DNA of 64,000 bases from an uncultured Bacillota bacterium (GCA_949299565.1 OX437086.1:949644-1013643); one strand, 5' to 3'. Shown: positions 1 through 64,000, counted from the stretch's first letter. Notes: generated from the letters alone by a model not told the origin. A program made the numbers and translations.

Positions 1-677
1 GCACCCCACGCCCGAATTAAAAGATCTTGTCGCTTTTCTTTCGAATAACGCCCGGTGCATAAAATTGTGAATTTCTTGTCAAACGGCGATTCTCGTTCAA
101 CATCAAGGCGGTGAAAATCGCTGGAAACGCCATTGGATATCACGTACCCGTTGGTTTTGGCATGAACCGTCTTTTCAAAGACATCGCGAATAAACTGCGT
201 CGGATAATGGACTGCATCAACATAACGATATAACTGATTGTAGAAATTTTGATAAACAAAGCGATTGACGCGCGCGCTGCCCATAAAGTTAAAAAAATGC
301 GAAGTGACGTTCTCAGCCTGGACGTGAAAGCCGGCTGAACAAGGAATTCCCAACTTAAAGGCAAGTTTTGCCGCTACGCGGCCTAAAGTGAACGGCATCA
401 TGACATGAACTTCGTCTACGTCTTTAATCGCCCGCCCGATTTCCATAAGATCGGCTTTGGCAAGGACGACCTCATTATGATCGACGATTCTCTGAAAAGG
501 GCCGAATGTCATTACCGGCATCACGTAAAAGCCCTTCTTTCCTTTCTTATCCTTATCGGGACAAACACAGCGAACAGTGTGTCCTTTGCTAGAAAGAGTT
601 TGCATCAAATTGAGAGCCGCGATTGTCGTGCCGTTATTCGGTGCACCCAAAACGTCGGCAACCACAGTGACAATCAT
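1..677 (-). CDS. GT4-family glycosyltransferase (runs off the window start; missing from the ORF track)
   Basis: Manual translation from ATG 677 (SD AAGGAGG upstream) gives MIVTVVADVLGAPNNGTTIAALNL...GHTVRCVCP...HVMMPF...FHVQAEN...VISNGV...TGRYSKEKRQDLLIRA, typical GT-B/GT4 motifs, open to position 1. Confidence 0.85.
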   Translation of the reverse strand, partial: MIVTVVADVLGAPNNGTTIAALNLMQTLSSKGHTVRCVCPDKDKKGKKGFYVMPVMTFGPFQRIVDHNEVVLAKADLMEIGRAIKDVDEVHVMMPFTLGRVAAKLAFKLGIPCSAGFHVQAENVTSHFFNFMGSARVNRFVYQNFYNQLYRYVDAVHYPTQFIRDVFEKTVHAKTNGYVISNGVSSDFHRLDVERESPFDKKFTILCTGRYSKEKRQDLLIRAWG

Positions 678-838
678 ATTTTCCTCCTTCGATAAAATGG
701 TTATATGGTTTCTAGAACCTCAGTTTGTATTGTAGAGATAGAAAAATAAAGATGCAAAGAAAGGTTCTCTAATGCTTTTTCTTCAATTAGTAGAGAGGTT
801 TCAAAGAGTAGAATCCTCAAAAATATCTCAAAAAAACT

Positions 839-1966
839 TCACTTAAGCCATGTTTCGCGGTTTATAACTGAAACATATTTTTCAACAATATCCGCGACTT
901 TTCGGCTGACATCAGTGAAGGAATAATCAGGAACGATTGTCTTTGGCTCTTTACCCTCCTCAAAAAGCGTTTTGATCCGCTTTAAAGAGAGAGAAATCGA
1001 TTCATAACTAACGCCTCCAAGCGCGATTGAACCGTGAATTAAGCCTTCTTGTCGTTCAGTCGAAGTTCTAATGAGGACAGCGGGAAAATGGAAAATGCTT
1101 GACTCTTCTGTCAGGGTTCCCGAATCGCTTAAAACTGCATAAGCGTTTTCTTGCAATTTACAATATTCAAAGAAGCCTAAGGGTTTACTGGGGACAATAT
1201 ATTTAGAAAGAGGGAATCCTCGTTCCTCAAAGCGTTTTCGCGTTCGCGGATGAACTGAGAAAATAACAGGCATTTTATATTCATCGGCGATACGGTTAAG
1301 AGCCGGATAAAGCGACCAAAATTTCTTCTCAATATCAACATTTTCTTCACGGTGTGCACTCATGACCAAATAATGGTTTTTTTCTAATTTCAAATCTTCA
1401 AGAACACGGCTATTTTCAATCTCATCTCGGTGAGCGTTGATGACTTCTAACATCGGGGAACCGGTTTTAAAGGTTCGCTTAGCCGAAAGCCCTTCCTTCA
1501 TGAGGTTTCCATAAGCGTAGTCGCTGTAAGGGAGATTGATGTCGCTTATATGGTCGACAATTGTGCGATTTGTCATCTCGGCGACATTCCAATCCCAGCA
1601 ACGATTGCCGGCCTCCATATGAAAAATCGGGCATTTCAAACGTTTGGCGCTGATTGCAGACAAGGCACTATTAGTGTCCCCGAGAATTAAAACCGCATCA
1701 GGCTTAACTTCATTCAATAGATCATAGCTTTTGGCAAGCACGTTTCCCATCGTTTCGCCTAGATTTTTACCGACACAGTTTAAATAATAATCTGGCTTTC
1801 TTAGCCCAAGCTCCTCGAAAAAAATCTGATTGAGTTCATAATCGTAATTTTGACCCGTGTGCACTAAAACATGCGCAAAACGCCTCTCAAATTCCTTAAT
1901 TACTTCACTTAAACGAATAATTTCAGGGCGCGTGCCGAGAATCGTCATCACTTTAAGTTTTTTCAT
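839..1966 (-). CDS. fnlC: Non-hydrolysing UDP-N-acetylhexosamine 2-epimerase (FnlC/CapG type)
   Basis: GTRPEIIR, HTGQNY, GDTNS, HMEAGNR and SDSGTLTEE motifs; third gene of the fnlABC trio. Confidence 0.9.
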   Translation of the reverse strand: MKKLKVMTILGTRPEIIRLSEVIKEFERRFAHVLVHTGQNYDYELNQIFFEELGLRKPDYYLNCVGKNLGETMGNVLAKSYDLLNEVKPDAVLILGDTNSALSAISAKRLKCPIFHMEAGNRCWDWNVAEMTNRTIVDHISDINLPYSDYAYGNLMKEGLSAKRTFKTGSPMLEVINAHRDEIENSRVLEDLKLEKNHYLVMSAHREENVDIEKKFWSLYPALNRIADEYKMPVIFSVHPRTRKRFEERGFPLSKYIVPSKPLGFFEYCKLQENAYAVLSDSGTLTEESSIFHFPAVLIRTSTERQEGLIHGSIALGGVSYESISLSLKRIKTLFEEGKEPKTIVPDYSFTDVSRKVADIVEKYVSVINRETWLK

Positions 1967-3084
1967 TTTTCTTTCTCCACTAACATCGGATACGTATCCG
2001 GGTTCATCGGGTCATAGAGTTCATTGGCCCACATAAGCGTCAAAGAATCTTCAGAGCCGATATTTTCAATGCTGTGCACATAGCCTGGAGGAATATCAAT
2101 GACTTTAAATTCTTGATCATCAGCAATAATCTCTTGCACCTTCTCTTGATCGATTCTCCGTAATTTAATGAGGCATTTGCCCTTGATCACTAAATACTTT
2201 TCGTTTTTCGTGTGGTGATAATGGTTGCCCTTCACGATTCCCGGCTTCCCGATGTTCAGTGAAATTTGTCCCTCATTTGGACTCTTAAATATTTCCGTGA
2301 ATGATCCGCGGTTATCGACATGCGAAAGGAGAGGATAAGTCAATTTATCTTCATCTAAATATGTTAAATATGTCGCATAAAGTTTCTTTGCAAAATCATT
2401 TTTTTGATTTGGCAAAAAGAAGTTCTCACGTGAATTTTTAAAAGAAAGAAGGAGATCTGCTACTTCCTCTAAACGACAAGAATAATGGGGTTCTACGTAA
2501 TTTATAGTGCCTTCTTTTGCCTTTTTTTGACTTTCTAATAAAGAGAGGAATTCTTTGCAAATATCGTCTATATAAACAAAATCAATGGCTGGCGCGTCTT
2601 TATTGATCGTCAACGGCAAATCATGCGCGACGTTATAGCAAAATGTCGCGATTACTGAATTATATTGCGGACGTGACCATTTGCCAAAAACGTTATAAAG
2701 ACGATATACATAAATCGGCACGCCTTCTTCTTTGGCGAAAAGGAAAAGCATCTCTTCGGCCATTCTCTTCGAGATTCCGTACGGCGTTGTTCTTTCCGCG
2801 TGGGTTGAAGAAGAAAAGACAAGCGGCACTTTAATTTGATACTTCTTAAGCGTTTCTAAAAGGCGTTCTGTGAAGTTCACGTTCCCGTCTTTAAATTCAT
2901 CATCATTTAAAGGACGATTGATGCCGGCTAAATGAAAAATGAAGTCGCATTCTCTTACATATTGATCGAGATCAGATGGTTTATTGTCGAGATCATAGGC
3001 TAAAACCTGATGATTGTGGCTCAAAAGAAAAGCACAAAGATTTTTGCCAATAAAGCCGCGAGCACCTGTTACTAAAACTTTCAT
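1963..3084 (-). CDS. fnlB: UDP-2-acetamido-2,6-dideoxy-hexulose reductase with C-terminal cupin (FnlB/CapF)
   Basis: TGARGFIG, YGISK, NVFGKW..P.YNS, and cupin GNHYHHTKNEK...PPGYVHSIEN. Confidence 0.9.
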   Translation of the reverse strand: MKVLVTGARGFIGKNLCAFLLSHNHQVLAYDLDNKPSDLDQYVRECDFIFHLAGINRPLNDDEFKDGNVNFTERLLETLKKYQIKVPLVFSSSTHAERTTPYGISKRMAEEMLFLFAKEEGVPIYVYRLYNVFGKWSRPQYNSVIATFCYNVAHDLPLTINKDAPAIDFVYIDDICKEFLSLLESQKKAKEGTINYVEPHYSCRLEEVADLLLSFKNSRENFFLPNQKNDFAKKLYATYLTYLDEDKLTYPLLSHVDNRGSFTEIFKSPNEGQISLNIGKPGIVKGNHYHHTKNEKYLVIKGKCLIKLRRIDQEKVQEIIADDQEFKVIDIPPGYVHSIENIGSEDSLTLMWANELYDPMNPDTYPMLVEKEK

Positions 3085-3092
3085 CGCTAAAT

Positions 3093-4097
3093 TTACTGAA
3101 AAAGATCAAGCCTAAGCAGTTCTTTCTTCATTCCTTCCACATCAAGTCGTGTCGTGTTATGCGAGGTGTATGATTCTCCCAGATTTAAAATCTTGTTGCC
3201 TTTTTCAACATATTTATCGTAATTCAAATCGCGGTTATCCGCTTGAATGCGGAAGAAATGTCCTTCGTCGATCGCTCTTAACATCTCCTCTTGCGTCACG
3301 AGAGTTTCATAAAGTTTTTCGCCGTGCCGTGTCCCGATATATTCAATTCCAGTTTTGCTGTTCGTTAATTCAATAACAGCCTTGGCTAAAGTATCAATTG
3401 TCGCTGCCGGCGCTTTCTGGACGAACAAATCGCCTTGTTCACCATGTTCAAAAGCAAAAAGGACGAGATCCACTGCATCAGATAACGTCATCATGAAGCG
3501 CGTCATTTCAGGATTGGTGATTGTAATCGGACGTCCTTCTTTGATTTGTTCGAGAAAAAGCGGAATTACCGAACCGCGAGATGCCATAACGTTTCCATAA
3601 CGCGTAAGACATAAAATCGTGTCGCCCTTCAACATTTGTCGACTTCTGGCGATGACGTTTTTCTCCATTAAAGCTTTTGTCATTCCCATCGCATTTATCG
3701 GATAAGCTGCTTTGTCTGTCGAAAGGAAAATGGCTTTTTTTACATGATTTTCGACGCAGGCCGTAATGACGTTATCGCTTCCGATGACGTTGGTTTTTAA
3801 AGCTTCCATCGGATAAAATTCGCACGAAGGAACTTGCTTTAAGGCTGCCGCTGAAAAAACATAATCAACGCCGCGGAAGGCATTGACAATCGCCCGATAG
3901 TCACGGACATCCCCGATATAAAATTTTAATTTGTCGTTGTTATAATGCTTCCGCATGTCGTCTTGTTTTTTTTCGTCGCGCGAAAGAACACGAATTTCCT
4001 TAATATCTGTCTTCAAAAAGCGATCAACAACCGCATGACCAAAAGAGCCGGTTCCTCCAGTAACGAGAAGCACTTTGCCATCGAATAAATCAGCCAT
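3093..4097 (-). CDS. fnlA: UDP-GlcNAc 4,6-dehydratase/5-epimerase (FnlA/CapE)
   Basis: TGGTGSFG, SRDEKKQ, AALKQVPSCEF, STDKA and RYGNVMASRGSVIP motifs. Confidence 0.92.
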   Translation of the reverse strand: MADLFDGKVLLVTGGTGSFGHAVVDRFLKTDIKEIRVLSRDEKKQDDMRKHYNNDKLKFYIGDVRDYRAIVNAFRGVDYVFSAAALKQVPSCEFYPMEALKTNVIGSDNVITACVENHVKKAIFLSTDKAAYPINAMGMTKALMEKNVIARSRQMLKGDTILCLTRYGNVMASRGSVIPLFLEQIKEGRPITITNPEMTRFMMTLSDAVDLVLFAFEHGEQGDLFVQKAPAATIDTLAKAVIELTNSKTGIEYIGTRHGEKLYETLVTQEEMLRAIDEGHFFRIQADNRDLNYDKYVEKGNKILNLGESYTSHNTTRLDVEGMKKELLRLDLFQ

Positions 4098-4163
4098 TTT
4101 TATCTCCTTATATCCCCTTGATATTATGCCAGTAAAAGAGTTTTTTCCATAAAAAGTAAAGCC

Positions 4164-4894
4164 TCAATCTTTCTTGGCGCGGATGATGAGCATCATCGGT
4201 CGTCTTAATTCATCTTTCATTCCAGGAAGTGACAACATCTCTTCTTTCGGAGTTGGCTCTATAACTCTTTCAATTTTGAAGCCATAATCAAGCAAAAGAG
4301 AAAAATATGTCGTCAATGTTCGATGATATTTTTTGACTTTTGTTCCAAGAAAATTCGTCAGGCGTTCGCCTTCATAAAAATAATTATCAAGGGGGAAATG
4401 CTGGATCTTACCATTATTGTCGTAAATCCAATCTTCGCTTCCTTCAGCGGTAAAAAGAGGGTGTTCCACGCTGAAAATAAAAAGTCCTCCGCTTTTGAGG
4501 AAAGAGAAAATTTTATGAAAGACGGAACTTAAATCTTCAACATAGTGAAGGGAAAGAGAACTAAAAATCACATCGAAACTTTCAGGTGGAAAATCCATCT
4601 CTTCCATTGCCTTCAAACAATAAATGATTTTCGGATCGTAATTGCGCTTTTCCGCCTCGTTTAGCATCGCAAGCGAACTGTCGAGTGCGTGTAAACCGCC
4701 TTTGCTCCATGTTCAACCATGTATTTGGCGTGCCAGCCATATCCTGATCCTAAATCTAAGATCGTTTTCCCTTCAAAAGAAGGAAGAACTCTTTTTAAAC
4801 TTTCCCACTCGCCAGCACCTTCTAAACCTTCTTTAGAGCGCGTCATTTCGCTGTATTTTTTAAAGAATGAGGGATTGTCATAGATGTTTTTCAT
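4164..4894 (-). pseudogene. Class I SAM-dependent methyltransferase split by a 2-nt insertion
   Basis: The N-half has LDLGSGYG and the C-half has FDVIFSSLSLHY and YHRTL. Removing one AC from TAC-AC-GCA (4689-4692) restores AVYALDSSLAMLNEA. Confidence 0.8.
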
Positions 4895-4903
4895 AAAATT
4901 CTT

Positions 4904-5569
4904 TTAACGTTTTTTGAGAAGCAAATCAATTTGTTGTTCAACCTCAACTAAATTATTGGAGGTAAGAAGCGGGATTAATTCGATAATCGTTTGACTATCG
5001 AAATCCCACCATTTCAATTCCAAAAGTTTCTTGCGAAGCGACTCATGAAAACGATATTTAACGAAGTGCGCGGGGTTTCCAACGACAACGCTGTATGGCT
5101 CAACATTTTTAGCAACAATCGCGTAAGCCCCGACAATCGCGCCATCGCCGATCTTCACGCCCGGCATGATGACCGCATTATGTCCGATCCAAACATCGTT
5201 CCCGACCACGATATCGCCCTTATTTGGTAGATCCTCAATGTGCGGAGTGCTAATCTCCTCCCATAGACCGCCTAAAACGTTAAAAGGATATGTTGTCGCA
5301 GTGTTGAGGCGATGATTTGCAGCGTTCATGATAAAAGTCGCGCCCTTCGCTATTTGCACAAATTTTCCAATTATCAAGCGGTCATGAAGAAATGGATAAT
5401 TAAATAAAGCATTCCGTTTTTCGAATTCCAAAGGATGTTCATCATCGTCATAATACGTGTAATCTCCGACGATGATATTTGGCGCTTTCACAATATTTTT
5501 AAGAAAAACTGAAGTTTTGTATTTCGTTGCATAAATTTCAGAGGGATTTGGGATTTCACCTTCCATCAT
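4904..5569 (-). CDS. Vat/CatB-family hexapeptide xenobiotic O-acetyltransferase
   Basis: NIIVGDYTYYDD, LIIGKFVQIA, ANH, YPF, GNDVWIG, VGNPA and LKWWD motifs; SD AGGAGG before ATG 5569. Confidence 0.85.
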   Translation of the reverse strand: MMEGEIPNPSEIYATKYKTSVFLKNIVKAPNIIVGDYTYYDDDEHPLEFEKRNALFNYPFLHDRLIIGKFVQIAKGATFIMNAANHRLNTATTYPFNVLGGLWEEISTPHIEDLPNKGDIVVGNDVWIGHNAVIMPGVKIGDGAIVGAYAIVAKNVEPYSVVVGNPAHFVKYRFHESLRKKLLELKWWDFDSQTIIELIPLLTSNNLVEVEQQIDLLLKKR

Positions 5570-5616
5570 AAAATCCTCCTTAAAAGCTATTATTCGTTTT
5601 AATGATAACAAAACGA

Positions 5617-6287
5617 CTAATTTATTTTATCTCTATTCAATTTAAGTTTCTCTTTTCGATATTTAAGAAGGAGAAGAATGGCGAATGTGATCATCAAAAG
5701 GCTCGCGAATATTACAATTAAACCATTCCCGATGTTATGTTGATTTTCATCTTTTAATGACAATAAGGCAAATTGCGTTAAAACAAAAACCGTCGCAAGA
5801 GAAGAACAAGACAAATAATTATTCGCTCTTTGAAAGGGATCGTGATTTTGACGATTCTTGTAAAGACTATAAATGTTGATGCCTAGTTGAATAAAAGCAA
5901 AAGTTACAATCGCTATTGCGTAGATCGTTCCATAACTTTTTGGCGTTCCTAAAAAGAAATAAATAATGTTATACGTGCCATAACTTAGAGCTGAAAAGAA
6001 AAGCAGAAGCGCAACGGCCAAAAGAATTCGCACCTTTTGTTTTGATCTTTTTTCTCTCCTTTGAAAATAAGAAAACGCGCAACATTAAGAAAGAAGCCGT
6101 AGAAACAGTCGACCCAAAGAAAGGAAGAACCAGAGATAATCGCTAAAACCAGTTTCCCAATATTGAGTGCGATTAAAACAAGAGGGCGTAAAAACAAAAA
6201 AGTCCTCTTTCCTTTCGCTAAAAATCTTTGACCTTTTCCTTGCATTGCACCTTCATCTCATCAAATAAAGTTATTTTGAGTTGCCAT
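5617..6287 (-). pseudogene. Frameshifted multi-pass membrane protein
   Basis: Two overlapping hydrophobic ORFs (5985-6245 and 5617-6033) are joined by adding one A in an A-run near 6035-6053. The SD-led ATG at 6287 is followed by in-frame TGA TGA. Confidence 0.55.
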
Positions 6288-6662
6288 CTTCCTTTCGCCT
6301 TTCGACTACGCACTTATTTAAATTGCCAGAAAAAGAGAAAGGAACGACAAAAAACAGGCAAAAGTGTCGGATTAAGAGTATTAAATGATAAAAGTTAGGA
6401 TAGCGCCTTCGGATAAAATGTCTTTGCGCTTATATCAACTTTTCCTTACCAAAAAAACATCAAGTTTATGTCTACTAAAATTAATTATTCGGCGTATAAA
6501 TGCAGTTTGATTGATTTTCAATGTAACTTAATTTTAAAACGCTTTGAATGTTATGAATTGAACTCTAAAAGAGGCATTTAAAACCTTCCTTATTGCACAA
6601 TAGATTTCTTAGATTTCGATAAATTATCGGATTTAGAAGACTGCTTATCAAATAAAATAAAA

Positions 6663-6690
6663 ATGCCTACTACTTACGAATAGTAGACAT
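6663..6690 (-). terminator. Intrinsic terminator of tRNA-Glu
   Basis: Stem ATGTCTACTA...TAGTAGGCAT followed by a T-run on the minus strand. Confidence 0.7.
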
Positions 6691-6702
6691 CTCGTTTCTT
6701 TA

Positions 6703-6777
6703 TGGTGACCCAGCCGGGAGTCGAACCCGGGATTCAACCTTGAGAGGGTTGCGTCTTAACCACTTGACCACAGGGCC
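6703..6777 (-). tRNA. tRNA-Glu(CTC)
   Basis: GGCCCTGTGGTCAAGTGGTTAAGACGCAACC-CTCTCAA-GGTTG...TTCGACT...CCA cloverleaf. Confidence 0.93.
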
Positions 6778-6832
6778 AGCCATGAAATTAAAGCACCGCT
6801 CCTAGGCAAAAACAAGCAAAAAAGGAAAATGA

Positions 6833-8482
6833 TTAGAAGGAAAGAAGGCGACGTTTTGTCTCCTCTTCACCCAATATTTCAATAACCTCGTGAAGATTTG
6901 GTGACTCCTTCGCGCACGTTAAGGCTAAACGCAAAATCTCCGCTGCCATTGCCATATTTCCCCGATAATTAGTTGGATTGAGTTTATATTCTTTGTTTTG
7001 AACGGCAAAATTGAATTTTTTGGCAACTTCTTTAACTGAATTCCACCAACTGCTTTCATCAACGTGATAAGCCATTTCATTCGCTAAAACATTTAAATAT
7101 TCATGAATGAATTCGGAATCGAAAGAGGAATCAAATGTTAAAGGAGTTTCGCGCATCTTCATATAATCTTCAGGGAAGAAGAAAGAAGTAAGACGCACGA
7201 TGTCTTCATAGGTTGCATAGTCCTTACGCGGATTCAGCCGTTCTTTCTCGATATCAAGAATTTTTGCTAAATATTCTTCGCGTCCTTCTACTTTTTTAGC
7301 AAACACAGGCGCATATTCTTTCGCCCAACGAAGAAGCGGCTCAATTAAATCCTTTCCTTTTTGCGTCGCTAACCACTCCTTTGAAAAATAGGTCAATTTA
7401 TCGAGATCCATTAAAGCACCGTCAAGCGACATCTTCTTTAAAGAAAAGACGAATTTATCTAAATCAAGCGAATGATTTTCTAATGACCACTCCTCGAAAT
7501 TAGAATTGGCGATGCTCATAAGATAAAGCAATAAACCTTGAGGCGGATAACCTTTCTCTAAGAAATAGGAGACGGCGGCTTCCGGATCTTTTCTCTTTGA
7601 AAGTTTGCGTTTATTGCCGTGATCAAGTTTCATGATGACTGGTAAATGCGCGTATTTTGGCGCTTGAAAACCAAGAACGCGGAAAAGCTCCAAATGGATA
7701 GGCGTTGAAGGAATCCATTCCTCTCCTCGCGTCACTAAATTAGTTCCCATGAGATGATCATCAATTGCGTGGGCAAAATGATATGTCGGTAAACCATCAC
7801 TTTTTAAAATTACAATGTCAACATCGTTATCAGCGATTTCTAGATTGCCGCGAATTTCGTCATGAAAAGTAATCTTATGGTTGTGATCGCCTTCGCTTCT
7901 TAGACGAATAACCCACGGTTTTCCTTCTTTTATGTATTGGATTTGTGTCTCGACGTTGAGATTGCGATCACGGGCATAAGCTCCATAATAACCGGGGAGA
8001 ATTTTATTTGCTTCTTGGAAATCACGGATTGCTTGGAGCTCGCTGGCAGTGCAAAAATCTGGATAAGCTCTTCCTTTTCGCACTAAATCTTTGACAAACA
8101 CTTTATAAATGTCGCCTCTGAGCGATTGTCGATACGGGGCATAAGCGCCTTTTTCGCCATCGGGTGTAAAGCCTTCGTCCGCAATAATCCCAAACTTTGC
8201 CAATTGCGTAATTAATTCCTGCGCACTGCCCTGGATTGTCCTTTTTGTATCCGTATCTTCAATCCGCAAAAAGAAAACGCCATCGCTTTGTTTTGCAAGT
8301 TTATAAGCTAAAAAAGCCGTAAAGAGACTGCCGGTATGGAGAAAGCCTGTCGGAGAAGGAGCAAAACGCGTGACGAGAGCGCCTTCTTTCAAGGAACGCT
8401 TCGGATATTGCTTTTCAATATCTTCTGGTGTTTTTTGCACTTCCGGAAAAAGCAATTCAGCTAATTCATAGTTGTCACTCAT
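6833..8482 (-). CDS. gltX: Glutamate--tRNA ligase
   Basis: RFAPSPTGFLHTG, LRIEDTD, RGEEW and KLSKR motifs. Confidence 0.95.
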   Translation of the reverse strand: MSDNYELAELLFPEVQKTPEDIEKQYPKRSLKEGALVTRFAPSPTGFLHTGSLFTAFLAYKLAKQSDGVFFLRIEDTDTKRTIQGSAQELITQLAKFGIIADEGFTPDGEKGAYAPYRQSLRGDIYKVFVKDLVRKGRAYPDFCTASELQAIRDFQEANKILPGYYGAYARDRNLNVETQIQYIKEGKPWVIRLRSEGDHNHKITFHDEIRGNLEIADNDVDIVILKSDGLPTYHFAHAIDDHLMGTNLVTRGEEWIPSTPIHLELFRVLGFQAPKYAHLPVIMKLDHGNKRKLSKRKDPEAAVSYFLEKGYPPQGLLLYLMSIANSNFEEWSLENHSLDLDKFVFSLKKMSLDGALMDLDKLTYFSKEWLATQKGKDLIEPLLRWAKEYAPVFAKKVEGREEYLAKILDIEKERLNPRKDYATYEDIVRLTSFFFPEDYMKMRETPLTFDSSFDSEFIHEYLNVLANEMAYHVDESSWWNSVKEVAKKFNFAVQNKEYKLNPTNYRGNMAMAAEILRLALTCAKESPNLHEVIEILGEEETKRRLLSF

Positions 8483-8532
8483 CTTCCTACTCCTTCTTTA
8501 ATCCGCCAAAGATTATAAGACACTACTTCTAC

Positions 8533-8561
8533 TTGCGAAACTTTTTTATGCTCTCTATAAT
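8533..8561 (+). promoter_or_regulatory. Sigma-A promoter of tRNA-Gly(GCC)
   Basis: TTGCGA-17 nt-TATAAT, 16 nt before the tRNA. Confidence 0.75.
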
Positions 8562-8577
8562 AAGCAACGCTCACCAT

Positions 8578-8651
8578 GCAGGTGTAGTTCAGTGGTAGAA
8601 CATTACCTTGCCAAGGTAACTATGCGGGTTCGATTCCCGTCACTTGCTCCA
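8578..8651 (+). tRNA. tRNA-Gly(GCC)
   Basis: GCAGGTGTAGTTCAGTGGTAGAACATTACC-TTGCCAA-GGTAA...TTCGATT...TCCA. Confidence 0.93.
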
Positions 8652-8661
8652 GAGCGTTATT

Positions 8662-8690
8662 AAACCCAGCATCAAACTGGGTTTTTCTTT
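8662..8690 (+). terminator. Intrinsic terminator after tRNA-Gly(GCC)
   Basis: AAACCCAG-catcaaa-CTGGGTTT followed by a T-rich tail. Confidence 0.75.
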
Positions 8691-8734
8691 ATTTTTTACA
8701 ATCTCAATCTATCTTTTGCTATAATCGACCCGCT

Positions 8735-9361
8735 ATGAAAAAAGAAGATCGACGTTATTTTAAAAAGCGGCAACGCGCTTATTTGGTTTTCAAACGCTTC
8801 TGCGATATCAGTTTGTCTTTCCTTGTTCTTCTCGTCTTCTCGTGGTTTTTGTTAATCATTTATCTGATTACTAAATGCACTTCCAAAGGACCTGGCATTT
8901 TTAAGCAACGCCGTGTCGGACGCAATATGAAGACTTATAACTGCTACAAATTTCGTTCGATGCGAATTGATGCCCCTCACTATCTAGCGCCCTCCGAAAT
9001 GCAAGAAAGCACCCAACAAAGCTATGTTACTAAATGGGGAAAGTTCATGCGCAAAACTTCGCTTGACGAACTTCCGCAACTTTTCAATATTTTAAAGGGC
9101 GACATGTCTTTTATCGGTCCGCGTCCTGCAACTGAACAAGAAGTTGAATTAAATGAAAAACGCGAATCTTACACTCCGCGTGTTTCTCTTTTGCGACCCG
9201 GCTTATCAGGTTTAGCGCAAGTGAAACTCAAAAGGCAGCATGACCCTCTCAAAAAAGCTGAATTAGACGCAGAATATGTGAAAAACGTTTCGTTTTCTTT
9301 AGATACTAAACTCTTTTTTAAAACTGCTTTTTCAATTTTTGGTTCCGAACAAGGGCGTTAA
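8735..9361 (+). CDS. Priming phosphoglycosyl (sugar) transferase
   Basis: KRFCDI, one TM segment, YKFRSM, SLDELPQLFNILKGDMSFIGPRP and PGLSGLAQV motifs. Confidence 0.9.
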   Translation: MKKEDRRYFKKRQRAYLVFKRFCDISLSFLVLLVFSWFLLIIYLITKCTSKGPGIFKQRRVGRNMKTYNCYKFRSMRIDAPHYLAPSEMQESTQQSYVTKWGKFMRKTSLDELPQLFNILKGDMSFIGPRPATEQEVELNEKRESYTPRVSLLRPGLSGLAQVKLKRQHDPLKKAELDAEYVKNVSFSLDTKLFFKTAFSIFGSEQGR

Positions 9362-10512
9362 TTATCGCCTTTATTTCCGTCGCGCGTTCCATAATCTGAA
9401 AGATCCGGCGCACTACTGGATTTCGGAGAATCTATCTCTTTTTGCTCGGCTTTTTCATTATCAACTTTCGTGTCGCCGCGCCCGTAATCATCAGTGCTCG
9501 GAGTCTCCATATCATTTGGATTTTCTCTTTTGCTCTCATCGATTCTTCGTTTCAATTGCTCGGCTTGCTCTTCAGAAATCCTCTGCATCATTTTTAATTG
9601 CTCTAAAGTTTGAAGAGCTAAACGATCGGCCATTGATTTGAAGTTATTAGAGAAATGAGCGAAAAGAACGTCCATCAATTCCAAGTGGTACGGTAAATAA
9701 AAAAGAATGAAGAGAAGCGAGAACGCAATCCCAAAACCCGCAACCGCAAAATAATTGCTTAAAAACAACGTTCCCAAATATGAACCGAGCGCAAATCCGC
9801 CGATCATCAACGGGTATAACGGCCATGCGTGCTTATAATAAGCGCCTCGGTATTTATTCCCAAGCAAGCGAATCGTCATCTGATAAATCTGATTTTGCCC
9901 GCGATTATTGAGTTGTCGGACAGAATTTTTCAAATGCGGAAGCAACATGTTGCGGAACAATAAATGAAGGAAGACAAAGAAGAAAATTCCAATCCGCACA
10001 ATATTTGCAGTTCCATAGAAAAGGCTCAAAGCTTGGTTATTGTTGACGATGTTGATAATCTCGTTGGGGTCAATGTGTTGAATCGCTTCTTGAAGTTCGG
10101 AAATTCCCTCTTGAAAAAGCGGCCAATAAGCGCTGGCAATCAAGACAAAAAAATTCTGATAAACGTAACCGAAAAAGATGCTGAACAAAAGCGCGAATAA
10201 AGCGCTGCGAATAACGCGGTACGAGCCGTAAAAAGGGTGAGAAAAATAGGCGGCGAAAGATCGGAAAAATTCACCCCAAGATATCGTCTTTCCCTTTATT
10301 TTCAAAGTCGAAAGGGATGTTTGAAAAGCGAAAAGTAACGGCAAAATCAAAAATGGAGCCGTAATAAGATAAGTCCAAGGCTGATAAACTCCTAAAATCA
10401 GAAAGGCAGCGAGCATAATGAAAAAGGAAAGAAAAGGTGGCCAAAACCTGACACCGCACTCCTTCAGCTGACTGAAAGATTCTTTCATCAAACCCTTTTC
10501 CTCATTTTCCAT
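9358..10512 (-). CDS. Multi-pass membrane protein with charged C-terminal tail
   Basis: About 6-7 hydrophobic segments and a disordered acidic tail with two DYG motifs. Confidence 0.7.
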   Translation of the reverse strand: MENEEKGLMKESFSQLKECGVRFWPPFLSFFIMLAAFLILGVYQPWTYLITAPFLILPLLFAFQTSLSTLKIKGKTISWGEFFRSFAAYFSHPFYGSYRVIRSALFALLFSIFFGYVYQNFFVLIASAYWPLFQEGISELQEAIQHIDPNEIINIVNNNQALSLFYGTANIVRIGIFFFVFLHLLFRNMLLPHLKNSVRQLNNRGQNQIYQMTIRLLGNKYRGAYYKHAWPLYPLMIGGFALGSYLGTLFLSNYFAVAGFGIAFSLLFILFYLPYHLELMDVLFAHFSNNFKSMADRLALQTLEQLKMMQRISEEQAEQLKRRIDESKRENPNDMETPSTDDYGRGDTKVDNEKAEQKEIDSPKSSSAPDLSDYGTRDGNKGDN

Positions 10513-11146
10513 CTTTTTCTTCCTCCAGCGCTTTCAGTTTCAATTCATGCAAATCCTGAACGGCTTGCCATAGTTCTCGTTGAACAAAAGGTCGGACATT
10601 TTTTGCTTCATAAGTAGAAATAACGCGTTCTAACTTAGAGATCGGCACTAACAAATTCTCTTCATCCTGCGCTTCTAATTGATTGATAAAACAATCGTCA
10701 TTGATCAAAACAATGCCAATCATAAAAGCCGAATTAATTCCGCTGGCGATCGAGAGGCGCTCTAAGGCAAAACGATTCTCGAAAAGAGGATTTATCAAAT
10801 CCAATTTTCGATCGTCTTTCCGATAATTGATCCACCGCTCGTCGTTGAGGCGAACGTTAATCGCGCCTTCAAAATAACGATCAGTAATGACATAAATATA
10901 TTTATCGCCGGCTAAAACGTGGTCAATTGAGAGATAATTATTACCATCAAGACGAACTTTTAAACCGTTTATTAGATAATAATCACCATTTCTAGCAACA
11001 CGCATTACGGCATTATAGAAGGTTTTTGCGAGGTTTTTTCTTTGAATCTCGCGTTTTAAAGGACGATAAAAGAAAAGCAAAAAGAAAAGAACAGCCAAAA
11101 CAATGACGATAAGCGAAAAAATTGTGACCCTGACATTATAGGGCAT
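10502..11146 (-). CDS. Membrane-anchored NERD-like protein
   Basis: N-terminal TM segment; IDHVLAG...YVI...YFEG and NPL..N match the NERD pattern. Confidence 0.7.
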   Translation of the reverse strand: MPYNVRVTIFSLIVIVLAVLFFLLFFYRPLKREIQRKNLAKTFYNAVMRVARNGDYYLINGLKVRLDGNNYLSIDHVLAGDKYIYVITDRYFEGAINVRLNDERWINYRKDDRKLDLINPLFENRFALERLSIASGINSAFMIGIVLINDDCFINQLEAQDEENLLVPISKLERVISTYEAKNVRPFVQRELWQAVQDLHELKLKALEEEKDGK

Positions 11147-11148
11147 TA

Positions 11149-11871
11149 TCAGGCAAACCTTTCCGCCAAAGCAATCGCTAAACTTACCATTTGCGAGAGG
11201 CCTTCTTGCCGCTCGGCACTATTAAGATGTGTATCATGTGAGAAAGAATCGGTGACCGTTAGAAGCGCCAAAGCCTTCTTCCTTAACTCGCTGGCAATCT
11301 GAAATAAAGCGTAAGATTCCATCTCGACGCCTAAGACCCCTAAATCACGCCATTTATCAGCGGTGCGGGGATCGTGATCATAAAAGATGTCCGCGCTTAA
11401 AATATTTCCGACTTGGAAAGGCAATTTCCGTTCACGCGCAATTTTCACAGCTTCCTCGAGTAGCGAAAAAGATGATAAGGCACTATATGTCGCTCCCCTT
11501 AAATCCCATTGACTCATCCAATTGCTATCAGTTGAAGCGCCTTGCGCAATTACAAGATCTTTGAGTTGAACATCTGAAAGATAAGTTCCCATCGTGCCGA
11601 TTCGAATCAAGGATTCAACTCCATAATAAGTGAACAATTCGCGAGCATAAATTCCGATTGAAGGCATCCCCATTCCAGAAGACATCACTGAGATCCTTTT
11701 ATGTTTGTCTTTACTATAACCAGTGTAGGCAAGTTCACCACGCACATCATTAATCAAACGAAAACCATCTAAATAATTCTCTGCAATCCAACGAGCTCTT
11801 AAAGGATCGCCCGGTAATAAAACAACTTTCGCAAAATCGCCTTTTTCTGCTGCAATATGATGTGTCGCCAT
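11149..11871 (-). CDS. deoD: Purine nucleoside phosphorylase (DeoD type)
   Basis: LPGDPLRA, GMGMPS, IRIGT and VEMES motifs. Confidence 0.93.
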   Translation of the reverse strand: MATHHIAAEKGDFAKVVLLPGDPLRARWIAENYLDGFRLINDVRGELAYTGYSKDKHKRISVMSSGMGMPSIGIYARELFTYYGVESLIRIGTMGTYLSDVQLKDLVIAQGASTDSNWMSQWDLRGATYSALSSFSLLEEAVKIARERKLPFQVGNILSADIFYDHDPRTADKWRDLGVLGVEMESYALFQIASELRKKALALLTVTDSFSHDTHLNSAERQEGLSQMVSLAIALAERFA

Positions 11872-11883
11872 TCTTTTACCTCA

Positions 11884-12390
11884 CTAGTCTATATCTATCG
11901 TATAAGTTCCGCTTAAAACATCAATAAAAGAACGATGAGAGTCACTGCAAATGATAATAAAGAATTCCATAACCGCGTAAAGTCCGCATGTAAAAATAAA
12001 AAGAAGGAAGGAGGTCATTGAGCGAACCAAAAGAGATTTAAAACTCACATTTTTCCCTTCTTCATTCACCAGTCGCATTCTAAAAAAACGCAATCCCAAA
12101 GTTTGGCCATGACTGACATAAGGAAGGAACAAAAAATAAGCGATAACAACGATGGCGATCACCGCTCCACTCGCAAACATCGAAAGGAAAACAGAAAAAG
12201 TTCGCCAAGCAGAAGGCTCAGCCAACGCATGAATAAAAACGACTAAAGCTGGCAGTAGCAAAATAATTGAGGCCAAAATCATCACGGCCAAGTCAAAAAG
12301 AGCAGCCACAATTTTGTGAGATGGGCTTGCGGTTTCGCTTAAAAGCGGTCCTCTGATTTCCCGCATTAAAGAACTCTTTTTTTCTTCCAT
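11884..12390 (-). CDS. RDD-family membrane protein
   Basis: GQTLGLR and ...D.LSGT RDD motifs plus TM segments. Confidence 0.8.
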   Translation of the reverse strand: MEEKKSSLMREIRGPLLSETASPSHKIVAALFDLAVMILASIILLLPALVVFIHALAEPSAWRTFSVFLSMFASGAVIAIVVIAYFLFLPYVSHGQTLGLRFFRMRLVNEEGKNVSFKSLLVRSMTSFLLFIFTCGLYAVMEFFIIICSDSHRSFIDVLSGTYTIDID

Positions 12391-12436
12391 CAAAAAAAGA
12401 TTACCACTACTTATCCTTTTCTAAAAGAAAAGAAAA

Positions 12437-14221
12437 TTAGGAAACAGTGACAGATTTTGCTAAATTACGTGGGAAATCAATCGGTCGCTTTAAAAGAAGC
12501 GATAAATAATAAGAGAGATATTGCGCAAACAAAGCAGCCGGGAAGAAATCCAAAAGGTGATATGGCGTTTCGGGTAAAATGAACGCATCGCTTTTTTCGG
12601 CTAAATTAGAAGAACTGACTGTATAAATTTTAGCTCCTCGAGCGCGTAATTCTTGTAAGTTACTGCGGAACGGCAAATGAAGTCTTTCTTCCAAATCAAA
12701 GGCAATGATTGGTACCCCTTCTTCGAGAAGGGCAATCGGTCCATGCTTGAATTCGCCAGACGCATAACTTTCAGCGTGAACATAGGCTACTTCCTTAATT
12801 TTTAAGGCTGCCTCTCGACTCAAAGCTTCCCCAATCCCTTTGCCGACCAAATATAAGTCTCGATGATCGAGAAGCTGTTCAGCAATTTTTTTGATCTCTT
12901 CTCGCTGTTCCTTTACCATTTTCAAATTTGAAAAAAGAGAATCGGAAAAAGCCTCAGGCAGTTTATCGTCATGAATTTGATAAGCTAAAAGGAAAAGGGT
13001 ATAAACTTCGGCTAAATAACTTTTGGTGGAGGCTACAGCCCGTTCGCTTCCAGCCATAAGTGGCAAAGTATAATCGGCTAAAAACGTCATTGCCGAAGCT
13101 GGCTTATTGACAAGCGCAACTTGCTTATAGCCTTCTCTTTGCACGATTTTGGCTAAGCGAATCAAATCGGCAGTTTCGCCTGACTGCGAAAGGAAAAAGA
13201 AAAACGGATGAGATGATTTCTTGGGAAAAGGGTCTTCAACTTCGCTTGCAAGAATGACTTCAACGCGAGTTTCCGGGAGCAAAATCTTAAAAAAGTGTTG
13301 AGCCGCCAAACAAGCGTGATACGAGGAACCACACCCCCCTAAAACGATGCAGTCAGTGTTTCGTGCTTCTTCTAATAAGGACTCAGAGAGGTGAGCATCG
13401 TGCCCGTAAGATGCTGTTAGACGTTCAAGAGTCGGAATCCCTTCTTCAATTTCTTTGAGCATGAAGTGCGGATATTTTCCTTTTCCTTCATTGCTCAAAA
13501 GCCCTTCTAAATCTTGTTTCGGGAAGTCATCTAAATTCACTTCTTCTCCGTTTCGATAAATCAAACATTTATTGTGTCCTAAAACGCCGTAAACGCCATC
13601 GGGAAGCGCATAAGACACTTGTGCGCCCAAAGTCACTAGAGCCTCAACATCAGAGGCTAATAAATAATCATCTTCGCGCGGTGAAAGATATAAGGAGCTG
13701 CCCTGCTTCGCAAAAAAGATATCCGATGAGCCGTTGAACATGATCGCGAGAGCAAACGATCCTTCTAATTCGTGAAAAAGAGCCTTTAAAGCATCGAGAG
13801 GAGCCGTTCCTTTCATAAGATGCTCCTCTAAAATATCCGCGACTATTTCGCTATCGGTGTCTCCGTAAAAGGAATAACCCTCTTCTTCAAAATGCGCTCT
13901 CCAAGAATCGGCGTTGTCGATAACTCCGTTATGAACAAGGCAAACTTTTTTATTGAGCGAAAGATGTGGGTGAGCGTTTGGAAGAGAAGGTTTTCCGTGT
14001 GTTGCCCAGCGATTGTGAGCAATCAACGCTTTGACATTTCCTTCAACATTAAGGCGCAATTTTTTGACGCCTCCAACGGCTTTTTGAATATTGAAATGTC
14101 CGTCATCCATTAAAAAAGCCACGCCACAAGAATCATACCCACGATATTCTAAGGCACTCAATCCTTTGATAACTTCGTTTTTTGGATCAAGCGGCTTTGT
14201 TAAAGCAATGATTCCACACAT
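12437..14221 (-). CDS. glmS: Glutamine--fructose-6-phosphate aminotransferase
   Basis: Starts MCGII (ATG 14221 overlaps the glmM stop); EYRGYDS, SQSGET, VASTK and PRNLAKSVTV motifs. Confidence 0.95.
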   Translation of the reverse strand: MCGIIALTKPLDPKNEVIKGLSALEYRGYDSCGVAFLMDDGHFNIQKAVGGVKKLRLNVEGNVKALIAHNRWATHGKPSLPNAHPHLSLNKKVCLVHNGVIDNADSWRAHFEEEGYSFYGDTDSEIVADILEEHLMKGTAPLDALKALFHELEGSFALAIMFNGSSDIFFAKQGSSLYLSPREDDYLLASDVEALVTLGAQVSYALPDGVYGVLGHNKCLIYRNGEEVNLDDFPKQDLEGLLSNEGKGKYPHFMLKEIEEGIPTLERLTASYGHDAHLSESLLEEARNTDCIVLGGCGSSYHACLAAQHFFKILLPETRVEVILASEVEDPFPKKSSHPFFFFLSQSGETADLIRLAKIVQREGYKQVALVNKPASAMTFLADYTLPLMAGSERAVASTKSYLAEVYTLFLLAYQIHDDKLPEAFSDSLFSNLKMVKEQREEIKKIAEQLLDHRDLYLVGKGIGEALSREAALKIKEVAYVHAESYASGEFKHGPIALLEEGVPIIAFDLEERLHLPFRSNLQELRARGAKIYTVSSSNLAEKSDAFILPETPYHLLDFFPAALFAQYLSYYLSLLLKRPIDFPRNLAKSVTVS

Positions 14222-15567
14222 TAGCACACCCCCCCCACTTCAAGTTCGTGCTCAAGAAAATCCTTTGTTGCTTGAAGCGCTTTTTCATCTTCAGCTTCAA
14301 GCAAAATTCTAAGCAATGGCTCCGTCCCGCTTGCCCGCACAAAAACACGCCCGATACCACGCAAACGATTCTCTAATTCGGTCACTAATTCAATGTATTT
14401 TTTGCTATTGACGTACGCATTTAAAGCATCGCGATTTATAAACGGGAAATTCAATAACAATGCTGGATATTTTTTATAAGCTAGAGCTTCCTTGATTAAG
14501 TCGGGCCGTTCATTGGCAATCCGCATAAAAAATAACGACGAAAGCAAACCATCGCCTGTCGGCAGTTCATCTTCAATGATGATATGCCCCGATGATTCCC
14601 CGCCTAAACTCAAATGGTCGCGCGATAATGCGGCTTGAACATTTTTATCTCCAACGTCTACGCATTGATAAGAGATTTCGTTTTTTTTCAAAGCCTTAAG
14701 AAAGCCTAAATTCGCCATCGAGGTCGTGACTATTTGATTAGCTTGTAGTTTATTTTTTTCTTTAAGATAAAGCGCGTATAAAAAAATAAGACGATCGCCA
14801 TCAAATTCTTGACCATCGTTATTAAAAGCTAAAAAGCGATCGCCGTCGCCGTCATAAGAAAGTCCATAAGCGTACTTCCCGCTCTTTAAACCTTCTAACA
14901 ATCCTTGAGGGTGAAGGGAACCGCAGTTGCGATTTATATTGAGACCATCGGGTTGATTATTAATTACTTCAAAGGGAATCCCAAGTCTCTTAAAAACGCT
15001 GGGTGCAACTTCTGACATTGCACCGTTTGCAGTATCGATATAAACAGGAGCTAGCGTCTTATTGAGCACAAAATGATGTTTGAGCAACCATTCGTAATAG
15101 GGCTCGCAAAGCGTCTTTTGAGTTTCCAAACGCCCAATATTGGCATCCGTAGCTAAAACACCAGGCTCTTCCAATTCCATTAAATTTTCAAGAGCGCGTT
15201 CCTCATTATCACTGATTTTAGTTCCCTTTCCTGAAATGACTTTAAGTCCGTTGTCGCTGAAAGGGTTATGAGAGGCGGAAATCACAACTGCAAAATCGGC
15301 ATGGTAATAAATGGCCGAATAAGCAATTCCCGGAGTCGGAAAAACTCCTAAATCGTAAACGTCAACTCCGCGCGACAAAAGCCCCCCGATCAAAGACGAG
15401 GAAAGCATCGGTGAAGAAAGACGCGTATCACGCCCGACAATTACGAGTCCTCGTTTATTGCGAATAAGAGTCGACAAAGCGGCGCCGAGCCGATAGGCAT
15501 GCGTGGAGGTCAATTCATCGTTGGCGGCACCCCTTATTCCGTCAGTTCCAAAATATAACTTTTTCAT
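14221..15567 (-). CDS. glmM: Phosphoglucosamine mutase
   Basis: FGTDGIRG, ISASHNP, DGDGDR, GGESSGH and RASGTEP motifs. Confidence 0.95.
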   Translation of the reverse strand: MKKLYFGTDGIRGAANDELTSTHAYRLGAALSTLIRNKRGLVIVGRDTRLSSPMLSSSLIGGLLSRGVDVYDLGVFPTPGIAYSAIYYHADFAVVISASHNPFSDNGLKVISGKGTKISDNEERALENLMELEEPGVLATDANIGRLETQKTLCEPYYEWLLKHHFVLNKTLAPVYIDTANGAMSEVAPSVFKRLGIPFEVINNQPDGLNINRNCGSLHPQGLLEGLKSGKYAYGLSYDGDGDRFLAFNNDGQEFDGDRLIFLYALYLKEKNKLQANQIVTTSMANLGFLKALKKNEISYQCVDVGDKNVQAALSRDHLSLGGESSGHIIIEDELPTGDGLLSSLFFMRIANERPDLIKEALAYKKYPALLLNFPFINRDALNAYVNSKKYIELVTELENRLRGIGRVFVRASGTEPLLRILLEAEDEKALQATKDFLEHELEVGGVC

Positions 15568-15603
15568 CGATCAATTTCTTTTCAATATTTTAGACATTAT
15601 CAA

Positions 15604-16458
15604 TTATTCATTCGTGTTTGTTAAGGAATTATTTTCTTCCTCTGGCGACTCATAATTCATGTCGTCCTCGAAAACACGCAAGAAATTATCGGGAGTTACT
15701 GGAGTCAAATCGCCCATGAAAGCAATTGAAATTCGTCCCGTTTCCTCCGAAACAACAATTGTCACAGCATCGGAATTTTCACTGATGCCAATAGCAGCTT
15801 GATGACGCGAGCCATATTTGCCTGTTAACGGCCGTTCAGTGGAAACAAAGAAAACGGAAGCACGAAGTATTTTATCGCCTTTGACGACTATTGCTCCATC
15901 GTGAAGTCTCGTTCCTTCGTAAAAAATCGTCTCCACCAATTCCGGAACGAAAGGGGCATTAATATCGACGCCTCGTTGACGAACGATGCTCCCGATTTTT
16001 GTTTCATCGAGAATGTTGTCCTTGCGCATGAAGGTGATGAGGGCGCCTCTTTTAAGACGCGACATGTCAAGGACTGCGCGATAAACGTTTTGTAAAAGAG
16101 CTTCACGGTCAAAAAGCTCCTCGGGTTGAACGCCTTTGTTTCTCTTTAAAAAGGAAATGAGCGATGGATTTTTAGCGTTTTTCCGTGCGGAAATAAATGA
16201 ACGAAATTCGCTCATATTCGCAAAAAGAAATAAGAAAGTTGAGAGGAAACTGACAGTTAAAAAGATCCAAAAAAGATAGGAATAGATAAACCCGTTCAAC
16301 AAATGAAAATGCAAAGCTAGAAAAACGATGGCTAGAGCATCACTGATACCGACGATTAAAAGAGGAATCAGGCGATTAACAAGCCGAGCCAAAAGAGCGC
16401 CGAGAGCCAAAAATACAAGAATGACAAAAATATAAGTAACAATCTGAGCCGCTAACAT
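15604..16458 (-). CDS. cdaA: Membrane diadenylate cyclase
   Basis: Three N-terminal TM segments; LHDGA, GSRHQAA and VSEETG; directly upstream of glmM; start chosen at the TAATG overlap. Confidence 0.88.
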   Translation of the reverse strand: MLAAQIVTYIFVILVFLALGALLARLVNRLIPLLIVGISDALAIVFLALHFHLLNGFIYSYLFWIFLTVSFLSTFLFLFANMSEFRSFISARKNAKNPSLISFLKRNKGVQPEELFDREALLQNVYRAVLDMSRLKRGALITFMRKDNILDETKIGSIVRQRGVDINAPFVPELVETIFYEGTRLHDGAIVVKGDKILRASVFFVSTERPLTGKYGSRHQAAIGISENSDAVTIVVSEETGRISIAFMGDLTPVTPDNFLRVFEDDMNYESPEEENNSLTNTNE

Positions 16459-16958
16459 TATTCGCTCTCCTCTCTTTTCCAACGATGAGCGAAACGCGAA
16501 GCTGCGCTCGCTGCAATCGCACCGACGACATCATCTAAAAAAGTATTGCACCTTCCGGTGTTTTTTCCTTCTCTATTAATTTTTTTGATGATTCCGTATT
16601 TCTTTTTGTCAATGAATCCGAAATTTGTGAGAGCAATAGAGCCGTAAGTGTTGCAGATTCCATACGCCAAAACTTCATCGGAACCGAAAAGCGCCTCATC
16701 GCGCATCAAAGCATCAGTGAGATATTTATCGCTCATTTTTCCTTCTTCAGCGCACTTATCTAATTCGATAGCCGTCATTACGGCATATTGTGTTTCTCTT
16801 TTGCTTAAAACAGCCCGCACTGATTCCTCAAGCTCTTCGGCAGTCAAATCAACATGGTAATCAGCCTGCAAATAACGGGCACAATCGGCAATATCTTCAA
16901 GACGAACGCCTCTTTCCTCTAATATTTGTAGGCAGTGTTCCAAAAAATCATCCGGCAT
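16458..16958 (-). CDS. Phosphatidylglycerophosphatase A family (YutG-like)
   Basis: DEVLA, YGSIALTNFGFIDK and NTFLDD..GAIAASAASR motifs. Confidence 0.85.
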   Translation of the reverse strand: MPDDFLEHCLQILEERGVRLEDIADCARYLQADYHVDLTAEELEESVRAVLSKRETQYAVMTAIELDKCAEEGKMSDKYLTDALMRDEALFGSDEVLAYGICNTYGSIALTNFGFIDKKKYGIIKKINREGKNTGRCNTFLDDVVGAIAASAASRFAHRWKREESE

Positions 16959-17222
16959 TTTATTTCTCCATATCCTAAAGGATATCACCAGTTTTTAAAG
17001 CATAAAAGCACACAAAAAACACTTTTTATAATAACTGCGCAAAACGCGCTTCTTTTATGAAAAATTTATAAAATATCTTTGAATAATGAAGTTTTTAAGA
17101 AAAACATAACGAAAATGTACTAATTGAATTTATCAAGCAGTTCCTTAATGTCTATTCTTTCTTAAGAAATTTGCCCAAAATGCATATTAGTTTGCGGCCA
17201 AAATCATATTTTAAACAAAAAA

Positions 17223-17239
17223 TGCCGATATAATCGGCA
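17223..17239 (-). terminator. tRNA terminator, TGCCGAT/ATCGGCA stem (copy 1)
   Basis: 7-bp stem followed by a T-run, 10 nt after the CCA of tRNA-Gly(CCC). Confidence 0.75.
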
Positions 17240-17249
17240 GTTTAGTCAA

Positions 17250-17323
17250 TGGAGCACCTGGCGGGAATCGAACCCGTGTAGCCAGCTTGGGAAGCTGGTG
17301 TTCTACCATTGAACTACAGATGC
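17250..17323 (-). tRNA. tRNA-Gly(CCC)
   Basis: GCATCTGTAGTTCAATGGTAGAACACCAGC-TTCCCAA-GCTGG...TCCA. Confidence 0.93.
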
Positions 17324-17369
17324 AAGTCAACGCATGCAATTATAAATAATTAGCACGCGTTGTCTAGTT

Positions 17370-17627
17370 TCAGTCTTTGCGAATTTTGCCAGAAACACCA
17401 TGAAGACGGTATGAGGCATTTTGTTTTTCTGACATTTCTTTAGCGAACGCTAATGCTTCCTTTTGCGTCTTGAAAAATTTAAGAGCTTTCTCGCCGTTTC
17501 CGAGTTTTACCTGCCACATATTTTTGTCTTTACGCTGCGTGACATGATACACCTTCGCGCTGCTCTTCTTTTTGTTCTCTTCGCTTTCGTTGACCTTTGT
17601 TTCTTTCACCACTTCTTTTTTTGCCAT
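17370..17627 (-). CDS. Small basic DUF2188-like protein
   Basis: YHV...WQVK..G..KA.K.F.TQ.EA...A......LH...GKI pattern; SD AGGTGG. Confidence 0.75.
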   Translation of the reverse strand: MAKKEVVKETKVNESEENKKKSSAKVYHVTQRKDKNMWQVKLGNGEKALKFFKTQKEALAFAKEMSEKQNASYRLHGVSGKIRKD

Positions 17628-17733
17628 AATCGCACCACCTTTTTAATATTCTACCAGCAATTGATGACAAAATGAGTTTTTCTACAAAATAAATAAAAAA
17701 CGGACTTCAAATCGAAATCCGGAAACTATCAAT

Positions 17734-17809
17734 TGGTGGGTACCAAGAGGATCGAACTCCTGACCTTCTGTACGTCAAACAGATGCTCTCCCAGCTGAGC
17801 TAGGTACCC
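17734..17809 (-). tRNA. tRNA-Val(GAC)
   Basis: GGGTACCTAGCTCAGCTGGGAGAGCATCTGT-TTGACGT-ACAGA...ACCA. Confidence 0.93.
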
Positions 17810-17929
17810 ATCGCCTTGCTATTCTAGACACTTTTAAATGAATAGACAAGTAAAAGAAAAGATTATTTGCAAGTTAGAAATATCTCTCTATCTACTTGCA
17901 AAATATTTTTGCTCTGCGCGTCTCCCTGC

Positions 17930-17986
17930 TTGACATCTAAAAAGAAACAAGTACCATCTCTCCGGTGATATCTCACCCGGTGAGTT
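17930..17986 (+). promoter_or_regulatory. marR-ABC promoter with palindromic operator
   Basis: TTGACA (17930)-16 nt-TACCAT, followed by overlapping palindromes GGTGA-tatc-TCACC and CTCACC-c-GGTGAG. Confidence 0.65.
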
Positions 17987-17999
17987 AAATTTTAAATTT

Positions 18000-18452
18000 A
18001 TGAATAACATCGTCGAAATTTATAGCAAAAAAATTGCAAGAATCGGGAGGGCTCTAGCTTCACTCCCTCACGATCATCGAATCTTGGGCTTTGGGCAAGG
18101 TCAAAACGTTATTTTGTTCGCTCTTGAAAGAAGCGAGAACGGGTTGTCGCCAGGTGAATTATCACACCTATTGAATGTCGGAAGCGGAAGGATTGCTAAT
18201 GTTCTTTTGGCATTTGAAAAAGCTAATCTGATAACTCGAGAAGTTGATCAACGCGATCGTCGGAAAACAATCGTAAAAATCACAGAATCAGGAAAAAAAT
18301 ACGCTTCGTCTCAAAAAGAAACGTTTGAGCGATTCGTACAAACTGCTGTTGAAACTCTTGGCGATGAAAATTTCAGTCTCTTCCTCGACTTATATGGGAA
18401 ACTAGCTGAAAAAATGGTTGAGATGAAATTGAAGGAGGAAAGATATGTTTAA
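18000..18452 (+). CDS. MarR-family transcriptional regulator
   Basis: Winged HTH with LITREVDQRDRR; overlaps the ABC gene start. Confidence 0.9.
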   Translation: MNNIVEIYSKKIARIGRALASLPHDHRILGFGQGQNVILFALERSENGLSPGELSHLLNVGSGRIANVLLAFEKANLITREVDQRDRRKTIVKITESGKKYASSQKETFERFVQTAVETLGDENFSLFLDLYGKLAEKMVEMKLKEERYV

Positions 18453-20409
18453 ACTCTATACGCGCTTAAGAAAACGCGATTGGTGGTTTGTCGCGATTAT
18501 TGTTGTCCTAACAGTTTTACAAGTTTATTGCACGATGCTGATGGTCGATTACATCAGCGGCATGATTGAAGCCATTCAATATTTGAACTGCCATAACAGC
18601 GCTTATGAACTTTTCAATATGTTTGAAAGTGCAACAAGCGGAATCGAAGGAGGAGATGCTCTTCTTGCCGCACTTCAGTCCATCTTTGCGCCTTTCGTCG
18701 ATAGCAACGGGTCTATCGACTGGGTTTCATTGCAAAGCGATCCGGCTTATCTTGCCTTTATAAGCAACTTACCGATAGAAGTGCAAAACGTGATGAACAC
18801 AATCATGAATGCCGGTCCCGGCGATATATGGATTGAAGCCGGAATGATGGTGTTAGTGGCTGTCGGAATTGCTGGTTGCCAAATTGTGATTGAAATCTTA
18901 GCCTCCTACGTCACGGCAAATCTCGCTTCAAAGGTTCGGGCTGAACTAAATGAGAAAGTATCTTCTTTTTCGCTCGCCGAAATCAAAAAGTTCACGACTG
19001 CTTCTTTAATTACTAGAGCAACAAATGACGTTCAGCAGGTCAGTATGTGCACTCTCTTGGTGCTCCGTATGATCTTCGCAGCCCCAATCACGGCGATTTG
19101 GGCCATTTGCAAAATCCAATCAGCAAGCTGGGAATTAACCTTGGCGACCGCGATTACAATCATCTTGCTGGTCGCTGCTTTGACTCTCATCATGTGCTTT
19201 GTTTTGCCGGTTTTCAAAACGATGCAAAAGCGCATTGACCGCATCAACTCCTTAACGCAAGAGAACTTGACTGGTCTCCGCGTTGTGCGGGCTTATAACG
19301 CCGAAGGATATCAGAAAAAGAAATTTGCTAAAGCCAATGAAGAACTTACAAAGAGTCAACTCTTTACTGGCCGTTTATTGGCTTTGATGTCTCCTGTCAT
19401 GATGATTTTGATGAATGGTTTGACCTTGGCCATCTACTGGATCGGTGCCTATTTAATTCAAGGAGGCTCTACTACTTTAAATTATGCGAGCGTCTCCGCC
19501 TTCTCGCAGTTGGCCACGCAAATCGTCATGTCGTTTATGATGCTTTTGATGATGTTTATCATGTGGCCGCGTGCCAGCGTCTCAGCCAGGCGAATCAACG
19601 AGGTCATCGAATGTCCTCTTTCAATAAATGATCCGGCAAATCCGAAAGACGTTCTTGAAAGCGGAACAGTCGAGTTCCGTGACGTTTCTTTCCGTTATCC
19701 CGATGCTGAAGAAGACGTTTTGGAGCATGTTTCCTTCAAGGCCAAAAAAGGCGATACCATCGCCTTCATCGGTTCAACTGGTTCTGGAAAATCCTCACTC
19801 GTGAACTTGGTAGCCCGCCTTTATGACGTGACGGATGGCGAAGTTCTCGTCGATGGCGTCAATGTCAAAGAATTGAAGCAAGAGACTCTTCGTTCACATA
19901 TCGGCTTTGTCCCACAGCAAGGCGTTCTTTTCTCCGGAACGGTAAGGAGCAACATCTCTTTGGGTCTCGAAGGCGAAATTGACGATGATGAATGCAAAAG
20001 GGCATTAGAAGTTGCCTGTGCTGATTCTTTTGTCAAAGACATGGAAGGCGGATATGATGCCTCAATTGCGCAAGGCGGAACCAACGTCTCAGGCGGACAA
20101 AGGCAGAGGCTCTGCATCGCCCGCGCTGTCGCTTTAAAACCAGAGATTTTCGTTTTTGACGATTCGTTCTCTGCTTTAGATTTCAAAACCGATCGAGCCG
20201 TTCGTGAAAATCTAGCAAAAGACGAAAAAGACGCCACTAAGCTAATTGTCGCTCAACGGATTGGAACAATCATGGATGCCGACTTGATTTTAGTTCTTCA
20301 AGAAGGAAAGGTTGTCGGTCAAGGGACACATAAAGAGCTTTTGAAGAACTGCAGTGTCTATCGTGACATTGCTCTCAGCCAGATGTCAAAGGAGGAACTT
20401 GGTTTATGA
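18445..20409 (+). CDS. Heterodimeric ABC exporter subunit A (TMD+NBD, degenerate Walker B/switch)
   Basis: GSTGSGKS, VSGGQ, VFDD and AQR motifs. Confidence 0.92.
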   Translation: MFKLYTRLRKRDWWFVAIIVVLTVLQVYCTMLMVDYISGMIEAIQYLNCHNSAYELFNMFESATSGIEGGDALLAALQSIFAPFVDSNGSIDWVSLQSDPAYLAFISNLPIEVQNVMNTIMNAGPGDIWIEAGMMVLVAVGIAGCQIVIEILASYVTANLASKVRAELNEKVSSFSLAEIKKFTTASLITRATNDVQQVSMCTLLVLRMIFAAPITAIWAICKIQSASWELTLATAITIILLVAALTLIMCFVLPVFKTMQKRIDRINSLTQENLTGLRVVRAYNAEGYQKKKFAKANEELTKSQLFTGRLLALMSPVMMILMNGLTLAIYWIGAYLIQGGSTTLNYASVSAFSQLATQIVMSFMMLLMMFIMWPRASVSARRINEVIECPLSINDPANPKDVLESGTVEFRDVSFRYPDAEEDVLEHVSFKAKKGDTIAFIGSTGSGKSSLVNLVARLYDVTDGEVLVDGVNVKELKQETLRSHIGFVPQQGVLFSGTVRSNISLGLEGEIDDDECKRALEVACADSFVKDMEGGYDASIAQGGTNVSGGQRQRLCIARAVALKPEIFVFDDSFSALDFKTDRAVRENLAKDEKDATKLIVAQRIGTIMDADLILVLQEGKVVGQGTHKELLKNCSVYRDIALSQMSKEELGL

Positions 20410-22196
20410 GTAAAAAACGCAATGCGAAAAATACTACATCATCCTCGCTTCTAAAATTAGGAAAGGATGCTGGAAAGCGTTTGATTCCAATCGGAATCGC
20501 TGCTCTTTTGTTGATATTCTCCGTTGTTCTTCAGATTTTGGCTCCGAGTTATTTATCGGATTTCACAAATGAAATTGCGAACAACTATTTAATTCAAACA
20601 ATTGATATGGCTAATCTTTTGCGGATTGGCATCACACTCATTATCTTTTACCTTTTAGTTGCGCTCAGCGGCTATCTCGCTAACTATATTTTGACGACCG
20701 TCACTCAACGTTATGCTCAAAAATTAAGAGATGACATCGCCGAAAAAATCAACCGTGTTCCGCTAGCCTATTTTGATTCGCATTCTCATGGCGATCTTTT
20801 ATCGACTTTGACAAACGATGTTGATCAAATCGGACAATCGCTTCAGCAAAGCGTCGGCATGGTGGTTCAATCAGTTTTCATGCTGATTGGTGCCTTAATC
20901 GCGATGTTTGTCACTTCTTGGCAAATGGCCCTGGCGGCAATGGCGAGTCTGCCGTTTATGATCATCTTCGTCCTAATCGTTCTTAAGTTAGCCAACCCGC
21001 AATTCAAAAGACGACAAGACGCGATCGCGGCTGTCAACTCTGTCGTGGAAGAAGTTTATTCCGGACATCTTGTCATCAAATGTTTCAATGCTCGAAAAAA
21101 GACAAACGATTCCTTTAATAAGGAGAACAACAAACTGAAAAACGCGATGTTTTCCGCTCAATGTTTCGGTGGTCTCTTCCAACCGCTTATGAACTTCATT
21201 TCTTACTTCGCTTATGCGGCGGTCTTTCTCGTCGGCGGATTGCTCATGAATGCCGATGCTGGCATCACTTTTGGAACTATCACCGCTTTCACGGTTTATG
21301 TATCCTTATTCCAGTCTCCTCTCAGTCAAATCGCTCAAGCGATGAATACCTTGCAGATGGCCTCTGCTTCTTCTCATCGCGTTTTCTCCTTCCTTGAAGA
21401 AAAAGAACTCGCCAACGAAGATGATAAGAAAGAACATTTCCCACTTATAAATGGCAAAAAGGCTGTTAAAGGTGAAGTCAATTTCAACCACGTTTCCTTT
21501 GGATATGATGAACACCGCACAATCATTCATGATTTCTCAGCCAGCATTAAGCCGGGAATGAAAGTGGCAATCGTCGGACCAACCGGCGCTGGCAAAACAA
21601 CGCTTGTCAATCTCTTGATGCGTTTCTATGAATTAAATTCTGGCTCGATTACGATTGATGGCGTTCCGATTTCAGAGATGAAGCGCGAAGAAGTTCATGA
21701 TATCTTCGGCATGGTTTTGCAAGACACTTGGTTATTCCAAGGAAGCGTTCGTGAAAATCTTGTTTATAACACCGAAAACGTCAGCGATGAAAAAATCAAG
21801 GAAGCCTTAAAAGAAGGATCCTTGTCGCATTATGTTCGGACATTGCCAGGCGGACTCGATTACCAAATCGAGGACACTTCTTCAATTGCCGGCGGGCAAA
21901 AACAACTTATGACAATCGTCCGTGCTTCTTTAAAAGATGCTCCGCTTTTGATTCTTGACGAAGCGACTTCCAACGTCGATACACGGACAGAAGAGAAAAT
22001 CCAAGAAGCGATGGATCGCTTGATGAAAGGAAGGACTTCGTTTGTTATCGCTCACCGCTTATCAACAATTCGCAATTCCGATCTGATACTTGTTATGCGC
22101 GATGGTGAGATTGTAGAGCAAGGAACGCATGATGCCCTTATGGCGCAAAACGGTTTCTATAGTTCGCTTTATAACTCGCAGTTTGCATTGGAATAA
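20406..22196 (+). CDS. Heterodimeric ABC exporter subunit B
   Basis: GPTGAGKT, degenerate signature IAGGQ, ILDEATS and AHRL motifs. Confidence 0.92.
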   Translation: MSKKRNAKNTTSSSLLKLGKDAGKRLIPIGIAALLLIFSVVLQILAPSYLSDFTNEIANNYLIQTIDMANLLRIGITLIIFYLLVALSGYLANYILTTVTQRYAQKLRDDIAEKINRVPLAYFDSHSHGDLLSTLTNDVDQIGQSLQQSVGMVVQSVFMLIGALIAMFVTSWQMALAAMASLPFMIIFVLIVLKLANPQFKRRQDAIAAVNSVVEEVYSGHLVIKCFNARKKTNDSFNKENNKLKNAMFSAQCFGGLFQPLMNFISYFAYAAVFLVGGLLMNADAGITFGTITAFTVYVSLFQSPLSQIAQAMNTLQMASASSHRVFSFLEEKELANEDDKKEHFPLINGKKAVKGEVNFNHVSFGYDEHRTIIHDFSASIKPGMKVAIVGPTGAGKTTLVNLLMRFYELNSGSITIDGVPISEMKREEVHDIFGMVLQDTWLFQGSVRENLVYNTENVSDEKIKEALKEGSLSHYVRTLPGGLDYQIEDTSSIAGGQKQLMTIVRASLKDAPLLILDEATSNVDTRTEEKIQEAMDRLMKGRTSFVIAHRLSTIRNSDLILVMRDGEIVEQGTHDALMAQNGFYSSLYNSQFALE

Positions 22197-22210
22197 GGAG
22201 TTCTAAAAGG

Positions 22211-22245
22211 AAAAGCCACGCATACCGCTGCGCGGCTTTTATTTT
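22211..22245 (+). terminator. Terminator of the ABC operon
   Basis: AAAAGCC-a-CGCA...TGCG-c-GGCTTTT followed by ATTTT. Confidence 0.65.
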
Positions 22246-22461
22246 GGCTGAGATATAGGAAAAATTTGTCTAAGTTAATAATCGAAATCAAAGCTCTACA
22301 AGAAACAAATATCTAGGTGTGTTTAATTCATGTGGACATCTTCTTTTTAAAGACATTAATGCATCTTAAGAAAAATAATAGTAAAAGACTATGAGCGCTC
22401 TTTGATAACGCCTAATAGCATTTAACACTCTTAAAAATAGCAACGTTAAAAAAATAAAAAA

Positions 22462-22479
22462 TGCCGATATGAATCGGCA
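22462..22479 (-). terminator. tRNA terminator, TGCCGAT/ATCGGCA stem (copy 2)
   Basis: Same stem as copy 1, 12 nt after the CCA of tRNA-Thr. Confidence 0.75.
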
Positions 22480-22491
22480 TTTAATTTTTAA

Positions 22492-22567
22492 TGGTGCCGT
22501 CTAACGGAATCGAACCGCCAACCTACTGATTACGATTCAGTTGCTCTACCAGTTGCGCTAAGACGGC
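22492..22567 (-). tRNA. tRNA-Thr(CGT)
   Basis: GCCGTCT...ACTGA-ATCGTAA-TCAGT...AGACGGC-ACCA; own promoter TTGAGT-17-TAAGAT (22605-22577). Confidence 0.88.
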
Positions 22568-22601
22568 GCGGAGCCAATCTTAACGCATGTTTTAAAATAA
22601 C

Positions 22602-25307
22602 TCAATGTTTCTTTGCGCTTTTGCGGTAGATCCACCTTCCGAAGACAGAAATTTCGTGAACTACCAAAGGCGAGAGAGCTAAGAGGAAGACCCAAAGATA
22701 ATCGATTGGGTGATCGTGAAGCGGGAAGACGGAGAAGAAAGTATTGAGCCCAGGAATTTCAATAACCGCGAAGGTTAAAGCTAAACCAACAAAGAAGGCT
22801 GTCCACAACATCGCGTTTTTGTCCTTGAAGACGCGGATAACAGAATGCCGATAATCGGTCATTCCAAGCATATGGAACAATTGAGAGAAGGCTAACACCG
22901 AGAAAGCCATTGATTGTGCTTCTTCTAAAGCGATTTGATCTAACTCGAAATAAGCGTTGATATCAGCAATCGAGAAACAACCAGCTGAGAATGGCTTAAT
23001 GAGGAAGGCAATAAGCGTTACTAAACCAATCAAAGCGCCATATGAGAAAACGAGAGTATATCCACCACGTGCAAATATTGATTCATTCGGATTACGCGGT
23101 TTATCATGCATGATATCGTCTGGCTTCTTATCAGAGCCAAGAGCAATCGCCGGAAGCGAATCGGTGACAAGGTTTACCCATAAAAGGTGCACTGCAATTA
23201 GAGGAGCCGGTAAACCAATCAAAGTGGCGACAAACATCGCTAAGACTTCACCAATGTTACAAGATAAAAGGAAGAAAATTGTCTTGCGAATATTGGCATA
23301 AATGCCGCGACCTTCTTCCACCGCTTTTTCAATTGAAGCGAAATTGTCGTCGGTTAAAACCATATCGGCCGCGCCTTTAGCAACATCAGTGCCAGTAATG
23401 CCCATCGCAATGCCGATATCGGCTGTTTTAAGAGACGGGGCGTCGTTAACGCCATCGCCAGTCATGGCCGCAATATGTCCGTTGGCTTTGATGGCACTGA
23501 CGATTTGAACTTTGTTTTCTGGGGAAACGCGGGCAAAAACACGAACAAATTCAACTTTTTTCTGTAGTTCTTCCGGCGTGCAAGCATCAATTTCATCGCC
23601 CGACATGCATTCCTCAGCTTTTGAAGCAATTCCGAGTTCTTTTGCAATCGCAAAGGCTGTATCTTTGTGGTCGCCAGTAATCATAATCGTTGTAATTCCA
23701 GCCTCTTTTAATGTTTGAACGGCTGGTTTAGCAGCTTCACGCGGCGGATCGACCATTCCGACCAATCCAACAAAAATTAAATCATCTTCGCTCATCTTTT
23801 CCGGTTTAGCTTTCGAATCCTTGAATGAAAGTGCTAAAACACGAAGAGCCCGGGCAGACATTTTTTGTGAAGCTTCTTCGATTTGCTCGCGATGTTCGCT
23901 TGTTAAAGGAACAATCTTTCCATCTAAATGAATACTTTTGCAACGTGCGATAACCTGATCGAGCGCACCTTTTGTGAATTGCCGATAGCCGTTTTCATTT
24001 TGGTGCAAGGTCGACATCATTTTCCGAACAGAATCAAAAGGCAATTCATCGACACGGGGCGACACTTCCTCTAAAGAGGATTTGCTCATCTTTAATTCAT
24101 CGGCAAAACGAACCAAGGCGACCTCTGTCGGATCACCATAAACGCCTTTTTCGATTGAAGCGTCGGAACACAAACACATTCCCTCCGCTAAGAGGATTTC
24201 GTTGTCGGCAAAATCTTTTTGTTCGTGGTAGGAGTTGTTCGCATAAGTAGCGACAACCGTCATCTTGTTTTGAGTCAAGGTGCCGGTTTTATCAGAGCAA
24301 ACAACCGAGACTGCGCCGAGAGTTTCAACAGACGCCAAACGCCTAACGATTGTATTGACCTTCGTCATTTTGCGAACGCCAAGAGCAAGAACGATTGTTA
24401 CAACAGCTAAAAGTCCTTCAGGAATCGCGGCTACTGCCAAAGAAACAGCACTCAAAAGCGATGTTGACCACCCGCTAGCAATCGTACCATTCACGCCATC
24501 ATAAATAAGCGAAACGATAAACATCAAAATGACAATACCGACCGTCAAAATACCTAAGAACTTTGAAAGTTGGGCAAGCTTTTTCTGAAGAGGCGTTTGT
24601 TCGTTACCGCCATTCTCAAGCATCGTGGCAATCCGACCGATTTCAGTTTTCATGCCGGTAGCAATGACAACGCCTTCGCCGCGTCCGTAAACCACTGGTG
24701 TTGACATATAACATTCATTGACGCGGTCTCCAACACCGGATTCCTCACTCAAGACAAAGGATGCATCCTTTTCAACCGGAAGCGATTCGCCAGTCAACGA
24801 TGATTCATCAGTCTTTAATGAATGCGATTTCAAAAGTCGCAAATCAGCGGGAATACTCCGTCCTTCTTCCAAAATGACAATGTCGCCAGGCACAAGTTCT
24901 TCAGCTTTAATCTCGATAAGATTACCGTCACGCCTGACAGTCGCCGTCGGCGATGATAACTTCTTTAAAGCTTCTAACGCCTTCTCAGCGCGCGCCTCTT
25001 GAACAGTGCCAATGATCGCATTAATGAGAACAACGGCGAAAATAATGACGACATCGATATACGATTCACTATCTTGATTGATGATTCCAATGATTAACGA
25101 AATAAGAGCAGCGGCAAAAAGAACAAAAACCATCGGATCCTTGAATTGACCGAGGAAAGTGAAAAAGATTGATTTCTTTTTCTCCTCCTGCAGTTTATTA
25201 GGACCATAAGTTGCTTGACGCTTCTTGACTTCAGCGGAAGTTAGACCGGTTTCTTGATTGCTGTCTAATTCTTGGAGCGTCTCGGAGATGTTTTTATTTT
25301 CGAACAT
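22602..25307 (-). CDS. P2-type Ca2+/Mn2+-transporting ATPase (YoaB-like)
   Basis: TGES, PEGL, DKTGTLT and TGDGVND motifs; real start MFENK (25307) with SD GAGGTG. Confidence 0.93.
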   Translation of the reverse strand: MFENKNISETLQELDSNQETGLTSAEVKKRQATYGPNKLQEEKKKSIFFTFLGQFKDPMVFVLFAAALISLIIGIINQDSESYIDVVIIFAVVLINAIIGTVQEARAEKALEALKKLSSPTATVRRDGNLIEIKAEELVPGDIVILEEGRSIPADLRLLKSHSLKTDESSLTGESLPVEKDASFVLSEESGVGDRVNECYMSTPVVYGRGEGVVIATGMKTEIGRIATMLENGGNEQTPLQKKLAQLSKFLGILTVGIVILMFIVSLIYDGVNGTIASGWSTSLLSAVSLAVAAIPEGLLAVVTIVLALGVRKMTKVNTIVRRLASVETLGAVSVVCSDKTGTLTQNKMTVVATYANNSYHEQKDFADNEILLAEGMCLCSDASIEKGVYGDPTEVALVRFADELKMSKSSLEEVSPRVDELPFDSVRKMMSTLHQNENGYRQFTKGALDQVIARCKSIHLDGKIVPLTSEHREQIEEASQKMSARALRVLALSFKDSKAKPEKMSEDDLIFVGLVGMVDPPREAAKPAVQTLKEAGITTIMITGDHKDTAFAIAKELGIASKAEECMSGDEIDACTPEELQKKVEFVRVFARVSPENKVQIVSAIKANGHIAAMTGDGVNDAPSLKTADIGIAMGITGTDVAKGAADMVLTDDNFASIEKAVEEGRGIYANIRKTIFFLLSCNIGEVLAMFVATLIGLPAPLIAVHLLWVNLVTDSLPAIALGSDKKPDDIMHDKPRNPNESIFARGGYTLVFSYGALIGLVTLIAFLIKPFSAGCFSIADINAYFELDQIALEEAQSMAFSVLAFSQLFHMLGMTDYRHSVIRVFKDKNAMLWTAFFVGLALTFAVIEIPGLNTFFSVFPLHDHPIDYLWVFLLALSPLVVHEISVFGRWIYRKSAKKH

Positions 25308-25317
25308 ACAGCACCTC

Positions 25318-25417
25318 GTGCTACCGCGAGAAATCTCACCATCCGAAGGATCTGTCACCGGCTAGTTCCGAACTAGCGGCTTGACGATGACAAAAGCAGG
25401 TTACTCCTTTCCCGCAC
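25318..25417 (-). ncRNA. yybP-ykoY Mn2+ riboswitch
   Basis: GCGGGAAAGGAGTAAC...TGTCATCGTCAAG...CCGGTGACA...TGGTGAGATTTCTCGC matches the yybP-ykoY core. It lies in the 5' UTR of a P-type ATPase, downstream of TATAAT (25432-25427). Confidence 0.85.
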
Positions 25418-25463
25418 AACAAAAGTATTATATGGAAAATATAATTTCAGTTAAAGGGCGATT

Positions 25464-26114
25464 TTAGTCACGATTGAGACGGAGATAAGTGAAGAAAACA
25501 GAGAGAGCTAGGCAAACATCGACCAACGGGCTAAAAAGAGCCATCATCGATAAAACATCGAAGCCGACTACAGAAAAATAAACTGACCATGAAGCGATTT
25601 CAAAAACTGAACTCAAAGAAATCAAGATAAGAAAAATAATCGCGACATTTCGCAAAGAACGATAACGATAATCGCGTCCACTGATGAAATTCCTCGTGCG
25701 GATGTAAAGATAGATTCCTAGCGCAGCTGCCAGAACTAAAAGCAACAAGTGGACGATATAAAGCCACGAATACGTCGTATTCGAACCATAGGGGAAAATG
25801 TCGATGATAAATGTAGCAATAACATCCCACACCATCATGAAAATAAAGGCCAGCACACCAGAATAAGCTAGATATGAATTGCGGATATTTCCGGCATAAA
25901 GAAAATAAAGGACAAAGATAATAACGCCAAAATTCCAAATAGAACTAAAAAGGTTAAGCCCGTTATAGCCAAAATTGACAATGGCATATAAATCGCTGGC
26001 AAAAACACCACATTCAAAAATAAAGCCTAATGAGGCAAAAAGAATCGCTAGATATTTTTTCCAATTATATTTCCAACTGCGGAAGAACCATTTAAGACGC
26101 GATAAGAATTTCAT
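25464..26114 (-). CDS. Hypothetical multi-pass membrane protein
   Basis: About 6 TM segments; TATAAT 6 nt before the ATG. Confidence 0.7.
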   Translation of the reverse strand: MKFLSRLKWFFRSWKYNWKKYLAILFASLGFIFECGVFASDLYAIVNFGYNGLNLFSSIWNFGVIIFVLYFLYAGNIRNSYLAYSGVLAFIFMMVWDVIATFIIDIFPYGSNTTYSWLYIVHLLLLVLAAALGIYLYIRTRNFISGRDYRYRSLRNVAIIFLILISLSSVFEIASWSVYFSVVGFDVLSMMALFSPLVDVCLALSVFFTYLRLNRD

Positions 26115-26171
26115 GTACCAATTATAGTCCTAGAGAGGAAAAAGCCATATAATCATTTGATAAAGAGATCA

Positions 26172-27734
26172 ATGCTTATGGAAAGAAAAACAGCAATCAT
26201 CGTCGGCGCCGGTCCAGCAGGGCTCACTGCCGCTTATCAAATTCTTAAAACAGCGCCAAACATTCACCCTATAATCCTCGAGGAAAGTGCTGAAATCGGT
26301 GGAATTTCTCGCACCCATCTTTATAAAGGAAACCGGATGGACATCGGCGGTCATCGTTTTTTTACAAAAAACCATGAAGTTCAAGAACTTTGGCATGAGA
26401 TTTTAAAAGTTCAAGGGGCGCCATCATCTGATGATTTGTTATTGAAACGTGACGTTCCTCTTGCGACGGGTGGCCCCGATCCTGAAAAAGAAGATGAAGT
26501 AATGCTTTCTCGTCATCGCATTTCGCGGATTCTTTATCTTCACAAATTCTTTGACTACCCAATTTCTTTAAAATGGCAAACATTCAAAAACATGGGCTTC
26601 TCACGCACGATGAAGGCTGGTTTTGGATATTTAGGAAGCGCTGTCCATAAACGCAAAGAACTATCGCTTGCCGATTTTTACATCAATCGCTTTGGTAAAC
26701 CGCTGTATCGGATGTTCTTTGAAGATTACACGAAGAAAGTGTGGGGTCGCGATCCGAAAGAAATTTCACCAGACTGGGGCGCGCAACGCGTCAAAGGGCT
26801 TTCGCTTTGGAAGGCTATCAGTAACGTCATAACAAAACCATTCCATAAGAAAAACGTCGAAACATCTCTCATTGAGCGTTTTGAATATCCAAAATATGGG
26901 CCAGGTTTTTTATATGAAACGATGGCGAAGAGAATTGAGGAGATGGGCGGGGAAATTCTCTTCAATCACCGCGTTAAAAAGGTAAATTTATCGGATAATC
27001 AAGTCACTTCTTTACTTGTGGAAACGCCCGCTGGCGATAAAGAAATAAGCGGTTCTTGCTTCTTCTCTTCAATGCCGCTTAAAGATTTATATTTGGCTAT
27101 TGGAAATGAACTAGTTCCAAATGACGTTTTTGAAATTGCGACGCATTTAGTTTACCGCGATTTCATAACCGTTGGCGTCCTCGCTAAAAAACTTCTTTTG
27201 AAGAACACAACTAAAGAAAAAACAATTAATGATTTAGTGCCTGACACTTGGATTTATATTCAAGAAAGAGAAGTAAAAATCGGTCGTCTGCAAATCTTCA
27301 ACAACTGGTCGCCGTACTTAGTGAAGGATCCTCTTAATAGCGTTTGGATCGGCCTTGAATACTTCGCGAATGAAGGCGATGAACTATGGGAGATGCCTGA
27401 AGAAGAATTTAAAAACTTTGCCATCAACGAATTGTCAAGCATCGGCGTCATTGATCCGAATGACGTTATTGACGCGACCGAACTAAAAGTCAAGAAAGCC
27501 TACCCTGCATATTTTGATACCTACAAGGATATCGCCAAAGTGCGAGAACATCTTTTGACGATTAATAACCTCTATTGCATCGGGCGCAACGGACAGCATC
27601 GTTATAACAACATGGATCATTCAATGCTCACAGCCATTCAAGCCGTGCGTTCGCTCCTTGATCCTTCGAAATATCCGCCGGAACTTATATGGGAAGTGAA
27701 CACTGAGCAAGACTACGCTGAGGAGAAAAAATGA
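26172..27734 (+). CDS. FAD-dependent oxidoreductase (HemY/UDP-galactopyranose-mutase-like fold)
   Basis: GAGPAGL, DIGGHRFF and GRNGQHRYNNMDHSM motifs. Confidence 0.85.
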   Translation: MLMERKTAIIVGAGPAGLTAAYQILKTAPNIHPIILEESAEIGGISRTHLYKGNRMDIGGHRFFTKNHEVQELWHEILKVQGAPSSDDLLLKRDVPLATGGPDPEKEDEVMLSRHRISRILYLHKFFDYPISLKWQTFKNMGFSRTMKAGFGYLGSAVHKRKELSLADFYINRFGKPLYRMFFEDYTKKVWGRDPKEISPDWGAQRVKGLSLWKAISNVITKPFHKKNVETSLIERFEYPKYGPGFLYETMAKRIEEMGGEILFNHRVKKVNLSDNQVTSLLVETPAGDKEISGSCFFSSMPLKDLYLAIGNELVPNDVFEIATHLVYRDFITVGVLAKKLLLKNTTKEKTINDLVPDTWIYIQEREVKIGRLQIFNNWSPYLVKDPLNSVWIGLEYFANEGDELWEMPEEEFKNFAINELSSIGVIDPNDVIDATELKVKKAYPAYFDTYKDIAKVREHLLTINNLYCIGRNGQHRYNNMDHSMLTAIQAVRSLLDPSKYPPELIWEVNTEQDYAEEKK

Positions 27735-29416
27735 GCATTCGAAGCGAAAGTCGAAAAAGCTTTTCCACTTCTTTTGCTAATCTTTATCAACGTTTTTTGA
27801 ATTGGAAGTTCCACCGCCTTGTTCTCGGCTTTCTTTATTTCCTGTTGCTTTACGCCCTCTATTTCATTTTTGCTTATCAGGAAGGTCTATATCACGAGAG
27901 CCAATATTACGGCTTCAACTCCTTTGCTTCTGAAATTGTTTTTTCATTGCTTATTGCCGTATTTGCCGTTTCGCTAGTTGTTTCGTGGTTTGTTCTCAAG
28001 AGAAAAAAACGATTGAAATTAGAGACTATCTCTTTTCATTTAGTCTTAATATCTATGTCAATCGTCGTTCTTTTTTCTTATTTTCGTTTCATGAACACGA
28101 ACTCATTCAAACATGATTATGCTTTGTTTTCCGAAGGCGGGCACTGGGCGATTATCTATGATATTTATAATGACGGAGTTTGGCCGCCGGTAAATTTAGA
28201 TAATCAATACTATCAACCAAAAATTTGGCATACGATCATTGCCTCTTTCATGCGCTTCAATTCCTTGTTCCTTCCAGTTCCGATCAATAATTCTATTATT
28301 CCAAATCTAGCGGATAATTTGCGTTTTTCCCTCTACACTTTCCGTGAATATCAATTATTGGAAACGTCTAGAATTCTCATTGCTTTTTATGGTTCTTTGA
28401 CAATTTATTTTATCTACAAAATCTTTTATGAACTTGGATTTCGCGAACGGCCGTTGCTTATAATTTCTCTTCTTTTGTCTTTCACGCCGATTTTTTGGTA
28501 TATGCCATACTATGGCAATAACGATTCGCTTTCATTTTTCTTCGGCGTCTTAGCCCTCTATTTTGCCGTTCGTTATCGCAACAAAAAATCCTTTCTTGAT
28601 ATTGTTTTGACCGGATTTTTTCTTGGACTGAGCATGGCGACAAAATTAAATAATGCGATTATCGCCTTACCGATTGCATTTATCTTCCTCTTGGAACTAA
28701 TCGAGGTCATAAAAGAGAGAAAAAACATTGGACGCTTTATTGGCCAAATCTTTCTTTTTGCCGTCATTGTTTTTCCGGTTGGACTGGCAGTCCCTCTCTA
28801 TAACAACATCGTCTATGGGGAACCTTTCGGTTATGTTTTAAATCTTGAGGCTGATGGCAATTGGAATTTCATGCATATCGATAGCAACGTCTATAATCCC
28901 TTGATGCGCTTTTTGCTTTTCCCGACTCCTGATGCCTTCTTCTCGATTTTTAACCTCCGTTATCATCAAAGTAGCGGCTTTTGGCAAGATGGAATATATA
29001 TGTATAACTCGGTTTGGGGCGAGCAGGATTTCAATGTTTGGACAGCTTTTTTAAAAACAACGCTTTGGGGCGAATCTAGTTATGCCGTCAATGACTCCGT
29101 CTATTTTTTGATGTGCATATTCTATGGAATTGCTTTTTTGGTTGGCCTGCTTTTTGTCATTTCTCTTTTAACATTAACAATTTATTACCTCCTCAATCGT
29201 CATAATGGAGAAGAAGGTTTCCGTCACGCTTTCTTTTTAATTGTTTTCTTTGTAAGCGCCCTGTCTTATTGCTATTTCTCTTACAAATACCCGGTCGGCT
29301 GTTCGATGAACGCTCGTTATGCTTCGTATCTCTATATTCCGATTTATGGTTGCACATCCGTTCTCATCGATAAAACGGCAAATTCTTTTGCGAAAAGAAA
29401 GATTGTGCGTTCATGA
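27731..29416 (+). CDS. GT-C (ArnT/PMT-like) polytopic glycosyltransferase
   Basis: More than 10 TM segments; YYQP, GNNDSL, GL..ATK and NARY motifs; ATGA overlap with the upstream gene. Confidence 0.75.
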   Translation: MSIRSESRKSFSTSFANLYQRFLNWKFHRLVLGFLYFLLLYALYFIFAYQEGLYHESQYYGFNSFASEIVFSLLIAVFAVSLVVSWFVLKRKKRLKLETISFHLVLISMSIVVLFSYFRFMNTNSFKHDYALFSEGGHWAIIYDIYNDGVWPPVNLDNQYYQPKIWHTIIASFMRFNSLFLPVPINNSIIPNLADNLRFSLYTFREYQLLETSRILIAFYGSLTIYFIYKIFYELGFRERPLLIISLLLSFTPIFWYMPYYGNNDSLSFFFGVLALYFAVRYRNKKSFLDIVLTGFFLGLSMATKLNNAIIALPIAFIFLLELIEVIKERKNIGRFIGQIFLFAVIVFPVGLAVPLYNNIVYGEPFGYVLNLEADGNWNFMHIDSNVYNPLMRFLLFPTPDAFFSIFNLRYHQSSGFWQDGIYMYNSVWGEQDFNVWTAFLKTTLWGESSYAVNDSVYFLMCIFYGIAFLVGLLFVISLLTLTIYYLLNRHNGEEGFRHAFFLIVFFVSALSYCYFSYKYPVGCSMNARYASYLYIPIYGCTSVLIDKTANSFAKRKIVRS

Positions 29417-29808
29417 TAAAGCCGCTTTTTGCCTATCATCCGGACGAAACCTTTCAAAAACTTATAAAAGGACTGCTTCCGACCTTTTCTTTCGATGATA
29501 AAGAAAATCATTTTTATATGTTTCTTTTAAAAGATGAAGATCCTATTTCATTTATCATGGCCACAAAAAACGGACCGATAAATTATTTACTAGAGCTAAT
29601 CTATGTGAAAGAAGAATATCGTAGACTTAAAATCGGCCACTACTCCATTGAATTCTTAATTGCCAAGTTACGTTCATCAGGAATTTTTTATCTCAGCGTT
29701 TATAGCAGCGAAAAACTTCTCCCCTTCTATAAAAAGAGCCATTTTCGTATTGTTGAAAAAAATGACGATATATACCTATTAGTCAGAAATCTATATAAGG
29801 GTCATTGA
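29413..29808 (+). CDS. GNAT-family acetyltransferase
   Basis: IYVKEEYRRLKIG and FYKKSHF motifs. Confidence 0.75.
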   Translation: MIKPLFAYHPDETFQKLIKGLLPTFSFDDKENHFYMFLLKDEDPISFIMATKNGPINYLLELIYVKEEYRRLKIGHYSIEFLIAKLRSSGIFYLSVYSSEKLLPFYKKSHFRIVEKNDDIYLLVRNLYKGH

Positions 29809-31181
29809 TGTTTTTCAACGACAAAACGATAGATGTCGTAATCCTCATCAAAATCGATGCCTGCTTTTTTTCTAGCTACATCGATTTGTTCATCGATATG
29901 GTGAATATCGGCTAAATTCGGAAGCAAAAGGCCGTGCCGCGAACCTTTTTGAATAATGATTCCGTATTTCTCTGGATCTAAATCATCTAAATTTTCAACC
30001 TGTTCGGGAATAGAAAGAAAGTCGAGAGTGACTTTGATATATGGCAATTCATCTTTTCTCAGAGGAGGAAAGCGCGGGTCGAAGCTAGCAGATGAGATGG
30101 CATTCGCGACAATTTCTTCGCCCAGAGTATTTTTTAACGGGGTACTAGTTCCAATGCATCCACGAATTGAGCCATTTTCCTCAATCGTCACAAAAACCCC
30201 GCGACTCGGGCCCCAAAAGACAAAATCTTCAGGAACTGCAATGATTTTTTGTGAAGTAACATATGTCTCAATTGCTGCATAGGCCAGCGCGACGAATTTA
30301 TCATTATGCTTTTTCTCTTCATTGAGATTGAGGCGTTGCTTTCTAAGATATAGTTCATAAAATGAACGGCTTTGATTCTTGCCTAAAGGCTTGAAACTCA
30401 TAGCAGCGTAACCAACGCCATGATAACTTTCATAAGCCAATAATTCTGGTTCAACATCTTGACAATCAAACGCGCCACACAAAACCGTTGTCGCCTTATG
30501 GGCGCACTGCTTAACAAGAGTGAGTTCATCGCGGCTATAGTCGAGGAGATTTCCAAAATTTCCAGCCTTTAAATCGCTAAGAAATTGTTCATCATACCTT
30601 TTACCTTGCGGATTATATCCATAAGAACTTTCATTGCTTTCAACATGTGAAAGATCGCCGGTTGCAATAATAACAGCCTTGCGTCCCATCTCTTCAATCG
30701 TTTTATTGATATAGATTCCCAACCGATAATGATCCAATAAAGAAAGACCGCTCAATCCAATGCGGACAAGCTGGTAATCGCGATAAAGGCGATTGATAAA
30801 GAAGAGCGGAACCATTGTGCCGTGATCTAGAAAGCCTAGTTGATTCCCCTCCACTCCAGCCGGCAAATTGTTTGATAATGAGCAAAAGCTCAATCGTCTA
30901 ACGAATTCCTTATCGTAAAAGACACGGAAGGTGATATTTGGCGCGCCATAATCTTTCATTGAGCCTAAGCCAACTTCACCATCGCTTATCTGGAAATAAT
31001 CAGAAAAAGCGGAAGCGTGAGAAGAAAGAACGATAATAGTCTCTGGCTTTAATTCCGCGATTTCCTCAGCTACTTTCGAATAGCTTTTGCGAATTGCTGA
31101 AAGTGCATGAGCATCTTTAGTTTCTTCAGCAGCAACTACTTCTGGCGGATGTGGAAGTAAATAGGCACGTAAAAGGCTCAT
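29802..31181 (-). CDS. LigB/Memo-like plus AMMECR1 (AmmeMemoRadiSam protein A) fusion
   Basis: N-terminal PHPP, LDHG and GDLSH; C-terminal GVFVTI, RGCIGT, DPRFPP and GLLLP. Confidence 0.85.
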   Translation of the reverse strand: MSLLRAYLLPHPPEVVAAEETKDAHALSAIRKSYSKVAEEIAELKPETIIVLSSHASAFSDYFQISDGEVGLGSMKDYGAPNITFRVFYDKEFVRRLSFCSLSNNLPAGVEGNQLGFLDHGTMVPLFFINRLYRDYQLVRIGLSGLSLLDHYRLGIYINKTIEEMGRKAVIIATGDLSHVESNESSYGYNPQGKRYDEQFLSDLKAGNFGNLLDYSRDELTLVKQCAHKATTVLCGAFDCQDVEPELLAYESYHGVGYAAMSFKPLGKNQSRSFYELYLRKQRLNLNEEKKHNDKFVALAYAAIETYVTSQKIIAVPEDFVFWGPSRGVFVTIEENGSIRGCIGTSTPLKNTLGEEIVANAISSASFDPRFPPLRKDELPYIKVTLDFLSIPEQVENLDDLDPEKYGIIIQKGSRHGLLLPNLADIHHIDEQIDVARKKAGIDFDEDYDIYRFVVEKHQ

Positions 31182-31231
31182 GATTTATAGATTTTAGTGC
31201 TTGTGAGTTGAAATAGCGAGAATGATTATTC

Positions 31232-32278
31232 CTAACAGCAACCATCGTCAATGAATTCATTGAATGTAAGGTGCGAATCATGGCAAGAAATCATCGGCAG
31301 TTCATCCATTGTAACCAATCCGCAATGCGCATTTATCACATCGGGAATTCGATTAACAATTGTCGCGCATGTATGTTCGACGGTTTTTGGTTTCACAACA
31401 TGGAATTCAACATCAGGCTCTCCGATAATTTTCCAGTCGCACATATCTCCGTCGTTCGGTCCATAGACTTTACCGATGCAACTAGTTTCGATGATTGGCC
31501 CTTCTAGCGTTTCGGTCGTCACGACCGCCGCCATCCCAATGCAATTGCCTTTTTTGATCACCTTATTAATTGTTTTTGATTCAAGATCACCATCATAAAA
31601 ATAAGGAACGCATTTTTGCGTGTTGCATTTAACATGCCATCCCATGCGAGCTGCCAAAGCCTCGTTCGAATTCCAAACATAGGACGGAACAATGTCTTTA
31701 GGATGAGCAATATCACGCTCAAACTCTTCGGGTGTGAGATCGACGCCATGCGCCTTGGCCAAGGCTAGACCATAATCTTCAACATTGTAAGAGACTGCAC
31801 CTTCAATCTTCTTAATGTAGTGACAAGAACCTGCCACTTGCGCCACCATATTGACCCAGAAAGTGTCTTCCATTCCGCTTCCATAGAACGAGCAACAATT
31901 ACTAGTTGCAGCTTCGTTTAATTCAACCGCCAATTTTGGCGAAGTAGTCCAGCAATAGGTAGCTTCTTCACAGGTTGTGATTACATTGATTCCGCGCGTT
32001 AGGCAGCGCATAAAGTGTGGGAAGCAATCGGCGATAGTGCTAAAAAGCGTAACAACAGCAATGTCTGGTTTTGTTTCATCCAAAACAGCATCCGCGTCCT
32101 TAGAAATCTTAACTCCTAATTCATAGGGCAATCCCGCGATAGTTCCGATATCCTTGCCAACTAAATCAGGATTCGTGTCAATGGCACCAACGATTAATGC
32201 TCCCCTTTCATGAAGATAACGAACGATGTAACGAGCCATCTTGCCACATCCATATTGAACAACGCGAATTTGTCTCAT
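31232..32278 (-). CDS. Native amine dehydrogenase / 2,4-diaminopentanoate dehydrogenase family protein
   Basis: GCGKMA Rossmann motif; [29 protein letters not shown] and [10 protein letters not shown]. Confidence 0.8.
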
Positions 32279-32382
32279 GCTATAAACCTTCCGATTAAAT
32301 AAAAACTATTTTTATTTAAGCAAGGAACCTTTTTAAAAACAATCGATAAAGCCACCACAAGAATAAGAAAACACATAAAAAA

Positions 32383-32406
32383 CGATTCATGAACAACCAT
32401 GAATCG
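32383..32406 (-). terminator. Terminator of tRNA-Leu(CAA)
   Basis: CGATTCATG-6 nt-CATGAATCG followed by a T-run. Confidence 0.75.
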
Positions 32407-32424
32407 ACTTTAAGAACATTGATA

Positions 32425-32508
32425 TGGTGCCCGTGGCCAGACTCGAACTGGCATGGGTTTCCCCGATGGATTTTGAGTCCATTGCGTCTACCATTTCACC
32501 ACACGGGC
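32425..32508 (-). tRNA. tRNA-Leu(CAA)
   Basis: 84-nt class II tRNA; ATGGA-CTCAAAA-TCCAT and a long variable arm. Confidence 0.93.
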
Positions 32509-32533
32509 GCTTGTGTGATTATACGATGCTCTA

Positions 32534-33043
32534 TTAACTTTTGAAAGAGAAATCACCAATGATGATTTTTAAGTCGTCTATGTTCACGCGACATTTGTTG
32601 CGACACCACGAATGAATAATGCCGAAAATATGATAATAGATTCCGATTTTATCTAAATCTTCCAATTTTGCGCGTCTTCTCCCACCTAACGCAGAAAAAA
32701 GAGGAAGAATCTTCGAAATGAATTGGGAAAATGATAAAGAAAGAATGACATCGGTCACCTCCATTCTTTCTTTTACAAAATTTAAAAAAGGATCAAGATT
32801 TTGAATGCTCATATCGTTAAAAATTCCCAAAGTTAAAAGTTCAGAAATAAAGTCATCCTCTAAAGCTCTACATACTTGCTGAACATTCTGGTAATGAAGA
32901 TAGAAAGTCGATTTATTAATATCAGCAATTTCAATTATTTCGTTGACATCAGGAAAAGAAAAATCACGCTTAATCGTTGCTAGAACAAACGCCTTTTTAA
33001 TGACGGCTTCGGTTTTGCGGTATCTTCTATCTTTTAGTGGCAT
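32534..33043 (-). CDS. TetR/AcrR-family regulator
   Basis: DRRYRKT...ADINKSTFYLHY; promoter TAGACA-17-TAGATT. Confidence 0.85.
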   Translation of the reverse strand: MPLKDRRYRKTEAVIKKAFVLATIKRDFSFPDVNEIIEIADINKSTFYLHYQNVQQVCRALEDDFISELLTLGIFNDMSIQNLDPFLNFVKERMEVTDVILSLSFSQFISKILPLFSALGGRRRAKLEDLDKIGIYYHIFGIIHSWCRNKCRVNIDDLKIIIGDFSFKS

Positions 33044-33154
33044 ATCTAGTAATAATCTACTTTTTTAATAAACTTTTGTCTATTAATAGATTATTTTATA
33101 TATACTTTTTTTACAAAAAGCAGTTATTCCGCGTTATTCTTATTCTTCTTAATT

Positions 33155-35650
33155 TTAGTAATTAACCATGGTTATCAACGAATCGCAGGACGCCACGTCA
33201 ACCTCGAACTCGAGAATATTTGAATCTCTAGACGCACCATCAAAGGCAAATAAAGGAGAATTCTTGTCTATTAAATATTTTTGACTAATAACTTCTTTCC
33301 CATTAATCGTGCATTCTTTTATATGAATATCGCCAGTTTCATGAAAGCGGAAATGTAGTTTCTTTATTTTTGGTAAATCTTTTTCACACGTATGAATATT
33401 TGATACTTTGATCACCGCATGACTTTGATAACACTCAATTGACGCCTTATATTCGTTATATTCGCCATCAAGAAAATTCATCGTTTCGCCATCATCAAAA
33501 TATAGGCTAGTCTGATCGTTGCCGTTCGTTGATAAATAGATGTCCAAGCAAACATCATCTTGCCTAATATCTTTCGTGTTGTTCCTATCTTTCCATAAAG
33601 GAACGATGGCTGGCAATTTGATAAAAAGCGGAAATTTATCGACTGGATATTTTTTATTCAGGGTTTGGTTTCCGTCATAAGTCTTGCCATCAAAAAGCGA
33701 TAAAAATTCGCCATGTGGCAAATATGTAGAAGCCGAATCTCTCGTTTCATTCACATTGCGAATCGAGACTTTGAGACCAGCGCCCATCGAACCTTGGAAA
33801 TATTCAATATATAAATCATGAATTTCTCCTTCATGAAGAATTGCAACTTCATCGTAAGTAAAACCGCGATTAAACCAAGCATCAACAACTAATTTTCCAT
33901 CCAAATAAACACGAACTCCATCGTCTGAACCAATCATCAATTTGACGTCTTTGTCTGCGCATATTTTCGTTTTGAAAGTCGCCGAATAATTTTCTTTTTT
34001 AAAGCCCCGCAAAGGCGCTTTTTTTGACCAATCAAAGTCAATCTTCTTATATCTTCTTTGAACAAAATTTCCTTTTAAATTGCAGTTTTCATAGAACTTA
34101 GCAACTACTGCTGTCTTAAAGAAACTTTCTGGAGCAGTTCTCGTTGTATCGACAGGTATCACAGAACCGAATAAAATCTTGTCCCCAAGGAAAGCCTCAT
34201 TCATCGGAACGGTTTCCATAGAATTTTCGTAGTAGTCGAGACTGCGAATTAAAGAAATTCCGTTCTCATAATTTTCATGAGCTAAAGCATAAAAATATGG
34301 AAGAAGCCTATAACGCATCTTCAATAAATCGCGCGTTATTTTTAATGCCTCCTCTCCATATAGCCATGGCTCGCGATATCGTTTTAATCCTTTTGTCGCA
34401 TGAAAACGGAAAATAGGCGAAAGAGCGCCATATTGCATCCAACGAACATAAAGATCATCATCCCCATCCCCGAAATGACCCGATAAGTCACTCGACATAT
34501 AAGGGATGTTGTTGTTTGCGCATTTGATCATGTCGGCAAATTCCTGCTCTAAAAATTCACGGTCCATTTTCGTATCGCCAGTCCATTGAATGCTATAAAG
34601 GTGAGAAGCGCTATTGCTGATGCCTAAATAGGTTCCATTATGAATATTGTCGACATTTCCCATGATTAATGGTCGCCGATTTCCTTTTTTCTTGTAATAT
34701 TGGGACGTAACATCCTGATATATATACATGCCCATTGTTTCTGGTGATAATCCTTTGGAAGGACTTAAAAGGCGTGTCCACCAATTCCGGTCATACCACC
34801 AGTAATCCAAACCCATTTTCAAAAGTTTAAGAAGGTTTTTGCGACGATATTTTACTTCTTTTATGTCAAATGCAGAGGCAGCACCATTTACAGGCTCTGG
34901 GTGATCGTTGAAAGTTACAGATAAATTCATCGAATGGAGACGCGCAAAAGTTTCACGCAAATCTGGAAAATCTTTTGTGTTGATCGTGTAACCTGAGCCG
35001 CCGCGACCATGCGGTTTCCGCCAATCAGTGTCTACAACAAAATTATCAAGCGGTATATCGTATTCCTCAAACCGTTTGATTTCAGATAAAATGCTCTCAT
35101 CGTTATATTCAAAGTATTTTGAATCCCAGACACCAAATGCCGCTAAAGGCGGAAACAGAGAACGCCCACAAACGCTTACGAACTGTTGACGAAGAAGCGC
35201 TGGATCTTTCTTACTGAGAAACAAATAAAGAGTATAGCCTGACTCATCAATCTCTAGATGTTTTATATCAGCTGCTCTATAGTGTTTTGGAAGATAAATA
35301 CGCGGATGATCTAAAAGAGGAAATATATTTGGAGTTTTTGATGGAAATGGAAGTTCACCGCTATTTTTTCTGATATTTTTGTGACTATATACTTCCTCTC
35401 CGTTCAAATTTATTTTTAAATTTTTGAGATCATGCGAGTGTTGCGGCAGCGTCATCTCATAGTCCTTGAACTGAATATGAACTACTCCTTCGCGCACAGA
35501 CGAATGAAACTTTTGATTTTTTAATGATGAAGCGGCTGAGCAAAACAGAGTAGCGCGTTCATCAAAACAGCGATGGCTACGCTTTTCTATTCGTATAATA
35601 TCCCCTTCTTTAAAATTGATTTTAAAAGAACCTACAACTATATATTCCAT
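33155..35650 (-). CDS. GH31 glycoside hydrolase with PA14 domain
   Basis: VVDTDW, YWWYDRNW nucleophile region, WTGD, RYRLLPY; PA14 SDDGVRVYLDG...IEYFQ. Confidence 0.85.
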   Translation of the reverse strand: MEYIVVGSFKINFKEGDIIRIEKRSHRCFDERATLFCSAASSLKNQKFHSSVREGVVHIQFKDYEMTLPQHSHDLKNLKINLNGEEVYSHKNIRKNSGELPFPSKTPNIFPLLDHPRIYLPKHYRAADIKHLEIDESGYTLYLFLSKKDPALLRQQFVSVCGRSLFPPLAAFGVWDSKYFEYNDESILSEIKRFEEYDIPLDNFVVDTDWRKPHGRGGSGYTINTKDFPDLRETFARLHSMNLSVTFNDHPEPVNGAASAFDIKEVKYRRKNLLKLLKMGLDYWWYDRNWWTRLLSPSKGLSPETMGMYIYQDVTSQYYKKKGNRRPLIMGNVDNIHNGTYLGISNSASHLYSIQWTGDTKMDREFLEQEFADMIKCANNNIPYMSSDLSGHFGDGDDDLYVRWMQYGALSPIFRFHATKGLKRYREPWLYGEEALKITRDLLKMRYRLLPYFYALAHENYENGISLIRSLDYYENSMETVPMNEAFLGDKILFGSVIPVDTTRTAPESFFKTAVVAKFYENCNLKGNFVQRRYKKIDFDWSKKAPLRGFKKENYSATFKTKICADKDVKLMIGSDDGVRVYLDGKLVVDAWFNRGFTYDEVAILHEGEIHDLYIEYFQGSMGAGLKVSIRNVNETRDSASTYLPHGEFLSLFDGKTYDGNQTLNKKYPVDKFPLFIKLPAIVPLWKDRNNTKDIRQDDVCLDIYLSTNGNDQTSLYFDDGETMNFLDGEYNEYKASIECYQSHAVIKVSNIHTCEKDLPKIKKLHFRFHETGDIHIKECTINGKEVISQKYLIDKNSPLFAFDGASRDSNILEFEVDVASCDSLITMVNY

Positions 35651-35907
35651 AAAACTTCCAGTTACATTACACAACGGCATTCTATCACATTTGAAGAATC
35701 ATAAAACAAATCTTTGTCATTTAATTATTGCTGAAACATAAAATTTTATCTATAAAACGAAAATTGCGTCGATATAAATTTTTTGTCCAAAATTTAAAAT
35801 AAAATTTCTCACAAAAAATGATGGGCAAAATTTTAAAATTCTCATTGAAAATAACACTCACATTGAGATATTTGAAACATGAAAACTTTGGAAAGGATTT
35901 ATGTTTC

Positions 35908-38529
35908 ATGAAGAAAAAGTCGTTATTGATTTTGCCGTTGCTCGTCACAATTTTGGCTGCTTGCAATGGATATCAAGATTCCAGCACCTCGGCATCAAGT
36001 TCTAATCAAACTAGTTCAAGTGAAGTAGAACCCTCCTCTGTAGAATCTTCTAGCGATACCTCTAGTTCTAGCGGAACAAGCAGCACCTCTTCTGCCCCTC
36101 AAACAATTTTTCAAAAGGATGGTTTTACATTTAATCTAAACGAGGAAACTGATCAACTTGTTTTAGTGGCGTATGAATCGTCTGGGGAAGTCGAACTTAC
36201 AATTCCAAGTGAGGTTGATGGACACCTTGTAACTGAAATAAGCCAGTCGTTTGCTATGCAAGTGAACACAACAGTTAATAAACTTACAATCCCTGATACT
36301 ATTAATAAGATTGGGCTTGGCGCTCTTAAATCTTTCACAAGCATTCAAGAACTTATCACACCGCTTATTGCGGCTGACAATAATGATACATCCAGCGCTT
36401 TCGGCTACCTTTTTGGAAACGCAAGTTACATTCTGCAACAAAACTACATCCCTGCTAGCTTGAAGAAACTAACCGTCACCCAAGGTGTCATCAATGAATA
36501 CGCGTTTTATAGTTTAGATCTAATTGAAGAATTTTCATTTGGCGGGACTTCCATAGGCAATAACGCTTTCAATGGTTCTAGGAGTTTGAAAAAAGTTGAG
36601 TTCATTGGAAATAGTCTCACCTCTATTGGCGATTACGCCTTTTATAATTGTCAAAAATTAACAGATTTTGCTCTTCCTGATACTCTCGAAAATTTAGGCA
36701 AATATGCTCTAGACGGCATTAATATCGAAACTTTAAATATCCCGGCAAGTCTCAATACATTTACATTTACAAATTCAATATCGACACTAAAAGAAATCAC
36801 TGTCAGTGAGGGAAACACTTCTTTCAAAGCCGTCGATGGAATTTTGTTCTCCTATGATTTAGGAACTATCGTTTGCTATCCGGCTGCAAAAGACGGAACA
36901 ACGTATTCTGTTCCGGACAATGTTACAAAAATCGGCGATAGAGCCTTTATGCGTGCTGAGAACCTAGAAACTATTGCTTTGGGAAACGTTAAAACAATTG
37001 GAAGCGAGGGATTTCGCTATTCTTCACTCGTAAGTGTGACATTGCCATCAAGCATTGAGGAAATTGGCAAAACCGCTTTCAGCGCTTGCGGATCTTTAGA
37101 ATCTTTCACTTTCCCTGACCAAGTATCTGTTAACGAAGTCTTAATCAATGAATTCTTGCTTTCAAGTTGCCCGAAGCTCACTAGCATTACGTTTCCAAAT
37201 TACATCAAGAACATTCCGAATTATTGCGTGAGTAACTGCGAAAAATTAGCAGAAATTGTCATTGAAGGTGAAATCGTTTCAATCGGACAGAACGCTTTTA
37301 GTAGCACTGCTATAACATCGCTTGAAATCACCTTTGCAGATAATGCGACGATTGGCGAGCGTATCTTCGTTAATTGCCCAAATTTTCAAGAATTTGTTGT
37401 CCATTTTGTAGATAACATCACAACATATCCAACCTTAGAGGGCCAAAAATTCGGCGAAGCTATTCCCATTATTAAAGTTGATGATCAAGCTACGCTAGAT
37501 GCCTTAAAAGCGGCTTGGCCTGAATATAGCAGTTATATAGTTTTATCGGATACTCAAAGCGATATTTTCCTCATTGAAGACGGAGTTCTTCTAGACTTTC
37601 TTGGCGGTCCTGAGGACACTGAAATTGTTATTCCTGATACCGTGGTAGAAATTGCTGACCATTTTTTAGAGAATAATCAAACAGTAAAACACGTAACTAT
37701 ACCAGAGACTGTTACTGAAATTGGTTATCGCGCTTTCAGCGGCTGCGATGCTCTCTTAAGTGTCACATTCGAAGATGAAACTTTAGCTAATCTAACGCTT
37801 AAAACCAGCAAGGGCGAGGCCGGAACTGTGACTGATGTCTTCAATAGTAGTGTTCCTGTATACATTTTCAAAAGCAGCACTTCTATAACAAACTTCCTTA
37901 CTCTTTGCACCAATAACAGACAGAAGAAACTCTGCTATCTTGAAGATGAGGTTACACGTGAGGAAGATGAAATCGTTTCAATAAATGGAGACGCTCTTAT
38001 CCGTGCAAGTGGAAAGGAAAACTATTCGTTCAAAGATGGCATCACAATTGTTGGTCCGTACGCTTTTTATAATTCATCAGTCAGCAATGTTGATTTCAGT
38101 CAAATCAGTCGCATCGAAGAGTATGCCTTCAATGGAAGCGCAATCACAGAAGCGATTTTGCCAGAAAGTGTAACTTACGTTGGCGATAGTGCATTCCAAA
38201 GCTGTGAAGAATTAACCACCGTTGAAATTCTTGGACCCGCTGTAATCAAAAGCACAGCTTTTGCTGATGGTGGTAATATCTCCTCCTTAAATTTAGGAGA
38301 ACAAATCGTCAGCATTGAAAGCGGAGCATTCACAAACGCAACAGACGGATCGATTGAATACGTAGTTCTTCCATCAAGCTTAGTCAATGTTGCCGAGGGA
38401 GCCTTTGAAGATTCTTCAATTCCTGAATGTCGCTGTAAATTTAGTCAGCAATACGCAGAAGACACTTTCAGCGATGGCAGCTATTTCGCTGATATGTTTG
38501 ACAACGTCATTTGGGATTATACTGAATAA
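35908..38529 (+). CDS. BspA-like leucine-rich-repeat lipoprotein
   Basis: Lipobox LAAC, Ser-rich linker and many IG..AF..C..L repeats. Confidence 0.88.
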   Translation: MKKKSLLILPLLVTILAACNGYQDSSTSASSSNQTSSSEVEPSSVESSSDTSSSSGTSSTSSAPQTIFQKDGFTFNLNEETDQLVLVAYESSGEVELTIPSEVDGHLVTEISQSFAMQVNTTVNKLTIPDTINKIGLGALKSFTSIQELITPLIAADNNDTSSAFGYLFGNASYILQQNYIPASLKKLTVTQGVINEYAFYSLDLIEEFSFGGTSIGNNAFNGSRSLKKVEFIGNSLTSIGDYAFYNCQKLTDFALPDTLENLGKYALDGINIETLNIPASLNTFTFTNSISTLKEITVSEGNTSFKAVDGILFSYDLGTIVCYPAAKDGTTYSVPDNVTKIGDRAFMRAENLETIALGNVKTIGSEGFRYSSLVSVTLPSSIEEIGKTAFSACGSLESFTFPDQVSVNEVLINEFLLSSCPKLTSITFPNYIKNIPNYCVSNCEKLAEIVIEGEIVSIGQNAFSSTAITSLEITFADNATIGERIFVNCPNFQEFVVHFVDNITTYPTLEGQKFGEAIPIIKVDDQATLDALKAAWPEYSSYIVLSDTQSDIFLIEDGVLLDFLGGPEDTEIVIPDTVVEIADHFLENNQTVKHVTIPETVTEIGYRAFSGCDALLSVTFEDETLANLTLKTSKGEAGTVTDVFNSSVPVYIFKSSTSITNFLTLCTNNRQKKLCYLEDEVTREEDEIVSINGDALIRASGKENYSFKDGITIVGPYAFYNSSVSNVDFSQISRIEEYAFNGSAITEAILPESVTYVGDSAFQSCEELTTVEILGPAVIKSTAFADGGNISSLNLGEQIVSIESGAFTNATDGSIEYVVLPSSLVNVAEGAFEDSSIPECRCKFSQQYAEDTFSDGSYFADMFDNVIWDYTE

Positions 38530-38568
38530 CGAAATTGAGTTCGTACTGTAATTTTCTCAACATCAACA

Positions 38569-38600
38569 AAGAGCCTCTAAAAATGAGGCTCTTTTAATTT
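38569..38600 (+). terminator. Terminator after the BspA-like gene
   Basis: AAGAGCCTC-taaaaat-GAGGCTCTT followed by a T-tail. Confidence 0.75.
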
Positions 38601-38615
38601 GATATCAAAATAAAA

Positions 38616-38632
38616 TGCCGATTTTATCGGCA
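38616..38632 (-). terminator. tRNA terminator, TGCCGAT/ATCGGCA stem (copy 3)
   Basis: Same stem as copies 1 and 2, 12 nt after the CCA of tRNA-Arg(CCG). Confidence 0.75.
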
Positions 38633-38644
38633 CTTTTATTAATT

Positions 38645-38721
38645 TGGCGCGCCCGAGGCGATTCGAACGCCTGACCTCAAGCTTCGGAGGCTTGCACTCT
38701 ATCCATCTGAGCTACGAGCGC
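38645..38721 (-). tRNA. tRNA-Arg(CCG)
   Basis: GCGCTCGTAGCTCAGATGGATAGAGTGCAAGC-CTCCGAA-GCTTG...GCCA. Confidence 0.93.
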
Positions 38722-38730
38722 CTAATAATT

Positions 38731-38814
38731 TGGTGCACTGGATGAGAGTTGAACTCATACTGGTCGCCCAACTAGCTCCTGAAACTAGCGCGTCTACCAT
38801 TCCGCCACCAGTGC
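38731..38814 (-). tRNA. tRNA-Leu(CAG)
   Basis: 84-nt class II tRNA; CTAGT-TTCAGGA-GCTAG. Confidence 0.93.
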
Positions 38815-38832
38815 TCGGCGATAAATATACCG

Positions 38833-39771
38833 CTAGTTGTCTAAAAAGTCGAATAAAGACTTCATGACATTCTCATCTAAGGCAGTTGCGCGGACAATGT
38901 CCATCTTGAGTTCTATTGGGGCATAGGGAGTGATTAGGCCTTTCTTCATCAATTCAGCTTGATAGTTATTCGCATCTTCACTGCGCCATGGCTGGTGACC
39001 GCGTCCAGGAACAATCAAGTATTTAATGCTGGCGTTCGGCAAATGATGCTTTAAATCCAAATATCCCGCTTGAGGAAGAACCATCGGGTCCTTATCGCCT
39101 TGGACATAAAGAATTTTCGCCGAACTCTTCTTCAAAGAAGAATAAACCGCCACATCAGCGTCATAACCGCCTAAACTTTTTAAAACAAGAGACATCAAAA
39201 AACGAATTTTTTTATATCGCCCATGATTAACGTAATAGGCAAATTCACGAGAAGGAGAAGTAAAACCTGCTAACGAAATGATTTTACGCACCGACGGATA
39301 AGAAGAAGTCAATAATGCACCATAACCACCCCAACTATGACCGACAACATAAAGAGGAAGAGTTTTAAACTCGTTATTCATCTCAAACCACGCAAAAAAG
39401 GCTTTAATATCGCGATTTGTATGTCCCAAGCCATAAAAATAACGACCCTCTGATTCTCCGCATCCCGTGTTGTCATAAGCATAAACCACGTAACCTCGCC
39501 GAGCAAAAGAAGCAATTTCTTTTATATAGGCGCTGCGGCCAGCTCCCGCGCCGTGTAAAAAGAGGATTACGCCTTTTTTCTCCACGTTTTGATAAAAATA
39601 GAAACTACCGGAAAGAAGCCATTTGCCGGATTGAAAGGAAAAGTTTTGATAACTTAAGTCGAAATCCTCTGGCTGATAATAAGGAAGCGCCGGAGACGGA
39701 TCGTTACGGCAAAACGTCGCTTTTTTAAATCCATGACGAAAAAGAAAGAAAAGTGTCAAACACATAGTCAT
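38833..39771 (-). CDS. Alpha/beta hydrolase (esterase-like)
   Basis: LHG, GHSWGG, GDKDPMV and GRGH catalytic-triad motifs. Confidence 0.85.
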   Translation of the reverse strand: MTMCLTLFFLFRHGFKKATFCRNDPSPALPYYQPEDFDLSYQNFSFQSGKWLLSGSFYFYQNVEKKGVILFLHGAGAGRSAYIKEIASFARRGYVVYAYDNTGCGESEGRYFYGLGHTNRDIKAFFAWFEMNNEFKTLPLYVVGHSWGGYGALLTSSYPSVRKIISLAGFTSPSREFAYYVNHGRYKKIRFLMSLVLKSLGGYDADVAVYSSLKKSSAKILYVQGDKDPMVLPQAGYLDLKHHLPNASIKYLIVPGRGHQPWRSEDANNYQAELMKKGLITPYAPIELKMDIVRATALDENVMKSLFDFLDN

Positions 39772-42122
39772 TAATTCCTCTTAATTAAAAGTTTCAAAGC
39801 TTTGAAAAATTCATGATTTGAAAACGCGACAATAAACGGAGCCCATTTGGGATTGATGCCTCCGGCCCCCATCATTCGAATCGGCATATCTAAAACCATT
39901 TTTAATTGTCGCGGGTTCTTTTCAAACATCTTCAATAATTTTTTGTAGCAAATATTCCCAATGAACGTCCCAATAAAATCGCGGAAAGGCGAGTCGATTG
40001 TGAACGGACGCCCTTTATGTTTTATCTCCTCTAAATGCGCGTTTTTTTCAATGAGACTTAAAAATTCTTCATCAGAACATTCAAAGTTATTGTCGTTTAA
40101 GACCTTTAAAAAATGTTTAGAGAGAGAATTTTCTTTCACTATTTCCCCGTCGAGTTCAACTTCAAGTTTGATCGGTAAATCGATTGATGAAAAACCCAAA
40201 TAAAGTTCGTGAAGCCCTTTTTCTATCACAAATTTCTTTTGCTCGGAGTCATAAAAAGAAAATCTCTCGCTTGGAATTAAAACGCTTATTTCTCGTTCCT
40301 CATGAGAATCAAGTTCGACTTTTAAAAAGAAAATCAATTCGCAGAGTGGCGAAACGCGAGACAAACTCTTTGGCCCGCAATAGATTTGCACAACCGCCAT
40401 TCCGGCTCGTTCTCCGGTGTTTTCAAGAGAGAACTTCAATTTGATATTTTCGCCGTCAAGAGAAGAGGAAGGATTTTTAATTGCAAAGGTTGTATAAGAA
40501 AGGCCGTGTCCGAAGGGATAAAGAACGGGACGTGAGACGCTCGTATAATAACGATAGCCAACAAAAAGCCCCTCCTTATACGAGACAACCCGTTGATCTT
40601 TAGCAAACGAAGAAAAAGACGGCACGTCCTCTAATGCCAAAGGCCAAGTTTCCGATAAATGTCCTGACGGATTGAGCTGACCAAGCAAAATATCGTTTAA
40701 AGCCTCAGCCGTCGCCTCGCCTGAAAAATATGTTAAAAGAACCGCTTCAGCCTTTTCTGCAGGAATAACAAGCGGACCCCCGCTCATCACAACCAAAATA
40801 ATATGAGGATTCAAAGCATATAAAGCCCCTAATAAATCCAATTGGTTCTTTGGCAAATCGATATTTTGTCGATCGTATCCCTCTGAAAATTCTGACTCGG
40901 GAAGCCCGATAAAATAAACAATATGAGCAGCAGAAGCCGCAAGGTCTAAAGCATCCTTAAAAAGTTCCTTGTCTTCCTTATCATCAAGGCGATAGCCGGG
41001 CGCGTAGTTACAAACGCCATTCGAAGAAGTAACAAGTTCTTTGAAGGAAGTTTTGTTTTTCGGGACAACGTGCGAGGAACCATTGCCTTCAATCGGAAAT
41101 TCCTCCATTATTGCTCCGATAAAAACCGTCTTTTCGTAATTAGAAAGTGGCAAAACGTTTTCCTCGTTTTTAGCCAAAACAATGCTTTCGGCAGCGGCTT
41201 TTTTAGCAATTTGATGAGATGCAAGGAAAGAAAAGTCTTTTTTATTTTTGGAACCGCTTTTTGCCTTCTCGCTCATTTTGGTGAGACGATCAGATGACTC
41301 GACGACTTGTTCCATTTTTAAGTCACCACGTTTTAAAGCTCTAAAAAGAGAATGCGTGCGGTCCGCACTCCCGGGCATTTCAAGATCCAAACCAGCTGCA
41401 TGAGCCTTCACGCAGTCAGAGACTGCTCCCCAATCAGACATCACGACCCCTTCATATTTAAGTTCGCCGCGCAATATGGTTTTTAAAATATAGGGGTTTT
41501 CTGAGACGTAAATGCCATCATAAGCATTGTAGGAGCACATTATGGCCCAGGGGTTGGCGTTTTTAATCACCATCTCAAATGGACGTAAATAAAGTTCATG
41601 AAAAGCGCGTTCATCAACCTCTGAACTAGAGGAAACTCGATATGTTTCTTGATTATTCAATAAATAATGCTTGACGCAAGCACCAACGCCTTCTTCTTGC
41701 AACGAAGAAACAAAAGAAGAGGCAAGAACCCCTGTTAAAAGCGGATCTTCACTCCAATATTCAAAATTTCGACCGCCTCGCGGATCACGCTTAATGTTAA
41801 TTCCGGGCCCCAGAATTAAATTCGTATTAAACGCCTGCATCTCTTGCCCGAATATATGGCCTAATTCGCTTATCAATTGAGGATTCCAAGTGTTTGCTAG
41901 AGCAGAAGAAGTCGGATAGCATGTCGCGGGAACAGATGTCGGATCGGGATTCGAATCATCAAGAGTTATGCGTAGTCCCGTTGGCCCGTCGTGCATGATT
42001 ACGCATTCTAAATCGCAGGACGGAAAAGCGTACGTCCCCCAAGGACCATTTCCTGTCAATGAACGGAGACGTTCAGCAAGAATGACATCGTCAACACGGT
42101 CTTCTAATTTAATTTTTTTCAT
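39771..42122 (-). CDS. GH3 beta-glucosidase
   Basis: DGPTGLR, GRNFEYWSEDP, KHY, MSDWG and YPFGHGLSYT motifs. Confidence 0.93.
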   Translation of the reverse strand: MKKIKLEDRVDDVILAERLRSLTGNGPWGTYAFPSCDLECVIMHDGPTGLRITLDDSNPDPTSVPATCYPTSSALANTWNPQLISELGHIFGQEMQAFNTNLILGPGINIKRDPRGGRNFEYWSEDPLLTGVLASSFVSSLQEEGVGACVKHYLLNNQETYRVSSSSEVDERAFHELYLRPFEMVIKNANPWAIMCSYNAYDGIYVSENPYILKTILRGELKYEGVVMSDWGAVSDCVKAHAAGLDLEMPGSADRTHSLFRALKRGDLKMEQVVESSDRLTKMSEKAKSGSKNKKDFSFLASHQIAKKAAAESIVLAKNEENVLPLSNYEKTVFIGAIMEEFPIEGNGSSHVVPKNKTSFKELVTSSNGVCNYAPGYRLDDKEDKELFKDALDLAASAAHIVYFIGLPESEFSEGYDRQNIDLPKNQLDLLGALYALNPHIILVVMSGGPLVIPAEKAEAVLLTYFSGEATAEALNDILLGQLNPSGHLSETWPLALEDVPSFSSFAKDQRVVSYKEGLFVGYRYYTSVSRPVLYPFGHGLSYTTFAIKNPSSSLDGENIKLKFSLENTGERAGMAVVQIYCGPKSLSRVSPLCELIFFLKVELDSHEEREISVLIPSERFSFYDSEQKKFVIEKGLHELYLGFSSIDLPIKLEVELDGEIVKENSLSKHFLKVLNDNNFECSDEEFLSLIEKNAHLEEIKHKGRPFTIDSPFRDFIGTFIGNICYKKLLKMFEKNPRQLKMVLDMPIRMMGAGGINPKWAPFIVAFSNHEFFKALKLLIKRN

Positions 42123-42163
42123 ACTAGTTTGATTTTATCAGCCTTCTAAACAAGAAACCATCA

Positions 42164-44485
42164 CTAGCAAAAAGGCATCCATAAATTATCAAAAACCCTC
42201 GCAATCGAGAAAAAATCACCGCCGTTCAAGCCGTCAAAATTATTAAAGGCCAGAGAAAAAGACAAGACTAACGTTGGAACAAGCAAAAGGAAAGAGACGC
42301 TATTGGCCAGTGAAAGACCATTATTCAGTTTCTTGACCCGTGTTTCATAAAGCAACGACCAACTCCCTAATGAAATTAGAGCGCTCATTGGCCATAAAGC
42401 TAGTTGATAACGATAGCAAACACCAGCTAGAGAATACGTGCTCCCGGCCACAAACAAAAGAGCCAAAATCCCTAAGAACAATCCCGAACAAACATATTTT
42501 TTCTTCTTCGAAATAGCAAAAAAGAAAGCGAAAAGACCATAAAAATAAGGATTCATGAAAATGCCGATAACGCCGACGTTATATGGATGCGTTTCGTTAG
42601 CGAGATTCAAAATGTTTAATTCAAAGAACGGCCACTGGTTAGACACTCGATATGGCGTTAGAAAGTAATGACAGACGCCATCGAAGAACCCTTGAAGAGA
42701 ATAACCATATTCCCGCGCATCAACGATCGTCAATTGATAAGAACTGCCAAATTCCAAAACATTATCAAAGCGCGCGTAATTATAAAAACCAAGAAGAGAA
42801 ACGCCCGCCCCTAAAAGCACGAAAGGCGGAAACAATGTCAAAAACTTTTGTGCAAGGGTCTTTTCTTTCGAACGAAAATAAAAAACAAGAAAAGGCAATA
42901 AAAGAATTGCAAAAATCGCTAAATCTGGTCGAGAAGATAAAACAATCAAAAGAGCGAAAGCAGTTAAAGTCAAAAAGAAAGTTTGCTGACGCGTTTTCTT
43001 AAAAGACAGAAAGACGAAAACCAACATCCAAACCAAACCCATAAGCCCGTAAGTGAAAGGCAGACGATATTTCCAATCCGTCCAACGTTCGGCCAAAAAG
43101 GAAAGAGGCAACGAAGAAAAATAAGCAGCAACCATAAGGAAAATGAAAAGTTTTAATGGCATTGAAGGAGAGATTTTTTCAACAAGAAGCGACCCTAAAT
43201 AGAAAAAACCAACGCTATAAACAATCAAAGAAAAAGCCATCATGAAAACGCCGTTCGGAACTTGGCCTGTCAAAAAATAAACCGGAAACATCGTGATGAA
43301 TAAAGGAGCGGGACCGTAATAGCAATAATATTTTCCGTTATAGAAAGCCGTATCCCACAAATATTCAACGCCCAATAAATTCGTTGGATTATAGGGATTG
43401 CTCACCATAAGCAATTCATCTGAGGGAACATTTAACAAAGAAAATTGTCCATGCAAAAAAGCATCGAACAAGTTGTAATAAAGAAATGGGTTTCCCTCAA
43501 GAAATTCCTCATCAAAAGGATATGAAGTGAGATATCTAGTTGGGTAAAGAATCACAAGCACAAGGAAACAACAAAAAGCCAAACCTCCAGTTTTTAAAAC
43601 ATAAGAACGAAAGTGGGAGTGAACGCATGATGTCGTCTTCGGACTCTGGAAATTAAAAATCAAATTCAAAAGCGTCAAAGACGTAATAGATAGAAGCGAG
43701 AATCGCAAAGAAGAGAAAGTCGGCACCAAAGGAGGATCGATTGTAATCCCGTCCAACAATAGAACTGAGTTTTGTCCAACTCGACCACGAAGATAATTAA
43801 TTTCTAAACGCAAATTTAGACTATCTTCTGGAACATCAATACGCATGCTTGCAAGATAAAGCGGATTGAAACTGCCGTTTGAATAAGGAATGAAAGGCTC
43901 TTCGCTTGTTCCTCTTTGAACGCTTAAAAGATATTCAAATTCCTGATTGCTAGATGGAAGTTGCAGAGAAAATGATGAAATGCCGTCAGATGGAAAAGTT
44001 AAAATCGTCCCGTTTTCAATCGAAATTCTATCGCCCTCATAAGTTGTAGAAATTATTTGACTATATTCTAACGTCGATGAATGATCATCCGCGCCTATCG
44101 CTTGAGCATTGAAAGCGAAAGCCTCTAAGAAAAGAAAAAGAAATAAAGAAGAAAGTGAGAAAGCAAACTTAAGTTTCTCTTTGACTTGCAACGAAGAACT
44201 TAAAATTTTTAAAAAGAACTTTCCTGGTTCTAAAAAAGCGATAAAGAGATTAAAAAAGAAAAAGAGAAGCGCGAAATTCCAAAGTTGAAAACTAGGAAAA
44301 AGAAAATAAAAAAGGAGTCCAAAAATTAAATTCGAAAGAAGAAGGAACGAGAAGCTTAAAGATTTAGATAAAACAAGGAGTTCATAATTTATCTTCTCTT
44401 TTTTGCGAACAATACGGATAAAAGAAAAAGCGAAAGAAAGAAAGAAAAGAACGAAAGGATATAAAAATAGGAAAAGCCAGATCAT
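42164..44485 (-). CDS. Large polytopic membrane protein, putative GT-C glycosyltransferase
   Basis: Many TM segments; WDTAFYNGKYYCYYGP, SRP and YNYARF..EFG..YQLT motifs. Start 44485 overlaps the ogt stop (ATGA); 44518 is an alternative start. Confidence 0.65.
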   Translation of the reverse strand: MIWLFLFLYPFVLFFLSFAFSFIRIVRKKEKINYELLVLSKSLSFSFLLLSNLIFGLLFYFLFPSFQLWNFALLFFFFNLFIAFLEPGKFFLKILSSSLQVKEKLKFAFSLSSLFLFLFLEAFAFNAQAIGADDHSSTLEYSQIISTTYEGDRISIENGTILTFPSDGISSFSLQLPSSNQEFEYLLSVQRGTSEEPFIPYSNGSFNPLYLASMRIDVPEDSLNLRLEINYLRGRVGQNSVLLLDGITIDPPLVPTFSSLRFSLLSITSLTLLNLIFNFQSPKTTSCVHSHFRSYVLKTGGLAFCCFLVLVILYPTRYLTSYPFDEEFLEGNPFLYYNLFDAFLHGQFSLLNVPSDELLMVSNPYNPTNLLGVEYLWDTAFYNGKYYCYYGPAPLFITMFPVYFLTGQVPNGVFMMAFSLIVYSVGFFYLGSLLVEKISPSMPLKLFIFLMVAAYFSSLPLSFLAERWTDWKYRLPFTYGLMGLVWMLVFVFLSFKKTRQQTFFLTLTAFALLIVLSSRPDLAIFAILLLPFLVFYFRSKEKTLAQKFLTLFPPFVLLGAGVSLLGFYNYARFDNVLEFGSSYQLTIVDAREYGYSLQGFFDGVCHYFLTPYRVSNQWPFFELNILNLANETHPYNVGVIGIFMNPYFYGLFAFFFAISKKKKYVCSGLFLGILALLFVAGSTYSLAGVCYRYQLALWPMSALISLGSWSLLYETRVKKLNNGLSLANSVSFLLLVPTLVLSFSLAFNNFDGLNGGDFFSIARVFDNLWMPFC

Positions 44486-44931
44486 ATTTTTTCTCGTGCT
44501 TCTAAAGACAAGAGCCATTCCTTTTTCTTCGTTCCTAGAAGAAAGCCGCCTAATCCGTTTTGTGAAACAACTCGGTGGCAAGGAACGACTAACAATAGCT
44601 TATTGCGTTTCAATGCTTGTCCGATCGCTCTATAGGCTTGACTGCCGATTGCTTTGGCAATCTCTCTATAAGTTTTTGTTTCGCCATAAGGAATCTTAGC
44701 AGTCTCCAAATAAACTTTTTCGGCAAATTCACTGGCCTGAATCTTGAAAGGAAAACTAAAACTTTTTCGTTTTCCAGCAAAATATTCTTTAAGTTCTTCA
44801 ATAACACTCAAGAGAAAAGAAGAAGTCGTCATAGTTATTTCTTCATCAACCACTTCTAGTTCCAAAAGAACATCGTTCTCCGAAACTAATTTCAAGTTTC
44901 CTAAAGGAGAAGCGATAATTGCGATAGCCAT
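44482..44931 (-). CDS. ogt: Methylated-DNA--protein-cysteine methyltransferase
   Basis: IPYGET.TY, RAIG and PCHRV active site. Confidence 0.92.
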   Translation of the reverse strand: MAIAIIASPLGNLKLVSENDVLLELEVVDEEITMTTSSFLLSVIEELKEYFAGKRKSFSFPFKIQASEFAEKVYLETAKIPYGETKTYREIAKAIGSQAYRAIGQALKRNKLLLVVPCHRVVSQNGLGGFLLGTKKKEWLLSLEAREKI

Positions 44932-44980
44932 AGCGTGATTATACAAAAAAAGACGAGCGATGTCGTCTTTACTTTTTGTT

Positions 44981-45056
44981 TGGTGGAGCGTAAGAGGATC
45001 GAACTCTCGACCTCCTCCATGCCATGGAGGCGCTCTCCCAGCTGAGCTAACGCCCC
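44981..45056 (-). tRNA. tRNA-Ala(GGC)
   Basis: GGGGCGT with G3:U70; CCTCC-ATGGCAT-GGAGG; followed by an AGACGA/TCGTCT terminator. Confidence 0.93.
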
Positions 45057-45085
45057 AAACCAGCCTTTTTAAGGCGGATATAAGC

Positions 45086-46519
45086 CTATGACTTAATCAC
45101 TTGCTTGTCAAGAGAATCTCCGTGAGAAGAAGGAGTGTCGGCTGTCTCTTTTGCCTCTGTTTTCTCAAGACGATTATTGGAATCGTCACCATTTTTATTT
45201 TTGAGAAGAAGTTTTAAGAAAATCGGGGTAAGGAAAGAAGTTAAAAGAATCAAGATCAGCGTAAACGGCATAATGGAAGAACTGACTAACCGCGCATCAA
45301 TGCCTGTTTGAGCTGTTACAATCAAGACTTCGGCACGCGCCATCATTCCAACGCCGATAGCCCCCGACTCCCGCAAATTAAATTTTGAGAGTAAACCACC
45401 GGCACCGGCGCCAATCACTTTTCCTAAAGCTCCGACAAGTACCCAAACTAAGCCAAAAAGCAAGAATGTTATGTCGCTGAAATCAAATGTCGCGTCATAC
45501 ATTTTAAGCGCCACCGAAGCAAAGAAAATCGGAATGAAAAAGACGTTTGCCGTCGTTTCAGTGCGGTGATCGATATAACCTTTCGGTTGAGTTGAGCTGA
45601 GAATTAACCCCGCGATGTAAGCGCCGGTAATATCCGCGATTTGGAAAAATCCTTGCGCTAAATAAGCCCATAAAAAACAGAAGGCAAAACCAAAAATCGG
45701 AATCCTGATATGATGCGGGAACTTACGTCCGAGCCAATTGAAGATCGGACGCACCAAGAAGCCGGCGCCAATTGATAAACCGAAGAAAAGCGCCATATTG
45801 CAAATAATCACGATAACTTCCGTCGTCGCATTTAAACTGCCGCCGCAGGATGTGATAATCCAGGCTAATAAATTGAAATCGCTCGAACCGCCGCTTGAAC
45901 CAGAAAGAGAAATAACGAGAGATAAAGTAATGATACCGATGATGTCATCGATAATGGCCGCGCTGACAATCGCGTTGCCGACTTTGCTTTCTAATTTTCC
46001 CAGTTCTTTTAAAGTCGCAACCGTAATCGAGACGCTAGTAGCCGTCAAAATAACGCCATAATAAATGTCGCTATAAATCGGATTGACGCCAGGCTCAAGG
46101 AAACTAGCCTCCATTCCGGCATACTCGCGGAAAAGGAAGGCAACAACAAAGCCTAAGGCTAAAGGCACGGCTACCCCTAAAGTCGTAATAATTCCGGCTG
46201 CCTTTCCAACCGATTTAACAGCTTTTAAATCTGTTTCGATTCCGGCTGAAAACAAGATCAAGACAACACCGATTTTTGCGAGAATGTCGATGCCATTCAT
46301 CGTATAATCAGTGATTATCGTCTCGCCCGGAATAAAGGTTATGAGGCCAACAAGTAGCCCCGCAACCAAAAAACCGATAACTTGAGGGACTTTTATTTTT
46401 TGAAAAAGCAACGCGAAAACTTTCGCAGCAATCAAAATCAAGGCTATCGGCAAAAGAACCATGAAAGGAGAACCATCACTAACTTCCCCGTTCAACATAA
46501 AGGCACCTAACTCAGGCAT
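45086..46519 (-). CDS. CPA2-family cation:proton antiporter
   Basis: ATSVSIT, IIDDIIG and GMMARAEV motifs; about 13 TM segments; no RCK domain. Confidence 0.9.
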   Translation of the reverse strand: MPELGAFMLNGEVSDGSPFMVLLPIALILIAAKVFALLFQKIKVPQVIGFLVAGLLVGLITFIPGETIITDYTMNGIDILAKIGVVLILFSAGIETDLKAVKSVGKAAGIITTLGVAVPLALGFVVAFLFREYAGMEASFLEPGVNPIYSDIYYGVILTATSVSITVATLKELGKLESKVGNAIVSAAIIDDIIGIITLSLVISLSGSSGGSSDFNLLAWIITSCGGSLNATTEVIVIICNMALFFGLSIGAGFLVRPIFNWLGRKFPHHIRIPIFGFAFCFLWAYLAQGFFQIADITGAYIAGLILSSTQPKGYIDHRTETTANVFFIPIFFASVALKMYDATFDFSDITFLLFGLVWVLVGALGKVIGAGAGGLLSKFNLRESGAIGVGMMARAEVLIVTAQTGIDARLVSSSIMPFTLILILLTSFLTPIFLKLLLKNKNGDDSNNRLEKTEAKETADTPSSHGDSLDKQVIKS

Positions 46520-46618
46520 AGAAAATCCTCCGGCGAGATTATAGTCTCCTTAAAAAGAAAAGGTGATAGAACTTTCACGATTTTTTGTAACGCTGTAAGA
46601 TTTAAATGAGGTGGATTT

Positions 46619-46957
46619 ATGAAAACGATTCTTTTTGCTGTTCTCGACCGTGGAGAAAAAACCGATCTTCTTTACCAAGCAATAATCAAGGAAGGTTTCA
46701 ATGGCACGATGATTAAAACACAAGGCCTCCGCCATATCCTTGAACGGCAAATCTATGAAAAACCCGCCGTGCTCTCACTTTCACAAATCGCTGAAAACAC
46801 TCATGAATCAGGTCAAAACTCGACGATGTTTTTTATCGTTGAAGCGCGCGATTTATTGCGTCTAGAAGATCTTATTCGTCAACACACCGGCGACTTCAAA
46901 GACATTCATGGCTGTATGTTCGTTCTACCGATTCAAGACTTTGAAGGAAGTTTTTAA
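46619..46957 (+). CDS. PII-like small protein
   Basis: 112 aa with the ferredoxin-like PII pattern G.T.I.T.G...N.T.F.IV...G.MFVLP; SD GAGGTGG. Confidence 0.7.
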   Translation: MKTILFAVLDRGEKTDLLYQAIIKEGFNGTMIKTQGLRHILERQIYEKPAVLSLSQIAENTHESGQNSTMFFIVEARDLLRLEDLIRQHTGDFKDIHGCMFVLPIQDFEGSF

Positions 46958-46958
46958 T

Positions 46959-47516
46959 TTATTCTTCTGACCAAGTTTTTAAAAGTTCGTCAACAGTGTA
47001 AACGCTGGCACCATAGACGCTTTTAAGATAGGAAATGCCGCTTTTATAATCCTCTTCAGTAAAGGAATCGGTGGCGTCAGAAGCAACGACAACTTCATAA
47101 CCGAGGCAATAAGCATCCGCGGATGTATGACGAACGCACATATGCGTGTGCAATCCCGTCATCACAACTGTCTCAATTCCAAGTTCATGCAATAAAAGAT
47201 CTAAATCCGTATGGAAAAAACCGCTATAACGACGTTTCGGCACTACATAATCAGTCGGAGAGAGTTCTAATTCCGGAATCACCTGCGCACCGAAAGTTCC
47301 AGCAATCGCGTGATCGCCCCATAATTTAAGTTCGTGATCGATTCCTTTAATATGCGCATCATTACAGAAAATAACGGGTATCCCTAATTTACGTGCTCCC
47401 TTTAAAAGGCGAGCGGTTGCAGGCACAATCGCCAGTCCTCGGTCGCATTTTAAGGCTCCTGTCACAAAGTCGTTCAGCATGTCAACGACGAGAATTGCTG
47501 TCGTTTTTTTCTTCAT
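46959..47516 (-). CDS. Isochorismatase-family cysteine hydrolase (nicotinamidase-like)
   Basis: VDMLNDF, DAH, WGDH, KRRYSGF and THMCV motifs. Confidence 0.88.
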   Translation of the reverse strand: MKKKTTAILVVDMLNDFVTGALKCDRGLAIVPATARLLKGARKLGIPVIFCNDAHIKGIDHELKLWGDHAIAGTFGAQVIPELELSPTDYVVPKRRYSGFFHTDLDLLLHELGIETVVMTGLHTHMCVRHTSADAYCLGYEVVVASDATDSFTEEDYKSGISYLKSVYGASVYTVDELLKTWSEE

Positions 47517-47538
47517 TTTTCGCTCCTCTTTTTATTTC

Positions 47539-47615
47539 TGGCGCGCCAGAGCCGACTCGAACGGCTGACCCCTTCCTTAGGAGGGAAGTGCTCTATCCAA
47601 CTGAGCTACTGGCGC
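47539..47615 (-). tRNA. tRNA-Arg(CCT)
   Basis: GCGCCAGTAGCTCAGTTGGATAGAGCACTTCC-CTCCTAA-GGAAG...GCCA. Confidence 0.93.
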
Positions 47616-47752
47616 TGCGAAGAAAAAATACACTTTTTATAAGCGTTTGCCTAGTGTTCTTCAAAAAGTAAAGAAATTATAGGAAACATATGTAAAGGCA
47701 TTTCGCACATTTATAAAGAAAAAACCTCGACCAAGTCGAGGATCATTGCTAT

Positions 47753-47829
47753 TGGTCGGAACGACGGGATTCGAACCCGTGACCTCCTGGTCCCGAACCA
47801 GGCGCACTACCAAGCTGTGCTACGTCCCG
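47753..47829 (-). tRNA. tRNA-Pro(CGG)
   Basis: CGGGACG...CCTGG-TTCGGGA-CCAGG...ACCA; followed by a CCTCGAC/GTCGAGG terminator. Confidence 0.93.
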
Positions 47830-47859
47830 AAACACCTAGCGTGCTAAAGGATACCCTTT

Positions 47860-50800
47860 CTAAGAGAGAAATTCAAATAGAGACATTTGATTTGACTCTC
47901 CTAAACCATCTAAAGCACCGATAGAGGAAAGCGATTCGATGTCTGAAGTCGTTAGCTGCGTCCGTTCATGCAAATCTTCTTTCGAAAGAAATTTCCCGTC
48001 TTTTCTAGCTTCCACAACCGTTTCAGCCGCTTGTAAACCCAGACCCGATAAAACTGTGAAAGGAGGAACAATCGCATTCTTTTCTAAATCGACGCTCCAA
48101 GTACCCGCTAACGATTTTTCTAAAGATATGTTTTCGATGTTGTATCCGCGATCCACCATTTCAAGCGCAGCGATAAGACCTTTTAAAATTTCCTCATCTT
48201 TATCCTTGAAATCATCACGTTTATCGCGTTTTTCATTCAAAGTAACGATTCCTTTAAGAATTTTGTCGTAACCACCGGACATCGTTAAAATATCGAATTT
48301 GTCGCAACGCGTCGAAAAGTACGTCGCATAGAAATCTAAAGGATGATAGAGCTTAAACCACGCAACACGCACTGCTCCAATAACGTAGGCAGTCGCATGT
48401 GCCCGTGGGAAAAGATAATGAATATGATTGCACGAACGAATATACCATTCCGGAACATGGTGCTGTCGCATCAACTTTTCTTGTTCGGGCTTTAAACCTT
48501 TACCGTGTCGAACGTCTTCCATGATTTGGAATGCACTTGAAGAAGGTACCCCCATCGGAATCAAATAATTCATGATATCGTCACGACAACCAATGACATC
48601 TGACAACGAACATGTCTTTTGACGCAATAAATCTTGGGCGTTATTTTGCCAAACTTCAGTACCATGAGAAAGTCCGGAAATGACGAGAAGGTCATTGAAA
48701 CTTTTCGGCGAGGCTTCTTCCAAAATCCCTTGAACAAAAGATGTGCCGAATTCCGGCAAAGCAATCGAGCCAGTCTTAAAATTTAAAGGATTCTTCTTGA
48801 GTTTAAGCTCATCAGCCGAAGAGAAAAGCGAAAGCACGCGCGGGTCATTTAAAGGAATATCTTCCAAGGCAACGTGCGTGGATAACGACATCATGCGAAG
48901 CGCCATCGGATCAAGGTGTCCCAACAAGTCCAGCTTTAAAACAGAGTCATGCATGCTCGCAAATTCGTAATGGGTTGTAAGCCAATCAGCGTCTGGATCA
49001 TCAGCAGGATGCTGATAAGGCGTGAAATCAAAAATTTCCATATTCGAAGGAATGACAACGATGCCACCGGGGTGCTGCCCGGTCGTCCGTTTCACTCCAA
49101 CGCAGCGCTTCGCTAAAGAGGAGATGTAAGCGCGCTCATCCGGATTTGACCAATCACGCTTTAAAACCCGCTCAAAATAACCGCGAACATAACCGATCGC
49201 GTTCTTTTCTTCAGCTGTAGCAATCGTCCCCGCTCTAATGACGTGGGGAGAATCTAAGAATTCGCCGCGAGCGATCTTTTCGTTTTCTTCTTTGCTTGAC
49301 AAAAGTTCACGAGCATAAGCATGCGCGCGACTTTGATAATCCTTAGGGAAATTTAAATCGATGTCAGGCACCTTTTCGGCATTGAAGCCGAGGAAGGTTT
49401 CAAAAGGAATATCCTGCCCGTCGCCTTCCATCATCGTTCCGCAGACAGGACATTTTTTAGGTGCTAAATCAAAGCCTGAACGAATATGTTCATCGTTGCT
49501 CCATTCTAAATGATGACAATGCGGGCAAAGATAATGAGGCGGTAATGGATTGACCTCGGTAATGCCTGCCATCGTCGCGGCAAAAGAAGAGCCAACCGAA
49601 CCCCGTGAGCCAACTACATAACCATCTTCATGAGCCTTTTTAACGATTAAATGCGCAATGTAATAAGTGACAGAATAACCATTGGAAATGATACCGTTCA
49701 ACTCTTTTTCAAGACGTTCGACAATTAAAGGATCAGGATTCTCACCATATTTTTTATGGAGGTTTTCCTCGCAAATCTCCCTTATTTTCTCTTCGCTTCC
49801 CGGCAAATTCGCGGTCGGCGGATATAACTTATCCTTTAAAATTTTTAGAGGCTCACATTGATCAGCAATCAAGTTGGAGTTGGTGATAACCATCTGATAG
49901 GCTTTTTCTTCCGGCAGCCATTCCTTAAATGATTCCAGCATTTCTTCAGTTGAACGGAAATGCTGATCTGGATTTTCGAAAGCCGGCAAGCGTTCACGAA
50001 TTCGAGGGTTTAAAGGATGTAATGTATTCCCTAGTCCCTTAGCGGAAATATAGATATCCCGCGTGATTTTATCTTCGGGATTCACATAATGCGCATCGCC
50101 TGTCGCGACTAACGTTTTCCCGAGTTTTTCGCTTTCATCAACGATTGCTTGTAACGTTAAATTCAAGCGTTCTTCCGTATAGGCTTCAGTGTTGACGAGG
50201 AACGAATAATTCTCGCGCGGTTGTAATTCGATGTAATCATAGAATTTAATTTTTTCGTCGAGAAATTCTGCCTCACGATGACCGGCAGCTTCAAAAACAT
50301 CTCCGTTGAAACAAGCCGAGCCAAGAAGAAGATTAGCTCTTTCCTTGTTTAAATCCGCGCGAGGAATTCGAGGAGAAGTATCGCGCGCTAAATATTTGAC
50401 GTGAGAGTCAGAAACCAAACGATAAAGAGCCTTAAGTCCTTCTTGGTTTTTTGCAAGAGCAATCACATGATATGAACGCAAGTGTCTAAACATCAACGGA
50501 TTGTTGGACTTTAGTTTTCCAAGTTCAGCATGCGTCAAATCGTAATTGTCTTTAAGTAAGCGCGGCAAAATAGCCTGCCAAACATCATTTAAGACTTCAG
50601 CGTCATAATCAGCGCGGTGCGCCTCATCCTCATCATAAATATGAAGATTCAAATTCTTCGATAAACTGCCCAAGCGATGGGAAGCGGCTTCCGGGAACAG
50701 ATAGTGAGACAAAGCCAAGGTATCGATGACCGGATTTTTTAAAGCCGGCTTGCCGTTTGCCTTCCTTAACTGATTTAAAAAGCCAACATCGAACGGAGCG

Positions 50801-52257
50801 TTATGAGAAACGATAATCGCGTCCCCGACAAAATCAGAAATAATTTTCTCAGCCTCTTTTAAAGACGGAGCGTTCATAACCATTTCATTGGTGATTCTTG
50901 TTTTTTTAACAATGAAATCCGGAATTTTAATGCCTGGATTAATAAATTGATCCAAGCGATCAATAATCGTCCCGTTTTCAACAATGACTCCCCCGAATTC
51001 AGTCGGCCGATCAAAACGCGTGCTGAGACCCGTTGTTTCAAAGTCGAGCAAACAATAACGGGCCTTGTTCAAGGCGATTGTGGCGGGATTCATAATGTAC
51101 TCTGGGTCATCAAAAACGTTGAATTCACAGCCATAAATTATTTTGATTCCCGTTTTCTTTGAAGCATTTTCAGCAGCGGGGAAACTTTGAATAACGCCAT
51201 GGTCAGTAACCGCCAAGGCTTTCATTCCCATATTTTTGGCAACCTTGCAATAATCAAGAATCTCGCCAAGACCATCCATCGCCGACATCTTCGTGTGAAG
51301 ATGGAGTTCTATCCGTTTTTCAGGAGCGTGGTCCTCTCTTAAAGGAAGCGGAGCCAATTTCTCCAAATTGTCCGCCCTAACTTGCCGTTCATTGGTTCGA
51401 CTGTCAAATTCGAGACTTCCGGTCACCCGGACACGATCTTTTTCACTGAAGGATTTGAGTAAATCAGTAGTTAAAGTCTCATTTTCATAGACGCGTACAT
51501 AAATAGCGCTTCCGCCATCCATGACGCCGAAAGTACCCATCAATTTCCCTTTGCGCGACATTCTCAAATCAACTGAAAAAATCGTGCCGGCAAACGAAAA
51601 ATGGCCGCTGGATAAAGAGAAAATCTCGCGAATTGAATGAATCGTGACTGAGGGACCGCTATTGCGGCGAGAACGTCTGGCGTTCTTTCTTTCTTCGCTT
51701 ATTGCCTCAATGTGTTGCGCTACAGCTTCTTTAATCGCCATTTCCATCACTGAATCTTCTTCGCTTATTTCCTCATTTTTTTCGCTCTTCTCTTCAACTT
51801 TCGGTCTTTCTATTACTTCCTGAAATTCACCTTCTTCTAAAGTGAAAGAATAAGAAATATACTGCAAAAGCCCATTAAAATCATTGAAAATTGAACTAAA
51901 ACCATCCTTCTCTCTTTTTAATGGAGAAACAAGAATTCGATCGTTTCCTAAATCGGTTAAGGAGCAAATGCCTTTTGCATGATGATATATCTCATATTCA
52001 TTGAATAAAGTTTTTAAATCATCAAATGTCGGCTTTTCAACATAGGAAAAACGGATGCTCGCTTCATAATCTAAACGGCCGACTGCCTCAATAAAACGAA
52101 AAAGAGAAGAGGCTTCCCATGGCTTCTCTTTACGAATTGACATGATAACGTTGTTATGGTTGCGAGGGTCGCGTCCAACCATTTGAAACTCCATCATAAA
52201 ATCCGGAGTCGGATCAAGCCCCAGTGAGACTAAAAACCGTCGCATTTTTTCTTGCAT
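47860..52257 (-). CDS. polC: DNA polymerase III PolC
   Basis: PHP ELHLHTKMS, exonuclease DFETTG, GSRGSVGSS, VPDIDLNF and zinc finger. Confidence 0.97.
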   Translation of the reverse strand: MQEKMRRFLVSLGLDPTPDFMMEFQMVGRDPRNHNNVIMSIRKEKPWEASSLFRFIEAVGRLDYEASIRFSYVEKPTFDDLKTLFNEYEIYHHAKGICSLTDLGNDRILVSPLKREKDGFSSIFNDFNGLLQYISYSFTLEEGEFQEVIERPKVEEKSEKNEEISEEDSVMEMAIKEAVAQHIEAISEERKNARRSRRNSGPSVTIHSIREIFSLSSGHFSFAGTIFSVDLRMSRKGKLMGTFGVMDGGSAIYVRVYENETLTTDLLKSFSEKDRVRVTGSLEFDSRTNERQVRADNLEKLAPLPLREDHAPEKRIELHLHTKMSAMDGLGEILDYCKVAKNMGMKALAVTDHGVIQSFPAAENASKKTGIKIIYGCEFNVFDDPEYIMNPATIALNKARYCLLDFETTGLSTRFDRPTEFGGVIVENGTIIDRLDQFINPGIKIPDFIVKKTRITNEMVMNAPSLKEAEKIISDFVGDAIIVSHNAPFDVGFLNQLRKANGKPALKNPVIDTLALSHYLFPEAASHRLGSLSKNLNLHIYDEDEAHRADYDAEVLNDVWQAILPRLLKDNYDLTHAELGKLKSNNPLMFRHLRSYHVIALAKNQEGLKALYRLVSDSHVKYLARDTSPRIPRADLNKERANLLLGSACFNGDVFEAAGHREAEFLDEKIKFYDYIELQPRENYSFLVNTEAYTEERLNLTLQAIVDESEKLGKTLVATGDAHYVNPEDKITRDIYISAKGLGNTLHPLNPRIRERLPAFENPDQHFRSTEEMLESFKEWLPEEKAYQMVITNSNLIADQCEPLKILKDKLYPPTANLPGSEEKIREICEENLHKKYGENPDPLIVERLEKELNGIISNGYSVTYYIAHLIVKKAHEDGYVVGSRGSVGSSFAATMAGITEVNPLPPHYLCPHCHHLEWSNDEHIRSGFDLAPKKCPVCGTMMEGDGQDIPFETFLGFNAEKVPDIDLNFPKDYQSRAHAYARELLSSKEENEKIARGEFLDSPHVIRAGTIATAEEKNAIGYVRGYFERVLKRDWSNPDERAYISSLAKRCVGVKRTTGQHPGGIVVIPSNMEIFDFTPYQHPADDPDADWLTTHYEFASMHDSVLKLDLLGHLDPMALRMMSLSTHVALEDIPLNDPRVLSLFSSADELKLKKNPLNFKTGSIALPEFGTSFVQGILEEASPKSFNDLLVISGLSHGTEVWQNNAQDLLRQKTCSLSDVIGCRDDIMNYLIPMGVPSSSAFQIMEDVRHGKGLKPEQEKLMRQHHVPEWYIRSCNHIHYLFPRAHATAYVIGAVRVAWFKLYHPLDFYATYFSTRCDKFDILTMSGGYDKILKGIVTLNEKRDKRDDFKDKDEEILKGLIAALEMVDRGYNIENISLEKSLAGTWSVDLEKNAIVPPFTVLSGLGLQAAETVVEARKDGKFLSKEDLHERTQLTTSDIESLSSIGALDGLGESNQMSLFEFLS

Positions 52258-52258
52258 A

Positions 52259-53608
52259 TCAGCCAATCAGCCCCCAAATATCTTTGAAAACCAAGCCAAC
52301 CATCAATAAAAGCAAAAGTCCGAAACCGATTAGCGTCAAAACGTTTTTAACCTTGTCGGGAATTTTGCGCTTGAAGACTTTTTCAACAAAAGTCACCAAT
52401 AACTGCCAACCATCTAAGCCAGGAATCGGTAGCAAATTGAAAATTGCTAAGTTCAAAGAAATGTATCCGCCATACATGAAGAATGTCCGTCCCCAGCCAA
52501 TAAGAGCGGAACTTTGAGAGAGGACGCCGCCCATTGCAACAACAGAGCCGAGTTGTGAAAAATTGAAGGTAAAAATAGATGCGAGACCAAGCCCAATCAT
52601 TTCAAAGAAATAGACAAAATAAGAACAACCGTTCGCCAAACGTTCAGTAAAGGAAGGCCAAAATTCTAGAGTCGTGATTGTCGGCGAATTGTTGCTAGGT
52701 AAATAGCCCTCAAAATTCGCCCCTTGAACCTCTAGACTTATTACTTCCGAGCTGCGGTTCATGATTTGTTCAGAAGTCGGACGCCCGTCACGGCTATCGC
52801 CATGAACAATCTCAAGACTCAAAGTCACAGTGTCGCCGGGTTCAAGAGCAATCGGACGTGAAAAATCCGCTTTGGCGGTAATTCCTAAGGCTAAATCATC
52901 ACTATCAGCGTAAAAGCCTGACAAAGGCTCATAAAATTCAAGTGATGAATAAAGAGGATTTGAGGAAATGTTGCTATAAACATAAACAGCAACCGCTTCA
53001 GTGACTTCACCGTCATTTTCAATCAAAGCATTTGTATCGACAGTAAATCCGCGTTGATTGAGATTTTCGTCAGTTGCGATTTCTGGCGAATATAAGCGAT
53101 CTTTATCGCTGTCGAATTCATAAATAAGTTCACCATCATCGGTAGAAAGGCTCCCCTCAACCCATAAGCCGTAAGATTGAAGAGTCGTTCCGTTATGCTC
53201 AATCAAAAGAGCTTGGCTTTGATAATAGGAAGGAAAACAAAGCGCATATATGAAGGTGAAAAGAAGGGCTAAAAAGAGATTGACGGCCACGCCCGCCACC
53301 ATCACGAGCGCTCGTTTCCATGGTTTGACTCCCTCCAAGGAACGAGAACGCGGGACCTTTTTCCCGAAAGGCAGTTCCACGCCTTCTTCATAGATGCTGA
53401 CGAAACCGCCAAGAGGAATGAGGCGCAAAGAATATCTTGTCTCGCCATTCTTCCGCTTGAAAGAGAAGATTCGCGGACCAAAACCAATCGAATATTCAAG
53501 GCAATAGATATTAAAACCCTTGGCCATCCAAAGGTGACCAAGTTCGTGGGAAGCGATAAGAATTCCCAACATGACAACTAAAACGAGAATGGTTATAAAA
53601 ATCTGCAT
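52259..53608 (-). CDS. rseP: RseP/RasP site-2 protease
   Basis: HELGH, PLGGFV and NLLPIPGLDG motifs; conserved position after dxr. Confidence 0.9.
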   Translation of the reverse strand: MQIFITILVLVVMLGILIASHELGHLWMAKGFNIYCLEYSIGFGPRIFSFKRKNGETRYSLRLIPLGGFVSIYEEGVELPFGKKVPRSRSLEGVKPWKRALVMVAGVAVNLFLALLFTFIYALCFPSYYQSQALLIEHNGTTLQSYGLWVEGSLSTDDGELIYEFDSDKDRLYSPEIATDENLNQRGFTVDTNALIENDGEVTEAVAVYVYSNISSNPLYSSLEFYEPLSGFYADSDDLALGITAKADFSRPIALEPGDTVTLSLEIVHGDSRDGRPTSEQIMNRSSEVISLEVQGANFEGYLPSNNSPTITTLEFWPSFTERLANGCSYFVYFFEMIGLGLASIFTFNFSQLGSVVAMGGVLSQSSALIGWGRTFFMYGGYISLNLAIFNLLPIPGLDGWQLLVTFVEKVFKRKIPDKVKNVLTLIGFGLLLLLMVGLVFKDIWGLIG

Positions 53609-53612
53609 GGTT

Positions 53613-54758
53613 TTATTTACCGAGAATTTCGTGGAGACGCTTACGAGCCCAAGCATCCGCTTGCTGGATTTCCGTCAACCCGGGCTTGATTATAGATGGT
53701 GCTTCCTTAAGAAGACAAGAGATGCTCTCAGCAATCTCTAAAAAAGAAATTTTCTCATCGACAAAAAGTTGAACTGCCTCTTCATCTGCTGCGTTGAAAA
53801 TGGCGGGATATACGCCTCCCTTTTTAAAAGCAGCAAGAGCAAGAGAAAAAGCGGGATAACGCGCCAAATCAAGTTGCTGAAAGTGATAATCTCCAAAATC
53901 ATGAAAGTCTTTGGCTTCTTGAATTTCAAAAGGAATTTTTCTTTTGTGCAAAGCATAACTTATAGGGCCGCGCATATCATTAATCCCGATGTCCGCCAAA
54001 AAAGTTCCATCCTCCACTTCCACCATTGAATGAATGCGACTCTCATAGTGAATTAGAACGTCAATTTGTTCTAAAGGATAAGAAAAAAGCCAAAAAGCTT
54101 CCCCGACTTCAAAGCCTTTGTTGACCATTGTCGCACAGTCAATCGTGATGCGCTTCCCCATTTTCCAAGTGGGGTGCTTAAGAGCTTCTTCAGCCTTGAT
54201 GGTTTTAAAAGTATCTAGAGGACGCGAACGAAAAGGACCGCCAGAGGCTGTTAAAATTAAACGCTTAACTTTCCGTCCGTTAAGACGTTGAAGGCATTTA
54301 TCAATCGCAACATGCTCAGAATCGATAGGAAATAGTTGCCCGCCATCTTTTAGGAGTCTATTTATAAGCGCACCGCCAACATAAAGCGATTCTTTGTTAG
54401 CTAAATATAAATTGGCTTTTCGCTCTAAAATGCGGAGCGAAGGTTCTAAGCCTTTAATGCCAACCAAGGCATTGACGGCTCCGTCAAAGTCGCTTTCTTC
54501 AATAAGCGATAAAACGCCACTCTCCCCGCTATAAATTTTTAAAGATGGATAACGCTTCTGGTAAAAAGAAGCCTGTTTCGCATCAGCGATTGAAACTCTG
54601 GAAATGGTTGGAAAACGTCTCAAATAATCTTCAAGCGCAATTCTGCGGTAACCAAAAGCCAATCCGACAACCGCAAATTGCTCTTTTTCATTTTCTAGAA
54701 GTTCGAGAGACTGGGTTCCGATACTTCCGCTGGCGCCTAAAACAAGAATTTTTTCCAT
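53613..54758 (-). CDS. dxr: 1-deoxy-D-xylulose-5-phosphate reductoisomerase
   Basis: Real start MEKILVLGASGSIG; LANKES, PIDSEH and HPTWKMG motifs. Confidence 0.95.
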   Translation of the reverse strand: MEKILVLGASGSIGTQSLELLENEKEQFAVVGLAFGYRRIALEDYLRRFPTISRVSIADAKQASFYQKRYPSLKIYSGESGVLSLIEESDFDGAVNALVGIKGLEPSLRILERKANLYLANKESLYVGGALINRLLKDGGQLFPIDSEHVAIDKCLQRLNGRKVKRLILTASGGPFRSRPLDTFKTIKAEEALKHPTWKMGKRITIDCATMVNKGFEVGEAFWLFSYPLEQIDVLIHYESRIHSMVEVEDGTFLADIGINDMRGPISYALHKRKIPFEIQEAKDFHDFGDYHFQQLDLARYPAFSLALAAFKKGGVYPAIFNAADEEAVQLFVDEKISFLEIAESISCLLKEAPSIIKPGLTEIQQADAWARKRLHEILGK

Positions 54759-55813
54759 TAGAAAAGCCCGATTATTTGAATGATGACAACGACCAAAATT
54801 GAAAGACCCAAGGCAGTGAACATATGGGAATCCACGCGGTCTAAAACGCCTCCATGACCCTTCAATATTTTGCCGAAATCTTTGATAGCGAAGGAACGCT
54901 TCACGAAACTGAAGGCTAAATCTCCCAAATCGCCAAAAAGAGGGACCGCCAAAGCAAAAAGAAGAATCCAATACCAATTATCAAGCGTTAAAAACGGTAA
55001 AGGAGCAAAGCCGAAAGAGGCCAATGTAAATCCGACGGCGCTTAAAATCACAAACGTTCCCAATAACCCGAAGAGAAACCCTTCCCACGTCTTGTTCGGC
55101 GAAACGCGGGGATTAATCTTATGGCGACCGAAATAAGTTCCCATAAAATAGGCCAACGTGTCATTTATCGCAGCCCCGATAAAACCAAACAAAATAAGTT
55201 CGGCCGAAACTAAATATTGAAAATGCGCATGTTCGCCTAATTTGAGTGTGTCTAAAGAAGACGTCAAACCGCTCGGCCAATCAAGCGCTAAATTGGGATT
55301 CGCGGCGAAATAAAAGGGAACATAACGGAGGAAGAAGAAACTTTGAAAGCCAAAGCCAACCAAAAGAGTCATCAAGAAGAAATAAGCGACATCATGGAAA
55401 GAAAAAGTTTCATCCAAGATTCCGATTAGGAAATAAATGATTAACGAAAGAAGAATTCCGCTGAGCGGAAAACTTAAGCCGTCGTAATAATCAGTCAACG
55501 AAAAAACATAGTTAGTTGGGTCATTTAAATAAGCACTGAGATTCGGCCCGGCAATAAACCAATAAGCATATAAATAAACGATGAAATAAGTAAATAAATG
55601 CACCCACCAATGATATTTCTTCCCCGGCGCCTTCAAAATTTCAAAAATGCCAATCGCGATGAAAGGAACTAAGACAGCAAGAAAAACGTAACCGCCTAAA
55701 AAGATTGCAGGGATTAAAATCGCAAAAAGAACAAAAGCGATGATGATGCGCGACTTCAAGGATGTTTTGAATTTCTCGTCAGTCTTATTGACCTGAATAG
55801 AAACGTGCCTCAT
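54758..55813 (-). CDS. cdsA: Phosphatidate cytidylyltransferase
   Basis: SPNKTWEG, GDL..S.VKR...IKDFG and GHGGVLDRVD motifs. Confidence 0.93.
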   Translation of the reverse strand: MRHVSIQVNKTDEKFKTSLKSRIIIAFVLFAILIPAIFLGGYVFLAVLVPFIAIGIFEILKAPGKKYHWWVHLFTYFIVYLYAYWFIAGPNLSAYLNDPTNYVFSLTDYYDGLSFPLSGILLSLIIYFLIGILDETFSFHDVAYFFLMTLLVGFGFQSFFFLRYVPFYFAANPNLALDWPSGLTSSLDTLKLGEHAHFQYLVSAELILFGFIGAAINDTLAYFMGTYFGRHKINPRVSPNKTWEGFLFGLLGTFVILSAVGFTLASFGFAPLPFLTLDNWYWILLFALAVPLFGDLGDLAFSFVKRSFAIKDFGKILKGHGGVLDRVDSHMFTALGLSILVVVIIQIIGLF

Positions 55814-56535
55814 CCTTTTATTCCTCCGTAACGACGATCTCTTTGACTAAAAACACGCAAACAATCGAGAAGAGCTTTGCGATTAAAATCCGGCCACTTC
55901 ACCTTCGTGAAAACAAATTCAGCGTAGGCGCATTCATAAAGCATGAAGTTGGATAAACGTTCCTCGCCGGATGTTCTAATCAAAAGATCGATTGACGGAA
56001 AATCTGGCTGATACAAATAACGCGAAAAAAGCGCTTCATCTATCTCCTCTTTATTCACTTTTCCCTCTAAAACATCCGCGACCAAATTTTTTGCAGCCCG
56101 CACAATCTCTTGCTGCCCCCCGTAATTGAGACAAATATTCGCGTGGAATTTTTTGCAGTTCTTTGTTTCCTCCATAGCCTTGATCGAAGCTTCGCGTGTG
56201 CTCTCCGGGAGACGCGAAAGATCGCCAGAAACATGAATTCGAACATCATTTTTTTGAAAATGCCCCAGTTCTTTCGAAAGGAATTCTTCAAGATAATTCA
56301 TCAGATGATCAATTTCTTCTTGGGGGCGATTCCAATTTTCGGTCGAAAAAGCGAAAAAAGAGCAATAACGAACATTCAATTCAATGAGAGTGTCTAATAA
56401 ATCAATCAAGCGTTTGCAGGCTTCGCGGTGCCCAAGATAACGCGGCAAACCTCGAGATTTAGCCCAACGTCCGTTTCCGTCCATGATGAAGGCGATGTGC
56501 TGAGGAATAATTAAAGACGTCTCTTCTTTTCCCAT
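55810..56535 (-). CDS. uppS: Polyprenyl diphosphate synthase
   Basis: IMDGNGRWA, FSTENW and RTSGEERLSNF motifs. Confidence 0.95.
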   Translation of the reverse strand: MGKEETSLIIPQHIAFIMDGNGRWAKSRGLPRYLGHREACKRLIDLLDTLIELNVRYCSFFAFSTENWNRPQEEIDHLMNYLEEFLSKELGHFQKNDVRIHVSGDLSRLPESTREASIKAMEETKNCKKFHANICLNYGGQQEIVRAAKNLVADVLEGKVNKEEIDEALFSRYLYQPDFPSIDLLIRTSGEERLSNFMLYECAYAEFVFTKVKWPDFNRKALLDCLRVFSQRDRRYGGIKG

Positions 56536-56609
56536 GGAAAAGATTATACACGGAAAGGCGGGCTATAAAATGTTTTCCTTATCTCATAATTCGAATTATC
56601 ATAGAGCCC

Positions 56610-57641
56610 ATGGATGAGAAAAAACGTGTTGAAGATTATCTAGCGCAAGGTTCAAAAGAACTGGAAGCCTATAAAGAAAAACAAGAGGATAAAATCCCTT
56701 CGCTGGAAGGCGAAAGCAAAAAAGAGGAGAATCCCGAAACTCCGAAGAAAGAAGAAAAGAAGAACGAAAAACCTCTAGCGCCTGAAGATCCTCCTTTAAA
56801 AAGCGACAAAAAGGCGAAAAAAACACTTATTGTTGTATCAATCCTTTCCTTCCTTTTGATAGCGGCTTTAGTAACAACAATTACAATCGGTGCGATTTTA
56901 AGAAACCAACCATCAAGCGACGATGACGCAAGTTATGTTGATCCGAATGCTGGCTTCTATGACCTTGACGGCAATTCGTTAACTGGAGGAAGTTTTGTTT
57001 TCGAAGCAGCAAATGATGGAACTCTTCGCATCGCTGATATCGCTATCCCCTTAAATTCTAGCGTCATTTCTTTCCCTTCTTTTGCCGAAGATGAAAACGG
57101 AAACCTTCTTAGAATTGATGGTTTTTCTTCTCGTGACGTTTGGTCAAATCCTAATGCTGAAAATATAAAATCCTTATATTTCCCGGGTCTTTACTTCGAT
57201 ATTCCCGAAAATTTCTTCAGTGATTTAAACATTAGCGACATCCATTTTTCTAATAGCGCGCGTGAAGATTCTTTTATCGTTCAAGAAAGGACATTCGCGA
57301 ATTGCTTGAATCTTGTAGAAGTAGATTTTCCATATTCCTTAAAAGAGATAAAAGAGGAGGCTTTTCTTAATTGCGCGAGTCTTATTTCTTTAGATTTCAG
57401 AGACACCTCTCTTCAAATTCTTAGTGAGGCCTCCTTTAGAGGTTGTTCGAACTTAGAAACTTTAATTTTGCCTTCGACGATTGTAGATTTTGGTGACTAT
57501 CTTTTTGAAGGCACTTCTCTTGCATCACTTTCCTATGATGGAACGATGAATGAATTTGAAAAAACCACCCGCGCTGACGAGTGGCTTACCGGTTCTCAAA
57601 TTAAACGCGTCATTTGCGTGGACGGCGAGATTGTCCTTTGA
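56610..57641 (+). CDS. Single-pass membrane protein with BspA-type LRRs
   Basis: Charged N-tail, one TM segment and AF.NC..L repeats. Confidence 0.8.
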   Translation: MDEKKRVEDYLAQGSKELEAYKEKQEDKIPSLEGESKKEENPETPKKEEKKNEKPLAPEDPPLKSDKKAKKTLIVVSILSFLLIAALVTTITIGAILRNQPSSDDDASYVDPNAGFYDLDGNSLTGGSFVFEAANDGTLRIADIAIPLNSSVISFPSFAEDENGNLLRIDGFSSRDVWSNPNAENIKSLYFPGLYFDIPENFFSDLNISDIHFSNSAREDSFIVQERTFANCLNLVEVDFPYSLKEIKEEAFLNCASLISLDFRDTSLQILSEASFRGCSNLETLILPSTIVDFGDYLFEGTSLASLSYDGTMNEFEKTTRADEWLTGSQIKRVICVDGEIVL

Positions 57642-57642
57642 A

Positions 57643-58188
57643 TTAGACCGTCATTATTTCTTTTTGTTTATTCGCTAAGATTTCTTCAATCTTTTTGTTG
57701 CTGGCTTCCACGCTCTTTTGAATTTCATCTTCAAGACGTTTCTTATAATCGTCAGAATAACTATCGTCTTTCTTGATTGATTCTAAAGCGTCGCGACGGA
57801 CATTGCGGACAGCAACTTTTGCTTCTTCAGCCAATGCTTTGGCTTGTTTCGCAATTTCTCTCCGCACATCTTCAGTGAGAGGCGGAACAATCAAACGGAT
57901 GCAATCGGCTTCCACTTGAGGGTTGATTCCGATATTCGCAGAAGCAATCGCCGAGGCGATGCTCTTAATGTCTTCCCGCGAATATGGTTTAACCAATAAT
58001 TGACGCGGCTCTGGCATCGAAATCGAGCAAAGAGAAGTGATCTCCATCTTGTCGCCATAATAATCGCATTGAATGCCTTCTAAAATTTGCGGATTGGCCC
58101 GTCCGCTGCGAAGTTTCGAAAAAGATTGCACAAAAGCTTCAATGCTTTTTTCAAGACGTCCTTTTGTCTCGATAACTATTTGATCCAT
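57643..58188 (-). CDS. frr: Ribosome recycling factor
   Basis: RSGRANP, PPLTE and VRNVRRDA motifs. Confidence 0.95.
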   Translation of the reverse strand: MDQIVIETKGRLEKSIEAFVQSFSKLRSGRANPQILEGIQCDYYGDKMEITSLCSISMPEPRQLLVKPYSREDIKSIASAIASANIGINPQVEADCIRLIVPPLTEDVRREIAKQAKALAEEAKVAVRNVRRDALESIKKDDSYSDDYKKRLEDEIQKSVEASNKKIEEILANKQKEIMTV

Positions 58189-58189
58189 A

Positions 58190-58915
58190 TCATTTTTCCC
58201 TCCTGATGATGCTTCCTAATTTTTCACCTTTCAAAACTTTTACCAAGCTCCCGAAATCATTCATATCAAAGACGCGAATTTCCAAATCGGAATTTTCAAG
58301 CATTGCTACCGCCGTTAAGTCCATCACGCCAAGCTTACGTTCCACTACTTCGCGGAACGTCAGTAATTCGAGGAATTTAGCGTTCGGATTGAGTTTAGGA
58401 TCGCTGTCATAAACGCCGGCGACCCCGTTTTTCCCCATTAAAATCGCGTCTGCTTGAATCTCAAGAGCTCTTAAGGTGGCTGTCGTATCCGTTGTGAAGA
58501 ACGGATTGCCCGTACCGCCGGCAAAGATAACAACTTTGCCGTCCGCCAGATGAGCCATCGCTTTCCGCCGAATATAAGGTTCAGAAACTTGAGGGACATT
58601 GATGGAGGACATCACGCGCACCTCAAGTCCTTTGGCTTCGAGAGCGGACTGCAAGGCCAAAGCATTGATAATCGTTCCTAGCATTCCCATGTAATCGCCG
58701 GTCGCCTGTTCGATGCCGACGCTTTCGGCTAATTTGCCGCGCCAAATGTTGCCAGCTCCAACAACGAGAGAAACCTTGACTCCTAAGTCATGAACTTCTT
58801 TGATGGCTGTCGCAATGCTTTCTAATTTTTCTTGATCAAGAATCGTACGCTCATCTTTGTCTGCCAAAGCCTCGCCCGAAACTTTCACAACGACACAGTT
58901 ATAGATTGGTTTCAT
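58190..58915 (-). CDS. pyrH: UMP kinase
   Basis: KVSGEAL, DYMGMLGT and GNPFFTTD motifs. Confidence 0.95.
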   Translation of the reverse strand: MKPIYNCVVVKVSGEALADKDERTILDQEKLESIATAIKEVHDLGVKVSLVVGAGNIWRGKLAESVGIEQATGDYMGMLGTIINALALQSALEAKGLEVRVMSSINVPQVSEPYIRRKAMAHLADGKVVIFAGGTGNPFFTTDTTATLRALEIQADAILMGKNGVAGVYDSDPKLNPNAKFLELLTFREVVERKLGVMDLTAVAMLENSDLEIRVFDMNDFGSLVKVLKGEKLGSIIRREK

Positions 58916-58948
58916 ATTGAGATGATTATATCTTTCTTCTAAGCAAAA

Positions 58949-58972
58949 GAAAAAGGGGGTTGCCCCCTTTTC
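58949..58972 (-). terminator. Terminator after tsf
   Basis: AAAAGGGGG-caa-CCCCCTTTTT on the minus strand. Confidence 0.75.
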
Positions 58973-58973
58973 T

Positions 58974-59816
58974 TTATTCAGCAGTTTCCGAGCTCTTAGC
59001 TATCCCTTCGCCGACTTGATAACGGACGAAGCTAACAACTTCATTCCCTTTGCTCTTTAAAAGTTCACCGACCGTGACATCTTCATTCTGCAAATAATCT
59101 TGGAGATATAAGCAAGAAGAAGATAGAGCCTTGTCAACTTTCTTTTCCACAATCTTTGCACGGAATTCCTGTGGTTTATCAGCAATCTTCGGATCGCTTT
59201 CGGCAATCGCTCTTTCGCGTTCGCGATCGGAGGCAGGCACATCCTCCAAAGTGCGATAAAGCGGGTTATTCGCCGCAATATGCATCGCGATGCCATCGGC
59301 CAATTCTGGATCGTTTTTCTTAAGAACGACGAGGACTGAAATTTTTCCGCCCATGTGAATATAGGAACCAAAGCCTTCCTCACCGACGCTATGAACAATC
59401 TGGTAACGACGGAAATCAAGTTTTTCTCCGACGGCAATCGAGCATTCGCCGAAATCCTTTTCCGTCAACGCTTTTGCCTCCTCCAAAGTTTGAGGTTCGG
59501 AATCAAAAATTTTTTCCAAAGTCACATCAACGAGATTTTTAAATTTATCAGAAGCAGAGACAAAATCAGTTTCGCAGTTTAATTCCACAATGGCAGCTTT
59601 TCCGCATCCGGCACAGCATTTAACTTTTGTAAGACCCTCTGCCGCGGTGCGGTTTGCCCGTGAAGCGGCTTTAGCGATGCCTTTTTCCCGCAACCAATCG
59701 ATAGATTTTTCGACATCGAAATTATTGGCTTCCAAGGCATGCTTGCAGTCCATCATTCCGGCGCCGGTTCTTTCGCGCAACTGTTTGATCAATTCAATCG
59801 TATTTTTATCGGCCAT
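58974..59816 (-). CDS. tsf: Elongation factor Ts
   Basis: LRERTGAGMMDCK, NCETDFV and YIHMGG motifs. Confidence 0.97.
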   Translation of the reverse strand: MADKNTIELIKQLRERTGAGMMDCKHALEANNFDVEKSIDWLREKGIAKAASRANRTAAEGLTKVKCCAGCGKAAIVELNCETDFVSASDKFKNLVDVTLEKIFDSEPQTLEEAKALTEKDFGECSIAVGEKLDFRRYQIVHSVGEEGFGSYIHMGGKISVLVVLKKNDPELADGIAMHIAANNPLYRTLEDVPASDRERERAIAESDPKIADKPQEFRAKIVEKKVDKALSSSCLYLQDYLQNEDVTVGELLKSKGNEVVSFVRYQVGEGIAKSSETAE

Positions 59817-59833
59817 CTTTCTAACCTCAACAA

Positions 59834-60859
59834 TTATTTGCCTTCGCCTTCAGAAGCTTCTTTTGCTTCTGGAGCCGGAGCGCCTTCCTTTGCTTGCTTT
59901 GCAGCTTGATAACGAGCCGCTCTTTCCGCTTGAAGACGCGCGAATCTTTCTTCGCGTTCTTTGCGTTGTTGACGAATGGCAGCTTTTCTTTGCTCGTTAG
60001 CAATGTCAGCGGCTCTAATCGCATCCTTCATGGTCGCGTCTTCACCTTCAAGTTTGCCATATGCATATTCAGGAATGCCGCCTTTAGCTTCAACAACAGC
60101 GTCAGCCATCAATCCAAGGATCAATTTCAATGATTGGGTGCCGTCATTATTGGCAGGAAGAGGATATGCAATGCCATCCGGATCGTCGGATGTATCGCAA
60201 ATGCCGAAGACTGGAATTCCTAAGCGTGAAGCCTCTTTAACGGCATAATGTTCCTTTGTAGGATCAGAGACAACCACTGCTTGCGGAAGTTTTCGCATTT
60301 CTTTGATGCCTTCAAGGTTCTTCGCTAATTTCTCAAGTTCTTTCTTAAGAGCAGCAACTTCTTTCTTCGGAAGTTTCTCAAAGCTTCCATCAGCTTCCAT
60401 TGCTTCAAGATCTTTCAAGCGTTTTGTTCTTCCTAAAATCGTCCGTAAATTCGTGAGAGTGCCGCCCAACCAGCGATGTGCGATATAGAAACTGCCACTT
60501 CTGGTCGCCTCATCAACGATGATTTGTTGAACATTTGTCTTGGTTCCGACGAAAAGCACCTTTCCACCATCTTCGACGATGGATTTGAGTTTGCGGTAAG
60601 CTTCGCCGGTGCGAGTCGCTGTCTCGACTAAATCGATGATATAAATTCCGTTGCGAGCGCCATAAATGAATTTGCTCATCTTCGGATTCCATGTTTTGGT
60701 CCGATGACCAAAATGGACGCCAGCTTCTAAAAGCTTTTTGATGCTGACAACCGGAGCGTTCGGATCGCGAAAAATTTCTTCCATTGTCGGCTCGGCAACT
60801 GGAGCTTCGTTACTTTCTGCTCCTTGAACTTCATTAAGTTCTTCTCTCTCGTCACTCAT
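59834..60859 (-). CDS. rpsB: 30S ribosomal protein S2 (extended termini)
   Basis: LLEAGVHFGH, WNPKM, RWLGGTLTN and PANND motifs. Confidence 0.97.
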   Translation of the reverse strand: MSDEREELNEVQGAESNEAPVAEPTMEEIFRDPNAPVVSIKKLLEAGVHFGHRTKTWNPKMSKFIYGARNGIYIIDLVETATRTGEAYRKLKSIVEDGGKVLFVGTKTNVQQIIVDEATRSGSFYIAHRWLGGTLTNLRTILGRTKRLKDLEAMEADGSFEKLPKKEVAALKKELEKLAKNLEGIKEMRKLPQAVVVSDPTKEHYAVKEASRLGIPVFGICDTSDDPDGIAYPLPANNDGTQSLKLILGLMADAVVEAKGGIPEYAYGKLEGEDATMKDAIRAADIANEQRKAAIRQQRKEREERFARLQAERAARYQAAKQAKEGAPAPEAKEASEGEGK

Positions 60860-60875
60860 TTTGTGACCTCCATTT

Positions 60876-60972
60876 GTTTAAGCCTCCTCTGTTTCGAACA
60901 GCTGACCACCATAACGCTTTTTAAGCTGCTTCGCCCGTTAAGGAACACGGCGCTGAATCCACAGAGTGTGTA
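60876..60972 (-). ncRNA. S2 (rpsB) autoregulatory leader RNA (t44-like)
   Basis: TACACAC...CCGTG...GAGGAGGCTTAAAC architecture in the rpsB 5' UTR. Confidence 0.65.
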
Positions 60973-61044
60973 TTTGATCTCGAAAAGAGACCGGGTGAGA
61001 TTTTACCATTCAAAAAAACAAAGATAAAGGACTTTCGTTTTGCC

Positions 61045-61959
61045 CTATTCATCGCTTTCTTTTTGACGGGGAAAATACTCTCGGTACTCTTCCTTCAGAG
61101 CCTCTCTTGAGACATGTGTATAAACTTGCGTCGTGTTTAAGGAGGCGTGTCCCAATAGCTCTTGAATAAGCCTTAAATCTGCGCCCGCATCGAGGAGACG
61201 CGTCGCGAATGTGTGCCGTAATTCATGGGGATGCAGATTCAAGGAGAGACCGCACTTTTCTTCCAAACGCTTCAAAATAAATTCCAGACCTCTAGTGGTC
61301 AATTCTTCCCCACGATTTGAAAGAAAAAAAGATAGAGGCTTCCCCGGTTTTTTTCTTTTATTAAGCAATTTGTCGCGACCCTTTGTCCAATACGTTAATA
61401 AAGCCGTCTTTGTTTCCTTATCAAAAGGGACGATTCTCTCTTTTTCGCCTTTTCCGAAAAGACGCACGCTCCGATTGTTGAAATCAAAATTTTGATAACG
61501 AAGACTCACGACTTCCGAAGCACGCAAGCCTGATGAAGTCATCAAAAGCAAAAGAGCTTGGTCTCGTAAGGCAAGTTCATCGTTTCTTTCATTGTTCAAT
61601 TCTAAAAGCTTCTTTGTGTCCCCGGGCGATAAAACGTCTGGGTAATTGACTGCCGTTCTTGGCCCTTTGCTATTAGCGAACGGATTTCTTTCGAGGTATT
61701 CGCGGTCAAGACAAAAGTTATAGAAGCTTCGAATGGCGCTCAAACGCCGCCCGAGACTTCTGGCACTGTATCCGCGATCGAGTTCAAAAGATAAATATTC
61801 GCGAATTTTTTGTTTGTCAAGTTGATCAAAAAGCCAATCTTTTTCCAACAAAAACGCAAAAAAAGCATCTAAATCTCGTTGATAAGCTTCTAAAGTTTTT
61901 AACGAGTAACCTTTTTCGAAGCGAAGCGCTTCTAAAAATTCAGCCTCAGGTTTATTCAT
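61045..61959 (-). CDS. xerC: Tyrosine recombinase XerC
   Basis: GLRASE, GKG.KER, HELRHTFAT, LGH and TQVY motifs; topA-trmFO-xerC context. Confidence 0.88.
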   Translation of the reverse strand: MNKPEAEFLEALRFEKGYSLKTLEAYQRDLDAFFAFLLEKDWLFDQLDKQKIREYLSFELDRGYSARSLGRRLSAIRSFYNFCLDREYLERNPFANSKGPRTAVNYPDVLSPGDTKKLLELNNERNDELALRDQALLLLMTSSGLRASEVVSLRYQNFDFNNRSVRLFGKGEKERIVPFDKETKTALLTYWTKGRDKLLNKRKKPGKPLSFFLSNRGEELTTRGLEFILKRLEEKCGLSLNLHPHELRHTFATRLLDAGADLRLIQELLGHASLNTTQVYTHVSREALKEEYREYFPRQKESDE

Positions 61960-63235
61960 CTACATCTTTAAGATACGCTTTTAAGGAGGAAAGGCTAGTT
62001 GCAATCGCTTCTTCACGCTGTTTTTTAGCGACATTCAGAAGTCCCCAGTTAGCATTCATTGGAGCAAAAGTTTTTCCATCAGCGACCGTTAAATAACGTA
62101 AAAGCGAGCCGAGAATCGTCTGAGGAGGAAACGGAGCGAATCCTCGCCCTTTTAAACGTTGATGCAAATAGAAAGCGGCAGCTAATCCGGCCGCGCCGCT
62201 CTCAACATATCCTTCAACGCCGCTCAATTGACCGGCTATAAAAACATGCTGAGCGTTTTTGAGCGATAAATCGGCATTTAAAACTCGCGGGGCAAAAAGG
62301 TAAGTGTTGCGATGCATCAAGCCATATCTCAAAAATCGCGCTTTCTCTAGACCCGGAATTAAGGAAAAGACTCGTTTTTGTTCTGAATAGGTGAGATTAG
62401 TTTGAAACCCAACAAGATTGTACGCTGAAAAAAGCCCGTTCTCGGTTCTTAATTGGGCAACGGCATAAGGCGTTCTCTCCATTCCTTCTTTTCGAAGTCC
62501 GAATGGTTTTAAAGGGCCGTGACGCAAAGTCTCGTTCCCGCGGCTTGCAATCACTTCAATCGGAAGACAGCCTTCGAAATATTTAGTGTCGAAGCTATGA
62601 AGAGGCGCTCTTTCGGCTTGCAATAGTTCGCGAACGAAAGTCTCATATTGTTCCTTATTGAAAGGGCAATTCAAATAAGCGTCATCCTCTTGAGCAAAAC
62701 GCGATTTGGCATAGACGATTTCATAATTCAAAGAGGCAGCGTCAACGATTGGAGACGAGGCGTCAAAAAAGGAAAGATTTTCTTGCCCGCTCACTTTTTG
62801 AAGGGTTTCCAGCAACGAACCATCAGTCAACGGACCCGTCGCAACAATCGTTAATTCGTCAGTCAAATCTTTAATTTCTGAGCGATGCAAATGAAAGGAA
62901 GGGAATTTAAATAATTTATCGCTTATATAATTTGCAAAACGATCGCGATCAACACAAAGAGCGTTCCCGCCCGGCACTTCAGAAACGGAAGCAGCTTCCA
63001 TCATCAAAGAACCTAAAAGGCGCATTTCCTCCTTCAAAAGACCACAGGCATTATCAAGACGCCTGCTCTTTAAAGAATTAGAGCAGACAAGCTCACCAAG
63101 CAAATCGCTATGATGAGCTAAATCGTCATATAAAGGCCTTCGCTCATAAAGATGGACTTCATAGCCGTGCTTCAAAAGATAATAAGCCGCTTCAGAACCC
63201 GCTAATCCGCCGCCAATGATTTTAATCGTCTGCAT
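61952..63235 (-). CDS. trmFO: Folate-dependent tRNA m5U54 methyltransferase
   Basis: GGGLAGSEAA, ELVCSNS, FEGCLP, GFQT and GVEGYVES motifs. Confidence 0.95.
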   Translation of the reverse strand: MQTIKIIGGGLAGSEAAYYLLKHGYEVHLYERRPLYDDLAHHSDLLGELVCSNSLKSRRLDNACGLLKEEMRLLGSLMMEAASVSEVPGGNALCVDRDRFANYISDKLFKFPSFHLHRSEIKDLTDELTIVATGPLTDGSLLETLQKVSGQENLSFFDASSPIVDAASLNYEIVYAKSRFAQEDDAYLNCPFNKEQYETFVRELLQAERAPLHSFDTKYFEGCLPIEVIASRGNETLRHGPLKPFGLRKEGMERTPYAVAQLRTENGLFSAYNLVGFQTNLTYSEQKRVFSLIPGLEKARFLRYGLMHRNTYLFAPRVLNADLSLKNAQHVFIAGQLSGVEGYVESGAAGLAAAFYLHQRLKGRGFAPFPPQTILGSLLRYLTVADGKTFAPMNANWGLLNVAKKQREEAIATSLSSLKAYLKDVDE

Positions 63236-64000
63236 TTTTCTTCGGTTTTAGCCATTCGTGATAATGGCATTTTGGGTAATTTGTGCAACCTAAAAAGTCC
63301 ACTTTCTTCCCATGCTTGATAACGAGGTGCCCCGTTTTGCAATGCGGACAATCTTTCACATAGTCTTCTGGGCCGTAACTGCTTTTTGTATTTTTGTTCT
63401 CGTTGCCCTTGATATAAGTGCAAGAAGGATATCCGCTACAAGCGATAAATTTTCTTCCGCGGCGGTCTTGACGCTCAACTAACGGCTTCCCGCAAAGAGG
63501 ACAATTCTCGCCCGTATAAACGATCTCGGCTTTTTCCTTGCGGATGTAGTGGCAGCTTGGATAATTTGAGCACGCAATAAATTCTCCATAGGGGCCTTTC
63601 TTATAAACGAGAGGCGCTCCGCACTCTGGACAATTCTCGCCAACCTGGCGATCAGGCTCCTTCTCCATCTTTTTCTCAACTTCCTGATATTTTTCGATGA
63701 AGGGATAATAGAAGGAACGCATCGCTTCTAAGCGCGTCTCTTTCCCTTCTTCAATTCGGTCTAATTGATTTTCCATGTTCGCGGTATATTCGCTAGAAAC
63801 GATTTCAGGGAAATACTTCACAAGGGTCGCGGTCGTCTTAAGTCCCGATTCTGTCGGAGTCAAAACTCCCCCTTTTGAAGTGACGTAGCCACGTGAAAGA
63901 AGCGTCTTGATTGTTGAAGCGTAAGTTGATGGACGTCCAATTCCTTTTTCTTCCATCATTTTGACGACTTTAGCTTCTGTAAAACGCGCGGGCGCTTTCG
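63222..64000 (-). CDS. topA: DNA topoisomerase I, C-terminal part (start lies outside the window)
   Basis: GIGRPSTYA and three C4 zinc ribbons; the frame continues to the window end. Confidence 0.95.
   Translation of the reverse strand, partial: KAPARFTEAKVVKMMEEKGIGRPSTYASTIKTLLSRGYVTSKGGVLTPTESGLKTTATLVKYFPEIVSSEYTANMENQLDRIEEGKETRLEAMRSFYYPFIEKYQEVEKKMEKEPDRQVGENCPECGAPLVYKKGPYGEFIACSNYPSCHYIRKEKAEIVYTGENCPLCGKPLVERQDRRGRKFIACSGYPSCTYIKGNENKNTKSSYGPEDYVKDCPHCKTGHLVIKHGKKVDFLGCTNYPKCHYHEWLKPKKNADD

Follow-up and report, generated by a model that had tools for sequence, protein, structure and literature searches.

A conserved, dispersed series of auxiliary tRNA genes downstream of polC in a small Bacillota genome

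Introduction

Large tRNA operons are known in Bacilli and Mollicutes, e.g. in Mycoplasma capricolum and Bacillus subtilis, and tRNA genes are also co-transcribed at the end of protein-coding operons, as in the case of secG-leuU in E. coli. A tRNA array unit, according to the definition given by Tran et al. (2016), comprises at least 20 tRNA genes at a density of at least 2 per kb (PMC4758250). With regard to auxiliary tRNAs, Wald and Margalit (2014) sought operon linkage and, in the part of that study dealing with such linkage, found it only for Glu-CUC/Gln-CUG (PMC4041420). Our full-text literature search retrieved no description of a loose cluster consisting of auxiliary tRNAs alone. Here, we describe such a series in a window of 64,000 nucleotides (the whole stretch of DNA analysed; GCA_949299565.1, OX437086.1:949644-1013643) from an uncultured Bacillota bacterium of the gut or rumen with a small, complete genome of 1.06 Mb. 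The genes themselves are ordinary, and it is their layout that is unusual.

Results

ARAGORN and Rfam RF00005 agreed on exactly 11 tRNA genes in the window, confirming the coordinates and anticodons given in a preliminary description of this DNA. All 11 scored between 55.2 and 70.4 bits against RF00005, above the gathering score of 29 for bacterial tRNA genes, and all encode the 3' CCA. Eight of them carry C34 at the wobble position (Glu-CTC, Gly-CCC, Thr-CGT, Leu-CAA, Arg-CCG, Leu-CAG, Arg-CCT and Pro-CGG), three carry G34 (Gly-GCC, Val-GAC and Ala-GGC) and none carries U34, with each anticodon occurring once. Gly-GCC is the only one on the plus strand, the other ten being on the minus strand.

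The series is anchored by polC (47860..52266, minus strand, an ORF of 1468 aa), whose product is 42% identical to PolC of named Bacilli and 45-63% identical to PolC of relatives. The flanking block named in the preliminary description was recovered in outline and reads topA(C-terminus)-trmFO-xerC-rpsB-tsf-pyrH-frr, one unnamed plus-strand ORF and uppS-cdsA-dxr-rseP-polC. tRNA-Pro(CGG) (47753..47829, minus) begins 30 nt past the polC stop codon with no terminator in between and is followed by a terminator hairpin at 47725-47741. tRNA-Arg(CCT) (47539..47615, minus) lacks a terminator, and the ATG of the next gene lies 22 nt downstream; this isochorismatase-family gene (46959..47516, minus, Pfam PF00857) is a variable passenger present in 17 of 40 congeners at other sites, e.g. 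on contig C12 of G021 beside a different tRNA cluster. A Na+/H+ exchanger gene (45086..46519, minus, Pfam PF00999), which belongs to the conserved scaffold and occupies the same interval in G021, G017 and G008, ends 29 nt before tRNA-Ala(GGC) (44981..45056, minus; terminator 44949-44970). Beyond this tRNA lies a variable cassette of ogt, coding for a methylguanine methyltransferase, and the gene of an 805-aa protein without known family (42164..44946, minus); neither gene was found at the syntenic loci of relatives, and 19 of 40 congeners encode the 805-aa protein on contigs other than that of the series. The GH3 glycosidase and alpha/beta hydrolase genes (38833..42122, minus) are again conserved scaffold, with the hydrolase upstream of Leu-CAG in seven relatives and GH3 in four, and the hydrolase stop codon lies 18 nt before the pair tRNA-Leu(CAG) and tRNA-Arg(CCG) (38645..38814, minus), which is separated by 9 nt and shares a terminator at 38612-38636. 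The interval that here holds a GH31 glycosidase gene (minus) and a gene for a BspA-type leucine-rich-repeat surface protein (plus; 33155..38529 for both) is 35 nt long in G005 and 106 nt long in G021.

In the remaining part of the series, tRNA-Leu(CAA) (32425..32508, minus) is preceded by a promoter-like TTCAAA-16-TATAAT ending 10 nt upstream and followed by a terminator at 32383-32406. A P-type ATPase gene (22602-25358), found in the same place in G021, lies upstream of tRNA-Thr(CGT) (22492..22567, minus), which starts 34 nt past the ATPase stop codon and has a two-way terminator at 22459-22482. Converging on this tRNA are a MarR regulator and two ABC exporter genes (18000..22196, plus), a variable cassette that was not found in the corresponding interval of relatives. 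tRNA-Val(GAC) (17734..17809, minus; terminator 17701-17721) is followed by tRNA-Gly(CCC) (17250..17323, minus; terminator 17223-17239), upstream of which stands a promoter-like TAGACA-16-TATAAT (11/12 matches). The genes at 8735..16988 on both strands (pgpA, cdaA, glmM, glmS, RDD, a purine-nucleoside-phosphorylase-family gene, NERD, a 384-aa unknown and a sugar transferase) are mostly housekeeping scaffold and have the identical order in G021. At the far end, tRNA-Gly(GCC) (8578..8651, plus; promoter-like TTGCGA-17-TATAAT upstream, terminator 8662-8684) diverges from gltX, the glutamyl-tRNA synthetase gene (6833..8482, minus, Pfam PF00749), whose stop codon lies 55 nt before tRNA-Glu(CTC) (6703..6777, minus; terminator 6660-6693). 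This arrangement of gltX, Glu-CTC and divergent Gly-GCC is kept in G021, G009, G005 and G063.

The intervals thus mix conserved scaffold with patchy passengers. The earlier suggestion that accessory genes sit beside the tRNA 3' ends holds for two tRNA-adjoining genes, those of the 805-aa protein and the isochorismatase-family protein, which are patchy (19/40 and 17/40) and located elsewhere in relatives; it fails in that neither integrases nor att-like fragments were found and that housekeeping genes (gltX, cdaA-glmM-glmS) are interspersed as well. A terminator, i.e. a hairpin with T-run starting about 10-20 nt past the tRNA, is present at nine of the ten unit ends, with Arg-CCT as the exception, in agreement with the earlier statement that most of these tRNAs have their own. 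Six of the 11 tRNAs begin 18-55 nt beyond an upstream stop codon with no intervening terminator, and promoter-like hexamers end 10-17 nt upstream of five tRNAs, such matches being no commoner than in shuffled sequence. Judged from the sequence, each tRNA would either form a small promoter–tRNA–terminator unit or sit at the 3' end of the upstream gene. The terminator stem TGCCGA..TCGGCA occurs in four copies genome-wide, each directly past a tRNA and three of them in the series. We rejected this stem as a mark of shared origin and regard it as a species-level quirk, since terminators differ between species.

The whole genome contains 47 tRNAs with 45 anticodons (16 C34, 16 G34, 14 U34 and 1 A34), as confirmed by Rfam, and the series spans 41,127 bp, i.e. 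3.9% of the genome, yet carries 11 of the 47. Auxiliary tRNAs were taken to be those with C34, or with G34 within four-codon boxes, which gives 20 in the genome. For this region, which was chosen after being seen, and with auxiliary and mandatory classes as delineated in the relevant part of PMC4041420, all 11 tRNAs of the series fall among the 20 auxiliary ones (p = 9.6e-6, hypergeometric), and the probability of zero U34 among 11 is P = 0.011. The series lies inside a circular run of 14 consecutive auxiliary tRNAs (p = 1.5e-5 by label shuffling, p = 4.4e-4 if whole transcription units are shuffled); a run of 19 non-U34 tRNAs gave p of about 0.003, and the location of eight transcription units inside 41 kb gave p = 0.0026 under random placement. 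A U34 partner is encoded elsewhere for all ten boxes (Glu-TTC, Gly-TCC, Val-TAC, Thr-TGT, Leu-TAA, Leu-TAG, Arg-TCG, Arg-TCT, Ala-TGC and Pro-TGG). The 11 tRNAs are thus auxiliary in the sense of G34/C34 species with a U34 isoacceptor in the box, and the series constitutes a dispensable layer of the decoding set. Arg-CCG is required where Arg-TCG is absent; the present genome has both. The U34 and other mandatory tRNAs lie elsewhere, at 327-948 kb, and the spatial segregation claimed in the preliminary description is real and beyond chance. With dnaA and the skew minimum at about 200 kb and the skew maximum at about 710 kb, the series is located mid-replichore, 265-306 kb from the origin, and origin-proximal dosage was therefore rejected as the reason for the layout.

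In the same tRNA set, tRNA-Ile(UAU) has replaced tRNA-Ile2(CAU), while the genome still encodes a TilS homologue whose PP-loop is degenerate. A hidden third CAU tRNA was not found in the genome by relaxed ARAGORN, blastn or Rfam searches, and this lead may be more novel than the tRNA series. The elements past Leu-TAG and Trp, and past Phe, Pro-GGG and Arg-TCG, matched no Rfam family at E values up to 0.1; those past Phe, Pro-GGG and Arg-TCG fold as long terminators.

We compared the series with its counterparts in relatives, which are mostly fragmented metagenome assemblies. Pro-CGG lies directly past polC (28-40 nt) in every one of the 17 congeners whose sequence covers this position and also follows polC in other genera (G063, G093 and G242). 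The first three tRNAs have the identical order in all ten congeners with longer flanks; Leu-CAG and Arg-CCG were reached in eight of these, no further tRNA being found before the contig end in the other two. The congener G021 has all 11 tRNAs in unchanged order, the junction of its contigs C10 and C9 being deduced from synteny, and G063, from another genus of the same family (GC 0.35), has nine of the 11, again in unchanged order. Fragments of the series occur in other families of the order, namely polC-Arg-CCT-Arg-CCG-Leu-CAA in G025, polC-Ala-GGC in G030, G035, G040 and G028, Val-GAC plus Gly-CCC in G036 and Pro-CGG, 17 kb away, in G033. Order-level genomes with such fragments fall in both main branches of the PolC tree, a quick, single-gene tree with midpoint root. 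Part of the series has been rearranged in G009, G005 and G179, and Arg-CCT is inverted in three close relatives. Orthologous tRNAs share their anticodons within the genus, as expected of conserved genes, and are 0.73-1.00 identical, except for Leu-CAA (0.59-0.87), at a PolC identity of 54-63%; Ala-GGC is 100% identical in four of the eight congeners compared.

Gene order is retained across species with regional GC from 0.35 to 0.54, and identical tRNA neighbours may stand anywhere between 5 nt and 15 kb apart. The Leu-CAG/Arg-CCG gap is 5-11 nt in G009, G005, G017 and G018, with the pair also adjacent in G063, and Gly-CCC lies 4-5 nt past Val-GAC in G009 and G005. For every junction within the sub-clusters proposed below, at least one species shows tight spacing (8, 96, 5, 35, 8 and 4 nt). 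Ala-GGC and Leu-CAG are never closer than about 2 kb, and the junctions Leu-CAA/Thr-CGT and Gly-CCC/Gly-GCC are never tight.

The preliminary description suggested that the layout may reflect a tRNA set that re-expanded as GC rose, and named the same layout in lower-GC relatives as the observation that would speak against this. Such a layout is indeed found in G021 and, for nine of the 11, in G063, with pieces of it past polC in low-GC families of the order (G025, G028, G030, G035 and G040), and re-expansion was not borne out: G021, which has the same 11 tRNAs in the same order, has a GC of 0.37 in the fetched DNA and a GC3 of 0.27, in a genus whose GC3 spans about 0.27 to 0.74. At GC 0.27-0.30, G028 has eight and G038 six of the 11 series anticodons, and G169 (GC about 0.25) has only two series tRNAs within 60 kb of polC. 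The presence of these tRNAs among relatives is variable and tracks GC, as does which members are missing in low-GC relatives; the latter appear to have lost members of the series. The other families of the order keep large operons of mandatory tRNAs; in G028 and G038, for example, one reads Cys-Pro-Ala-Met-Met-Ser-Met-Asp-Phe. An origin by recent duplication or anticodon switch was rejected, as the best within-genome isoacceptor identity is 0.69-0.88; an identity of 0.97 is reached by the two Asp-GTC copies only.

Discussion

The presence, order, conservation and unit anatomy of the series and its lack of mobile-element marks were observed directly. They are probably best explained by vertical inheritance of an ordered set of single-copy auxiliary tRNAs downstream of polC, derived from compact clusters that were later stretched; we infer the compact ancestry, the co-transcription and the direction of change, which we take to be loss and not gain. 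The series would have resided on the leading strand downstream of polC for at least the age of the family. Its likely ancestry comprises three small tRNA clusters (polC-Pro-CGG-Arg-CCT-Ala-GGC, Leu-CAG-Arg-CCG-Leu-CAA and Thr-CGT-Val-GAC-Gly-CCC) and one divergent pair (Gly-GCC <> gltX-Glu-CTC), a single ancestral array not being supported because the junctions between the sub-clusters are loose. Protein genes between the tRNAs would have been gained and lost lineage by lineage, so that the copy in this genome came to be spread over 41 kb. The tight junctions could equally stem from deletions, the polarity of insertion and deletion being read from the patchy distribution of just the two passenger genes tested. 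Among the other families of the order that were examined, Leu-CAG turned up in none and Pro-CGG in only one (G033), and these two could be family-level gains. The tRNAs would act as ordinary decoders, with C34 reading NNG and G34 reading NNY codons. Either a promoter of their own, with a short leader, would drive their expression, or they would be passengers at the 3' end of the upstream transcript, and transcription would stop at the terminator about 10-20 nt past the encoded CCA. The set would have stayed complete in the genus over a wide GC range, with members eroding singly in low-GC relatives.

If the linkage itself were useful, through shared regulation, one-replichore dosage or coordinated retention and loss with GC drift, this would account for a 14-long auxiliary run that is improbable by chance and for an order that survives deep divergence (PolC identity 54-63%) at regional GC of 0.35-0.54; such linkage was proposed in PMC4041420 and, as far as the pertinent part of that work goes, found only for Glu-CUC/Gln-CUG. 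We consider this doubtful, since separate terminators and mostly separate promoter-like sites mean that there is no common transcript, and the mid-replichore position, 265-306 kb from the origin, offers no obvious dosage logic. Moreover, breaks or rearrangements affect the series in G009, G005 and G179, of which at least G009, the one checked, retains all these tRNAs, and members were lost singly, not en bloc, in low-GC relatives (G025, G169 and G028). It is likewise unlikely that selection in the family holds the auxiliary half of the decoding repertoire together as a linked block, an "auxiliary-tRNA neighbourhood" that would keep or shed its members with drifting GC and offer the gaps between units as preferred landing sites for moving genes; if true, the selected block would be the auxiliary-tRNA linkage that Wald and Margalit sought and, in the linkage analysis of PMC4041420, did not find. 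Slimmer still are the prospects of re-expansion, in which new tRNA genes, either duplicates with an altered anticodon or transferred ones, would have landed here while GC was rising. Leu-CAG, Arg-CCG, Pro-CGG, Pro-GGG and Val-CAC are absent in low-GC families of the order (G028, G038), where the matching codons are nearly unused (CUG 0.3-0.7, CGG 0-0.4 and CCG 0.2-1.2 per thousand), and the use of auxiliary tRNAs increases with GC according to the passages on this subject in PMC4041420. However, the same passages describe loss as predominating, the order is already present at GC 0.37 (G021, all 11) and 0.35 (G063, nine of 11), Arg-CCG, Arg-CCT, Leu-CAA and Ala-GGC lie downstream of polC in low-GC families, and isoacceptor identities of at most 0.69-0.88 reveal no recent copies.

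The high local tRNA density and the patchy passenger genes adjoining the tRNAs could also point to a horizontally acquired island, be it of phage, integrative-element or tRNA-array origin. This reading is largely refuted already and highly improbable: the 30 interval proteins include no integrase domain and no recombinase, the search for att-like repeats of tRNA 3' ends gave only 11-12-nt chance matches to the tRNAs, partial tRNA repeats of more than 12 nt and repeat families of note are absent, and the local GC of 0.37-0.43 resembles the 0.414 of the genome. In addition, the anticodons are not duplicated in the rest of the set, housekeeping genes are interspersed and synteny is kept across the genus. 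A mobile island was thus rejected. Chance combined with post hoc choice of the region has hardly any better prospects; the region was selected after viewing, and the absence of U34 among 11 tRNAs taken alone has a P of only 0.011, but unit shuffling with literature-defined classes gave p = 4e-4 for the auxiliary run, and the same series recurs in relatives.

Three features are unusual: a chromosome of 1.06 Mb retains a full set of 45 anticodons, nearly all single-copy; the dispensable layer of decoding is physically apart from the mandatory layer; and this layout outlasts deep divergence and a within-genus swing in GC3 between about 0.27 and 0.74. Because the layout survives across this divergence and swing, the lineage offers a natural series for studying how tRNA repertoires shrink. 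One can ask whether AT pressure removes tRNA genes individually or as blocks, and whether tRNA mini-genes stay in place like posts while the genes between them arrive and leave. For annotation, the practical point is that the pattern has been inherited and should not be taken for a mobile island or for a recent adaptation.

In comparison with known systems, the series differs from the large operons of Bacilli and Mollicutes in that it has none of their tRNAs and consists of singletons and one pair with their own terminators. The geometry of six of the 11 tRNAs, with a terminator after the tRNA, would fit mRNA-tRNA co-transcripts, whereas five units here also bear promoter-like hexamers of their own. 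As in tRNA-linked genomic islands, patchily distributed genes adjoin the tRNAs, but the integrase and the direct repeat of a tRNA 3' end that mark such islands are both lacking. Like the tRNA array units defined in PMC4758250, the series concentrates tRNA genes locally in a genome of the Bacillota type; it differs in having 11 genes in 41,127 bp (0.27 per kb), which are non-redundant and interspersed with protein genes. The series also matches the auxiliary tRNAs as characterised in the corresponding part of PMC4041420: all 11 are G34 or C34 species coverable by a U34 isoacceptor, their presence in relatives follows GC, and the pattern suggests loss at low GC, as reported there for bacteria generally. 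Unlike the linkage treated there, 11 auxiliary species (14 in the extended run) are here neighbours in separate units over 41 kb, with no operon.

Genome-wide tRNA complement and position of the series

The source genome, a single contig of 1,061,998 bp with 41.4% GC in which the window occupies bases 949,644-1,013,643, carries 47 tRNA genes and one tmRNA, and a genome scan with Rfam returned the same 47 tRNAs plus one weak sub-threshold match without a tRNA fold. The eleven tRNAs reported in the preliminary description at window 6703-47829, downstream of polC, were recovered by both ARAGORN and Rfam at the same positions and with the same anticodons, and the two programs bore out their make-up of eight C34, three G34 and no U34 species. 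Read from polC, the series runs Pro-CGG, Arg-CCT, Ala-GGC, Leu-CAG, Arg-CCG, Leu-CAA, Thr-CGT, Val-GAC, Gly-CCC, Gly-GCC and Glu-CTC. The 47 genes represent 45 distinct anticodons, Asp-GTC and Met-CAT being the only duplicates. Every four-codon box has G34 (A34 in Arg), U34 and C34, the purine-ending split boxes are all covered by U34 plus C34, and both Arg-TCG and Arg-CCG coexist with Arg-ACG. The set is complete for a 1-Mb genome and almost entirely single copy, the CCA end is encoded in all tRNA genes, and the U34-modification genes mnmA and mnmG are both present. Since the codons read by the eleven tRNAs via Watson-Crick or G-U pairing sum to about 21% of all codons of the genome, these tRNAs are not idle.

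Following the mandatory/auxiliary division in the portion of PMC4041420 consulted, C34 tRNAs except Met and Trp, and G34 tRNAs of four-codon boxes, were counted as auxiliary. This gives 20 auxiliary genes genome-wide, and all eleven of the series are among them (hypergeometric, 9.6e-6). Further along the circle the auxiliary run takes in Pro-GGG, Lys-CTT and Ala-CGC and so reaches 14 consecutive genes (p = 1.5e-5 with labels shuffled, 4.4e-4 with whole transcription units shuffled), the U34-free run comprises 19 genes (p about 0.003), and eight units fall within 41 kb (p = 0.0026 under random placement); all these p-values are generous, as the region was picked after being seen, and the recurrence of the series in relatives is the stronger argument. 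Since dnaA maps together with the GC-skew minimum near 200 kb, and the skew peaks near 710 kb, the series occupies a mid-replichore position at 265-306 kb from the origin; the leading strand carries ten of the eleven genes.

Conservation of the series in relatives

PolC identity to named Bacilli does not exceed 42%, and the polC flanks of 12 named Bacillota loci are all free of tRNAs. Within the genus, 40 congeners were searched, relatives' genomes being mostly fragmented assemblies. Pro-CGG was found 28-40 nt past polC in all 17 congeners with sequence at that point, a count that leaves aside two further loci stopping at or inside polC. The ten congeners with longer flanks all have Pro-CGG, Arg-CCT and Ala-GGC in this order; Leu-CAG and Arg-CCG are reached in eight, nothing being found past Ala-GGC up to the contig end in the other two (G008, G015), and Leu-CAA in six (on one contig in G009, G005, G017, G023 and G007, on the next contig in G021). 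The tRNA order is unchanged among the ten, and three close relatives (G002, G004, G007) carry Arg-CCT in inverted orientation. G021 has all eleven tRNAs in source-genome order within about 24 kb, on two contigs whose junction we infer from synteny. Contigs of several relatives break off a few kb past polC, which would fit with strain-level variation. In the same family, G063 of another genus retains nine of the eleven in the same order across 55 kb, plus Arg-TCG, and in G169, of a low-GC genus (0.23-0.27), the members retained within 60 kb of polC are Arg-CCT and Ala-GGC alone.

The distances between neighbours vary widely across species, from 8 nt to 7.8 kb for Pro-CGG/Arg-CCT, 96 nt to 4.5 kb for Arg-CCT/Ala-GGC, 5 nt to 2.7 kb for Leu-CAG/Arg-CCG, 35 nt to 6.6 kb for Arg-CCG/Leu-CAA, 8 nt to 4.7 kb for Thr-CGT/Val-GAC and 4 nt to 0.7 kb for Val-GAC/Gly-CCC. 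Ala-GGC and Leu-CAG are always at least about 2 kb apart, and the Leu-CAA/Thr-CGT and Gly-CCC/Gly-GCC junctions are tight in no species compared.

Parts of the series also occur in other families of the order, with GC contents of 0.24-0.33, which fall into both main branches of the order in a PolC tree (single gene, quick search, midpoint root). G025 has polC-Arg-CCT-Arg-CCG-Leu-CAA in 3.5 kb, Ala-GGC lies immediately past polC in G030, G035, G040 and G028, Val-GAC and Gly-CCC are present in G036, and Pro-CGG is 17 kb from polC in G033. In G032 and G038, Gly-CCC is the sole member, about 40 kb from polC, and the 8.6-20 kb covered past polC in G026, G027, G031, G037 and G039 contained no series tRNA. 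In G033, a Pro(AGG) tRNA, a rare A34 species, adjoins Pro(CGG) at locus L071 (G033:C3, about 225646-225815).

Architecture of the tRNA units and intervening genes

A hairpin with a T-run follows the tRNA by about 10-20 nt at nine of the ten unit ends; Arg-CCT has no terminator, and the ATG of the next gene lies 22 nt downstream. Six tRNAs start 18-55 nt past the stop codon of a same-strand upstream gene, namely Pro-CGG after polC (30 nt), Ala-GGC after a Na+/H+ exchanger gene (29 nt), Leu-CAG after a hydrolase gene (18 nt), Leu-CAA after a 169-aa ORF (25 nt), Thr-CGT after a P-type ATPase gene (34 nt) and Glu-CTC after gltX (55 nt). As none of these six gaps contains a terminator, transcripts of the upstream genes are predicted to run through the tRNA. 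Promoter-like hexamers ending 10-17 nt upstream of Gly-CCC, Gly-GCC, Val-GAC, Leu-CAA and Leu-CAG show no excess over shuffled sequence and represent a geometric fit only.

The terminator stem TGCCGA..TCGGCA has four copies genome-wide, each directly 3' of a tRNA: Gly-CCC (window 17223-17239), Thr-CGT (22459-22482), Arg-CCG (38612-38636) and Cys-GCA (contig C1 of the source genome, G000:C1, near 853956). The Ser-GCT terminator is a close variant. Look-alike terminators also follow His and Glu-TTC and, as another group, Phe, Pro-GGG and Arg-TCG. The tRNA terminators are not conserved between the species compared. Outside the window, a 74-nt element lies directly 3' of Leu(TAG) and Trp(CCA), with 94.6% identity between the two and a partial third copy (G000:C1:335802-335875, + strand; 914471-914543 and 852476-852547, - strand); an Rfam scan of the three copies, taken to E = 0.1, was negative. 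A match to RF03112 (Staphylococcus-1 RNA; G000:C1 about 913906-914030, - strand), located some 500 nt 3' of tRNA-Trp, scored 81.5 bits (E = 3.8e-15), just below the gathering score of 87.7.

The intervals, with a regional GC of 0.37-0.43, contain the housekeeping genes gltX, cdaA-glmM-glmS and pgpA. Beside these are transporter genes, genes for GH3 and GH31 glycosidases and for a BspA-type surface protein, ogt, a gene of the isochorismatase family, a MarR-ABC-ABC set and genes whose products belong to no known family. Several genes keep their position in other species, among them the hydrolase (seven relatives), GH3 (four) and the exchanger (three), and the ATPase, cdaA-glmM-glmS and gltX likewise share their interval with relatives. 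Others are patchily distributed: an 805-aa protein is encoded in 19 of the 40 congeners and the isochorismatase-family gene is present in 17, in each case at a different location. We found no integrase among the interval genes, no tRNA fragments above 12 nt and no notable repeat family in the region.

At window 6703-8651, gltX is followed after its stop by Glu-CTC, one of its own substrate tRNAs, with the divergent Gly-GCC upstream, and this trio is retained in G021, G009, G005 and G063. Between Val-GAC and Gly-CCC lies an 85-aa ORF with a ribosome-binding site (window about 17370-17627, - strand), which may resemble the DUF2188 family. G021 shares this ORF (68% DNA identity over 162 nt); G009 and G005 lack it, and their Val-GAC and Gly-CCC are separated by 4-5 nt. 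A hexapeptide-repeat acetyltransferase (window 4904-5611, - strand) is nearest to Vat-family streptogramin A acetyltransferases, with 255 bits, under the family cut-off of 300. In Bacillus, proS sits between rseP and polC. Here, rseP (window 52259-53656) is directly followed by polC (47860-52266) without proS between them, and the tRNA 3' of polC is a proline tRNA.

Decoding of AUA

Judged from the sequences, AUA decoding has switched in the genus, with tRNA-Ile(UAU) reading this codon. The gene for tRNA-Ile(TAT) (G000:C1:578934-579009, - strand, outside the window) is directly upstream of Ser-TGA, the site of the Ile2-type CAT tRNA in outgroups, with which it shares 0.76-0.79 identity and the acceptor stem GGACC. 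The genome has only two CAT tRNAs, initiator and elongator, and a search across it gave no CAU tRNA-Ile. A TilS homologue of 418 aa is nevertheless encoded at G000:C1:180566-181819 (- strand, outside the window), scoring 121.5 bits on TIGR02432 (cut-off 93.6); 18 of 24 congeners retain it at full length. The PP-loop motif SGGxDS of the homologue is degenerate in all seven congeners examined (SYGPDS, TYGPDS, TFGPAS and similar) and intact in all five outgroup TilS proteins examined. The C-terminal half of the homologue is strongly conserved. It may be a pseudoenzyme, or a tRNA-binding protein put to a new use. In the high-GC congener G009 (loci L057-L060, GC3 0.74), AUA occurs at 18.7 versus 7.4 per thousand for AUU, counted in 61 crude ORFs only; such an excess is surprising at this base composition and perhaps connected with tRNA-Ile(UAU).

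Origin of the series

Within the genus, G009 (0.54 GC in the fetched DNA, GC3 0.74) has 46 tRNAs with 44 anticodons and G021 (0.37 GC in the fetched DNA, GC3 0.27) has 44 with 42, three further genes of the latter probably missing through a contig end. The outgroups G028 and G038 have 43 tRNAs with 37 anticodons and 39 with 36, respectively. Both are without Leu-CAG, Arg-CCG, Pro-CGG, Pro-GGG and Val-CAC, have dispersed auxiliary tRNAs and, at a GC3 of 0.14-0.17, hardly use CUG, CGG and CCG by crude ORF calls. Across the order, falling GC is accompanied by a smaller tRNA set, as the portion of PMC4041420 consulted describes for bacteria generally; within the genus, the layout is independent of GC. 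The preliminary description had proposed a re-expansion of the tRNA set driven by rising GC. Speaking against a recent event of this kind are the GC-independent layout, the order-wide shrinkage and the identity of the series tRNAs to any isoacceptor, which is at most 0.88; taken together, these argue for old genes and later losses, and we consider the re-expansion quite unlikely.

We favour, with some confidence, an inherited ordered series that probably derives from small clusters later pried apart. The starting point would have been a divergent pair plus three small clusters of tRNAs downstream of polC, separated later as other genes came and went between the self-contained units; for each junction, we infer from the sequences compared which way the change went. 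That linkage of auxiliary tRNAs was selected in itself appears rather unlikely to us. A mobile island is highly improbable, as the series lacks the marks of a tRNA-linked island, and chance is scarcely credible, given that the same series recurs in relatives.

A full-text literature search returned no description of a loose cluster of solely auxiliary tRNAs. According to the consulted portion of PMC4041420, Glu-CUC/Gln-CUG was the only case in which auxiliary tRNAs proved to be linked. Among known systems, the series differs from tRNA-linked islands, whose marks are missing from it, and it falls outside the definition of the tRNA array unit as published in the consulted portion of PMC4758250.
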